64,000 bases of DNA from Ginglymostoma cirratum (GCA_024137785.1 JAHRHZ010000282.1:710401-774400), one strand, 5' to 3'. Shown: positions 1-64,000, numbered from the stretch's first letter. A program made the numbers and translations. Notes: generated by a model not told the origin, from the sequence alone.

Positions 1-47
1 GTGGAGGAAAATCAAAAAGTATTGACAATCTGTTCTCGTCTGAAATC

Positions 48-682
48 CAAGATGGCGGGGGAGTAGGAAGCCTCAGAGTCTTCAGCTCGTCCGGTCCATG
101 CATTTCCTTTACATTTTTCCCCCTTTTTCCTTCTCTTTTGAGTTTTCGTTCTCCACTTCTCTCTTCCTTCTTTTCCCAGACACGGACTCCCAGCCTCAGA
201 CTCAGCGCAGACTGGGCGAGACGGCCTCCCAGCCTGGCGCAGTGACTTCCCTGCTCAGCGTGGCGGTCTTTCGGCCCAGCGTGACGATGTTTCCGCCCGG
301 AATAGCAGTATCTCGGCCCGGCGTGGCCTCAGCGCAGACTTCTGGTCTCGACCTAATTCCTTAACGAGTAGTCCCACTGTAGCTGAGCACTTAAGAAGGA
401 GTTTAATGTTTGAATTTTCAGTTTTTTTCTTTATTTTCAAATTAAAAATAAGAAGATCTACAATGTGTGATTTTTAATCTCTTTGTATGTCTTACATTAT
501 ACCATAGTTGTTGCAATGTGTAATTTTTAACTTTTTTCTTTCTCTCTACTTGCGCCGTAGCTTCTGTACCTTGGTACTTTTCCCTAATATAGCGCCTTAT
601 TTGGCGACATTATGCACTTTTCACTTTTCTCTTGTACTTTTGTACTTGAGTACACGTGATATGAAAATAAATCAAAAACTAA
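48..682 (+). mobile_element. Putative non-autonomous retroelement (CAAGATGGCG head, GC-rich short repeats, L2-like 3' tail)
   Basis: Starts caagatggcg. A pyrimidine tract and GC-rich degenerate repeats (cccagcc.../ctcagcgcagact) follow. It ends cttttcac...gagtacacgtgat..aataaatc, resembling L2-type 3' ends. Same architecture at 55900-56818. Confidence 0.45.
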
Positions 683-1084
683 ACACATTATCAAAAGTGT
701 CTGCTTTAGCCACTACTGTTCTTCTGCTGAGTGATAGGGCATTGTACATCTGTGGATTCGCCCGATCACCTAAACATAGTGATATAACCCAGTTCTGTTC
801 TCAGTAAAAACTGGCTATGGTCTATTTTGGCAGAATTTGCGTTTGATTGTGATCGACTGCAGTTTCAGCACAGAATGGAATTCCTGTGTAACAAACGAAG
901 AAGCTTCAGTGTTGTCTGAGAAGCTCTTTGAAAGATCCAGACATCATTCTCATTGTCCAATGATTTACCCTGAAGCACAGCAATGTATTTATTCAATCAG
1001 TTTCGAATTCAATAGCTTTGTGTTAGGTGCTTTTGATTCCGTTTTTACCACATTTTCCAACAGAGAATTTCATATCACATCATG

Positions 1085-1445
1085 TATGATTATGAATGGC
1101 ATGTATCGAGTGAAAAGTATGAGGACTTTTCCCAGGGTAGAGGGCTCAATTACTACGGGACCCAGGTTCAAGTTGTGGGAGGGAGGGGGTTGTTTAAGAG
1201 AGATATGAGAGGCAAGTTTTTCCCACACAAAGAGTGAGGAGTGACTGGAATGCACTACCAAAGGAGGTAGTGAAGCAGACACAATAGCAACATTAAAGAG
1301 ACGCCTGGAAGAATACATGAATAGAAAGGGAATAGAGGGATACGAATCCGATAAGTGAAGACAGTTTTAGTATGTTAGGAGAGAATGAGTCGAGGCAGGT
1401 TTGAAGGGCCGCAGAGCCTGTTCCTATGCTGTACTGTTCTTTGTA
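1085..1445 (+). mobile_element. CR1-type LINE 3' fragment
   Basis: Degenerate RT C-terminus (IMNGMYRV..FPRVEGSITTG) followed by a CR1-like 3' UTR ending cctgttcctatgctgtactgttct. Confidence 0.75.
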
Positions 1446-1704
1446 ACCGATATGTTGAAAAAGAAAGCTATCTTTTTCTTCACTGTCAATTTCTTCCTGA
1501 TTGTCTTCCATCATGGACTTCGCATTAAGGTTTTTTTTTTCTGCCGGTGGAAGGACCTCGTCCCGCATTGCTGCACAAAATACATCACAATTTTATACAA
1601 TACCATTGCATCGCTTGTAAATTGACTTGGTCAAATGAGGACGATCTTTGTTTCTTCAATTTCTCTATTGGACAGATAATGAGTGTCTTTTATTCTATTG
1701 TAAT

Positions 1705-3590
1705 CTCCTGTGCCCCATTTCGAATCCTAACATCCTCCAGAACTTCCAATTCCCCGGTCCCCAACACCTCATTTTTACTATGGACGTCCAATCCCTATAC
1801 ACCTGTATTCCCCATGCTGATGGCCGAAAGGCTCTCCGCTTCTTCCTGTCCCGCAGAACTGACCAATCCCCCTCCACCGACACCCTCATCCGCTTAGCCG
1901 AACTCGTCCTCACCCTCAACAACATCTCTTTCAATTCCTCCCGCTTCCTCCAGAGAAAGGGGGTGGCCATGGGTACCCGCATGGGCCCAAGCTATGTCTG
2001 CCTCTTTGTAGGTTACGTGGAACAATCCCTCTTCCGTACCTACACTGGCCCTAAACCCGACCTCTTCCTCCGTTACATTGATGACTGCATCGGCGCCGCC
2101 TCGTGCTCCCACGAGGAGCTCGAACAGTTCATCCACTTCATCAACACCTTCCACCCCAACCTGAAGTTCACCTGGACCATCTCCAACACTTCTCTCTCCT
2201 TCCTTGACATCTCTGTCTCCATCTCGGGCAACCACCGAGAAACCGATGTCCATTTCAAGTCCACTGACTCCCACAGCTACCTGGAATACACCTCCTCCCA
2301 CCCACCCTCCTGCAAAAATGCCATCCCCTATTCCCAATTCCTTCGCCTCCGCCGCATCTGCTCCCAGGATGAGACATTCCACTCCCGTACATCTCAAATG
2401 TCCTCATTCTTCAAAGACTGCAACTTCCCCCCGACAGTGGTCGAGAACGCCCTCGACCGTGTCTCCCGCATTTCCCGGAACACATCCCTCACGCCCCGTC
2501 CCCGCAATAATAATCAAAAAAAGAATCCCCCTCGTCCTCACATACGACCCCACCAACCTCCGGATCCAACGTATCATCCTCCGACACTTCCGCCATCTGC
2601 AATCAGACCCCACCACCAAAGACATTTTTCCCTCCACCCTTATCTGCCTTCATGAGGGACCACTCCCTCCGCGACTCCCTTGTCCGCTCCACACTCCCCT
2701 CCAGCCCCACCACACCTGGCACTTTTCCCTGTAACCGCAGGAAGTGCTACACCTGCCCCCACACTTCCTCCCTCACCCCAATCCCAGGCCCCAAGAAGAC
2801 TTTCCACATCAGGCAGCTGTTCACCTGCATATCTGCCAATGTGGTATACTGCATCCGCTGTACCCGTTGTGGCTTCCTCTACATCGGGGAAACCAAGCGG
2901 AGGCTTGGGGACCGCTTTGCAGAATACCTGCGCTCAGTTCGCAACAAACAACTGCACCTCCCAGTCGCGAACCATTTCAACTACACCCCCCACCCCCCAT
3001 TCCTCAGATGACATGTCTATCCTGGGCCTCCTGCAACGCCACAGTGATGCCACCCGAAGGCTGCAGGAACAGCAAATCATATTCAGCCTGGGAACCCTGC
3101 AGCCCAATGGTATCAATGTGGATTTCACAAGCTTCAAAATCTCCCCTCCCACAACTGCACCCCAAAACCAACCCTGCTCATCTCCACCTACCTAACCTGT
3201 TTGTCCTCTCACCTATCCCCTCCTCCCACCTCAAGCCACACCCCCATCTCCTATCTACTAACATCATCCCGCCCCCTTGTCCTGTCCGTCCTCCCTGGAC
3301 TGACCTGTCTCCTCCCTACCCCACTACCTACACTCACCTTTACTGGCTCCATCCCTGCCTCTTCGACTTGTCTGCCTCCTCTCCACCTATCCTCTCCTCT
3401 ATCCATCCTCTATTCACCTCCCCCTCTCTCCCTATTTATTTCATAACCCTCTTCCCCTCCCCCATTTCTGATGAAGGGTTTAGGCCCGAAACGTCAAGTT
3501 TTCCTGCTCCTGTGATGCTGCTTGACCTGCTGTGTTCATCCAGCCCCATGCTTGTTATCTCGGATTCTCCAGCATCTGCAGTACCTTTTA
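1705..3590 (+). mobile_element. Penelope-like retroelement (RT + GIY-YIG endonuclease), 5'-truncated and frameshifted
   Basis: ORF 1648-2655 has RT motifs (TMDVQSLYT, GVAMGTRMGP, RYIDD). ORF 2652-3011 has a Cys-rich linker (CNRRKCYTC) and GIY-YIG (NVVYCIRC..C..LYIGET). Frameshifts near 2520, 2650 and 2990. C-rich 3' region with a hammerhead motif. Confidence 0.92.
3468..3496 (+). ncRNA. Minimal hammerhead ribozyme motif in PLE terminal repeat
   Basis: ctgatga-agggtttaggccc-gaaa-cgtc: CUGANGA and GAAA core boxes, stem II gggt/gccc, palindromic acgt stem III. Typical of Penelope pseudo-LTRs. Confidence 0.7.
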
Positions 3591-4405
3591 TCCCCTTTCA
3601 TACTTCGCGCCCAGAATGAGATATGTTGATCAAGATGAAGCTGAAATAGAGATTTATTAAAACCTTTTCATGGTGTGTCAGCACCACTGACAATTTCAAC
3701 ATCCATTAACGCATTTCATCTCCCTTTAAGCAGGTGTTTGTGAGTTATCTGCAAGTGACAAACGAGTCGGTCCGTTTCAAAGGGCAGATCGGAATTGGTT
3801 CAGAAGAAGATTCTCAGGGTTTAAAAAGAAAGTTCTGCTTTCTGTTCATAGATGATGGCTGCTGAGATTCTCCGGCAAATTATGTTTTTTTTTGTTTCAG
3901 ATCTTTAGCATTTGCAGTTCTTTGTTTTATTTTATTGTTTTATTTTTGACATGACGGGTAACACTCCATTCAGAATCACACTTTTAATCCCATATTTAGG
4001 CTTCGATTTACTCTCTATCTCCCTGTCTCTCTGGTCGAAAATGAAGAAGTGAAAACTTTAATTTCCATTAAGCCTTTCGTGATATCAAGCTACCATAAAA
4101 CACTTTAAAGCCACAGAAGTCTTTTACTCACTGTCTTCGTGTAGGAAAAGAGGCAGCTAGTTTGCGCACAGCAGATTCCACAAAATGATAACGACAATCC
4201 AGTTAAATGATGTTGTGTGGAATCAAGGTACCATACTAACATTGGAACTGTGATGTAGTTTAGAAAACCGCTCTAAATGTTGTCAAAACTGACGTTTCCA
4301 CTCATAACGTGCAGAGATGGAAAGTCAAGAGCACATTGCAAGTCATTATCTGATGTAACTCCTATGTTAGCAAAGCTGAGATGGTGATGGGGCTTACATC
4401 CTATT

Positions 4406-4795
4406 ATGACGAAAACCAAGGTTTATGTTGCCATTGCTATAGGCCAGACACTCTATTGTCGGTAAGACGTTTATCCTGTAGGATGCTGCTTTTCATCTTT
4501 TTTGGCATCAATATTCAGACCCTACGCAGCCCGACAATGGCATGGAGTCTGTGCTTCAAGATCCAAAGAACCCTGCAGTGAAAATGTGACTTATGTGAAT
4601 CCTGACCCTGCCTTTAGCAGTGCTCAGAAAGAAAGCATCAAAATCGATTTGTAAAGACGCATTCTAACGAAAGCAACTTCCTTCGATGAACATCGAACTC
4701 TTTGCCACTTTCGATAAAGATGCAAGAACCATTCTTTCACGGTTACCATTAAAGGATGAGAGCACAGTGTATACTTCTGCTCGGGCGTGGGAGAC
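4406..4795 (+). pseudogene. Highly decayed TCR V-like relic
   Basis: Leader-like exon ending acactctattgtcg|gtaag, compared with acgctctttgtcg|gtaag of the intact V leader at 53245. Then fragments ESVLQDP, ENVT-C and FATFDKDARTI...KDESTVY/F-C. Multiple frameshifts; no recognisable RSS. Confidence 0.4.
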
Positions 4796-7651
4796 CCATT
4801 CAAATTTGACACCTCCCCCCACTTTCTTTTTTCTGACATCCTAATATCACATAATGTATAATTATACAGCATTTTGGAAATTCTACATTGAATCTCAATA
4901 TGACGAAGCCTCTCCATTAGCAAAACGGCAAAGGTCAGGCACACGATGGATTTTTGTCCACTTATCTGATTGAGTGCAAATTGAACTACGCCTAAAAATC
5001 TCAAAACCATCCACGTTAAAGCTGTACTCGAAGGGTGTATGGTCCACCACATTTAACACCTAGCACCTAGCACCTAGCCACTCGACACCATGAAGCAACA
5101 AACTTTACCATCTACAACATGTCTTGCAAAGACTCAGGGAAGTATTTTCATCAGTACCTTCCAACTCACAATGTTCTGCCTAGGTGGTGGAGAGAAGCCA
5201 ATGCAAGGCAATGTTTTGTGCATGTTCTCCTTCACCTTCCTGACTTCGAGTTATGCAAATCATTTCTTCAGTCGTGGTGAGTTAAAATTCTGCAACCTCT
5301 TTTCCTAACATCGTTTTCAATATAGCTACGCCATGGACTGCAGTGATTCATTAAAGTGTGAGGCAATAATAATAGGAATCAAAGGAAGAATGTGCGCAAT
5401 TTTTTTAGATAGAAGATGGGAGCCATCTCTTCAGAAGAACAGGAAGCATACAGTAACACAGTGCACGGGAAAATTGCATTGCTTCACTCTGGGCTTTTAA
5501 GCATTTTTGGAAAGCCAACAATCATTTCAACTTTACTGTAGCTCTTCTTAAAATGGTTATGATCTTTCTGATTCAAGCATTAAAATCCGTGCGATGTAGA
5601 TACGATGAGGGCCCATAATTGCTGAGTTACAGAAATTCGAGCCAGTAATGAAGAAGGGAAGATGATTGGTGTTCATGTCGAGAGTGATTGTGACCTTGAA
5701 GAAAACACATTCATGTCCTGTTTTTCCCATACGGTTCCTTCCATTTTCTTTCGAAAGTGTTCTGTTTGGAAAGAGTTGGTGAAGAAGCCGTGAAAGTATG
5801 TTCAACTTCAACCTATCGATGGTACGCATTATGTACAAATCACCAGAGACTGGTGGGAACTAAAGGGGTAATAAATAGCTGGATAGCTTTGTCGTGGATG
5901 GTATAGAATTTGTTAAGCTAGACCTGCACGATTGAAGACAATAGGAAGAATTCCAACCACACTCCTGACTAGTCGGTCGTAAGTGGATTGAAAATATTTG
6001 TGGTATCAGTGCAACTTTTGCTTTGGTCTAGACGATTTTGCATTCACGTGCGTAATTCACATTAATCTTTTGTCAAAGGTACTCTCCAGGGTACAGATTG
6101 TGGGATGCCAGTGATTAAACTGCCTGTGGATGTCAACAGGGAAATTGTTCGGTGCAAAATAGTAATCATATCGCATTTACATGATGCAGGGGAAATTTCT
6201 CATTTAAGAGCCAAAGATTGGATGACTAGCTTTGACGTTCCCACTTAAAATATAATGTATCAACCATTTGAAGGTGGGTGACACTAACGCAACAACCTGA
6301 AGCCCTTTGCAGTGACATTCTGGGAGCTAAGATAATTGGCTAAAAATAATAGAAGCATAACCTTAATTGGTGGCTAGCACGATTCACACCACTAGATTAC
6401 TTGCCTCCTAGCCTCCACTGAAATTTGCTGACACGTGGGAGCAAAGTTTGCATTGACTGAAGAGAAATCACCTCTATTGTGGACCGTACCTTTCTCTCTA
6501 TCTCTGAAAGATAATTTCTTTTACACACCTTTCTAACAAAACGCCAATAAAGTTAGAACTAGATGATTTCGGCAAGACCTGAGCTGAGAATGGGTAAGCA
6601 GGTTAGAAAGCAATGAGTGTCACTTCATGGATCAATGTACAATCATTCTGTAATTTTACTTTTGAAAGATAATGGAACGAATGGATACTATTTGGACAGC
6701 TTCATATTTCACTCTTTCTGTTGACAGGAGATACCTGTGAAGGTTCACTGCTTTGTGCCAAAAGCGAGTGTTAGTTTTACTGTGTCACATTCATTTGAGC
6801 TGTAGCAGGTTCTGAAGCAGAGGACAGTAGCACACCAACCATGGATTAGACTTCACTGTATTTTGTGTACACTGTATTTCTTTTAAAGTGTCAGATGGAG
6901 TGAATTCTACTATCTGACCACTGACAACTGGAAGAAATTGTTGTGGATCAAATTACATTTTCTATTGAAATACGGAAATTGACATAGGTAAAAGCGTTGT
7001 AAAACAAATGGGGTGTCCACAGAATCAAAGTACATATGAGGTTGAACGAGCCTGCAGTTTCTGAACTTTCAAACAGTTAGCAGTTTTCTCAACTACATGT
7101 ACAAACATTCTGTCGAACTTTACAACGTAGGCCCTACGAAGCAGACTTCCTGCCTGCAATTTATGCAGGTAAGTATCACAGTTACAGGAAAATATTATTT
7201 GAAATAAGATGGAGTGAAATTTCTTCAGCCAAAATTTTGACTCTGGAAATCTCTACATCAGTAAACTGTGGCCACTCATTTATTCAGAAAGTCCAAGACA
7301 GAGACTCGTAGACTGTAGAGAAGATGTGTCATTTTCATATCAAAAGGCTGGATGAACCGAATCATATTCTCCTGCTCTTTTCTATTAATCTATTAAGAGA
7401 GCACCTCAAAGGGTGGATGGAGACAGAATTGAAGGGATTATTGCACAAACCTCCAAACACAAACTAGCTGCGTTTTCCCCCCATCGATTATGCTTGTGTT
7501 CTTGCCACATCAGTGAAAAGGAATGAAAAACCTGGCATCATGTTTTCCCCTCGCCTTCCAAGCATCATTTAACCTGCGTCAACAGGGTTAAGAATGTAAT
7601 AACAATAAAGTACAATTCCGCACATACTTGAAACAAACACCAATAGCTTTT

Positions 7652-9779
7652 CTAATGCATTATCTTAACAATTCGTTTCCAAATATAGTTTGCTGCATTC
7701 TTCAAATCCTTTCTGAATTTTCTCTGCGTCACGACATAAATACAAGTGTTGGTGCAACAGCTCAAGAGCTGAAGCATGTTTCCACTTTCTTGCCGAATGA
7801 ATCTTGGATCATTGAAATTGGAACCTGAGAAATAAGATTCCTTTGTAATTTTCACATAGAGGAAATCTACAACATATGTCATCCACAAGAGAATGAAGCT
7901 CCCTGAGATGGTGAAGAGTAAAACAATTGACTTTCTCCGGCTCTCCATCTCTGGGTCACTCTGATTTTCTCTACTGCTACTGTTGGCCCGTACCCGCCTG
8001 CGGGCTCTACTGGCTGCAAGGATGTGTCTAACAGTCAGAGCATTGAGCAGTAAAATCAGGAGGAAAGGCAGACCCGGATTTAAAACACGTGCAAACCAAT
8101 CATAGGCTGTCCATGCTAGTGAAGTATAGAAACTTGATTTTACATTACAAAACCATGGCACGTTGTTAATTATGTAGAGTGGTTCATACATGAAGTACCA
8201 GGGAATACTTTTTAAGCAGCTCAACAAAACGACTAATCCTATGACCACCGCCGCTGTTCTCTCAATGCAAAATTGTGCTTTCAGATTCTGGCAACAAATG
8301 GCTATAAATCGATCAAGGGTGAAAGCAACAGTTAACCAGACAGAACTTTCTGTGGCTGCATAGATGATCACAGTACTGATAGTACAGGCTGGAGTCATGG
8401 ACATAAAACTAACTGGGAAATAAATGCCAGTAATCCGATTGAATATGACAGCACTGATAACTACAAGGAGATCCGCCACTGCCATGGACACCAGATACCG
8501 AGTGATGCATTCAGAGAGGCCACATCTTCCTCGGGAGAGGATCACGATCGCCAACAAATTTACTGAAATGGGCAAAGAAAAAATAAGCTATTTACCAGAC
8601 GCATGAATCTGTAAGGTTTTATGTTTGGCATCGTTTCTGGAAGGAAACTAAAGCTTTTTTTTATTTGCAATTCCAGTGACAACTTCATCACACTAATAAA
8701 AGTGCCTATTTGCATTTATGTATTACCTTTAGTATAATTATCATAAGATGATTCTGTTACATATTATGGGGTAAATTTTAATGCTGACACACATAAGGTA
8801 AATTGCATATTTTATCTAAAGCTAACAGACTTGGTATATCATGTTTTCTTCAAGTAACCTATAATCCGACTTTAAAAACCACAAGGTAATACCGGAATCA
8901 AGTCAGATTCAAGGTTCATGAGCATCGATTTATCTGTTCAGTTACTTTAACATTCTTGGTGCCATTAACTCAAAAGTACATTTTATTTATTCATATGTGG
9001 GATATGGTCATCACTGAAGGGCAGACTTGTTTTGGTTCACAATTTTTTGCCCATCAGAAAATGGTGGTGAACCTTTACTTTTACGTTTAAGTCAGAGGGA
9101 CATGAAGATTCAACTACCAGAGCGTATACTGAAGTAAAGGGAAAGGTACGTTTCCCATAATTCCAGAGGATCATCAGGCTGCTCATTCAGTAGAGAGATG
9201 ACTGGTGGTCGTTTAACCTGAGGGTCACCACACCTCAGGCAACTGAAGTAGATTTCCAGGTGGAGTTTTATTTCAGATAATCCATAATTCAAGATTACCA
9301 TTGATACTGATATGAGGTTGCAGTTGCAGAGTTATTTATTTGAAAAAACAGACAACTAATATTAGTGTAATTTGAACTCATGTCAAATCCCTCTGAAATA
9401 ATCTAGGAACTAAACCATATGTTCCCACTTCATTGCAGGTCCATGCTATCATATATTTTTCCTGTGCGAAACTTCTAGATTTTGAATAACTGGCCAAATG
9501 TCCAACGTTCGTTTCAATTAGTGAAGGATTATTATCATCCCCAATTTTAAAAAGTTTTAATTGGTAGAATAGGTGTTGAAATTTTCCTGAGCAGATCTTA
9601 TTGCCATAGATATCTCTGGTTTATTATGATATATTTTAAATTATAATTGATCGCACTAGCTTCATAAAACAGTGATTTCCACAGTTAATTATTCAGTACA
9701 ACGACTCACCTGGGATTCCAATGGCAGCAAGAATTGGATAATAAATTGCATAAACTAGACCAGTTATTCTCCCGTGCAT
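7652..9779 (-). CDS. GPR139-like class A GPCR, 2 exons (9779-9710; 8562-7652), 326 aa
   Basis: Exon 1 MHGRITGLVYAIYYPILAAIGIP with a phase-1 G|gtgagt donor. Acceptor tttcag|TA AAT restores the frame into the 7TM ORF (NLLAIVIL, MAVADLL, TLDRFIA, LPFLLILLLN, RRKSIVLL, CTNTCIY). No stops. Confidence 0.9.
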
Positions 9780-9857
9780 GTTTCTTTTTATATGAAGGAT
9801 TCTGTTATTGATTGTCAGTATCAGCGAATGTCTGTGACAGGCTCAGAGGTGCGCCAA

Positions 9858-9893
9858 TTTATACTTGCACAAAATCTACAGGGAGCCAATTAG
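9858..9893 (-). promoter_or_regulatory. Putative promoter of GPCR gene A: CTAATTGGCTCCCTGTAGA + TATAAA
   Basis: Motif at 9893-9875, conserved upstream of the other two exon-1 copies. TATAAA lies 11 nt downstream (9863-9858), about 80 nt before the ATG. Confidence 0.5.
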
Positions 9894-10461
9894 GTTCCCG
9901 AGATGTTTCGAGTTCTTTGAGCAAACAGATTCTGTTGCTACTCCCTATTTAGGAGATAGTAAAACGTTGGGAAGATCTTGTGAGGCGATTGTCGAGTCTT
10001 TTGATGTCCGATGATGATCCTTGCAGTTTTGCATATGGTATGCTTATACTTTGGTAAATCAACTTTGGGCTCACTCTGAGGGATTTTGCTTCTACAAAAT
10101 AGTGAAGGAATATCGTTTCCTATGAGGCCAGAGGCAAAAAAATGTGATTGCAATAGAGGAAGTGAGGATGATGATGACAGTGGCTGTCACATTCTGTTAA
10201 TATACTTACATTACATTGATGTGACAGGGGACATTCCCACACCATTCATGTTAAACACACATAAATTAAAGATACAAGGGGCAACCTCACAATGATAACG
10301 ACAGGAAACAAAATGTAGACAGAGAACGTGCTAGTGCAATGTAAAGAGGGGCAGAAGCTAGAGTAATATAACGAAATATAACTTTTGACGACATATTAAG
10401 AAGACAAAGTCAAGTGAAGAATCAATAATGGCTTAACAATGATTTTTTTTTTACTAAATTA

Positions 10462-10692
10462 AACCCGAAAGAACTGTGGATGCTATAAATCAGGAACAAA
10501 AACAAAGTTGCTGTACAAGCTCAGCAGGTCTGACAGCTTCTGTGATGTAAAAAATAGAGTAAACGTTTCGGGTGCGGTGACCCTTCTGAGGAAGGATCAC
10601 CGCACCTGAAACATTAACTGTGTTTTTTTTTCCTTTCCGTCACAGATGCTGCCAGACCTCCTGAGCTTTTCGTGCAACTTTGTTTTTGTTTT
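10462..10692. mobile_element. Palindromic PLE-derived short element (two inverted terminal-repeat halves)
   Basis: Arms ~10495-10586 and ~10591-10692 are reverse complements (aacgtttcgggtgcggtgacccttc / gaaggatcaccgcacctgaaacatt). Contains ctgagga...gaaac. Confidence 0.7.
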
Positions 10693-10699
10693 TAATTTT

Positions 10700-12560
10700 T
10701 GCTGTTCTTTCAGGGGATGCGGTTGTTACTGGTTTGTCCAGCAATTACTTCTGTAGAGAAAGTGGTAGGGTGAGCTCCCTTCTTGAACTGATAAAGTTCA
10801 TAGGGCATCCGAAGAGCTGTTAGGAGCGGAGTTTCATGTTTTCTGACCAAGCGACAGTGAAGAAACTGCGAAAGTTTTGAATTCAGGATTACCTGTGACT
10901 TGGAGGAGAAATTAGATGTGTTCTTGTTCATATGAGTAGCTGATCGAGTCCTTCTACATAGTGGAGCTGGCAGGTGGAAGGTGTCGAGGAACCTATGTGG
11001 TTTGCATTTCGTACATGGAACACTCTGCTGCTAAAGTGCATCGGTGGGGATTTTAGTGAATATCAACGATAGTAAATAGGAAAAAACACATAGATTCCTC
11101 ATATTTGACAGTTTCAAGCTGCGTGAGACCTCCTGGAACAGAACTCATCATTCATGTCGGGTGTTTTCCATCATATTATTGACTTTTTCGTGGTAAATGA
11201 TGACTGGTATGCAGACATTTTGAGGAAAACAAATGAGTTTATCTCCACGTAATTACCAGCATCACGGCATGTTCTTTTATGCATTGTATTTATTTGGCCA
11301 GTCTACTAAAATGTCTAGTAAATGTTAAACCGGGATATGGATAGTCGTGGATTCAGCTATGGTAATCATTGGTTATCAAGAGGCAATATTTAAATTCCCT
11401 CTCATTAGCGATAATCACATCCAGGAACTTACGTAGCATGCATGCTATTTTCACTTAATATTGCTGACCTGAGTGTCATCCAGATCTTGCTGCAGACAAA
11501 ATTCACTGCTTTCTTAACCGAGTAGTCAATAATGATGCTGGACATTGTGTAATCATCCAAGAGCATCTACACTTCTAACAATGTAATGTAGTGAAGATCC
11601 TTGAAGAAGCAGAAGAACAGATCTTGACATTGAAGACTACCCCTATGAAAGCCTGTGGTGATTTGCTGCCCCTGAGATGGATGGCCTTAGAAATCCAGTA
11701 TTGTAATTATTACTGCGAGGTATCACTGTAACTATTGGAGGTGAAGTAAGGTTCATTGCATTATGCTTGGTTAAATGTCGTTTGATGTCAATTGACCTCT
11801 GGAGTCTAACTCTTTTATCCTTATTTGGACCAAGACTGTAAAGCAGTCAGTAGCTGAGTGGAAATGGTGTAAAGCAAATTTCAGATCAGTTAGTAGGTTA
11901 TTATTTTCCTTGTTCTGGTTTATAACACTGTTGATGATGCCTTCCATCACTGTGAGAGAACACTGATCAGGTAGTTTATAGCATTGGATTTGTCCTGCAT
12001 TTTGCGCATTGAACAATGCTGACAAATTTTGCACATTACAATTGTGTATTCAGCTATATTCGATGACAAAGAACATTCGTACCACCATGCATAATACAGT
12101 GCAAATCTGTGCCAAAATATATAATCTAATTATCATCCTTTAAAGTTCATCGTCATTAGCATTGTTGAATTCCCAACTATCAAAATTCTGATGGTAATGA
12201 ATGGACGAATCTGAAATTGTCTAGCAAGATTATTGCTGCAGCTACAAGAGAACATTGACGAGAAATGAAAATTACTCTCAAACAGAGGTCAGGCATGGGC
12301 AGCGAATAACTGACCGGCTGACCTCCACACTCCCATGAAGTCTGTCCATCATCTACAATACACAATTGAAAACTATCACGCAAAACTGCCGACTTGCCTA
12401 GATGAGTGCAGGTCCAACAACATTCAAGAAGTTCGACATCATTTAGGACAGAGAATCTTGTATGATGGGCATCATTTGCAGAAGCAGTCATTCCTTCCAA
12501 CACAAGTAAACAAGGGAACTTGTGACTGGCTTGAAGCAATGCAGTATTTAGGGAAATATA
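10700..12560. mobile_element. Old, degraded LINE-derived sequence
   Basis: Scattered similarity to LINE-type repeat text (e.g. gatgctggacattgtgtaatcatc; tccaacaacattcaagaagttcgacatcat). No intact ORF; family and boundaries uncertain. Confidence 0.35.
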
Positions 12561-15107
12561 ATTATGTTTTTTTTAGCTGGATTCTGGACTGCTGTGACTG
12601 CCACAGTGGGGAAGTGACGCCAAACCCTACCACGTTGCAGAATTTCCAGTTAATGTTTATTGTCGGTTTCTATTGACTTCAATGTCACCTCAAGCCTGTT
12701 AAACAGAAAATAGAACAGCTTTATAAGTAAGGTCTTCGAATGTAATTTTCTGTATGGATAAAAGCGGTGCAGGCCTGAGTTTGTGAGCAGATATTATCAA
12801 TATCAGAACTCCAAAGCAGACTGTCAACAGGGAAGTGGGTGCATTTAACTTCTTCACTTAATCCAAGACATCATTCCTTTTGTGAAGAAATTCTTTGATC
12901 CCACCTATGTCATGGAACAGTTCTCTCTTTCTTGTCCTCTATCATTCTTGCGTGCTCTCCTTATCACTTTCTGCTCTACAGTCGATCTCAACTGAAACAG
13001 GCTGATGTGAATTGGTGACCTACAGACTGATCCCAATGCAAACAACTCGTGTCACACAACAGCAGTGTCCCTACATCTGCATTAGGAAGCCGGGGTTCAA
13101 GTCACTCCTGATCCACAGGCATGTCATAGCACCTTTGAACAGGTTAATTATAAAATATCTGAATCCAACACAACACTACTTGGAGGAAAAAATGGGGTGT
13201 GATACATTGCTATTCAGGTAAAAAAAATGCTGCTTCAGGCAATTGGTGACTATCACAGATATATTGCTGCTGGTATTAATTCCAAATACCTTTACACAAG
13301 CCATTATTTCCCGATCTTTCCACCCTAAGACAGAAACATGAAAACTTCGATTTGCAGGCAAGGTATTGAATATTTATATTTGAGTGACAGGGCTTCGGTA
13401 ATTTATATGGATTTCTAGTCAGAGATGAGGTTGAAATATTGAGAGGTGTTGTTTTTCAAGCACATTCAATGGTCAAGTTGTCTTACAGGGTAGAGGCTGT
13501 GGGTAGTCATCAGTTTGGACTTTTTTTAGAATAACAATTGAATCAGTTTTTTTGTAATATTTCTGGATGGTTTCATGAAGGTAGATGATTATCCATGATC
13601 ATATTCAATGGTGGAATAGGTTCACAACTTCGACTGACCTCCCGTGTTCATAATTCTTTTGTTTGTATCAGTTCAACTGTGACTTCTTAACCTCCTGAAA
13701 TAAAGGTGATCAGCTGCAGATTACACCAATAAGAAATGTTTGAGCTGGCCAGGCTTCTTTCATGGTAACATGGAAGCAGAAGGCCTCTACATGGAAATCA
13801 TTTAAATTGTGCACGGGTTCAATATGTTGGATGTGGAGCCACTTTCTTTTGAGTATGAGTCTACAGCCAAGAGCTGCCACTCGCAGAAGAAAACATATAA
13901 GGAAGAATATATCTGCACAGAAACGCATGAACACGTGGATTCCATTGAGATGCGGAGTGAGTGGTGAAGAAAAATATAGGATGAATAAAGGAGTAGAGAG
14001 ACACAGGTCCCATAAGGCAATAGTTCACCATCGGGGATTGGCTCGAGTGGGGGATAATCACATGTTTTCTAGTTATGGGTCAAATTGCCTGCCCCGAACC
14101 CGAAGATTGATTTTAATGTAAAACTCAGACAAAGGTACTCTCAGTGAACACGGGAGAGAATCAGCCGATGGTTTGCAAGGAATTGAAATTGTCAGAGATG
14201 TGGAAGAGGGAATTTCCAGTGAGTAACAGTAAAACCACAGCCAAAGCCGCACAAATGAAAACCAACTGACAGTTGTAGCCTTTAAGACACGTTGTCACGA
14301 TAATCACAACATACACGCAGAAATAACATGAAATTTCATATAAAAATTAAAACGAATGGAAACTCGAAGAAAAGTTTGACCCCCTTGTTGGAAAGAGTCA
14401 AATAGAACGGAAGTCAAGCAGAAGCTCTTGTGATGTGTTAAAGTGACAAAGAAGTTTTATGTTTCACTACCCATGCTTGTTGTCACTAAATCTATGGTTT
14501 CTAATGGAATTTCTTGCAGGCATTGATTGTACATAGTTGGGTTAACTCACAGAATTACCTGTTTGGAAAGTAATTGTTTTATTAGTGTTCGAATGTTTCT
14601 TTATGTTTTTCTTTCCACAAGGAAAACAGAAATAGAAATTTCTAATCACAGAATCGGGCAACATGGAGGAATTTTATGTGTGTATGTTTCCACTCCGGCA
14701 AGGAGTCATCTAATTATTTCTGGTATCTTCGCTGTTTCCCCATAAATACACGTACTTGTCGTGCTCATTATTTGTCAAATTAAAGTTGGAAAGTTATCGT
14801 TGAATCCACGTGCACCTATGCAAATATAACAGACTATATCGCGCACTGAATCAAGTGAAAATAATCATCTGGTAAGTTGCAAGTTATGATAAGTATCACG
14901 AATACAGAATTGATCCTGAGATTAACATGTTTCCGCCATCAAATGTGAAGGAGCAAACACAGGAAAGAAAAAGAACCCCTGCAGATTCAGTTCGCTGGTG
15001 CCCCAGAGTCCACCTCCACAAAGCTTTACAGTCAAGTTTTGTACAGCTCAATCCTTGCTCTCTATCAATGTGTGTCTTTATTCCCAAAATCTTCAATTTT
15101 TTTTTTA

Positions 15108-15320
15108 CAGCTCTCTCAGGGCTCTATATCACGGTGCCAGTAATCTCACCATGTTCAGATTCTTGGACAGCTCTCTCCGGGCTCTACAACATTGTGTCTA
15201 TAACCCTCACCATGTTCAGGTTTTGCATCAGATCTCTCCGGGATCCATGTCACTGTATCTGTAAGCTCACCGTGTTTGAGTATTTGTAGAGCTCTCCCCA
15301 TCCTCTGTCTCACTATGTGT
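15108..15320 (+). repeat. ~60-bp tandem minisatellite, ~3.5 degenerate copies
   Basis: Unit agctctctc(a/c)gggctcta...ctcaccatgttcag recurs at ~15109, 15169, 15230 and 15290. Confidence 0.75.
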
Positions 15321-16144
15321 GCTGATATGCCGACTCAGTGAACAGTAATAAACAGTGGAGGTTCTCAGTTGTATTTTAGAGATCTTTACCTGGTTGGTTT
15401 TCACTGAAAAATCAATGGAAGCAGCAAGTCCTTCCCGGGCAGTGTTTTCTTTATTCCCCTGTTTTTGAAGCAGATATTTCAGAACCTGTCTTGGGGACTG
15501 ACTGTACCAGTAAGCTGCATATTGACAGAACCCTTTATATTCGTAGCTTGAAGTAGCATGGTCACCAGCAGCAGAGGTTGTAAATGTGGACTCTGGGACA
15601 TCAGAGAACTGGAATCTATGAGATTAAAAGTAGACGTTTGTTTAGAATAGTTCTTCTGTATCAAAGATATGAACAGCTCTGTCAATAAGGCATTTTGTTC
15701 AATTTCGAGCTATTTCGATATGTCTTCACTCTAATTTGAAAAGAAAACACAGCCTGGAAATGTCGACATCTGTTTCTTTGGAAAAGAAAAAGCAAGTGTT
15801 CTGATCATGATCACATGACAGAATAGAGGGTGAAAAGAAATGATTCAGGAGTAACCTTAAAACGGGAATTGGGAAAAAGAAAACCTGAAGCATTGAATAA
15901 TTCCAGGATCACGAAGAAATGTAAGGGGAAGTTCACAGTTTGAACATATCTTGGAAGAATCCGCGGGGTCATTATGGAGCGTATAATAAGATTTTGCTCT
16001 GTTTAATCGCCGGATTAAGATTGAATATCTGCACATATATTACTTTGAAAAACACACATATCCGAAATATTTAACAGTTAATTCCGCTTTTCTCTGTGAC
16101 AGTCATTTTCAGAATAAGTTGATGGAGAGTAGCCCCATTGTATG

Positions 16145-16565
16145 TGTCAGAGATGGTTAGATCTGCAGATACTGGAGTCAGAGATAACATAATGTGGAGC
16201 TGGAGGAGCAGAGCAGACCAGGCAGCATCATAGGAACAAAAAAGTTGTCTTTGGGGTTGGAACGATTCTTCGGAAATGGTAATGGGGAAGGGAGGTCAGA
16301 AATGAATAGAGAGAAGAGTGAGGGTGCTGGAAAAGGTAAATGGGATGGTGATAGGTGAGTGCAGGTAGGTAGTGGTGGGGATTGGTCAGTGAGGTAGGCG
16401 GGGCAAATAGGTGGGAGAGAAGATGGACAGGTTGTATCAGGTCAAGGAGGCGGGATGAGAGGGAGGGTTGGTCATGGAATGAGATCGGGGGTGGGGTGAT
16501 TTTGAAAAGGGTGAAATCCATGTTAAATCCCCCAACCCCGGCCTCATCCCATGACCAACCCTCTG
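16145..16565 (-). mobile_element. Penelope-like element 3' fragment with short terminal inversion
   Basis: Reverse complement resembles the 3' region of the 1705-3590 element (ctgcagatactggag, cagcatca, gtgaaatccatgtt). 16532-16564 is an inverted copy of ~16463-16495. Confidence 0.65.
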
Positions 16566-16954
16566 AACCTAATGTGAGTTTCACGCTGCATTAGCCTGAT
16601 GTACACGAGACTGGGGAGGGCCTTGTTCAGTCAGTGGAGGCCTCCGCTTAATTTCCATCACAGGAAGGAGGCGGGAGTTCGATAATTGCGCTTTTACTGG
16701 TGTGGCCTGATCTGAAGAACAGCCTGTCGACTCAGTGATCTGTCAATCTCCCAGTAGAAGGAAAAAAATACTTAAAGAATCAACTCTCTCGCTCATTTTA
16801 GCGAATGTTTCCTGCATCCTTTGCGAATGCAGACGCATATTACACACAGTTTCCATCGAGTAATGACTGATTTCGACTTCCCTACCATACACAGCTCACA
16901 GATGCAGGGAGAGAGAATTAAGTGGCAACCAGAAAGTCAACGGATCCGTAAAAT

Positions 16955-17302
16955 TCATACAGTGTGGAAATAGGCGATTTGGCCAAACGATCCACATAAG
17001 CAGTCTCAAGATCATCCCACCCAAACCTACCGTCCTAACCAATGCCTGTAACCCTGCATTTCATACGGCTAATGCACCTAACCTACACATCCCTAAAACA
17101 TGCTTAATTTAGCATGGCCAATCCATCCAACTTGCACATCTTTGTACTGTGGGACGAATCTGAAGCATATGGCAGAAACCCACGCAGACATGGGGAGAAC
17201 ATGCAATCTCCACTCAGACTGCCTCCCAAGGATGGAATCCAAACCGGATCCCTGAAGGTGTAAAGCAGCAGTCCTAACAACTGAGCTATATTGACGCCCC
17301 TT
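16955..17302 (-). mobile_element. tRNA-derived SINE (shark HE1-like)
   Basis: Minus strand: ggggcgtc..tagctcagttgttagg (A box), ggtttggattcc (B box), tttgc/tctccccatgtctgcgtgggtttc core and a CR1-like tail. Confidence 0.8.
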
Positions 17303-18074
17303 TTTTGGGATGTTCGGGCATCATTTAAAAGAAATTCTGTTAAACAAAGCGTTGCCTCCGCTACTGTGGCACTGGGGCTCATTATTACATTGATCTCTGA
17401 CTATTAAAGCAGATTCATCGCCGCACTACACATTATTACATTACACGACCATACCTCTGCCCGTATTACCCCATTTGCCTTTCCACGAGAACATGGTATT
17501 ATGCTATATCCTAATTTATATTAAACGAGGTACCAGATGTTGAACACCACTATGTCTGAGCTAATATCACACTCGGCCCCATCTAAATTGTCACTGTAGT
17601 ACAAGATCACTTCACTTTTCATATTACACTGTTTCTGTTTTGATTACAGTTGCATCTGCCTCAGTTATTACAGCAATAGATCACGTACCACTTTTCATTC
17701 CATTGACTGTGTCTCCGTTGCCTCTGTATTTGGTGCAATATTTCTTGACTGGTGTTGTAGTAATTCTTCTTCATGCCTCTATACTTATTTTGGTCACACG
17801 AGGGCATGCATCACCTGTTCCTTTGCTGGAAACCTGGAGTTCATTCTCGAGCGTTTCGGCATAATGGCTGTATACGTGATTTAGCAGGACATACAAAATG
17901 GTTTGTCGATCCCACTTGATGCAGATTTGATGTACCCTCAGATCAGTCATGAACTTATTGAATAGCAGAACAAACATACGTGCAGTCCTTCAATCACACA
18001 ACCCTACACACCATAATATCAACTAATACCTTCACAGTATGAGCAGTGTTATTCGCCAAGATAATGGAAAAAGA

Positions 18075-19790
18075 ACAAGAACAAAGGGCAATGCAGGACA
18101 AGAAAAGACCCTTCGGTACTCCAAGCCTGCTCCATCATAATTTGCCCTCCCATACGAAAATGGACTTCACTCACAGGATCTGTATCTCACTGTTCCTTTC
18201 CTATTCATGCACTTGTCTTTTTGCTTCTTGAATGCAGCTATTGAGTCTACTTTCAGCACCTCCTCTGGCAGCACGGTCCAGGCACTCACCACCCTTTGTG
18301 TGAAATGTTTGTCTCGCACATATCTTCTAACCTCCACCCCCAAGCTCTGCACTTTGATCCTGTGTCCCCTAGTAATTGACGCCTCCACCCTGGGAAAAAG
18401 CCTCAAATCTTCTCCTCGATCTATGTCATTTGCAATCTAATAAGCTACTACCAGGTCGCCCCCCAACCTCTTGTGTTCCAGTAAAAACAAGCTCCTTCAA
18501 TCCAGATTTTTTTTCACGTCGTAGAATCCCCACAGTGTGGATACAGGACATTAAGCCCACCAACACCACACTGACCCTCCAAAGAGCATCTCACCCAGAA
18601 CCATCCAACTACCCTACATTTGAATTTCCTGTAGCTAATGCACGTAGCCTACTCATCCCTGAAGACTATGGGAAATTTAGCATTGCCAATCCACCCAACC
18701 TGCTTACCTACCTTATCTACCTGCGCTGCCACCTCCAGTAATCTGTGGACATGCACACCCAAATCCCCCTGCATATCAATACTCCTAAGGGTCCTGCCAT
18801 TCATTGGATAATTTCCACCTGTACTTGAACTTTAAAAGTGTATCACCTCACATATGACCGGTTTAAACTTCATCTGAGACTTTTCAGCCCATGCCTCCAA
18901 CTGACCTACATCCTACTGTACATCTGACAATCCTTCTCACTATCAGCAAGTCGATCAATCTTTGTATTGTCAGCAATCTTACTAATTACACCAGCCACGT
19001 TTTACTCCAAATCATTTATGCAGACCATGAACAACAAAGGTTCCAGTACTGATCCCTAAGGAACACCAGGAGTCGCAGTCATCTATTCTAACAAACATTT
19101 TTCCTTCACTACAGTTAGTCTCCTCTGACTGAGCCAGTCCTGCAACCCATTTTGCCAACACACCCCGATACTATGTGACTTCGCCTTTTGTAACAGTCTA
19201 TCATGAAGGACCCTGTCAAACACTTTACTAAAGTCCAAGTAGACGACTTCAACTGCTTTTTCCTTCATCAGTCATTTTCATCACTTCCCAAAAATTTTAA
19301 TGAAGTTAGTGAGGCATGACCTCCCCCCGACAAAATCATGCTGTCTATCGCTAGTAAGTCCATTTGCTTAGAAATACGTACAGATCTTGTCCCTGAGAAT
19401 TTTTTCCAATAATTTCCCTACAACGGCCTTGAGGCTCACAGGTCTATAATTTCTAAGATTATCCCTATTACCCTTCTCAAAAAAAGGAGACAAAATTGGC
19501 TATTCTCCGGTCCTCTGGAACCTCAACTGTGGCCAAATAATATATAAAGATATTTGTCATTGCTCCAACAATTTGTTCTCTTCCATCTCTCAATATTCTG
19601 ATATAGATCCCATCAGGATCTGGCGACTTTTCTACCTTAAAACTTTTTTAAGTCGCTCAACAACTCTTCTTTTTTAACAGCAACTGAACTTAGAAATTCG
19701 ACACTGCCTTTCGTGAGATCATCCTGCACCGATTCCTTCTCTTTGGTAAATATCAACGCAAAGTATTTGTTTAGGACATCCCATACATCT
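18075..19790 (-). mobile_element. CR1-type LINE fragment (RT region), interrupted by a SINE fragment (~18525-18715)
   Basis: Minus-strand peptides VVYLDFSKVFDRVLHDRLLQK and LFPRVEASITRGH..FTQRVVSAW; CR1-like 3' tail near 18080-18130. Confidence 0.85.
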
Positions 19791-20598
19791 ACAAGTACAG
19801 ATGAGTTGATCGATGCTCTTCATTGGAACGAACTTATCATCACAAATACGTGTCCTCAACCCATTTGATTTACTCCTCATAACATTAAGTAATGGATGAA
19901 GGCAATGGAAACCAGAAGAGTTTTGGGTCCTGACAGCATTCTAGCAATTGTACTAAAGAGCTGTGCTATTGATATGCAGACATTATGCAGAAATGCTCGA
20001 GAATGAATTCGAGGCTTCGAGGAAAGTGGCAATTAATGCCTGATTGTTCATTCTACAGATGCCAATGAGGGACATATGTGTGTGTGTGAGCTCGACTGCA
20101 GGGTACACAGTTGAGAATGTTAATGAATGATACATAGGAGAGCTATAAGTAAGTACTAGCACGGTTGGCTGATCTGTCAATCAGATTTCTATCAATTGTA
20201 TTCATGTGCTTATTTATTCAACAAATAAAAGGTTTCTGGAGCCAAGTGATAAACTTGTTTTCTGAGCTTAAGATGACAATTCCAACACTTGAACTTTCGA
20301 GAGGGTCCCCCCCAAGTAATGTGCAACATTGTTGGCGCATCTCCACAAGTGTACCACGAATTTGTGCATTTAGCAAGGACCACTCTAATCATGATAGAAC
20401 AACGCCTGCCTTGTCCCAGATGGAGCTTGTCACAAGAAATCTGTTATTGACAATCTCGTTTTTTCCCATATCTTGATCCGAAGGAGACTGCTGGTTGAGC
20501 TTGTTCAGTTAACTTGCTGCACAAAGAGCACCAAGATAAATGGTATACTGCAAGTAGATTGAGAATGGGAGGGTAAACGAGGTGTGGCATGGGTAAAA

Positions 20599-20740
20599 AG
20601 CCTCAAGGCCGTTGTAGGGAAATTATTGGAAAAATTCTCAGGGACAAGATCTTTACGCATTTCTAAGCAAATGGACATACTAGCGATAGACAGCATGATT
20701 TTGTCGGGGGGAGTTCATGCCTCACTAATTTCATTAAAAT
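20599..20740 (+). repeat. Near-identical inverted copy of 19295-19436
   Basis: Reverse complement matches 19295-19436 with only ~6 differences. Followed by a tandem duplication tgtcaaccagatta x2 (20740-20770). Confidence 0.85.
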
Positions 20741-21864
20741 GTCAACCAGATTAAAGTGTCAACCAGATTATGGGTTTTCATCTATCGGCAATTGTATGAA
20801 AGAGTACTCTTTGCAAGGACAGGAACCCTGGGGAGATATCTCATATGGAGGGCTCTTGTTATGACCTGCTGTGTTCCAGTCAATTATGTGTCAAAAATGT
20901 TTCTGTGTGATGATTCATGGTAGAAAAGTGCTCTGCATGTTGCTGCTGCGTATGATAGGCTGAGTTCTGAGTTCCAGACTGTTCAGGCAGCATTGCACAA
21001 CTTTGATCCAGAAAGATTGCTTAGTAGTTTTCTCCTGGCTTTGACATTTTCTGATTTTTCTTCAGATTTTCCAGGAAGGACAAAGTTTTACATCAGGTCC
21101 TGCAAAGATTAAGACTCTGTTTCAATTCTCTCATGGAGCATGGTTGTTTTCCAAATTGTTGTCCAACGTAAAAAGGGCAAGTTTAGATTTGACTTTATTG
21201 AATTAAGCCAAACTGAAGCCATCTTGCACAGACAGCATGGAGCCTTGCTGGAACTGACCTGGTATATGTGGGCAAAGCTACACTGACGTGAAATTGTACA
21301 TAAGCACTGTCCCAGTTTTCATTGAACTTATGCATTTACTGAACTGGTCATATCGAAATGTTGAAATAAACATGTTCGTAATGGGTATAATAGTATTGGG
21401 CTGCCGCTTTGAATATAGCAGCAGTGACCTGGGAAGATGTGGTTATTTTTAAATGAAGAATGAACTCGTGCATCCTGAATGTAACTACTTTGAGGGACCA
21501 ATCGACAATTTTGGCGAAATCAATTGAGTTACAAGCTATATGGTCTCAAAATCACATTGCACTTAGCTAGTGATCAAACAGACACAACAGTTCTGAGGAG
21601 AGAGAAGATGATCATTTCCGCCAAGACTTTTATATTTCACAGACTGGTCAAGCGTCTCTTTCGGCTCAAAATCTAGGCAACTCTCTTTCTTTTATCTAGA
21701 GAAATACAACTGGTCCAGTTGTACAATCTCTGGCTATTTCATGTTCGAACAGTGTCTTAACCCATGAAATATAATACATTCTACCTTATCAGCAAAATCA
21801 GTCGAGCATCAACTGCACTGATCTGTTTTGTTTCAACACGTTATTTATGTAAAAGATCAAATAT

Positions 21865-21902
21865 CTAATTATCTCCCTGTAGACTTGTCCCCAGCTACAA
21901 AT
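21865..21902 (+). promoter_or_regulatory. Putative promoter of GPCR gene B: CTAATTATCTCCCTGTAGA + TACAAAT
   Basis: Same motif as upstream of gene A and the orphan exon 1, with a TATA-like element at equivalent spacing. Confidence 0.45.
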
Positions 21903-21952
21903 GTGATCATTTTACAGTGAAATGTAGAATGCACCCAGAGCTTGTGATCGAA

Positions 21953-24900
21953 ATGCACGGAATACCCAAAGGTCTGGTGTTTGCCATTTACTATCCCGTT
22001 GTTGCAGCAATCGGAGTACCAGGTGAGGTATAGGTCTTCAGTCGTAGCTGAGTGGCTTATAGGTGTACTGCATCAATTCTTCATTTTTCTAGTAACACGA
22101 CTCCAAAATAAATATTCTTCCTCCGTTTTAACTAGCTACATATTTCACGTTATTGGTCGATATTGTTCCCCTTATCTGATATACTTTGTGGTTTTTTTTC
22201 ACACCATCATTCTTCTTCTGAAATCGTTTTACTTCGCTGATTAAGTCATTGACTGAGATGGTTTTTCTAAATAAATACTTTAATTTCTCTCATTTAGATG
22301 TTATTATAACAGTTAACCTGCATAGTTTCTTCTTGCAATATGTCTAATTTACCCTTTAAGTCTTGTGTGCCTCAGTGAGACAGACGCCATTTCACTCTCG
22401 TAATAATTTTCTTCCAATTTCTCCTACCACCTCACGATAGCAACATGGTTATATTGTTTTATTCGTAGTCATGGGGGTGATATATGATTTTTTTTCATCG
22501 ATTGAATGCTATTATCCTGTAATTATTAGCAATGCTTTTGAGGGAAAATTGACACAAAATTATTATGGTGTAAACACAGTTGTACTTTTGGTATTGCCAC
22601 TTCTATGGCGCATAAATTACTAGAATGTCATCACAGTTCAAATGGACCCCAGCATGTTATTGGCTCTAATACTGATGGTGAATTATCGCATTATTAGTAG
22701 CATGAAATTCCAGATTTAGTGTGTTATTCCTATAATTACTTTGGGTCTGTTAACACCTTGTTACTAAGGTGCAAATAGGAACTTATTGTGCTACTGAAGT
22801 GATAACAGTGACCGAGTTATTTTAAAAATACTTCGTTGAATGAGAGGGAGGGACATTTAAATCATTCATTCAGAGAATGTGAACGCCATTGGCTGGGACA
22901 GCATTTATTGTTATTTCCTAGTTGCCCTTAGAAAAGCGGTGCTGAGCTGCCTTTTTGAAATTTTGTAATCGTGAGGTTCAGTTCAACACACGAAATCGTG
23001 AGGCGATGTTCCAGGATTTTGATCTCCTTCCTAATGGCATTGTCATTCAACCTAAACAAAATGTTGTTTGTGATTCAAAACTGCAGTTCACCGCCTACTG
23101 AAGGACAGTTAAGGATGGATTATTAAGAAAACTTGTTTCAATCAATGAAGCATTACTATGTATTGTCCTATGACAACTATCACTGTGGGCGAATTGTCGC
23201 CTTGTCATCGTAATGTCAATCAAATAATGCCAGAGTAATTGCCAGATTTGAGAGAATGTGATCATTGCAAAAGTGATTGAATTTATTGAAAGGTCATTAT
23301 TAGTCGAGAAGATGTTTACTGATATACAAGAAATGTATTTTTTGTTCTCCAGCATGGTTATTTGCCACTTGGCCCTGAAACACAGAGCAATTTTGTTTTC
23401 TGTTTTCAGGCTCTAGTTTTTCAGCTCAACTCTGCCCTTACACATTCAATGTTGTTGATGCTTCTAATTTGATGTTCGCTGAGACAGAATTTCCTCCAAC
23501 TGCAAGGAGCTTCTAATGTCGTGCATTCTCCCAATCTTCATCAGTGTCCACATATTGGCTGAGAACTTTTGGTATATCTTAAAGAGACTCAAAAAATGAA
23601 ATGAGGAAAAAGAGCTTGGAAAAGGAGCTCATCGAATGTTTTCCGGATAGATTCTGAGCTTTTTCTAGATTCAGTATTGGAGCTGGCTCCAAAGGGTGTA
23701 TTCTGCAGCAAGATTGGCTAAATTGCTGACATCATAATGTCAGCTTCATAGAGATCATAATGTGATTACATTTTACCTTCAGTTTAAGGCTGAGAAGAGT
23801 AGGCCTAAGTCTATACTTTCAAACTGAGATAAGTGCAATCAGGGCACAAACGTCCTTCTCATCAGTGAACTGGCAAATTGTAATAAAGGATACCTGAATA
23901 ACGATGTAACAGTAAACCTTCAAGGGAATGTTAGAGAACAGAAAGAAGAGGGCAGATACATCCTAAACAGAAATTAATATTCCAAGAAGAGGATCTACGC
24001 TCTGTCGTGCACTGAAGAAGCGAAAAATATTATCAGACTTAAAGAAATATCCTAGAACTGTGCAAAAACTGACTAGTGTGCAGATGCATTCAGGAAATTG
24101 GAAATCGAGCCGAAATTAATTGTTTATTATGAGAAAAATTGAATTCGAATGCAGGCTGGTTATGCCTCGGTTGTGAAGGACGTTGTGAGATCACATATAA
24201 ATGACTGCGCAGAGCAATGGTTTCCTTTTTTATGGAATGTTATAAATAATTTGGAAACAATTCAGAGAAGATACAGTTTATCGTACTGATTCACAGCATG
24301 TCAGGGATGAATATCAAAAGTCTTCACTATCATAATGAAGTCATAGAATCATACAGAGCAGAAACAGACACTTCGATCCAACCAGTCCATGCCCACCATC
24401 ATCCCAAACGAAACTAGAACCACCTGCCTGCGTATATCCCCAAATCCATACCATCACTTTTTATTCACGTACTTATCTAAACGTCTTTTAAACGTTGTAA
24501 CTGTATCTGCATCTATCACTTCCGCTGGAACTTCATTCCGCACAAGAATCAATCATTGTGTAAAAGAAATGTCCATCATATCATTTTGTACATCCTTCTC
24601 CTTTTACCTTAAAAATATTCCTCTGGTCTTGAAATTGACCACCCTAGAAAAAATACAATTTCCATTCACCTTATTAATAACCCTCTTTATTTTATAAACC
24701 TCTATAAGGTCACGCCTCAACTTCAGACATTCCAGTGAAAAAGGTCCTAGCCAAAACAGCCTCTTGTTGTAATTGAACCCATCCATTCCCAGCAACATCT
24801 TGATAAATCTCTTCTGAACCCTGTCCATGTTAATAACATCCTTCCTATAAGCTGAAGAACACATTGCTATCATTCCACGGCTTCCCACGTTTCTTTCCAA

Positions 24901-26314
24901 AACTGAGAGAAATGTATATTGGTCACGCACCTCCTTATGTTTCAGTATACATCTTAGCAAATAAATTGCTGACATTCCCAACAATGAATGATGGCACCAT
25001 ATTTTATTAGAAGGAGCCAGATTTGATCCTCAATGAGCTGTTAACCGTGTTTCTGAAAATGTCCTCACTCGTTGATGATCGTTTTAATATTTACCTACTC
25101 CAATACTTTCTGTAATGTTTTGCTGCTGTATTTTTTTTCGGTTCCCTTACTCTATATTCTATATACTAGATAGAACTTAGAATTATTTGTTTTCTCTGCT
25201 AAAAACCCAACAGAATACTTTGTACCTTATGCCATTAATACATATGCTTTTAATCTGGATATCTCTTTGAAATGCAATAACTATTATCTCGTGCAATGTA
25301 TACATGCTACAAAGTTATGTGCCTCAAAGAGAATCTAGAAAAACGGACAATTTTGATGGAAGTTGAAAAAGTAATTTGCCTGTTTTTATGTCTCCTTCCA
25401 TCTTTCTTTTTACAGCTAATTTGACCGTGATTGTGATCCTGTCTCAAAAAAGATGCGGTCTCTCTAGGTGTATGATTTATTACCTGGTGTCCATGGCGGT
25501 GACAGATCTCTTGGTCCTGGTCACCTCTGTAATACTAAACCGGATTGCTGGGATTTATTTCCCGTACAGTTTCCTGTCCATCACTCCAGTTTGCAGTCTC
25601 CGTACTGTCTTAACTTCCACTGTCGTAGACAGCTCTACTTGGTTAACTGTCACTTTCACCTTTGATCGATTTGTAGTGATTTCATGTCAGAAACTTAAAA
25701 TAAAATACTGCACCAGGAAGACAGCAACATGCGTCACAGGAATCGTGTCTGCATTGTGTACTTTAAAAAATGCATTTTTGTATTTTATATATGAACCTCT
25801 GTACACATTTAACAATGTACCCTGGTTCTGCAAGCCAAAATTAATATTTTATATGTCACCTTCATGGATCACATATGACTTGATTCGTTGCATTTTCAAC
25901 CCTCTTCTCCCATTCATTCTGATTTTACTGTTAAATGCTTTGACCGTTAGATATATTCTCGTGGCCAATAGAGCCCGCAGGAGACTCAGGGCCCAGAGCC
26001 ACGGAGAGAATCAGAATGACCCACAGTTGGAGAAGCGGAGGAAGTCCATTGTTTTACTCTTTGCCATATCAGGCAATTTCCTCTTATTGTATTTCTTATT
26101 TTTTATATCGATTCTCTATGTCCGAATTGCAAAGGTTTCCTACTTCTCCGGTTCAGATTTCAGTGAATCGACTTTTATCCTTGAGGAAAATGGGTTTATG
26201 TTTTTATTTTTGTGTTCCTGCATCAACCCATTTATTTATGCTGGAACCCAGAACAAATTCAGAGTCGAGTTAAAGAATGGGCTGAAATATCCACTGCGTC
26301 GATTTCTTAAATGA
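21953..26314 (+). CDS. GPR139-like class A GPCR, 2 exons (21953-22022; 25416-26314), 322 aa (possible in-frame upstream ATG at 21929)
   Basis: Exon 1 MHGIPKGLVFAIYYPVVAAIGVP G|gtgagg. Acceptor tttacag|CT AAT gives ANLTVIVIL. 7TM ORF with MAVTDLL, TFDRFVV, LPFILILLLN, RRKSIVLL and CINPFIY. Intact. Confidence 0.9.
24340..24850 (-). mobile_element. CR1-type LINE 3' fragment in the intron of GPCR gene B
   Basis: Minus-strand YRKDVINMDRVQKRFIKML...LRRDLIEVYKI; tail catagaatcatacag. Confidence 0.85.
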
Positions 26315-28182
26315 TTTGAAGTTTAAAAATTGGACTATTTTGCGTCAACTATGTGCAATGTTCTGAAAAGCTAATATAATAAAACTGAGACGGTAAATTA
26401 TCAGACAGACAGAATTTGGAGTAGTAACCAGTGATATCGGGACTCCAGCATGTTTATTTAGTTGAGGATTTTTCATATTGCCACCAAAACCAACATTTAT
26501 TGTCCTACATAATTGCAAGAGACGGAGTGTAAAGTATTATGAACAGAAATACGAGTGGGTACAGTAATAATTCAGACAGGATCTAATGTAAGGTAAACAG
26601 AAATAGTCACCTGCGATCTAATTTAAAACATATTAGGACAATAGAATTTGAGACATCCGTGTTTTCCTACTGAGTACAAACAGTTGTCCGTTCCTGACTC
26701 CGAAAGTTCAGTAAATCACTGGAGAGTCAGTCAGCTTCCATCCAGGTATAGTTCAATTTGTGAATGTATTTATTGCATGGAAGTAGACAGAGATTGAAGT
26801 TTCACAAAATCTGCTTTGTATTCATTACCTGTCGAATGGTCTACAGAAACAATTCAAGCTGTAAGTCTGGATTTTGTCGACATCGTAACAAATAATAATC
26901 ACTCCAGATGAAGTCTCAGGAACACATTAAGTCATCGATTCTACTTCTGTCTGATCATCTGAGGTCAGCAGCTGTGTGGCAGAATCTCCATGACCCAGAT
27001 GTGAAAAAAAAATTGAAGAAGGAGAAGATCAGATTGATGGATCTTTCAAATTCAGATTAAAACAAGGTTTGGTAAATAAGAGAATACACAATGGTAAATA
27101 CACAATGTATTTAGTCACAATTACCTTTCAGAAATGCCACCCATGCAACAAAGACTCTGAGCAACAGTACTATGCTGTCCGGTCTATGCAAGGAGAGTTG
27201 GATATTGGAAGATCCCAGTTCTAACCTGTACCCTCAAAATATTCCATCTTGTCAGACCTCAATTGTCTTGTGCCCCCAGGGTACAATGTGACTTATAGCG
27301 AGTGTGTTAGTTCCGATTCAATGGCAACATTTCGAAATGGACTAACAGCAACGATCACATAGGAAGGAGTTTCCTACTTTATAGATGTGGGCTTTGTTGA
27401 AACTCACATCTGCTATTTTAATTTATGATTTTATAGGATGTGAATATCGTTGGTTTCGTCAACATTTTTGTTCATCCCGAATTTCCCAGAGGAGGTGCTG
27501 GTGATCTGCCTTTCTGGGGCCCTGCAGTCTATGTGTGTAGGGAGACTCACAGTGCAGTTAGCGGGGGCAGCGGAAGATAGGAGAATTCTAGCATTCCAGC
27601 GAAACTGAAGCATGGTCACATCGTTCCAAGTCAGGATAGTGTGTAGTGGGAGTTGAAATTGCAGGTGGTGCTGATACCCTGAAGTTCAGTGTTTTATAAT
27701 GGACTAGGTTTATTTGAGCGCCTAACTTCTCTGGAATTCTAATCCCCTGGGGATTGGTAGCAGTGACTTCTGTGATCTGACCTCTGCACTAGTTCAATGC
27801 AAATTACTCCTTTTTTTAAAATGATCGTGGGTCCGTCATAATACAAAGATGGTGTCTGCTGTAATTGAGCGAACAATTATGAAGAATATACTAATTTTGC
27901 AACTGAAAACAATGTTTCTGTTCTCCACTGTGTTTTCAGTTTAAAATGTTGTTTATGTTCTTTTCCTGGAACCTGCCCTCCTTAATGTGTATGAGCATCG
28001 CTGTGATAATACATAACCTCCAGATTCGAGATTTGCAGTGAGAGAGAAGAGTGCACCATCATTATTTTTTATCAATTCACTGCTGGTTTATTCAAAATGC
28101 CCAGCAACAGAGAATGGAGAGAGGATGCAACCCTACCCCAAGTTCAGTCTGGGCAGGTTCTCGCTAACAAGAGCTCAGTAGA

Positions 28183-29939
28183 GTCACAGAGTCCTACAGC
28201 AAAGAAACAGATCCTTCGGCCTGTCATGTCTATGCCAACCAAGAAAGACTAACTTGCACCAATCCCATTTTCCTGGAACTAGTCCATAGTCGAATATGGC
28301 CTGGCATTTTGTGTGTTGATACAGATGCTTCTGTAATGTTACGGGAATACCTACCTGCACAAACATCTCAGGCAGCACTTTCTATAATTGTTCCATTCCA
28401 GAAGCGATATTCTTTTGTCTCAGATCGCTTCTAAACTATATATTCCTCATCTTAAAGTTATGCCTTTTGGTCTTAAACACATTTACCTTGCGGAAAATAA
28501 AAATTTCACCAGCTTATCTGTCTCTGTCTCTGATAATTTTGTATCCCTCAATCAGATCCCGCTCCCTTTCCCCCAAAGGTCCCATCGATCAAATGAAAGC
28601 AAAGTTCAATGAAAGTTTTCATCCCAGGCTTATTTTTCGTGAATCTCCTCTGCATCGTCTCCGATCTAATCAAGTCCTTCCCATAGTGTGACGTAGGACT
28701 ACAAACAGTATTGCATCTGTGGCCTAATCAATGTTTTATACAGTTGTAACAAGACTTCTTTGCTGCTATATTCTACTCCCAGCTAATGAAGATAAGCATA
28801 CCGTTTGCCTTCTTCACCACCCTGTCCCTCAGAACTTTCTTTTATTACATTCCGACCACTGATGTCAGACGCACTGGCCTGTAATTTTCTGTCTATTCCT
28901 GCTTCCTTCTTGAACAAAGGAACTACATTAGCTATTGTCCAGTTATGTGGCGCTTTACCTGTGGCCAGAGAAATATCTGCCAGATTCTCATAGCATCTCG
29001 GGGTGCATCTTATCAGCCCCTGGGAATCTATACACCTTTGTGCTCGCTAATAAAAAATCTCATTTCCCTTCCTTATAAATCTCAACATGCTCTAGATACT
29101 CACAACCCCAGCTGAAATCCCCACTGACAGTGTCTTTCTCCTCTAAAAATACAAGTGAGAAGCAGTCATTTAAGTCCTCACCCATGCCCACTGGCTCCAC
29201 GTACAGGTTCCCCCATTGGTCGCTAAAAAAAGCAACTCTCTTTCCCTGGAATTCCTCTTACTCGGATACAATTGTGAAATGTCTTGGTATCTTCTGATCC
29301 CATCTTCTTATCTTCCTGATCCCATCTCCCATAAGAAATTTCATGGACCCCCTTTGCCCTTCTAATTTCTTTAGTTTTTAAACAACCANNNNNNNNNNNN
29401 NNNNNNNNNNNNNNNNNNNNNNNNNNNNNNNNNNNNNNNNNNNNNNNNNNNNNNNNNNNNNNNNNNNNNNNNNNNNNNNNNNNNNNNNNNNNNNNNNNNN
29501 NNNNNNNNNNNNNNNNNNNNNNNNNNNNNNNNNNNNNNNNTAATGCAAAGTAACTGACGGATATTTCCTTCGTTTCCTATACCTGTCAATTGCATCCCCT
29601 GACATCCAGGGTTCTCTGGACTTGTTGGCTTTAAACTTCACTTGTTGAGCAGCATACCGGACCGGAATTCTCATTATGGTACTTCAAAATGTCTCTCAGT
29701 TTCCAAATGTAGACTTATGTGCAGTTATCTGTTACCAGTCTGTGTTTGACAGAGCCTGTCAAATTGTATTGAACTTGGCTTTCCTCCAATTTAGACACTT
29801 AACTCCTGCACTATCCTTAGCCTTTCCATTATGACTATAAACTTGCAGAGTTATGAGAACTGTTCCCTTAATTCTCTCACACGGACACATCTATCACATG
29901 ATTGACTTCATTCTGTAGAATTCAGTCTAGCATTGTTCC
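28183..29939 (-). mobile_element. Degraded CR1-type LINE (spans an assembly gap)
   Basis: CR1-like 3' tail at ~28183 (cacagagtcctacagc..gaaacagatccttcggcc) and internal text such as SREPWMSGD on the minus strand. Confidence 0.65.
29389..29540. other. Assembly gap
   Basis: N run. Confidence 1.
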
Positions 29940-30899
29940 TGTGATAAAGCAGAGGATGACATCCCCATCCTCCCCACCCCAAACCCCCCAGAACTGAAAT
30001 TGAATCACCCAAAGAGGATCATCTCTCCCTATAGCCTGTAAAAAGAGTGTCAGAAGTGGTGCAACCTGCGCTTCAGCAACTTCTGGTGGTTAGAGAAAAT
30101 AAACACCCCTACAATCATTTTAAAATTACAAAAACAAGTTTATTTATGACTCCAACAGTGAATAAATTAACTAAACTACTAACAAACAGACTAAATCCCT
30201 TCTAATTACAAACTATTCCTGAATAAAGCAAGATTCTAAAGGTATGTTGTTCTAATAAATACATATCCCACCTTTATCAAAAAAAATTAGTCTTTCGAGC
30301 TTTCAGCCATGTTACCTGTCTTCCGGAATGTTCTGTGCTGTCACCGTCGAATCTCCTGTCAGGAATATTAACTAGTTACTTAGATGTCGCTTTCTGTAAG
30401 ACATAGAGGAGGCTGTGAGAGCTAGCGATTCTCTCTGGAGAGCTGAAGGCTGTTAGATTTGACAGGTGGCAGCTCGCTCTCAGGCTTTGTCCAACTGCCC
30501 CCTTCATTTATACAGTTGATGACATATCAATATTTCTTCAATAACATTGGTCCGATGTCGTCAAAACAATTAGAATTAAATTTAATAGATTTGCGTTATC
30601 TATGTACCTGGTTCAAACTAACTGGCCAAATTCAAAAGCCTGCTGCCTTGGTAAAGCTTGCTTCTTGGCCTGCTAACTATACAGCTTTTCGATACAAATG
30701 CTTCAATACGGGTGTTCTCTGTCTACTTGCAAACTTTCAAACTGATGCTCACAGATATCCATGTAAAATTTCTAAGCAAGAAAAAGCACATGATCTTTTA
30801 AAAGGACCTCGCAATGCTTTCCTCCATAGCAACTTTAGAAAGACCAAATTCTAACTTCTTGCCTCCCCAACCACATCTACTCTACCCAGTTTCGTAACA
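29940..30899 (-). mobile_element. Probable solo LTR inserted in the CR1
   Basis: TG...CA termini with a short inverted repeat (tgtgataaa / ttcgtaaca), imperfect 4-bp flanks ttcc/tgcc, minus-strand TATA (~30507-30512) and AATAAA (~30141-30146). Confidence 0.5.
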
Positions 30900-31503
30900 T
30901 GCCTCAGCTGAGCACGAAGAGGAGCCTTTCAACTTTCAAACGGATTGCAAAAACTTTAGACGGATTGCAAAACGATGTGGCAGAATAAGTTCAAGTGGTT
31001 TGGACGTGCTTTACCTCCCATGTTCTTTGACCTCCATAATCAGTACGGGAAGTGGCTTCAGAAATCATATCCCTGGATGTGTGTCACATTTCCACATTGC
31101 TATTTACGCTCCATCTCCCACGCCCATTGCTTTATCCTGTACGAATTATTTTCAAAGAAATCAATCCTTCAATGTTTGGATGATTTTGTTTGATGATGGT
31201 TCTTGCCCCAAATATCTAATTCATTCATAACGTGCGTGGAAATATGATAAAAAGCATTTGATTTTGCAAAGTACGGAAGGTGCAAAAAAATTCAATCCTT
31301 CTCCTCACAGAATGCTCCTCCTTATTCTGTTGAACACAATCCCAGTATTCTTAACAGCTTTGTTTCTGTACAATTATGACCACATGGCAAACCCAGGCCA
31401 TTGTTGGTTCCATTCATTCCACATTTGACATTACTGACCGCACTGTGGACACAAAGTTGTTGCTTCAGTTCTTCTAGTGTACAGTCCCAGAATTCACAAG
31501 CTA

Positions 31504-31927
31504 GCTGTTTGTACTCGATCTGTTGTATCTCTGCATCAGTGTGAGGATTTTAGGGCACAAACATACATGCCGCTTTTGCTGTAAAAATATCCAGATACTT
31601 AAAGTTACCATGTTATTTCCTTTAAGTAAGTTAAAAATGAATCAGTCTTGTAATTCTGAAGGCTGATAACCATCTTCTATGTATCTTCAGTATATATCTC
31701 AGAATTTCCCGTGGGTACTAGATGTACCAGATTTGGGTTCCACTGGCATAAGCTACCAAGAAACATCAGTGCTGATTTATGTGTTCTCCCTTCCAGAACA
31801 TAAATGCGGATGAATTTTGCAACACTAAATCAAAAGTACAAAATGTTTCATTTAACAGGGAATAAAAGCACCTCCTGGAAAACGCACTCACTATTTAAGA
31901 AAAAAGCTAACCTGCCTGAAAGTCCAT
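31504..31927 (-). pseudogene. TCR V pseudogene (TRAV/TRDV-like) with RSS
   Basis: Minus strand: decayed leader with a gtgagt donor (~31891). Then VLQNSS..KGEHINQH*C..QIWYI*YP..ELQD*FIFNLLKGNNMVTLSI..SGMYVCALK. Heptamer cacactg (31543-31537), 24-nt spacer, nonamer acaaacagc. Stops and frameshifts. Confidence 0.75.
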
Positions 31928-32365
31928 TCTTATTGGCGAGGAATACAGAAAGCAAATGGTATCTGGTTTATGTTTTGAAAGGAAATACTAAAATATTTTA
32001 AATGTGTTGCCCCGCCTAGTCTGATGTTAATGTGCCGCCAGGATCAGGTTTCACTTACTGAGAGGCTGAAGGCATTTTCGCAATTCTCTGTCAAAGCAGA
32101 TGACAGCTGCGAACAAAGCAATGGGATCTGTCGGGATTAACTTCCTCTGATCATTTGTGTTTCTTCTCTGACATTCTCAGTGTCCCTTTGTCTCCGTATC
32201 TTTGCACTGATTTCTGCCTCTTCCTGATAAGTGTACCTCTCCTTGAAACAGACATCCTCTCGGCCATAAAATGCACGTCAATTAATCCCATCCAAATAAT
32301 GCAATAATCTGATGTTCTTTAGGGAGGCTAACTGTTGTCCTCACCTGGTCACGACTACATGTGAC

Positions 32366-32499
32366 NNNNNNNNNNNNNNNNNNNNNNNNNNNNNNNNNNN
32401 NNNNNNNNNNNNNNNNNNNNNNNNNNNNNNNNNNNNNNNNNNNNNNNNNNNNNNNNNNNNNNNNNNNNNNNNNNNNNNNNNNNNNNNNNNNNNNNNNNN
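32366..32499. other. Assembly gap
   Basis: N run. Confidence 1.
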
Positions 32500-32603
32500 T
32501 TTAAAGTTCTACCGCATCACCGTCATTGAGAGTTGTTGTCTTCACAGCAAGTCCTAGTCTGAAAACCAGAGCCTGATTGATCCTCCTATCCATCTTTATC
32601 CTC

Positions 32604-33070
32604 ATGAAAAGGAAGACCTGCAATGACCTGTTCTCACTTGCAGCTCTGATATTCTTGGTATTGCGTAACTTTAGTTTTTTAATCAGGCGCCTTGTTTTAT
32701 CAATCCCTCTATAGTTGGTTATGTTTGAGTAACGTTTCTTTTGTTACAGCAATTCAACGTGAGAATCAAAGCTCATAGGCTGGTCAAGTGCTATCTTTGG
32801 AAGGGGATCTAGTTGAATTGGACTGTTGGTTCTCCATTCGTTCTGGTGCTAATGTAGCCTGGTACAGACAAACACTGACAGGGCCTCTGTCATTTATTTG
32901 CTACATGTGCCAGCGTAATGTCGCAATTGGACGCGACACTCTTTCATTTGACAGAGAAAAGAAGGATAAAACCATTTTGTTTGAGCACAATGAGGTCGAG
33001 GATGCTGGAGTGTATGACTGTGCGATGCAGGTACTGTGAGACAACCAGTGGGTCTGGTCCTACAAAATCT
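32604..33070 (+). pseudogene. TCR V pseudogene with leader and mutated 23-RSS
   Basis: Leader 32604-32664 (..LFSLAALIFLVL, gt donor). V exon from 32750 with an in-frame TAG at 32776; ELDC, AWYRQ, EDAGVYDCAMQ. Heptamer tactgtg (33032), 23-nt spacer, nonamer acaaaatct. Confidence 0.8.
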
Positions 33071-33273
33071 TCCATTGTACTGTGTCTCCATGTGCAGTAA
33101 ACTTTCACCAAAACAAGGAATTTACAAGAAAGAGTAATTTGAGAAAAATTACTTTTCAACTCAAACTTCCAGATGGATTAATTTACAACATCCTATCACC
33201 GATAAATTTTATAGGATCATATTAAATCGGATTTTCTGTGTGTGCAACATGAAAAATAAATGATGACCATGAA

Positions 33274-33402
33274 NNNNNNNNNNNNNNNNNNNNNNNNNNN
33301 NNNNNNNNNNNNNNNNNNNNNNNNNNNNNNNNNNNNNNNNNNNNNNNNNNNNNNNNNNNNNNNNNNNNNNNNNNNNNNNNNNNNNNNNNNNNNNNNNNNN
33401 NN
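33274..33402. other. Assembly gap
   Basis: N run. Confidence 1.
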
Positions 33403-33444
33403 TTTGTCATGTGTTGAGGTTGTTCAGACTCATCGTGTTTTGCA

Positions 33445-33815
33445 GCTACTTCTTCTCACCCAGAGAATTTCCAGTATCAGATTATCAGGGAACTGTTGGT
33501 CAAACCATTTTCCTTCAAGGCAAAACTATTTGTGCTTCGATTGACTTTGTATTCTGCTGCAGACACTCCTGCTATTAAATTCCAAATACCTCATCTCACC
33601 TTTCAGATATTTTCTTCAGATACTCCAGGAATGACAAGGACCTGTGCAAAATTACTTCAAGTTATCTTTGTTTGGGACCATGCTTTAGTCTTTGACTATT
33701 GATGTAAATGCGCAATTCTTTCACGACAAAAGCATTGTACAGGCAGAATAAAATGCATGTGGTTTCAGACAAGCCCAATATGAGACACCATTTATGGCAG
33801 TGTGTCACACAATGT
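33445..33815 (+). pseudogene. Possible decayed V-segment relic
   Basis: After acceptor ttttgcag: LLTQ..SGTVGQTIFLQ..IDFVFCCRH (from VFWYRQ?), KYLI, SLTID.NAQ across frames. RSS is only vestigial. Confidence 0.35.
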
Positions 33816-34806
33816 TTCTGGCGTCGTTATTAAAGATATTGATCAGGGTGTTCAAAGTTGGGGATACAATCTTTGGAAGCCAGCTTTCTCGTCGAGGTTA
33901 TTACTCATAACCGTTACCTTTCTTTGTGTCTGAACATTCCAAACCGTAAAATATGCGTAAAATATGTTAGTTTTCTTCAAACCTGCGCCAATGCACATCA
34001 CAATGAGTTTCACTAAATTACAAGCTCCTCATTAATGTGTTGGTTTTATACCAATTCCTGTAAAGCTTTACACTGTCATGCAATTCCCTTACGGGATGTA
34101 GTTGTTGTCCAACTGTTGCTCCGCCATAAAAAAAGGCCAGTTTGGATGTGACCACGTTGAATTCAACTAAGCTGGAGTCAACTCGCTCCAGAATGCATGG
34201 GGCCTTGCAAGAATTGATCTGCTTCCTGGTGAAACAATTCCGCACTGATATAAAATTGTGAAATTTATTAAAATTAGGTTTGCGCCAAACCGATATACAT
34301 CGATTAGAGTGACTATGTTGAATTTGACGTGTGCATACTGAGTTTAACACTATTGAGCTGTTGTGTTGGATGTCGCGGCACAAACCTGGCCAGGTATGGT
34401 TATGTATCAGTAAAGATTGGGCTCATGCTCCCCGATTTGTAACTACTTTGAGGAACCTATCGACAATGTTAATGCAATCAATTCTTTTACAGGGTCTCAA
34501 AATCACATTGCACTTGGCAAGTGATTAAATAGGCAGAATAATTTTCAGGAGCGAGAGGATGGTTATGTCTTCCAAGACAATTTATATTTATCAAACTGGT
34601 AGGTAATGAAGACGTCTGTTTTGTCCCAAAATCCAATTAAGTGTCTTTCTTTTATATGAGGAAATGCAACTGGGACAGTTCTACGATCTGTGGCTATTTC
34701 ATATTGGAGCAGTGTCTCCGCACGTGATAAACAATTCATTCTATGAGCAGCAGAGGCACTGATCTGTTTTGTTCCAACGAATGTATTAATGTAAAATACC
34801 AAGCAT

Positions 34807-34961
34807 CTAATTATCTCCCTGCAGGTTTGTCACCAACTACGAAAGTCATCGTTGTGCAATGAAGTTCATCATGCACTGGCGTTTGTGTTACAAATGCACA
34901 GAATACCAAAAGTCTGATGATGCCATTTACTATCCCGACCTTGCAGTAATCGGAATGCCAG
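34807..34961 (+). pseudogene. Orphan GPR139-like exon 1 (frameshifted) with promoter motif
   Basis: 34894-34961 aligns to gene B exon 1 (MHRIP..AIYYPDLAVIGMP G|gtgaag) but is 68 nt long with TGA at 34915. CTAATTATCTCCCTGCAGG at 34807-34825. Confidence 0.85.
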
Positions 34962-35850
34962 GTGAAGTACAGAACTTCAGCAGTAACTGCGTGAATCATA
35001 GGTCAACTGCATCAATTCTTCCTTTCACCGCTGACACATCTCCATGATATTGATCCTTTGTTCTTTTAAATAGAAATGTCTATCAACACAACAATACAAA
35101 TTGTTCATCCTTTCTGATATTATTTCTGATGTTTTTCACAGCATTGATCCTCTTCTTTAACAGTTTTATGTTGCCACTTAACCTTATAATTTATGTCATT
35201 GACTGAGATGATTTCTCTCTATAAATATGTCACCTTCTCTCACTTAATGTGTTTTTTCACCAGCTTACCCGTGTGGTTTCTTCTCGTGTCCTGCCTCAGT
35301 TGCCCGTTTCGTGTTTGTGTTCCCAATAGTGATTGGTGTTACTTCACATTTTAATACTTGCCCCCATTTATCATTATCATCTCAGGTACAGATATGGCTA
35401 TATTGTTTTATTCACAGTCAGTGTGCAGGATTCATTATATGGTTATCTGGGCCGACTGCAATTATGGTGAGTTATTGGCGATTCTTTTAAGGGCCAATTA
35501 CCACAAAATTGCTGCAGTGTGAACGTGTTGTATTTTGGCATCGCCACTATTACTATGGATAAAATATCATAATATTATCACAGTGTGAATAGATCCTTAG
35601 TGTTATTGGCGCTGTTACAGGTGGTGAATTATCACATTGGTATCAGTATGTGTGTTTATTGCATTATTTTAATTCTAACTGTGGGTATCATAACACCTCA
35701 TTGCTGAGGTGCAAATGGAGAACTATTATATTACTGACAGTATAACAGTGACCATGTCATTTTCAAAATGCCTCACTCAGTGAGAGAGTAGGGCTTTTAA
35801 ACCATTTATTCACAAAATATGGACGCCACTGGCTCGGCCAAGGTTTATTA

Positions 35851-36170
35851 GGGGCGGCACCGTGGCTCAGTGACCAAATCTGCTGCCTCACAGCACCAGC
35901 CAACTGGCTTCAACTCTACCCGGGGGCGACTGTCTGTGTGGAGTTTGCACATTCTCCCTGCGTCTCCGTGGGTTTCCTCCGGGTACTCCGGTTTCCTCCT
36001 ACAGTCCAAAGATGTGCAGGTTAGGTGGACTGACCATGCTAAATTGCCCGTAGTGTTCTGGGATGTGAAGCTTAGGTGGGTTATAAGGGGTTAGGTCTGG
36101 ATTTTCCAGCTGTCGGTGTGGACTTGTTGGGCCAAAGCACCTGTTTCCGCATTGTCGGGATTCTATGTCT
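35851..36170 (+). mobile_element. tRNA-derived SINE (HE1-like)
   Basis: ggggcggcaccgtggctcagtg..ctgctgcctcacagc..tgtgtggagtttgcacattctccctgcgtctccgtgggtttcctccgg. Confidence 0.9.
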
Positions 36171-38111
36171 TGTTGCATTCTCAGCGTTCCCCTTCTGAAG
36201 GCAGTGGAGAGCTCCTTTCTTGAACTGTTGTAGTCATTAGCTTTAGGTCGACAAACAATGTTTAGGATTTTGACTGCCTTCACATCAGTATTTTTGGATG
36301 AAATTTAGTGCAATGAATCAAGAAGGCAGGCCACCACCTTCTGAAGGTAGATTATGGATGGGTAATTATAAGGAATAGTTTCAACAATGGATCAATATTA
36401 TGTGTTGTCCTATGACCCAGTGTTACTGTGGATGTATCGTTGCCTTGTTATCATGGTGTCATTCAGATCGTGATGGACTATTACCCAGATTTGAGAGATT
36501 GGGACCAGTGACTCAGTGATTGAATTTATTAAAAGGACATTAATAGTTAGCGAGTTGTTTACAGATATAGAAGCAAAATATTCTTTCACAGATTGGTTAT
36601 TCGCTTTTTTCATCTGCCTCACAGAGCAGGGTTTCTGTTTTCAGCCTGTAATTTTCGGCCCAGTTCTGCACTTAAATACTGACTACAATTGATGCTTCTA
36701 CAATCATGCCCACTAAGGCAGCACATTGTATGTGTAATTCAATGTATTTCTGTTCCGACATTTAGGAAGGAACATAGATCGGAAAGATTTAAAGAAATAT
36801 AGGCCAGACGGCTGGAGGGCCTGTTTCCTTGTTGTTTAACACTATGCCTCTTTGATATAACCACAAGTTATATTATTCTTAATTTCACACATAATCAGCC
36901 TTGACTAAACTAGAGTTCCTCTGTATTTTATCCAGACCTGCATTTTTCTGGAAGTCTTTAGTACTGCCCTGTAGAAGGAAATTAATCCTGTAGCTGTTTT
37001 ATACGTTATATTCCCTGGGACATTATGGGGGAGATGTATCTGTTCTTAATCAATGTGTATGGAATTTATGGAATGGCGATTACGGAGGCAGATTTATTTC
37101 CTGACATCCTTGTATTTTCTCTGACAGTGTATGATGGAACGTAAAGAAATTGCCAAGGAAGATTATCTCAGTGTCTTCCTTATGCTTGATACTTTTGCTC
37201 TTTGATGAGATTAATATTAATAGAACGGCATTGAGGTGAATTACAAAAACAACAAAAAGAAAGAAATACGTCATCCATGATTTGTGATGTTATCTAATTT
37301 TGGTTCGGGTCCTGATGGTTAGAAGTTAATAAGAATTCATTTATTTTTCAAAATCAGAATTCCATCAGTATTTATATGAAGTCGTTCTGTTTCGTGTAAG
37401 TAAACATATATTGTTTTATTATTTTGGGCAATTCGGTGGATTTAGACAAATAATCTTACAATCTATAGTAATTATAACTGAAATGATTTTGTGTAATATC
37501 AATCAAGCAAAGCATTCAGCAGTATTTGTGAAGACGTTTATAATCAATGCATGAAGACTGTATTGTACTGGAAGGCACTACAACACATTTTCTTCACCAC
37601 AATTTACAGAACTGTCAGTTCCTGGTTTTCCAGCTGACAGCTGGAAATTCCAGGATACATGTTGTGCGTGCCACTTCACTGCATACGATGTGCTAATGAG
37701 AATCGAGGGAATGTTCTCCATGTTTGGTGTCATACTGCGAACAGACTAAACTGCCTGTGTTTCTTAGATTTCGATAATCTCGGTTCCAGGATACCTCTGC
37801 CGCAGTTAGTAGGACTATTGACAAGAACACACCAATTTGATTGACTTGAACAAAGATAATCCATCATAGAATCAGAAGTGAGAGACCCAGGGACTGAAAT
37901 CACGGCCTTTGATGATGTTCACTGATTGGGCTCACGTCCGACTCTCTCCCTATATGTTTTCTGCCGTGCTATGTTTCTCCAGAATCTTTTTTTTTTAATT
38001 TCTTGAATTCTTAAAGAAATTTCTTTAATTTCTTGGGTCTTTTTGCATTTGGTCTCAGAAGAATTGATACACTTGTCCATTTTAAAGCTGACAATAAAAT
38101 ATAATTTGCAT

Positions 38112-38170
38112 AGAAAGAAAGAAACGACAGGAAGAAGCAAATAAAGAAAGAAAGAAAGAAAGAAAGAAAA
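38112..38170 (+). repeat. (GAAA)n microsatellite
   Basis: agaaagaaagaaa...aagaaagaaagaaagaaagaaagaaa. Confidence 0.8.
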
Positions 38171-38714
38171 TTAATTGATGCAGCATTTTTCACGACCTCA
38201 CGACCAAACACTTTTAGGCACAATTAAGTAATTCATTCAAATTCATTTGAAATATTGGAAATGAAAAATCAAATGTGAACAAAGCAAAATTCCAATAAAA
38301 AATCGAGAGAACATAGCAGCAAACTGGTTTCAGCGCTAATATATGACCAGCATATGTTGACCAAGCAAGCCGCACATGAAACTTCTTGTCCTTTTTGGAA
38401 TGCCAACTGTAAAATATTATAAAGTCCAACTGAGAGATTGGACACACTCAGTGGTTCAGATCTCATCCAGGAAGACAGCGCATTTGATAGCTCAGCATTC
38501 CTTCAATATTCACAACAGGGAAATGTTGACCCTGCTCAATGGGCTGAAAATGTCTCAAGTCGGGCTAGGTGAATGCATGATGTCTGATTCCATGGAGAAA
38601 GAGGAGGAGAATGCCGATCATTAAATGATGCTACTATGTGTGATTCTTTTTTCTCAGTGTTTAATGCAAACAATGGCCTGAATGATAGGAAAGATCAACA
38701 CTTTCTGTAGCTCC

Positions 38715-39472
38715 TTTCTGAACTGAGTAAATGGAGCCTGTTATTCGTCTCTTGAAAGATATACTGGATGGCATTTTTACCCAGGCCAATGAAGTAATCT
38801 TTACGTGCGACCTGGATGTGGAGGAAACGTTCACCTTGCTTTACCCGCAGGCAGAGGAAGCTGAGAGAGTTTGCGAAATGAAAAATAATGGACATCATGT
38901 GGGGAGCCAATTCTAGGTCTCTGCTATTCTCGATGCCCCAGAGATTCTTGCGGGCTCGGCTAGCCACCAGAGTGTGTCTCACGCTCAGGGAATTGAGCAT
39001 AAAAATGAGGACGAACTACAGAAATGGTGTTAAGATGTCATACGGCCAGTCGAAGGCATGGCAAGAAAGCAAGGTATAGAGAGTTGATTTGATGTTGCAG
39101 AACAAGGTTACCCCATTCAACACATACAGTGACTGTTCGATAAAATATAAAGGGATGTTCTTAATGTGGATCAAAGCACGGAATATTCCTATGACCAGCG
39201 ATGCAGTTTTCTCTGTGCAATATCTGATCTGGTAAAGGCCGCTGTCAGCCAAACTGAACAGTCCTGAGGAAAGTAATCTAGCACATTGCTGAATCTTCAC
39301 CCAGGGTGGTAGAAAGCAGATTGTACCTGAAATAAGCGTGGTGATTCGGTTGAGGATGATGCAGAGATGACAACAAGGAAAACTGACACTTTTATTGCCA
39401 GTGGGTAGTCGGTGATACACGGTGAAAGTCCACTCTGTCCTCGACATATGATTGCAATTGCCATCAAGTTGG
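38715..39472 (-). pseudogene. GPR139-like exon 2 pseudogene
   Basis: Acceptor cacag|CC AAC gives NLMAIAIICRGQSGLSPCIT, then IILNRI, YCTEKTASLVIG, FCNIKS, DILTPFL, LNSLSVRHTLVASRARK, QETNNRLHLLS. Several frameshifts and deletions. Confidence 0.88.
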
Positions 39473-41944
39473 CTGTGAGGGATCAAAACAGAGAGATCTT
39501 TTACAAAGCAGTCTCGAGCCACCACCCATTGCCTGATCCAAACTGTTACTGAAACTATCCCAATGTGTCTATTTGCCACCTCCAAAGTTAATTAATCACA
39601 TCCAATGCTGAATTGAATATTTCCCAATACAGATATCACTGCAAACGCTGATCAATGCAACACCCGCTCTCTTATCACTCAGTCAATCCAACAGACTGCT
39701 GCAAAATGACAACATGGCTATTAGGACTTTTTTTTAACTTGACACAGACAATCGAAAGAAGTTTTAGCTGATGTAGCGCTTCATATAGTCCAAATCATGG
39801 CTTTCAATGCAGATCACAAAATGCTACCGAGTCTTAGTAAGTTGGGATCAGAATGCAGACAGTAAGACTCTGATAATACAGCTCAGATGAAAACCATCTG
39901 TTTTGAAAAATCCGGTTTTATATGAATTAGAAGGAGAAAGTTTGACCCACGTGAGATGATGGATTTTTAATAATTTTGTGTAAATATACAGACATGCGTC
40001 AGTACAAATGTCGACGTGTAAGTAAATTAGATATTGGGGAATTTAATTAAATTTCTGTATGCAGTTAGCCTTGGGCGCAGAGATAGGTTTTGATAAGCAT
40101 CCTTTAAAGAACGTTTGCTCGGTCAGCAAAACAAAAGAAATGTTTAAACAAGGTAACCCAGTAACAGTAGCAAGAGATATATAACGTAGCAGAAACATTT
40201 GTGGAACAGGTCACTGACCTCCAGAGAGTAAACTGCATCGAACCTAATAAACAGCCTAAAGAATCCAGAATCTTGACAGAAATCTATCAACGCGATTTCA
40301 ATACATGTTATATGATTTTTTTTTTAAAGTAATGGCAACAAAATCCACTCTATTATCAAATTTATGTTTAAAACGTCTTGCAACATGCAGATTAGAAGAA
40401 CCTGTAAAAGACGCGTGCCAGACAAAGAGACTAGGCAAATCAATTTTTCCAAATTGGGTAAGAGGGAGACACTGTATGGGATTTTGTTGCATTAGAATTG
40501 AACATTATGTGCAAAAATATAAATGATAAGTGTTTGTGCTGTATTGTACATTGCGTGTCACAGCCCATCAACGTATTTGATCGTATTTCAATAAATTTAC
40601 AGACTTAAAAAACAAACAATATCTTCTAAAGGTTATGTAAGAGCATTTGATGCGCCTTTATTAACCAGAAAGCAGCGAAATGACTTAAATAAAAACTTTC
40701 ATAAGTTTGGGGGTCGCTCAAAAAGGCAGCATTTCCTGTCCATCTCTCACTGCCTTTGAACTGGAAAGGTTTCTCGGATATTTCAAAGGTGAATCAAGAT
40801 CAATCACATTTCAGTGGGTCTGGAGTATGAAGTAGACAAGACCGGGGAGGATCACAGAATCCACTTTCCTAAAGATCAATAGAGGTCCAGTTGGGGTTTC
40901 ACAGTAAAGGATGATATTTTAATTGTCGCTATTACTGAGACTAGCTTTCAATCCAGGTCCATTATTAATTGAAAAGGAAGAAAGATTCTTTTTTTCCGGA
41001 GATCTGCAAAAGCAAAAACTTAGTTGACATTTGTTACTAATAAAAGCGAGAATGAGATAGCAAGCTGAAAAAAATGAGGCCAATGACAGTCTCATGCTTT
41101 TTCCTTCAGAATTAGCAGAAATGGCTGAAAATGAAGACCTTAGCTGTACGAAACGTTGAGATGGCTTCTCTTTTATTCCGAATCAGAGTGTCTGGAGGGA
41201 AAACTAAGTCACAGCAAGCACAACAGTTATACTTCAACATTGATCAAAAAGATTAATTTGCAGTTTCATACCTTCAGTCTGTATCATTGGCAAAGCGAAT
41301 TAATGGTGTATACCTGTGAGAGAGCTTTTGATGGTGGATTCCGTAGTTCCCTCCTCTCCACAAACTTAACTTTCTGGCTCCATCAATGGTAAATGATGCT
41401 ATCTCTAAAATCGTCTCCTTTACTTCTTCAATTATTTGTTTCTTTTTAAGTGTCTGGTTAGTTCACGTATTTGGTTTATTTGTGAGAGTATTCACATTAT
41501 TTGCATCAACTAAATATTTTAACAGGTGTATATCTGATGCACATGAAATAACTGTCAGCAAATATAAAACAGGATCCAAGGCTGTGGCCATCCAAATTTC
41601 TGGGCCATGCAGAATCTATAGTATACAAGTGCAGGAAGGGTCAACAAACGGTCTGTTCCAATACAAGCAGAGTAACAACTGAAATATGGCTTCGAAATAA
41701 GACCCTTCGGCAGAACAATTAGCATCACTTGCAAAATTTTCTGCTTTAGTGTGCTAAGAGCTGAGGAAGGGCTAAATGTAATATGAACAGTGACAGGGAT
41801 GTTGGGATATTAACTTTAAAAAATCGCCTCAGGGTTAGAGTTAAGAGAGATTTACTGCAAGATGTAGTCTGTTATGATCGTCTGCTCTATTTAACATTTT
41901 GTCACAGAGACGTGACTGCGTGATTTCAACACAGCAAAGCCTAA

Positions 41945-42205
41945 GTGTGGCTCACTGGCTCACCGGTTAACACTGCTGCATTTCAACGCCAGGGACTGCG
42001 TTTAATTCCAGTCAAATGACGGTCTGCTTGATGTCTGCATATTCTCCCACTCTGTTCGTAGATTTACAAAGAGCTCAAAGTTGTGGAGATGAGGTGGATT
42101 GGCCGTGGGCTATGGAGAGGGTAGAGGCGTGAGCCTGGTTGGGATGGTCTTCGAGAGGCCAATGTGGACTCGAATGGCCTGTTCTTATTGCAAGGATTCT
42201 GTCAT
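41945..42205 (+). mobile_element. Degenerate tRNA-derived SINE
   Basis: tggctcaccggttaacactgctgc..gccagggactgcgtttaattcca..gcatattctccc. Confidence 0.7.
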
Positions 42206-45200
42206 TTCATTGCAATTCAGGTATATAAATGGTCATGCACCCTAGTTACTAGAAAAGACTTAGACCAGTATAACAGAGTTAGGATCAACGTCACATCAAC
42301 AGTGCACCAATAACTGATGGTGACGTTATAATTCGGGGACCCATTCATGTGGAGTGAGCAACAGGAATAGTAGTGATAATAGGGTTCATTACATTGAATG
42401 GAACTGACAGCATATTTTGCAGCAAAAAAGACAGAGACTATAAGTTTGTGTTGATTAATTTTACCATGTTTGGTGTACCTACTCAATGATGGATAGACAG
42501 AATGAAGAGCAGGTATCAAATGAAGAAGCAGGTGAGGATGGGACAACAGACAAGAGAAATGAATGGATGCCTCAAATATTGCTGCAGCAGATATGGGTTT
42601 CAATCCCTGGGCTATGGCGCCAGTACGGTAAGCAGAATTATCCCGTTCTGATAGCCTAATACAATTTCTGCTGAGGGAAGTAGTGAGGGTTCTAAAAATT
42701 GAAGGTTCAGGATCACATTTAGAAACATTGGTTAAATCAAAGAATTGCAGCAAAGGCACTCTTTTGGGAAATGAACAGCAGTACATGATCTGATGAAGCA
42801 GAACGCGCAAATAAAACATGAGTGTAAAACGACAGATGAAACCGGATGTTACAAGAATAATTAACGGTCAAAACTAAAATACCTGTACTAAAACACATGA
42901 AACATTTCAACGAAGACAAGTAAAATGGTAGTTTAAATGGAAATAAACAAGTATAATCAGGTAGTCATTGCAGAGGCCAAGCTTCCACACCTCGTTATTT
43001 TAAATTAGAAGGTTGGGCCCACTGAGAGCTTGCATTGGACATTCCTGCAAAAACATTTTGTTTTGTCTCTGTGGTGCAATTGGCTATCTAAAAGTTTGGT
43101 GATATGAGATATTCAAGGGACAAATCTTTCATTCTTTTCACCCCATCTGCAGTCTTTGCGGCAGAGTTCCGGGTTCTCAATGGGTTCAAGAAGGTATTAA
43201 ATAAATAAAGTTCAGAGTCAATGAGTAACCATAGAAGTGTTGATACATTTTCCCTTTGATGGAAGTCCACAGGAAAACTATCGATAAACTGCCTGCTCCG
43301 CATACTTAGATTTACCACTGAGAAATCTACGAAGTTATTGGATTCAAACAAACCCATCAATGGTTCTCTCTCCATCAACTCACATTTAAGGAGAACAGGA
43401 AAATCAGAAAAGTGAGATTATAGCCCGCTCACTGAAAGTCCAAACTTATTTGCACAATCAACGAGTGAATGAGTCACAAATAAATGTCATGCCAACTTCT
43501 TGAAACTTATGCCAGCAATGTTCCTTCATTTGTTTGAAAAGTTGATGCTGTGAATCTGAAAATGAGTTCCATGGGACTTGGATCAGTGAGTGATTTGTGT
43601 GCTGTTTTTCATCTATCAGGTTGGTAATTTTCTTTATATTGGGTGTTGAAGCGAATCTATTTCAGAATGAGGACAGAGATCGGGTCAACATAAAATCTAG
43701 GAGCACATGCTGCAACACTGAATGCCAAACTTTAGGATGAGATGCAGGTAAAATGCGATTGGATGCATTTCCATAATTTTCCGTCAGAAGTAAGGCCTCC
43801 TTCAGAAAATATGTATGTGGGAATTATTTAAACACCTATAACAAGTAGGCCTGGAAATGGATATCTATTTCAAACTTTAATATTGAAACTGTGAATACGG
43901 GACATCATGAATTGTCCATGCAACGAACGATCGAAGAAAAGGGAGGAAGTTTGTAAATTACACTTCAGCTGAGAAGCAGTTCCACCTACACCTCCGGTCA
44001 GACACATTATCTAGTGCACCACTGGCGCAGCTCTGATATGCTGCCCTTGGCTCATGTCGTGCAGAATTATGGTGTTAACAATTTTGGATATCCTTTTCAT
44101 ATGTGAAAGATCTGTGCCACTTTCGAATTCTCCAACCCATAGGTGTGTGGATACTTGGTGGTTAATGAAGTCTTAAATGCAGACATTTAAGGTTCTAAAT
44201 GAATGGAGGTCTGTCGGGATTGGGTGGAAAACTCATGTTGAGACTAGCGTTATACCAGGACCTAATGAGGTAAAATCAGGATCGAGGGCCCTGAACTCCT
44301 GCTCTGATGTCCCATTGTAGTGGCGATAACTGACCATTAGAGGGCACTTGAGTGATGCTGTGGTCGAGTGTGAGGTTTCAGTTTCTGTCTCTTTGAAGTG
44401 CAGTTGAAATATTAGGCTCCATTTCAGGTACATCTTTGTGTCTTGTAGTGAGTAAGTGCTGTTCCAATGAAGACAGGCATTTGCCTGGTTCTTTCTGATC
44501 AGAAGAACAAGGAGCACCAATTTCTCTCAAAGTGGAGAATGTGTTGATTTTTTTTTCAAACAAGTCCGCAGGGACACACCTGTGAAATACTTTTCGGTGC
44601 AGCCGATATGAACACCATTTGCACATGTTTCCTTGTCAGGACAATGATCGAGTAGTTAAGGTAGCGTGTTTAGGACTCAATGAAATCGATCTCACCACGT
44701 CTGAATCTTATCTCCTATCTTAGTTTCTATCACTGACTTTAATGATGTATAAGAATCGCCCAGGGTTTACCGTATAAAATTGAGCCCGTTTTCTCGTTTC
44801 AATTCATTCCCAGGGAAACCGAAATTGACGGCCGCAAAGAGAAAAGAATCTCAGACAGATAGGGGATATCCTTCTTCTCTAGGGATCTGTCACTGTTCAG
44901 ACCTTTCCCACTCTCGGAGGTTATCTCTGTTTTTCTTTGCGGGTGTCGAGATGATTCTAATCCCCATTGTGAAAAGAAACCCATATTTTAGCGTGGATTT
45001 TCATTGTAAAACCCAAAAGAGAAAATAAAACAGAAGACCTGTGTATCTAATACGATTCCTCCCAGATGGTTACAGCTAAATTCTTTAACTCCCTCCCGCC
45101 ATCTTCCTCCTGGCCCGGTGTGATACCTCCACATGTGATGGGATACTATTACTGAATTTGGTGGAGCTGCTCTGCCTCTGTGTTTGTTGTGTTTAAAGCC

Positions 45201-46331
45201 AGGAATTCAAGTTCATTTTAAGAGTGTGTACAACAAGACCAAATCCCCATTTTCTGAGCAGGAATCAAAGCGATGCCATGGTGGTGAAAGAGCAAATTCA
45301 CCACGAAGACAGCACCAGAGAAGGTTTTGGTCAGCCTTGTACATTGTTTTTCATGACAAAGAGTCTCTGCAGATCCACAATCCCGGATTAGTCTCTTTGA
45401 TTTTAATCGCAATGAACAGGCAGGAGCTGGACAACAGAGAACAGGCAGAGGACAGAGAAAGAGGGAGAAGATTGGGAGTGGAGGAAGGAATGTGGATATG
45501 GATTTCGAAGTTCAGCTCAGAGATCAGGCAGCATGTGAGAGACAGGAATTTCCTGATTTGGGGAAACAAAAGATGATAAGACACATGGATCATGTACAGT
45601 TTATACAGGACAATATTATTCTCCTCGTGTCAACGTAAGGTTAACAAATAGTTTACTGAACTGCTGAGTCCAAAAAGTTGGTTCAATGGAATTGATCGTA
45701 GATAATTATTTTCATGTGTATGGAGTTCGATAATCTAAGGAACAAGATCAGGAGTATTGACAAAAAAACTGTATTTTAATCATTGAACATTATTATAATC
45801 TAAAATTTCCGATGTAACTGGACGTAGAATCAATGCTAACTTTCAGAATGGTATTGTAAAGACACTTAGAAAGAAATAAAATTTGCAGAGCTACCGAATG
45901 TGGAAAGAGCTCCGGTTCTGAAATTAATTACATGCATGTTTCAAAGAGCAGGCACAGACACAATGGGCCGAAAAGTTTCAATTTGTATTATACAATTCGT
46001 GACGTTTTATTCCCTCCCCCTCTATTTGTTCCTCAGTGATTCTGTTGCTGAGGGGGCAATGGGGTCATAGACTTCTCAACGTCCATCAGATCCGGATGCA
46101 GCTGAGTGTTGTCGCATTGTTTCTGTTCCCACACAGCGTAATGCGTTCACTCAGAGCCGAGTCTGAGTTTGTTGCTCTCTCAGCTTCAATTCGTTGCTGT
46201 GGCTCTGACACACATTCCTTTCTCTTTTGTTATTTGAGAGATCACTGCAGTCATTGAGTGGAACAGCTCTTAACAAGGACCTCGGACAGACGTTTTTTCC
46301 AGACTGTTGAATTACAAACACAGAGTGCACC

Positions 46332-46805
46332 ATGACGAATCTTCTCACTCCGCTCCTCATCATTATCACTCTTTTCAGTAAGTGTTTCCTTACCAGTAAC
46401 ATCCCATTTCCGCGGACATAGATGTTTGCAACAAAATGTTATTATTCATTAAGCAATTACGGGAATGACGATTTTGAATTTTGTTTTTTTTTTGTTAGAA
46501 TGGAGCCAGCAAGACAAAGTGGAACAGCCTGATTCTGAAATGACGGTTAAAGAGGGCAACAATGTCACACTAACCTGCAACTTGAAGACAAGCGATTTCA
46601 GCCCTTATGTTTACTGGTACAATCAACTGCCGGGGCAGCCTCCTCACTACCTCGTTTATATGCTGACAGCAGGGGCTGCGAAAAGAAATCCAGATTTGTC
46701 TAACCGAGTCTCTTTCACATTTAATAAATCCACAAAGATTACTGAGTTAGCAATCAGCAAGGCCATTTTCTCTGACTCTGCCATGTATTTCTGTGCTATG
46801 AAGCC
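46332..46805 (+). CDS. TCR alpha/delta-type V gene segment (leader 46332-46377; V exon 46499-46805), apparently intact
   Basis: Leader MTNLLTPLLIIITLF A|gtaagt; acceptor ttag. DKVEQP..VTLTC..YVYWYNQLPGQPP..DSAMYFCAMK; all Ig-V hallmark residues present. Confidence 0.9.
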
Positions 46806-46845
46806 CACAATGATGCAAAGTTATGGCGCAGCCCCTACAAAAACT
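46806..46845 (+). promoter_or_regulatory. Recombination signal sequence (24-nt spacer)
   Basis: cacaatg (46806-12) + 24 nt + acaaaaact (46837-45). Confidence 0.8.
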
Positions 46846-47424
46846 CACTGAGAGTGTCAGTTAGAGCTCACCAGAAGGTGCTTTCATGCAGTGGACCAGA
46901 AAAAAAAACAATTCAGCTCTAGAGAATGAGTCACAGAGCAGAGTCTTAACGTGCGAAAAACAGATATAATTTTAAAAATGCTTCCGACTTTGCCCAAAAT
47001 AAACTAATCCAGTATCTACAATTCTCGTCCCTCCAGTCAGTGACTTTTATTCATATCCATGGAATTTTCATTTCACTGGGGATCCTCAAACATTTTTTTA
47101 AATGTAATACCTGCTGTTTGGTGCTTTAAGTCAGAAATGCCTGCTTCCCATTGACAGAAATGGCAGATGAGTAGCGACAAGAAGTGAAATATCTCACTTT
47201 TTTGTCCGTAGGATGAGAGAGAATTCATCAGAAAAAGTACCAGAGACCGCAAGCTCAGACTTCTGTCTGAAATAAGTGTTATTTCTGCAATAACTCTCTG
47301 AAATATTGATTGAGTGAAAGTTTCAAATTTGAAATCCAGAATGGGCTCTGTTGGACATCCAAAAATAATTATCTTTTAAATTAAAATCTTGAAAGCAATG
47401 TGCGAAACACGAGCTGCAACTCAG

Positions 47425-48342
47425 GGTTTGAGTGAGGATTTGTAGCTTGGGTTCTGGTTGTAGTTGTTGGTCAGTTCACCAAGCTAGGAGATCTTGTGAC
47501 AGACATTTCGACCCCTCACCAGGTGACATATCCACTGTTGTGGAGCCTCCTGTGAAAGACTGTCGCCTTGTGCCGGTTCGAATTTACACGGTTTGGTTTT
47601 AGCTGCGTCCGGTTGGTGTCAGTTCTGGCCGTGCATTGTAATGGTTAGTGTACACCGGCAGCTTCATTCACAAAGGCCTCACCAACAGACAACACAACCA
47701 GGACACACCAAAACTCAAAACAATATCCAGCATACCATACATTAGGAAACAAAACACCTCAGAACCTAAAGCCAGACTACTCAGAGTGCTAGCAATCTTG
47801 ACAGCCCAGAAACCAGCAGCCACACTAAGACAGCAACTGAACAGATTTAAAGAGCTAATCTATATCATGGACAAGACTAATGTGGTCTGCAGATACCATG
47901 CCGAGACTGCACAGAACACTACGTGGGACAAACAGGTAAACAAACTGCAACCGGCGTCCATGAACACCAGTGAGCAACTAAACGACACGACCAGATGTCT
48001 TCAGTTTCAATACACACAGACGAGAAAAAATACGCTTCCAACTGGGACAACACTACGATCATTGGACAAGCCAAACGGAGGACATCCAGAGAATTCTTGG
48101 AAGCTTGGGTATCATTCACCGACTCCATCAACAAACACGTTGAATTAGACCCGATATAGCGACCGTTACAACTCACAGCCGGAACTGGCAGCCCCTGGAA
48201 GCAGCAAAAACCAGACCGTATAAATTCGAACTGGCACAAGACAATGGCGCTTCACAGGAGGTTCCAGAGCACTGAGGATGTCACCTCGTAAAGGGACGAA
48301 GTGTCTGCAACCAAACCTCCCAGCTCGTCGAACACACCAACA
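47425..48342 (+). mobile_element. Penelope-like element fragment (GIY-YIG C-terminus) with inverted terminal repeats
   Basis: Frameshifted SIPYIR..KTNVV..PCRDC..YVGQT..HEH..REFLEAW..INKH. ~47463-47597 is the reverse complement of ~48211-48341, which carries a decayed hammerhead-like ctgaggatgtc...gacgaag. Confidence 0.8.
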
Positions 48343-50727
48343 TTTACATGAGCTGGAACGTTTGGTCTAAATGTTTTGTCAAAATGCACGCTTTCAAGTA
48401 AATAATACGGTTACGTATTAACAATAAGACACCGGGCAGGATGTCATCCACATAGATTCTTTCATTTCAAATCAACATGTTGCTACTTCAGTCTTCCAAT
48501 TAAATAGAATATCTGGGATAACATAATTGTGGGATTTACCAGATAATATAATCGAAGAGGTGACGATTAAGTAAAAAAGATCAAAATATGAAATGCTGGA
48601 AACCACAGTGGAGCAGGCAGCAGTCGTGGAGAGAGAGCAAGCTAAAGTTTTAAGTCGATGTGACCCTTCACCATAGCTTGTAAAAAGTAAAAAGTATACC
48701 CAGACATATTTAATCAAACAGATTTGAAGAGAAACGTGTTCTACCTGAAATAGCTGTTTGTCAAGACTTAGGAAGATGTAACTGATCTTCTTGTTTCTGC
48801 TGGCAGAGACTCAAAGCAATATCCAATCAGCTAACTAATTAGCTGATCAGCAATATAAACAGCTAATAAAGGAAGATTGAAATCGGTGTCCTCCTGTAGT
48901 TGAGATTGATACTGAACTTGAACTTTGGAAGTATTTTTCCTATCCTCATTCATGTAAGGCGGAAAACTTCAACATTGCCCTTTCAGGGCACAGCTTCGAT
49001 TGTTCGTTCACAAAGGGAAATTGATACCGTTTAGCCAATAGATTTGCCATTGAAACGGATTTGGTTTGAGAATTTTAAGTAGTTAATGTCTGAGATTGGC
49101 ACTTGTACTGCTGCTTGGAATGCACCGAGGTGCAGGAAGAGGTATAAAACACCTTCACTGCATGGTTAATAGGGAATGTGTCTTACAATTATCAACAAAA
49201 TTGGCAATGCATTGACAATCTGGACAGTACTATATGAAAGAATGTATTTGATTTCATTCTCGCTCTAGATATTCTTAGCAGATGCTGCTGGCTGGGCAGA
49301 AGGCTCGCGTTGTCCTGATTCAGTGATTGTTGCCTACATGGAGAAACTGCACTTTTGAGCTTTTCCATCAGAGCTGATGAATGTACTCCTATTCATTAGT
49401 ATGAGTCGCCAAGTAAGGGTTCTTGTCGCACATACGGAGCCTGCATTCAAGTCTCACCTCTTCTGAGGGTGCGTGACCAGGTCTCTGAAAAGTTGATAAG
49501 AAAATTTCTACAATGACTGTAGTGCCCAATAAGTTGTACCAGTGATCATGAACGAAACGTATATCTGTCTATTTCAGCAAAGAAGCTGCCTTATTGTCTA
49601 CTCTCTTAATGCTGGCGACAGTCGAGGATAGGACATTGTCACGTTGCACCTGTTTCCTTGGGATGATGTGTCATAGATTCACAACAACTTCACAATTTAA
49701 AGCACGGTGTTGTTCGGCCATTTATAGCTTGTACAAATATCTGAACATTCAGAATATTCTCAAACTGAGTGTTGAATTAATCAGAAAAGTGTCAATGCAC
49801 TTGTGAAATATTTTTGAGCTTTTGTGTTTCAGAGATGTTGTGTCCGGGATATTAGCTTTTGTCTGTGTTGTGCCTCATTGCACAGTAATCGCCCGCGGTA
49901 ACTGCTACACCCAAGACTGTTTAAATGAGATAACCGCACTTATTACAGTTGTCAGCAGCTGCCATATATATGGTCCTGAAATGTAATGACAAGAATTATT
50001 AAGGTCAAAGGAGTCTAGTTCAATAGCGATATGTGGAAGAATTCATTGTTTTTGAGGTTCATCATTATTTGGGACTGTCTTTTCCGGATGACACAACGTT
50101 CCAATGCATGATAGCTAGTTAATGGGAAAACGAAACTGAATATCTGAAAATGTGAGAACGAGCAAGACTGTGAGGAAGGCTTACGAACAATTGGGGAATA
50201 GATTGCAGACAGCTGACTGTATTCAATCTGAGAAACCAGCCAATTACAACTGTTCTCTATCAATGGGTAAACTCAAGGACTGACACATTTTAGAACCCGA
50301 ATAAGAGTTAATGTCCATTTCGTTATTTAGTTAAAACACTTGGAACAGTCAGTTTATGTCGATAAAGTTGTCCTCTTAACGGGAAAGGGAATCGGAGATT
50401 ATGCAGGAGGGTGGATACATCACAGATCACAAATGATCATATTAAATAGCAGAACAAGTTTAAGGGGCCAACTGGCCTTCTGAACGTCCCATTCTGTGTT
50501 TCTGCGGCTAGTTCTCTGACGTTATTCACTTCAGAACAAAGGGGTGGTGAGCTGATTAGATGTCGAGTGGTGTCTCTGTCAGAAATGAACCAATCAGCAG
50601 TGACTCCAGATATGACGCAACATCTTCCCAAAACTAAGTTGAAACAATTTAACTTTAAACCCACCATCAGCTCTGAGCTGAAAGAATTCAGCTTTACCTC
50701 CCTCTTTTAAAACCCTTCATTATAAAC

Positions 50728-51244
50728 ATGTCGGCTCTTACTTTCTACTCATTCCTAAATGCCGCATTTCTCTTAACTGGTAATTTTCTGAGTTGCAAAA
50801 TGTTCACTTGTATGCAACATTTGGAGACCTAACTTCCCTTTACCCGTCTTTCCCTGCATTGAAATACATGTGCTTAATTTCGTAACATTGATAATAATTG
50901 TCCTTTTTAACAGCATCGTCTTTCTAATTTTTTGCAGGTGTTAAATGTTCAGACTCTGTCTTACAGGAGCCGATTACGGTAATAGAAGTTGAAGGAGGTT
51001 CAGTGACCATTCATTTCAGCTATTCTACCAGAGATGATTCATTTTCTTTGCAATTGTATCGTCAGGACCCGGGTAAATCGCCAACATTCTTGATCTACAT
51101 CCATAAATATGGAAATGTCATCAGAGCAAATGGCGTTGGCATTCGATTTTCTGCAGCTCTGGAAGCTTCAAAAACTGAGGGGAATTTCACAATTGATGAG
51201 CTGCAGCTGTCTGACAGTGCGGTGTATTACTGCGGGCTGAGAGA
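50728..51244 (+). CDS. TCR alpha/delta-type V segment, open frame but lacking Cys23 and Trp41 (leader 50728-50779; V exon 50938-51244)
   Basis: Leader MSALTFYSFLNAAFLLT G|gtaatt; acceptor ttgcag. DSVLQEP..GSVTIH[F]SYST..SLQ[L]YRQDPGKSP..LSDSAVYYCGLR. Confidence 0.8.
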
Positions 51245-51283
51245 CACATTGACTCGAACAAGAAGGCACCCTGTACAAAAACA
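51245..51283 (+). promoter_or_regulatory. 23-RSS
   Basis: cacattg + 23 nt + acaaaaaca. Confidence 0.85.
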
Positions 51284-52145
51284 CCATCTCGCTCTAACGA
51301 AGTATGCCTGGTAAAGTCGAGAGTGGCATTTACTTCCTAAATATACCAGAATGCGCTGAAGTCAAACAAACAAAAGTAACTAACAAGCCGAGAGCCACAG
51401 GTTCTGCATTGGGCAATGTTCCCTCTCCTCATTTTATGTTGAGTACATTATGAAGACAAATGAAAGTATGTAATTAGAGAATTTATATTGAACAAACTAA
51501 AGTCATTCCACTCGAATCAACATCGATTCTACAATACCTGACAATGTGTTCCAGCCAGTAAGGAAATTTCACAAGGCAACAACCACAGGACACAGCGCGA
51601 CACTTCATAAGATGAGAAAAACACCGACAGCCTTATCTGGACGATTTGGAATTCCAAACACAATTCCTTGAAACTTTCTGACAAGTTTTCAATTCGGCTC
51701 TTGACCTCTATCTGGTTTCTGATCATCAATTAGCCATTCAGGAACCTGGAGAGTAGCAGATCTCTGTTCCAGATTCTTAGGACTTCCACTGGGTAGGTTT
51801 CAATGTCTACTGAAAATTTATGGAAATAAAAACTGATTGTTCCTTTGCAGAAGGATCTTTCTGAAACTGCCAGACGAGGACATTTCTCGTTCCACCTGAC
51901 GCATTTGTTTTCTACATTGCAGTTGTCAGTTCCAGGATTTCCCCCAAATAAACAGCAAACGTTTGCTCCCTTACACAATCAGTGTCAATATCAGAATCAA
52001 TAATTCACGTGAAGGATTTTAACTGATGTTTATGCGTATTATGGTCGAAGTTTGCCCCCACGGGAAAGTACAGAAGTGTCAGCGTGTGAGACCCAGTTTT
52101 AAACAGCCCTGAGCAGGCAGCAGCTGCGGCCCAGAAAAGTGCAGC

Positions 52146-52184
52146 AGTTGTTGTACGAGGTTTTCGTTCGTTCGCATGACTGTG
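52146..52184 (-). promoter_or_regulatory. 23-RSS
   Basis: Minus strand cacagtc + 23 nt + acaacaact. Confidence 0.85.
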
Positions 52185-53290
52185 AGGGTTGCTGCACAGT
52201 AATAGACAGCCGTGTCAGTGAGCAGCACCTCCGAGATCGTCAATTGGTACAACTTTTCTGACTGCTGGACTGTACCAGAAAACCGCTTCTGAGCAAAATC
52301 TGCCTTAAATTCAGTACTGCTGCTCTTGAGCCTCTGGACTGCGAACTCGGGCTGACTGCCAGGGTACTGACGATACCAAAACAAGTAATAAACACTGTCG
52401 GGGTAGGTGCAGTTGAAAGAGACATTTTCTCCCTCTGTTTGTGTGAGTGAGGGCTCCCTCTGAGTAACATAAACTCCATCGCTCGGATCTGGAACACAAG
52501 GTTAGAGAAGGCGTAAGTAATTGATTAAAATTTCAGTTGAAAGTTCGAACTGATGGTAAAAAAATAAACTTGCATTCGGTGTGGCATGAAATTAGACAGC
52601 AATGTGAACACGACATGAAAAAAAAAAATGCAAATAACTCCGTTGGCCGGCGAGCTCAGTTTTGAACAAGGCCTCTGGGACTCTAAACTGTTTTAATTCC
52701 GTTTTCTCTCCAAGATAATACCAGACGTGAAACTTTCCCAGAAAAATCTGTTTTACTTTTGAACATTAAACTGACTTCAGAAAAACTATGCATTATCCTT
52801 GCTAACAAGCCACACGAGAATCCATCATCCCATTGCTCTAGTTTTAGTTGCATGCCCATCTTTCCATTTCTTCATCATCTGGTTAGCTGACGTCTCCTTC
52901 ATGGTCTGACTCAACCAATCCTTAAGACAGTGAGTTCCATATTCTAAAGCGAAAGCAGTATTGCCCATTTTTCCTTTTGGATCGTTATTCCGACTCAAAT
53001 GAAGCATCTCAGTGTGCATCAAAGTTTTAAAATCGATTACCCCTGAATATTGGGTTCATCATTGTAAATATTCTTTTAATGTTTTGAGTTCCTTCCTTCT
53101 TCTTGCAAAAAATGGCTTAAATCTGTTCAAATTAGCTCAAGGGTAATGCAACAAAAGACTAATGTTTAACGAAAAGAATACTGATTTGGTTCACACTTAT
53201 TAACAGAGAACTCGAGCGTTTCCTTTCACTGTCAAATTTCTTACCGACAAAGAGCGTCACCAATATTAGAGTGAAAATGGAGAACTGCAT
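52185..53290 (-). CDS. TCR alpha/delta-type V gene segment (leader 53290-53245; V exon 52488-52185), apparently intact
   Basis: Leader MQFSIFTLILVTLFV G|gtaag; acceptor ttccag|AT. VYVTQREPSLTQTEGENVSFNC..YLFWYRQYPGSQPEF..RFSG..LTISEVLLTDTAVYYCAA. Confidence 0.88.
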
Positions 53291-54124
53291 CACTGCTGAT
53301 CTGGTTCTTGGGGATTTGTTTGTATCACATAAATCTGAAAAGTAGCGAATGACAGAAAAAAAGCCTGAGATCATTCGTTGAGAATGGTCTGCTATCACTT
53401 TGTTCACAGCAAGTAGCTACAACCACTACATATGATTGGTTCAGTGTCATTTATGACCCGGTAGGTCTGACATCTGCCTCACAATACCGACAGCCGGTTT
53501 TCAAATAAATCTGACAGTCTGCTCTTTAATCTGAAATGTTCTCCACTCAAAGAAGTAGATGTGCAAAGTAGACGAGGATCTTTTGTTAATTTTCTTCACA
53601 GTCATAAATCAGAATGAATTTTTTGATGCGTTTGGCTTTGATAAACTTGCCACTAGTGATACACAAGGTGACTTTTGTCACTTTCCATAGAGAGACACAG
53701 CTATGTAATGGATGGCATTTGTGAAGCTGAGAGAGCATTTGTGAACCAGCATGGGTAGTGGAGCTTGTCCACTCGGAATGTATCAGGATTTGTTTTTATT
53801 GTTGGGAGCTGGAAATAATTGTCCAGGATTGTTCCTACAAACAAAATATATGCCAGTGTTGGATAAACATCCTGGTTCAATTGAGGTTGAGGGGCTCTAT
53901 CTTTGGGTTTTCTTTTAAAGATCAGTGTCAACCCCATGAAAAATGTACTCATTACACATTCTTAGTGAATGAATCAGAAATAGAACCCCATCAAATAAAC
54001 CTGACGAACAGACCACAGTGCACAGTTGCAGGGAAATGACAGCAAAGATGTGGAAAGGTTGACAAATATTACACGCAGAGAAACTGCTCCAAATGATAAA
54101 ATAATGTCATTAAATATGTGTAAA

Positions 54125-54815
54125 ATTTGTACATTCGCCCCGTGTCTGTGTTGGTATGTTCCAGGCGCGCAGGTTTCTTACTGTAATCTAAAGAGGTGCA
54201 GGGTAGATCGATGCGTTGTGCTAAATTGCCTCGTGATGTTCAGAATTGTCGAAGCTAGGTTGACAAACCATGGGAAAAGCAGGGTTACGTGGTTGGGGTG
54301 GGATGCTTTTCGGAAGGGCGGCGTGGACGTGATGGGTCGAATGGCCTGCTTCACTACTGGAGGGAATCTATGATTTCTATTCTATGAATAAATTTAAAAA
54401 TGCCAGTTTCAGTGAATAGAAGAGTTGGAGTAAAATAATATTAGTCTTTCTGTCGTCATCAACTCCCATTGATCAATGCTGTGATTTCGTATGCCCTTTG
54501 GGTGGTATGGTAGCTCAGTGGCTAACACTGCTGCCCAAAGAGCTAGCCCGGGTTCAATTCCAGCCTGGGGCGATTGTCTGTGTGGAGTTGGCAATCATCA
54601 CAGCGGGTTTCTCAATGGTGTTCCTGTTTCTTCCCGCAGTCCAAAGATGTGCTGGTTAGGTAGATTGGTCATCTAAATTCTCCAGGCATGTACAGGCTAT
54701 CTGAATTTGGCTGGTCAAACACAGGGCAAGGGTACATTTGGGTGGGATGCTCATTGGAGTGTTGGTGAGATCTCAATGGACTGAATGCCCTATTTCCACA
54801 CTGCAGGGATTCTAT
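54125..54815 (+). mobile_element. Two tRNA-derived SINE copies (partial ~54125-54385; ~54498-54815)
   Basis: ggtggtatggtagctcagtggctaacactgctg..cccgggttcaattccagcc; shared core and tails. Confidence 0.75.
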
Positions 54816-54920
54816 CATTTTTCGCTGAAGGTGTCTGTTGGCGTGAAATTATTGCTTCTTTTTATTTGTGTTAGTGCACCCTCTACTGGACACTACTGGA
54901 ACTCTCGGTGTGGGGGAGGG

Positions 54921-55440
54921 TGTTTTTGGAAACAATCGACGTATCTCGACATAAATGTGCACTTCATGGCACAGAAATAAACCGTGTTGTGGGACAGAAG
55001 AGCCCCAAAGATACGTAGAGGAACCGTTTTGTTCTTTTTATTTAAATCAGCAGAGCCCCTTTTTGCTGCTCCTAAACGTTTCCCTTCAAGCCCTGCGACC
55101 TACAGCTTCGAGGAGTACCTTGGATTTTTCCCGGGCTAATTTGTGTACCAGAACACAATCAAAGAAAGGATAGCTGTGTGTATTTACTTTCGAATACCAC
55201 TGTCTGAGATTCTAGAATTGCTAATTCAGATAAATCCTGTGGCACCGAATTCTAACCACACAATCCTATAACACAAATGCAGAATGATTGAAAACTCAGG
55301 GAGAATGTATAATTCCTGGATGATATACTAACTATTTTACTATGAGAGTTTAACAGAAAAGTATGCCTGAACTTTTTCCATATGTTAACCTTGTTCAGAG
55401 TCATACTTCGCTTATGAAGAAAGTGAGCAGAGTTTTTCAG
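54921..55440 (-). pseudogene. TCR V pseudogene with 23-RSS
   Basis: Minus strand: acceptor at 55266, NSVPQDLSEL..ESQTVVF, VFWYTN*PGKNPRY, DLNKKNKTVPLRI..LSHNTVYFCAMK. Heptamer cacattt (54959-53) + 23 nt + ccaaaaaca. Stops and a frameshift; decayed leader ~55390-55440. Confidence 0.85.
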
Positions 55441-55899
55441 GAACAGGACTTGCTGCTTTGTCAGAACCAATGACAGATATTCTCCAAATAATGACAGTTA
55501 CATAAAATTACTTTCTGCCATTCTTTCTCTTACTCAATGAGATTTTTCAGGCATTTCATTCATTTGATCAATCCTGTCAATTTTATCAGTGTCTGTCACT
55601 GCCTGTACATCTGTCTGCCACTCCTTCCAGCTTTTCAAGACGGTGTGGATTCTGGAAAAATAACACTGAAAACAATAGACACAAGTGTTTTACTCATTTG
55701 ATAAATAACACCTCATCACATTGAGTTAAAACAAAAAAACGGTGCATATTTTAAATCTGAAACAAAACAGAAATTTCAGGAGAAACTCAATAGTTCTGGC
55801 CTTATCTTTGAAAGCAAAGCAGAGACAACGTTTAGAATGCGGTGACCCTTCTTCAGAATCAAAGAGGAAACATGTTTGGTGCAAGTGAAGATTTCAGTG

Positions 55900-56818
55900 C
55901 AAGATCGCGACAGAGAATCTGTTTGCTACATCTGAAGGTTTTTCTTCAAACCCCGTGACACAAATTTGCAGGAAGTATCTCGGATTTTTCCCGAGCTCCT
56001 CTGCTTCGCCAGTTCCTATTCGTTTGTATTTCTCTTTTGTTCTCTTTGCTGAAGTTTTTCTTCCCCTCGCCCGCACCAACTTCTAAATCCTTAAACTTAC
56101 CCCAAGGTAATGCAGAATAGAGCAGGCAATCCCAGTGTGCGAGACGACTGGTTGACCATATCAGCGCGGGAGGCGAGTCAAGTTGGCCAGGGCCCGCCAC
56201 GAGAGGCAGTCGGAGTCCATGCCGGCCTCGGAGGTGAGTCTGACAGGTGAGCCGTGAGGTGGAGTATGGCAAGGGAGGCAGTCTGAGCACAGGCCAGCCT
56301 GAGAAATGAGTCCTGAAGGCGAGTCGAGGGCCGCAGCACAGCGCAGAAGACTGACTGAGCCCAGGCCCGGGACGGCCTGGAAGACAAGTCGTGGAGGCAA
56401 GTTCTGCTGGTGAGGTCTCGGGCCGGAGTCTGGCCCGGGAGGGAATCTGAACCCAGGCCGGCCCGGGGCGACCTGTCCTGGTGGCAGGTTTCTTGACATA
56501 GTGCGAGGATGCACCGAAGCCTCCTGTTCTGAAGACGGCTGGCATGGACTCAAAGTAAAGGACTGTAACTTGTGTAATTTTTTAAAATGCTTTTATTCTT
56601 ATTCTGGACTTTGATTAATTCGAGTATTTTTTTAAAAAACTTTGTATTCCTATGTTAATTTCATTTTTACTCCTCCAATTCTGTCACAAATACCTAAGTA
56701 TCTGTACCTACGTATCCTGTCATTAAGATGGCACCAAAGCTGCGATGTCATGAGCTGTTCATTGCACTCATTCGAGTGCACTTGGCAATGAAGACCATTC
56801 TATTCTATTCTATTCTGT
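55900..56818 (+). mobile_element. Putative non-autonomous retroelement with GC-rich internal repeats and L2-like tail
   Basis: caagatcgcg head, pyrimidine tract and repeated gagg(c/t)gagtc units at 56170-56480. Ends ctgtaccta..aagatggcacc..ttcattgcactcattcgagtgcacttggcaat + (tattc)n. Confidence 0.45.
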
Positions 56819-57559
56819 CTCTTTCTACTTCTCTGCTGCAAAGACAGTGACATTTGTGTAATACATGTAAGTTCAAATGAACCATCCCAAGCGCTGCTTA
56901 GGGACTTTCTGAAAGAAAGACTAACACTGAGCGATACATCAGGGAAAGTGAGAAACAACTCAGAGAAAGACTTCAGCCTTTCAAAATTGCTTTCAAGGGG
57001 GATAGTATGGATTTTATGGTCCAGTGAATTTAGACGGTTCCTATCATTGGTTGAAGGAGCTTTTGCCTTCCACAGAAATCCTCAAGACATTGGAGAACTA
57101 TTTTGTTGAGTACTTTATACATCGGAACACGAATGGCTACGGGCCAAGTGCTGAAAACTGAAATTAGAAAAGATGGCTGTCGATGACTGGCACTTACACG
57201 ATAGGCTGAAGGACCTTGTCTGTGCTGTATTACTCGATGATTTGATCGGCCTAGAGGAGCAAAAAGTTCTCATAAAGAGATGTAAAGCTGTGTCATTAAA
57301 AACGGATGTAAGCCTGGGTGGTGTCTTACCTGGCGGCCTAGTGCTTAGGATTCGGCAATTTCACTGTTGCAAGTTAAGTTTGATTTCTGGGCAGGGAAAA
57401 GACGATTTGTTATTCCTGTACAAACGTTAAAATGGACTAGGAACTCCTGATAGTGCCAACAGCAAAAACAGAACAACCCTATAGAACTCCTGTGGGTTTT
57501 AAATTAGAGACAAAAGCATCATAAGTAGCTGGGACCTATTAAGAAATTCTTCTGTAACA

Positions 57560-59770
57560 AAAACAGAAATTGCTGCAAATTCACAACAGATTTGGCAGCA
57601 TCTGTGAAGATAAATGAGAATTAACAGTTTGGATTCAGTGATCCTTCTTTAGAACTGATGGTAGTGAGGAAACTGTTGGTTTTATGCAGAAGCTAGAGAG
57701 GGGATTCGGGTGTAATGAATAAACTATAAGTTGAGATGGTTCCAAAAGAAAGTGAAAGACAATTGGAGTAACTATCAACCTCGGGGAATGAATGGTTGCA
57801 AATGGGAACTATTGGTGCGTAACAATGTAAATGGTGGACGTGTTCACAATTACGACATTTAAAAAACATTTTGATAATTACATGGACAAGAGGTTAGGAC
57901 GGATATGGGTCATAACCAGGCAGATGAGACTAGTTTTGCTGTGATTATGTTTGGCAGGGACTGTTGCTGTGCCGCAAGACTTTGATTCAATGATAACAAG
58001 ACCTGATGTGTGGGATGGAGGACAGCGTGGCGAAAGAGCTGAAGCCCCAAACTTGTTGGAGTCGATATTTAGTCCAGAAGACTGTACGGTTCTAAAAATC
58101 AAACGATGTGCTGTTCTTCCAGCTTGAGCTGAGTGTCACTGGAGCACTGAGACAGAGATGTTTGCCGGTGACAAGGTGGTGTGTTGAAGTGGCAGATAAC
58201 GGCATGTTCAGGGTCTTTTTTGCGGACATAACGTAGGTGTACTGAGAAGAAGTCTCTCAATGTATGCTTCATCACCCCAATGTAGAGTACCGTGAATGCA
58301 GCAAGCCAGATTAAGTGAAATACAGGTAAAGTGTTCGTTCACCTGGGAGGTCCATTGGGCCCTGGGACATTGAGAAGAAAGGAAGTAAACCTGCGGAATG
58401 AATGGGAAGATGCCGTGGGGCCGCGGTAGGCGACGTGTTTGAAGAGCAAGTGGATTATCGTGTTTCAGATGGAATGGTCCTTGAAGAAAGCTGACAACAG
58501 AGGGGAGCAGAATATGTCCCTGGTGGTGGCACCCCGCTGGATGTGGTGGAAATGGCATGTAATAATCTTCTGGATATGGATGCTTGTGGGATGGTAGTTG
58601 TGGATAAGGGGACCCTATTGCTTTTATCAGAGAGAACAAAGTGAAGGAGAACTGAAGTGCACGGGATTGGTCGAATCCAACTTCGGGCCCTGTCAACTAC
58701 AGTGCTCGGAAAACGTCGTTTGAGGAAGAAGGTCGACATTTCGTCGACATTCCTATCGAAATTGCCATCATCAAAACAGATGCAGAGAAGACAGAGGAAC
58801 TGCGAGAATGGAGGAGATCTTTGCAGGAAGCAATGTGTGACGAAGTATAGTCAAGACACCTCTAGGTGTCGATTGGTTTGTTGTGGATATTGGTGACCAG
58901 CGTATCACAAGAAATAGAAGCAAATATGTCAAGGAACGAAAGGGAGAATAAGAAGTGGGCCAAGTGAAAGCGAGACCGGGTTGGAAATTTGAAGCAAAAT
59001 TGATAAAGCTTTCCAATTTCGAACAAGGGAGGGAAGCAGCACTCATGACATAATCTATATGTTGGAGGAATAGCAGTGTGAGGGGCTTAATAAGAGTGTA
59101 ACAAGAAATCTTCCACGTACCTCACAAAGAGACATGTGTAACTGAGATCCTTGCAGATACCCATGGCCACATATTTTATCTGAAGAAAGTGAGAGATGTT
59201 CAAAGTGAAGTTGTTCAAAGTGAGACTGGCTCAGTCAGGCGGAGGAGAATAATGGCTCATTGGGACGGCGCAGGCCTTTCTCCCAGGAGAAAGCGGAGAA
59301 CCTCGAAACCGCCCTGATGGATCTGGATGTATTCCAGGGATTGCAAGTCAATGAGAAAAATGAGGTTGTTGCACCCTCCAAACTGGAAATTCTGAGATTG
59401 ACATAAAGCATCAGAGGAATTGCAGACGTAACCGGGAAGGGACTGCACGAGTGGAGAACAACAACGAGTTGTTGAAGAAAGAGATAAGTTCTGCGGGGCA
59501 GGAGAGGCAAAACAATGGGTCTGCCCAACAGTCTGTTTGTGGATTTTGGTAAGGCAGTAAAACCGAGTTGTGTTATTTAGGAGACTATGATTTTGGAGGA
59601 AGTTGTGGGGAGGTTACCGGATGGAATGAAGTTGGAGACGGTAGCCTGATGTTGCAAGATGGTGTCATGATCCAGGAAGAAAAAGGAGGAAGTATCTGAA
59701 ACCTGGCACTCAGCCTCTACAACGTAGTGATAAATCTGCATGAAGGTAACAGCACCACCTTTGTCAACTC
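57560..59770 (-). mobile_element. Degraded Penelope-like element
   Basis: Minus-strand peptides parallel the 1705-3590 element: MSTFFLKRRFPSTVVDRA, LESFINFASNF, GRPIV, HFTCISLNL. Terminal repeat at ~57560-57660. Confidence 0.8.
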
Positions 59771-59999
59771 GCGTGAATACAAATTCAGGGAACAGATCGA
59801 GTTTAGGTAAATACCCTAAGGCATATTCCTCTGCACCTAAGTATTCAGTTGGTCCTAAATACTGGATGCAGTACTATACACCGTGCCTCACTTAAACACA
59901 CAAGATCTGAGGAGCCTTGACATACCTTTGTAAAATTTGTAAAATTTGTTTCCTTTTCTGTGATAATCTTAGACAAGAAAGGCATATTCTCAGTATTAG

Positions 60000-60275
60000 A
60001 GTTGCACATTATGGCAGAGATGAGGAGGAATTTCTTCTTTCTCAGACTTGTGATTCTGTCGAGTTCTTTACTGCCGAGTCGATAGAGGCTGGTTCATTAA
60101 GTATATACAATGATGTAATAGACAGATTTTTAATCAGTAATGAACTGGAGGGCTCTGGGGAAAGGCAGGAAAATGGAGTTGAGTACTTTTGGATTAGCCA
60201 TGATAACATTGAATGGTGGAGCAGGCTCGATGGGTTGAATGGCCTACGTTTGCTCTCACTTCTTATATTCTCAAT
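60000..60275 (+). mobile_element. CR1-type 3' fragment
   Basis: gagatgaggaggaatttcttc..gaatggtggagcaggctcgatgggttgaatggcctac. Confidence 0.7.
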
Positions 60276-60679
60276 ATGAAGCTGCATAATTAAACTGCAG
60301 AAACTTAAAAATGTCTTTATACCTGCACGCAATTGAACTACGGTGAGACGCGCAGAGGGAAACATATGACAGAGAGCCATTTTGGCTGATGGATTCAGAA
60401 TGATCTATGTGCCATGGTACACAGTGAAAACTGTCAACGGACAGAAAAAAAGACAGGCATTTCAACTGAGCCTTGTATCACACCAGGGCAATGGAAGGAA
60501 CATTGGAGCAGATTAGTCCGTGTAAAACTGTAACTTTGATTGTTGTAATCTAATGAAGGAGTGAGTGTTTGATAAAAATGCTGATTCGAAAAATGAACCT
60601 AATATTTTCCTCCAGAAATGTCAAATCTGTTTCTCTCCACAGACGCTGCCATACCTGCCGAGTTTCGCCAGAAATTTCG

Positions 60680-61705
60680 AGAACATAGAATAGTACAACA
60701 CAGTACAGGCCCTTCAGGCCACGATGTTGTGCCGAACTTTTATTCCAAACCTAAGGTCTATCTAACCTCCACCGCTACGTTATACTATAATCCATCTGCC
60801 TATCTAATAGCCGCTTAAATACCCCTAATGAGGCCGACTCCACTGCCCTCTCTGGCAATGCATTCCACGCCCCTACCACTCTCTGAGTAAAGAACCTACC
60901 TCTGACGTCTAACTTTGAGATCGACCTCCTTTCACTTTAAAACTATGTCCCCTCGTAAAAGCTACCTCCATTCTAGGAAAAAGTCTCTGGCTGTCTACTC
61001 TATCTACACCTCTGATCATTTTGTACACTTCTATCAAGTCACCTCTCATCCTTCGTCGTTCTAAAGAGAAAAGCCCAAGCTCTCTCAACCTTTCCTCGTA
61101 AGACCTTCCCTCCATTCCAGGCAATATCCTGGTAAATCTCCTCTGCACCTTTTCTAAATCTTCCACATCTTTCCTGTAATGAGGTGACCAGGACTGGACA
61201 CAATACTCCAGATGTGGCCGAACTAGGGTTTTGTATAGCTGGAGCATAACTTCACGGCTCTTGAACTCAATCCCTCTATTAATGAAAGCTAACACACCAT
61301 ACGCCTTCTTAACAACTCTATCCACCTGGGTGGCAGCTCTCAGGGAACTGTGAACATGCACCCCAAGATCCCTCTGCTCCTCCACACTGGCAAGAATCTT
61401 TCCGTTAAACCTATATTCTGCTTTCAAGTTTGCCCTTCCAAAATGAATCACCCCACACTTTTCAGGGTTAAACTACATCTGTCACCTCTCAGCCCAGTTC
61501 TGCATTCTATCAATGTCCCTTTGTAATGTAGAACAGCCCTCCGCACTGTTCACAACGTGACCCACCTTCGTATCGTCCGCGAACTTGATAATCCACCCTT
61601 CCACTCCTTCATCCAAATCATTTACAAAAATCACAAATAGAAGAGGACCCAGAACAGATCTTTGTGGTATACAACTCGTAACTGAGCACCATGTTGAATA
61701 TATTC
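60680..61705 (-). mobile_element. Young CR1-type LINE 3' part
   Basis: ORFs 61482-61721 (SVLGPLLFVIFVNDLD..KFADD) and 60909-61451 (YKTLVRPHLEYC..GDLIEVYK); tail agaacatagaa. Confidence 0.92.
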
Positions 61706-62009
61706 TGTAAACTGTTTCCATAAATTTCTGTTTGTGTATGTTTTCTTTTCAGACAAATATATGGAAAACAGATAGGAGCAGTGGTTCACAGGTCATCATT
61801 CAGACAGGGGGACAGTGGGTCGGGACTGCGGGTGGTGCTTTAATTTAAATACGAAGAAGTTTGCTGTGCAGGAACTACGTGAGGAATACGGAAAGGCTAC
61901 AGAGAGGGAAACTAAAAAAAAAAGATTGAAAGGTCCAAAAGGAGGGCATTGTGGAATGAATCAATGCCTGTGTGTAGCAGTTCCCGGACGTCCAAATGTT
62001 CAGTGGTTA

Positions 62010-63640
62010 CATAGAACATAGAACAGTACAACACAGGACAGGCTCTTCGGCCCACGATGTAGTGCTGACCTATTATCTTACTCTAAGATCTAACTGTGGT
62101 GCATACTCTACATTTTACTATCCTCCATGTGCCTACCCAAGAGTCGCTTAAATGTCCCTAATATATCTGACTCCATTACCACCACCGGCAGTGCATTGCA
62201 AGCACTCACCAATCTGTGTAAAGAACCTACCTCAGGCATCTCCCCTGAACTTTCTTCCAATCACTTTAAAATTATGTCCCCTCGTAATCGTCATTTCCAC
62301 CCTGGGGAAACGTCTGTGGGTATCCACTCAATCTATGCCTCTCCTCATCCAATACACCTCTATCAAGCCACCTCTCATCATCCTTTGCTCCAATGAGAAA
62401 ATCCCTAGCTCCCTCAATCTTTCGTCACATGACCTGCCCTCCAGTCCAGGCAGCATTCTGGTAAATCTCCTGTACACCCCCTCTGAAGCTTCCACATCCT
62501 TCCAATAATGAGGCGACTAGAACTGAACACAATATTCCAAGTGTAGTCTCACCAGGGATATATATAGAGCTGCAGCATAGCCTCATGGCTCTTAAACTCA
62601 ATTCCCCTGCCGATGAAAGCCATCATACCATGCACATTCTTAACAAGCCTATCAACTTGGGTAGCAACTTTGAGGGAAATATGGACATGGACCCTAAGAT
62701 CCCTCTGTTCCTCCACACTGCCAAGAATCCTACCATTAACCCTGTATTCTGCATTCAAAATGAATCCAAAATGACCTTCCAAAATGAATCACTTCACACT
62801 TTACCGGTTTGAATTCCATCTGCAACTTCTTTGCCCAGCGCTGCATCCTGTCAATGTCCTGACGCAACTTACAACAGCCCTCCACACCCATCCACAACTC
62901 CACCAACGTTTGTTTCATCGACAAACTTATTAACACACACTTCTACTTCCTCATCCAAGTCGTTTATAAAGATCACAAAGAGCAGGGATCCCAGAACAGA
63001 TTCCTGCGGAACACAAATGTTCACTGAGTCCCAGGCTGAAGACTTTCTATCTACTACCACCCTCTGAGCTTCTAGAGGACAGACAGTTCTGTATCTAGAC
63101 AGCCAAATTTCCCTGAATCTCATGCCTCCAAACTTTCTGAATGAGCCTACCATGGAGAACCTTATCAAATGCTTTGTGAAAATCCATATACACCATATCC
63201 ACTGCTCAACATTCCTCAAGGTGTTTTGTCACACCCTCAAAGAATTCAATAAGGATTGTCGGCATGACGGGCCCCTCACAAAGCCATGCTCATTATTTCT
63301 AATCAAACTGTGCTTTTCCAAGTAATCATAAATACTATCTTTCAGAATTCACTCCAATAATTTGCCCACCCAGAAGTAAGACTGGCTGGTCTGTAATTTC
63401 AATGATTATCCCAATTCCCTTTCTTGAACAAGGGAATAACATTTGCCACCCTGCAATCATCTGGTACTGCTCCAGTGGACCGTGAGGACGCAAAGATCAT
63501 CGCCAAAGACACGGCAATCCCTTCCCTCGCTTGCCATGTAACATTGGTCATATATTGCCTGGCCTAGTGGGCTTATCCATCTTCTATTTTTTCAAAATTT
63601 GTAGCACATCCTCCATCCTAACATCAACCTTGTTCACATT
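62010..63640 (-). mobile_element. CR1-type LINE fragment
   Basis: VPQESVLGSLLFVIFINDLD and EQRDLRVHVH motifs with frameshifts; tail catagaacatagaac. Confidence 0.9.
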
Positions 63641-64000
63641 CACTACCTATCCTCTTATTAGCGCTGAATTCTCCATGAATTATCCCCTTTCAGACATTAC
63701 CCAGTTCCCCTCTGGTGGCACTAACTTAAGAAATACAATCATGGACGAGATTCTGGAGTTTCGTCAGGGCCTGCGCACACTGTGCCTCAGTCAATGGTAT
63801 CAGTAATTGGGCATTTCATTCTTAAAAGGATTTTGGAATACAAATTCTTACTTTAGAACATGATGTTACCCTTTTTTTTCTTTAAATAAAACGTTCAAAC
63901 TGACCCAAACCACCCTAATTTATATCAGAGTGTATCTACAATCTCATTCCCCTTGCTATACAACGTGTTACAGAGAACGCGACAGGAAAGAGGGAAAGGT

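What the first reader, a model, noticed from the sequence alone, without database searches (positions are those of the whole stretch)
9858..34825. Shared homeodomain + Olf/EBF-like composite motif upstream of every GPR139-like exon 1: candidate unrecognised chemosensory receptor family
Seen in the sequence: CTAATTGGCTCCCTGTAGA (9893-9875, minus), CTAATTATCTCCCTGTAGA (21865-21883) and CTAATTATCTCCCTGCAGG (34807-34825) lie 70-100 nt upstream of the three exon-1 ATGs. A TATA-like box follows 11-12 nt later in the intact genes, and a second shared motif (..ATCTGTTT) lies further upstream. Genes A and B otherwise show little upstream similarity. Established knowledge: adjacent TAATT homeodomain (Lhx2) and TCCCNNGGGA-like O/E (EBF) sites characterise mammalian olfactory-receptor promoters and enhancers. 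GPR139 is activated by L-Trp/L-Phe. Cartilaginous fishes have few canonical ORs. Inference: this clustered, birth-and-death GPR139-like family with very short N-termini may be amino-acid chemoreceptors under OR-like control. Caveats: the O/E match is imperfect (TCCCTGTAGA), and the motif could instead be a splice acceptor (pyrimidine tract + YAG) of a 5' UTR intron.
Basis: partly seen in the sequence, partly recalled or inferred. Interest (0 to 1): 0.8.

Follow-up and report, generated by a model that had tools for sequence, protein, structure and literature searches.

The report
Conserved upstream motif, shark orphan receptors
Two working genes and one dead gene copy of a large, unstudied shark receptor family carry the same 18-letter DNA block just upstream of their first exon; it looks more like a promoter switch than a splice signal, and it resembles the switch that controls smell-receptor genes in mice, but with only two independent examples and no expression data the link to smell is untested.

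Summary
The motif CTAATTRKCTCCCTGYAG is real. It occurs exactly three times in the window, each 68-96 nt upstream of an exon-1 ATG of a two-exon GPR139-like GPCR gene.

- **Independence:** sites B and C belong to one old duplication (~67-70% identity over 2.4 kb), so only genes A and B count. Between A and B the block (16/18) is the only alignable non-coding DNA. It is moderately significant: 5/300 shuffles, better if position is considered.
- **Second motif:** the shared ATCTGTTT is at chance level (P about 0.13).
- **Splice-acceptor rival weakened:** the family's real exon-2 acceptors share only 8/18 letters between A and B and score far higher. A TATAAAT box and an Inr-like site follow at promoter spacing in gene A.
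- **Resemblance to mouse elements:** the block has the same TAATT-N3-TCCC register as an EMSA-tested mouse Lhx2/Ebf composite site. Its second O/E half-site is poor, and it fails the published degenerate pattern.
- **Not available:** no RNA data could be obtained, and no paralogue DNA from elsewhere.

My estimates: promoter element about 0.5, splice acceptor about 0.25, olfactory-type control about 0.15. Earlier notes of this scan flagged the family in other windows of this genome. None recorded this motif.

The parts
9875..9893 (-). Gene A copy of the motif, CTAATTGGCTCCCTGTAGA
   Evidence: It matches B at 16/18 and is the only non-coding block that aligns between A and B.
9857..9863 (-). Gene A TATA box, TATAAAT, 11 nt downstream of the motif
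   Evidence: The chance of TATAAA within 5-25 nt is about 0.018. The joint chance with an aligned match of at most one mismatch in B is about 3e-4 (own simulation).
9833..9838 (-). Gene A Inr-like GTCACA; the A at 9835 is the predicted TSS, 28 nt after the first T of the TATA box
   Evidence: Sequence read. Inference only; no transcript data.
9710..9779 (-). Gene A exon 1 coding part (ATG 9779, 70 nt, donor G|GTGAGT)
   Evidence: Its N-terminus, MHGRITGLVYAIYYPILAAIGIP, matches the family N-termini.
7652..8562 (-). Gene A exon 2 (acceptor TTTCAG|TA, runs to the stop); intact 7tm_1 receptor
   Evidence: 96% identical to a whale-shark 'probable GPR139' protein.
21865..21883 (+). Gene B copy of the motif, CTAATTATCTCCCTGTAGA
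21896..21902 (+). Gene B TATA-like TACAAAT, 12 nt downstream of the motif
21953..22022 (+). Gene B exon 1 coding part (aligned ATG 21953; in-frame upstream ATG at 21929; donor G|GTGAGG)
25416..26314 (+). Gene B exon 2 (acceptor TTTTTACAG|CT, runs to the stop); intact 7tm_1 receptor, 56% identical to A
34807..34825 (+). Relic C copy of the motif, CTAATTATCTCCCTGCAGG
   Evidence: Part of the B/C duplication, so not independent of B.
34894..34961 (+). Relic C exon 1: 68 nt instead of 70, so frameshifted. No exon 2 follows on this strand.
38701..39479 (-). Pseudogene D: a frameshifted exon-2 relic of a distant family member, with no exon-1 or motif cassette in the window
9923..9930 (-). Second shared motif, ATCTGTTT, in A (counterparts at 21821-21828 in B and 34762-34769 in C).
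   Evidence: P about 0.13.

Best explanation
The 18-19-nt block is a promoter-proximal transcription-factor binding element of the two-exon GPR139-like receptor genes. It sits 11-12 nt upstream of a TATA or TATA-like box. That places it about 40-58 nt upstream of the predicted start of transcription (near 9835 in gene A and about 21925 in gene B), so exon 1 would be the true first exon with a 5' leader of roughly 30-55 nt.

Its conserved letters fall into two parts. The first is a Q50-homeodomain core, (C)TAATT. Three bases further on is CTCCCTGYAG(A), whose first half, TCCC, is an O/E (EBF) half-site. This is the same register as in the mouse Lhx2/Ebf composite site.

The likely mechanism is that a homeodomain protein and a second factor bind side by side next to TBP and set the cell type in which these receptors are transcribed.

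- **Shown:** the block, its position, its isolation as the only conserved non-coding island, the TATA box, and the register match.
- **Inferred:** that transcription starts downstream of it, that proteins bind it, and which proteins.

I put the identity 'Lhx2-like plus EBF' at about 0.25 and expression in olfactory or other chemosensory neurons at about 0.15.
For: 1. **Isolated conserved island.** Between paralogues A and B (56% protein identity) only exon 2, exon 1 and this block align. The flanks are at shuffle level.
2. **Internal control.** The functional exon-2 acceptors of the same two genes share only 8 of their last 18 nt, against 16/18 for the block. The block is therefore kept letter by letter, as a protein-binding site would be, and not just by composition.
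3. **Weak as an acceptor.** The motif has 11-12/16 pyrimidines and scores 4.1-5.4 on a rough PWM, at the 90th-93rd percentile of all AGs in the window. The real acceptors have 13-15/16, score 10.2-13.8 and sit at the 99.2-100th percentile.
4. **Core promoter signals.** TATAAAT lies 11 nt downstream in A, with an aligned TACAAAT in B (joint chance about 3e-4), and an Inr-like GTCACA lies 28 nt after the TATA box in A. With that start site, gene B's two ATG-stop mini-ORFs (21901, 21922) fall outside the transcript.
5. **Specific pattern.** TAATTNNNTCCC occurs only at the three sites, with 0.57 expected.
6. **Match to tested mouse elements.** The register equals the EMSA-tested Sfaktiria composite, TTAATTGATCTCC... 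A 2-bp insertion between the two halves of that probe impaired its ability to compete for binding (PMC5608512 text; probes).
7. **Match to mouse OR promoters.** These are enriched for O/E sites near the TSS and for TATA boxes at -60 to -10 (PMC3247239).
8. **Not a repeat.** The block is not part of a high-copy repeat: contig depth is 0 at 9801-10000, against huge peaks at true repeats nearby.
Against: - Only two independent genes carry it, and the statistical support is moderate (5/300 shuffles; blastn E 0.73).
- No transcript, TSS or binding data of any kind are available.
- The block also reads as branch point (CTAAT) + pyrimidines + YAG.
- The second O/E half-site is poor: TAGA instead of GRGA, one mismatch to TCCCYNGRGA. 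Such one-mismatch matches are frequent by chance (51 found, 37 expected).
- None of the three sites fits the published degenerate composite pattern, which is itself at chance frequency (124 found, 130 expected).
- B's box, TACAAAT, is a weak TATA.
- In mouse, composites mark distant enhancers and are depleted from OR promoters (PMC11643329).
- TAATT is generic for many homeodomain proteins.
Confidence: 0.5

Rival explanations
1. The block is the 3' splice site of a 5'-UTR intron: CTAAT is the branch point, T..CTCCCT the pyrimidine tract and YAG the acceptor. The ATG-bearing exon (166 nt in A, 140 nt in B) would then be an internal exon, and the real promoter would lie further upstream.
For: - All three parts of an acceptor are present, and the two variable letters fall between the branch point and the tract.
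- The one change in relic C keeps Y at -3 (TAG to CAG).
- The resulting exon sizes would be ordinary.
- Receptor genes often have non-coding 5' exons (general knowledge).
- Several database models of this family join alternative upstream exons to exon 2 (P0009, P0014, P0056, P0072, P0082, P0088, P0099, P0106). Upstream exons are therefore predicted in the family, although none of these models joins at this site.
Against: - The tract is weak and the score mediocre (90th-93rd percentile of all AGs, against 99.2-100th for the real acceptors).
- The branch A would lie only about 14 nt from the AG, at the short end of the usual range.
- Real acceptors of the same gene pair are not conserved letter by letter (8/18 against 16/18).
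- A TATA box and an Inr-like site downstream would have to be coincidence.
- An O/E-type site (TCCCYNGRGA) looks like pyrimidines followed by AG by its nature, so the resemblance is expected under the promoter reading.
Confidence: 0.25
2. The block has no function of its own. It is a chance survival of ancestral sequence, or a chance match, between two paralogous upstream regions, noticed because it resembles a familiar motif.
For: - A 16/18 window arises in 1.7% of shuffled 600-nt pairs, and the blastn E-value was 0.73 over the whole loci.
- C adds nothing independent.
- The second 'shared motif' is at chance level, which shows how easily such matches arise.
- Degenerate factor patterns hit at chance frequency.
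Against: - The block is collinear with the two exons and lies at a similar distance from the ATG in both genes.
- It is followed by aligned TATA-like boxes (joint chance about 3e-4).
- All other non-coding DNA between A and B has decayed to shuffle level, so neutral survival of 16/18 letters is unlikely.
Confidence: 0.12
3. The block is a promoter element but is read by factors unrelated to olfaction. Examples are a brain homeodomain protein, as fits the habenula and striatum expression of true GPR139, or lymphoid factors, given that the genes sit in a TCR V-gene array. The family would then not be chemosensory.
For: - TAATT is bound by many homeodomain families (general knowledge).
- GPR139 proper is a brain receptor (PMC5430874).
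- The window holds a TCR-type V segment at 46465-46851, and earlier notes place the family inside TCR V arrays.
- The catshark nose appears to hold only microvillous, V2R-type neurons (PMC10116579).
Against: - The exact TAATT-N3-TCCC register of the Lhx2/Ebf composite would be a coincidence.
- The family has the genomic habits of chemoreceptors: a very large lineage-specific expansion, clusters and many relics.
- Sparse one-receptor-per-cell expression would not appear in a top-50 list.
Confidence: 0.3

Closest known systems
Mouse Lhx2/Ebf 'composite' motif of the olfactory-receptor enhancers called Greek Islands (Monahan et al. 2017, PMC5608512; PMC11643329)
   Same: - A homeodomain core, TAATT, is followed after three bases by a pyrimidine-rich EBF half-site and then purines.
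- The register is identical to the EMSA-tested Sfaktiria probe: TAATT GAT CTCC AA GGAA in mouse, TAATT GGC TCCC TG TAGA in gene A.
- The mouse work reports that the Ebf half of composites is degenerate while the spacing is strict.
   Different: - The first G of the second half-site is T in the shark, so the sites fail the published pattern WWAHDRRBHHHHNDRDD.
- The shark block lies about 12 nt from a TATA box in a promoter. In mouse the composite marks distant enhancers and is depleted from OR promoters.
- Binding by Lhx2 or Ebf is untested here.
Mouse olfactory-receptor promoters: O/E and homeodomain sites near the TSS, and a TATA box in a subset (Young et al. 2011, PMC3247239)
   Same: - The region is AT-rich.
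- An O/E-like site and a homeodomain site lie within about 60 nt of the predicted TSS.
- A TATA box lies at about -28.
- The core TCCCTGTAGA has one mismatch to the MatInspector V$NOLF core TCCCyngrga.
   Different: - The receptor family is unrelated to ORs.
- In mouse promoters the two sites are not at a fixed distance from each other.
- The TSS here is only predicted.
Generic vertebrate 3' splice site (branch point, pyrimidine tract, YAG)
   Same: CTAAT, a short pyrimidine run and YAG are all present and in the right order.
   Different: - It is much weaker than the family's real acceptors.
- It is conserved letter by letter, unlike them.
- No spliced read is available.
GPR139 / GPR142, orphan class A receptors (GPR139 structures 7vug-7vuj)
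   Same: - It belongs to the rhodopsin family (7tm_1).
- GPR139 is the nearest solved structure.
- Public annotation names the family 'probable GPR139'.
- W6.48 and the N of the NML motif at the top of TM7 are kept.
   Different: - The relationship is distant (E 2e-10, 44 bits).
- It is a large expansion specific to sharks and rays rather than a single conserved gene.
- The pocket residues needed for L-Trp/L-Phe activation are only partly kept: F3.33 aligns with Y, R6.51 with Y, and H5.43 is not His (alignment read against PMC5430874).

Membership tests
Lhx2/Ebf composite motif (Greek Island type) | A homeodomain site and an Ebf-like site side by side at a fixed spacing (1 bp between the 7-nt Lhx2 site and the Ebf site) | tested here: met
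   TAATTGG-C-TCCC in A and TAATTAT-C-TCCC in B and C. This is the same register as the Sfaktiria EMSA probe, TAATTGA-T-CTCC. TAATTNNNTCCC occurs only at the three sites, with 0.57 expected.
Lhx2/Ebf composite motif (Greek Island type) | [quoted passage not shown] | tested here: not met
   There are 124 exact matches in the window against 130 expected, and none is at the three sites. A fails at position 15 (T). B and C fail at positions 7 and 15.
Lhx2/Ebf composite motif (Greek Island type) | Lies in intergenic enhancers and is depleted from receptor promoters | tested here: not met
   Here it lies 11-12 nt upstream of a TATA-like box and about 70-115 nt from the ATG. The mouse data are in PMC5608512 and PMC11643329.
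Lhx2/Ebf composite motif (Greek Island type) | Bound by Lhx2 and Ebf in olfactory neurons | not testable with these tools
   Needs EMSA or CUT&RUN with the shark proteins.
Olfactory-receptor-type promoter | An O/E site (TCCCyngrga) close to the TSS | tested here: inconclusive
   TCCCTGTAGA in A and B has one mismatch. Matches with at most one mismatch number 51 in the window against 37 expected. C does not fit. The TSS is only predicted.
Olfactory-receptor-type promoter | A TATA box at -60 to -10 (found in a subset of OR promoters) | tested here: inconclusive
   TATAAAT in A and TACAAAT in B at aligned positions. Whether they lie at -30 depends on an unmeasured TSS.
Olfactory-receptor-type promoter | Sparse, one-receptor-per-neuron expression in the olfactory epithelium | not testable with these tools
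   No RNA run holds the gene. The literature held here says nothing on this family.
3' splice site of a 5'-UTR intron | YAG preceded by a pyrimidine tract and a branch point | tested here: inconclusive
   The pattern is present but weak: 11-12/16 pyrimidines and the 90th-93rd percentile of all AGs, against 13-15/16 and the 99.2-100th percentile for the real acceptors. The PWM is my own rough one.
3' splice site of a 5'-UTR intron | Reads spliced at the AG | not testable with these tools
   The only runs on offer were contig sets without transcript signal at exon 1.
GPR139-type amino-acid receptor | Closest relative among characterised receptors is GPR139 | tested here: met
   7vug and 9m42 (GPR139) are the top PDB hits, but only at E 2.1e-10. 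The next are GPR21 and GPR52 at about 1e-6.
GPR139-type amino-acid receptor | Pocket residues needed for L-Trp/L-Phe activation: F3.33, H5.43, W6.48, N7.38 and the polar anchor R6.51 (PMC5430874) | tested here: not met
   Read from the alignment: W6.48 and the N of NML are kept, 3.33 is Y, 6.51 is Y (no positive charge), and 5.43 is not His. The TM5 alignment has gaps, so that position is uncertain.
Chemosensory receptor gene family (genomic habits) | Large lineage-specific expansion in clusters, with frequent pseudogenes | tested here: met
   All of the 120 best hits that carry a species name come from sharks, rays or skates; one unnamed Logan protein is the exception. All score E below 1e-120 and many lie on single chromosome-scale contigs. 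The window holds 2 intact genes and 2 relics. These habits are typical of chemoreceptors but are not proof.
Chemosensory receptor gene family (genomic habits) | Variation concentrated at ligand-facing positions | tested here: inconclusive
   Entropy over 90 full-length members peaks in the outer half of TM3, ECL2 and the top of TM5, the top of TM6 through ECL3 to TM7, and both termini. The inner halves are invariant. Most GPCR families show the same trend, and no 3-D mapping was done.

The most novel reading that the evidence does not exclude
The shark-and-ray GPR139-like expansion is a so far unrecognised chemosensory (olfactory) receptor repertoire. Its genes would be switched on through an Lhx2/Ebf-type composite site built directly into each promoter. 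That would place the homeodomain-plus-O/E logic of receptor choice before the split of cartilaginous and bony vertebrates, and would show that it can serve a receptor family unrelated to ORs.
Probability: 0.13. Interest if true: 0.85.

Novelty: new member of a known kind. Interest (0 to 1): 0.45.

Why it matters
Sharks are known for their sense of smell, yet they have almost no canonical odorant receptors. Their nose is currently described as V2R-only and microvillous (PMC10116579, PMC3797960). A family of very many clustered, fast-turning-over orphan GPCRs with no known function is an obvious candidate for a missing repertoire. The paper library searched here says nothing about it.

A short, precisely definable promoter element gives a concrete handle on the question. 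It can be scanned across all paralogues, tested for binding by Lhx2 and Ebf, and used to drive reporters. If it proves to be an ordinary promoter element or a splice acceptor, the result is only a small piece of gene annotation.

Tried and rejected
- **Paralogue and orthologue DNA.** This is the main limit of the report.
- **Sequencing runs.** Only three runs were offered, and none is on record as RNA. Laid on 7401-13400, X1 behaves like a fragmented 2.6-Gb DNA contig set. It covers only exon 2 and the 3' end at 96-98% identity, plus repeats. X2 and X3 hit only repeats. There were no joints at exon borders and nothing at the motif.
- **Metagenome scan with a family alignment.** It returned 23 loci, all distant GPCRs (23-45% identity) from other organisms and none from this family.
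- **N-terminal extensions of database models.** I read the extensions of P0010, P0092, P0065 and P0019 as possible translations of upstream DNA. A frameshift-tolerant protein-to-DNA alignment against the upstream regions of A and B scored no better than shuffled peptides (P 0.3-0.8). I dropped an apparent 'LPC'/'ISxxLP' resemblance seen.
- **B versus C identity profile.** The motif is not better kept than its surroundings, so this gives no extra evidence.
- **Second motif, ATCTGTTT.** Chance level.
- **Published degenerate composite pattern.** Too permissive to discriminate: 124 matches against 130 expected.
- **CCAAT box or GATA site.** A carries GCCAAT on the opposite strand, and B and C carry AGATAA. 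Both fall on the two variable letters and are not shared, so I rejected them.
- **Search for further exon-1 or motif cassettes.** An nhmmer profile of the three found none.
- **Earlier notes of this scan.** They record the family in other windows but not the motif.
- **Spliced model.** I did not search or fold a joined exon 1 + exon 2 model. The exons were handled apart. A local script added the single shared G only to check the reading frame.

Full report
**What is in the sequence.** They are the only matches to CTAATTRKCTCCCTGYAG in the window even when three mismatches are allowed; 0.24 are expected by chance. Each lies upstream of a short first coding exon of a rhodopsin-family receptor gene.

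**Gene anatomy.**
- Gene A (minus strand): ATG at 9779, a 70-nt coding part of exon 1 ending G|GTGAGT at 9710, and exon 2 at 8562-7652.
- Gene B (plus strand): aligned ATG at 21953 with an in-frame ATG at 21929, exon 1 ending at 22022, and exon 2 at 25416-26314.
- Both exon-2 products match Pfam 7tm_1. The two are 56% identical.
- Site C precedes a frameshifted 68-nt exon-1 relic (34894-34961) with no exon 2 on its strand.
- A fourth, distant member, pseudogene D (39479-38701, minus strand), has no exon-1 cassette. A profile built from the three cassettes finds no further copy.
- The AG of the block lies 96, 70 and 68 nt from the aligned ATGs. A TATA-like heptamer follows after 11-12 nt: TATAAAT in A, TACAAAT in B, TACGAAA in C.

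**Assembly gaps.** The three gaps (29389-29540, 32366-32499, 33274-33402) all lie in intergenic DNA between B and C. No exon, motif or alignment used here crosses them. They leave open only the true B-C distance and the order and orientation of the piece that carries C. I did not try to fill them.

**How many independent observations.** B and C are copies from one old duplication: 21048-23487 aligns with 33601-36721 at 67-70% identity. Along that alignment the motif window (0.80-0.82) is no better kept than several others. The evidence therefore rests on A versus B.

**A versus B.** Over the whole loci only three blocks align: exon 2, exon 1 and the 22-nt motif block. The 100 nt upstream and the stretch down to the ATG are at shuffle level (60/100 against 55.4+/-3.3; 48/96 against 46.6+/-2.6). 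The block is an isolated island, but the statistics are moderate. A 16/18 window somewhere in two 600-nt sequences arose in 5 of 300 Markov shuffles, and the blastn E-value was 0.73. Requiring a similar distance from the ATG improves this by roughly an order of magnitude (my estimate).

**Splice acceptor or promoter element.** The block reads as CTAAT (branch point), a pyrimidine run and YAG. Three observations count against it.
1. The same gene pair gives an internal control. The real exon-2 acceptors (A TTTCTTTGCCCATTTCAG, B CCATCTTTCTTTTTACAG) share only 8 of 18 letters, although both work. The upstream block shares 16 of 18. It is kept by letter, not by composition.
2. The block is a mediocre acceptor. 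With a rough position matrix of my own, the real acceptors score 10.2-13.8 and sit at the 99.2-100th percentile of all AGs in the window. The motif AGs of the intact genes score 4.1 and 5.4, at the 90th and 93rd percentile. The branch A would also lie only about 14 nt from the AG.
3. Gene A has a canonical TATAAAT 11 nt downstream, and 28 nt after that an Inr-like GTCACA. B has an aligned one-mismatch box. The joint chance is about 3e-4 in my simulation. A start near 21925 would also leave gene B's two ATG-stop mini-ORFs outside the mRNA.

An O/E-type site (TCCCYNGRGA) is pyrimidines followed by AG by its nature, so a resemblance to an acceptor is expected under the promoter reading. The reverse is not true. 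None of this replaces transcript data, and I leave the acceptor reading at about 0.25.

**Comparison with the olfactory elements.** I tested four points against published sequences rather than memory.
- **Register.** The EMSA probes of Monahan et al. 2017 (supplementary file 7) give a tested mouse composite, TTAATTGATCTCCAAGGAAT. The shark blocks have the same register (TAATT, three bases, then the C-rich half-site), and a 2-bp insertion impaired that probe's ability to compete. The strict pattern TAATTNNNTCCC occurs only at the three sites, with 0.57 expected.
- **OMP probe.** The mouse OMP O/E probe contains GGGCTCCCTGGGGA. Gene A has GGCTCCCTGTAGA, identical for nine letters and then TA where the mouse has GG.
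- **O/E core.** Against the MatInspector core TCCCyngrga (Young et al. 2011), A and B have one mismatch. Such one-mismatch matches are common: 51 in the window against 37 expected.
- **Degenerate composite pattern.** The pattern later used by the same laboratory hits the window at chance frequency (124 against 130). It does not include any of the three sites, which fail at the first G of the second half-site.

In addition, those papers stress that composites mark distant enhancers and are depleted from OR promoters, while promoters carry separate O/E and homeodomain sites, and some carry a TATA box. The shark arrangement, a composite-like site hard against a TATA box, would therefore be a variant and not a copy. 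The homeodomain half is generic.

**Expression.** I found no evidence either way.
- The run search offered three runs, none on record as RNA.
- Laid on 7401-13400, X1 is a 2.6-Gb set of short contigs that covers exon 2 and the 3' end at 96-98% identity, plus obvious repeats (about 9.2, 10.5 and 12.4 kb). The other two runs hit repeats only. No joint lies at an exon border, and there is no depth at 9801-10000.
- A metagenome scan returned only unrelated GPCRs.
- Reading N-terminally extended database models as translated upstream DNA gave nothing above shuffles.

**The family and the chemosensory idea.**
- All of the 120 best protein hits that carry a species name come from sharks, rays or skates; one unnamed Logan protein is the exception. 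Nearly all are named 'probable G-protein coupled receptor 139', and many lie on the same chromosome-scale contigs. The best is a whale-shark protein at 96% identity.
- GPR139 is the nearest solved structure, but only at E 2e-10.
- Of the residues that mutagenesis ties to activation by L-Trp and L-Phe (PMC5430874), W6.48 and the TM7 Asn are kept. F3.33 aligns with Tyr, the polar anchor R6.51 aligns with Tyr, and 5.43 is not His. GPR139's ligands therefore say little about this family.
- Across 90 full-length members, variation peaks in the outer half of TM3, ECL2 and the top of TM5, and the top of TM6 through ECL3 to TM7. This fits ligand diversification but is also the usual GPCR pattern.
- The library holds no paper on this expansion.
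- The catshark literature describes a nose with microvillous neurons only, V2Rs as the main family and no OR expression. [quoted passage not shown] This lowers the prior and raises the interest if the idea is true.

**Verdict.**
- The best reading is a promoter-proximal protein-binding element next to a TATA-type core promoter (about 0.5).
- A splice acceptor of a 5'-UTR intron remains possible (about 0.25), and chance survival is less likely (about 0.12).
- That the element is read by Lhx2-like and EBF factors is plausible on register but weak on the second half-site (about 0.25).
- That the family is chemosensory under OR-like control is untested (about 0.13-0.15).
- Earlier notes of this scan flagged the same family in several other windows of this genome, inside TCR V arrays. 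None mentions this motif.

Noticed in passing
window 46465-46851 (+): An intact-looking immunoglobulin V-set ORF ending ...YFCA (Pfam V-set, E 2e-17), i.e. a TCR-type V segment about 7 kb from the receptor relics. The receptor genes lie at the edge of, or inside, a TCR V array, as earlier notes report for neighbouring windows. From memory only: the mammalian TCR-alpha locus is also flanked by olfactory receptor genes. I did not test this.
   Followed up: partly
window 21048-23487 versus 33601-36721: An old duplication (67-70% identity) copied gene B's upstream DNA, exon 1 and the first 1.5 kb of its intron. The copy (C) has lost exon 2. Where exon 2 would be expected (about 38.6 kb) there is instead an unrelated, opposite-strand family relic (D), only about 39% identical to A and B.
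   Followed up: partly
window 21901-21931: Gene B has two ATG-stop mini-ORFs (ATG TGA at 21901, ATG TAG at 21922) and an in-frame ATG at 21929, eight codons before the family-typical MHG start. Which of these are in the mRNA depends on the unmeasured start site.
   Followed up: no
proteins P0009, P0014, P0056, P0072, P0082, P0088, P0099, P0106, P0018, P0019, P0045, P0054: Many database models of this family replace exon 1 with unrelated upstream coding exons joined to exon 2, or fuse neighbouring paralogues. Either the clusters produce read-through or chimeric transcripts, or gene predictors are misled by the tandem arrays.
   Followed up: no
window about 9190-9245, 10460-10700 and 12340-12600: Very high contig depth in all three runs (up to 2e5) marks high-copy interspersed repeats in the intron of, and upstream of, gene A.
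   Followed up: no
window 1648-2655 (+) and 2000-4000: A reverse-transcriptase-like ORF (RVT_1, E 3.8e-5, below Pfam's cut-off), followed by a C-rich, proline-coding low-complexity stretch with strong GC skew (-0.41). This is probably a decayed retroelement. A further retroelement-like ORF at 60909-61451 (-) has no Pfam match.
   Followed up: partly
window 25416-25423: Gene B's exon 2 begins CTAATTTG (coding Ala-Asn-Leu), so the hexamer CTAATT recurs immediately after a real acceptor. This is a coincidence of coding sequence, but it is a reminder that the hexamer alone means little.
   Followed up: no
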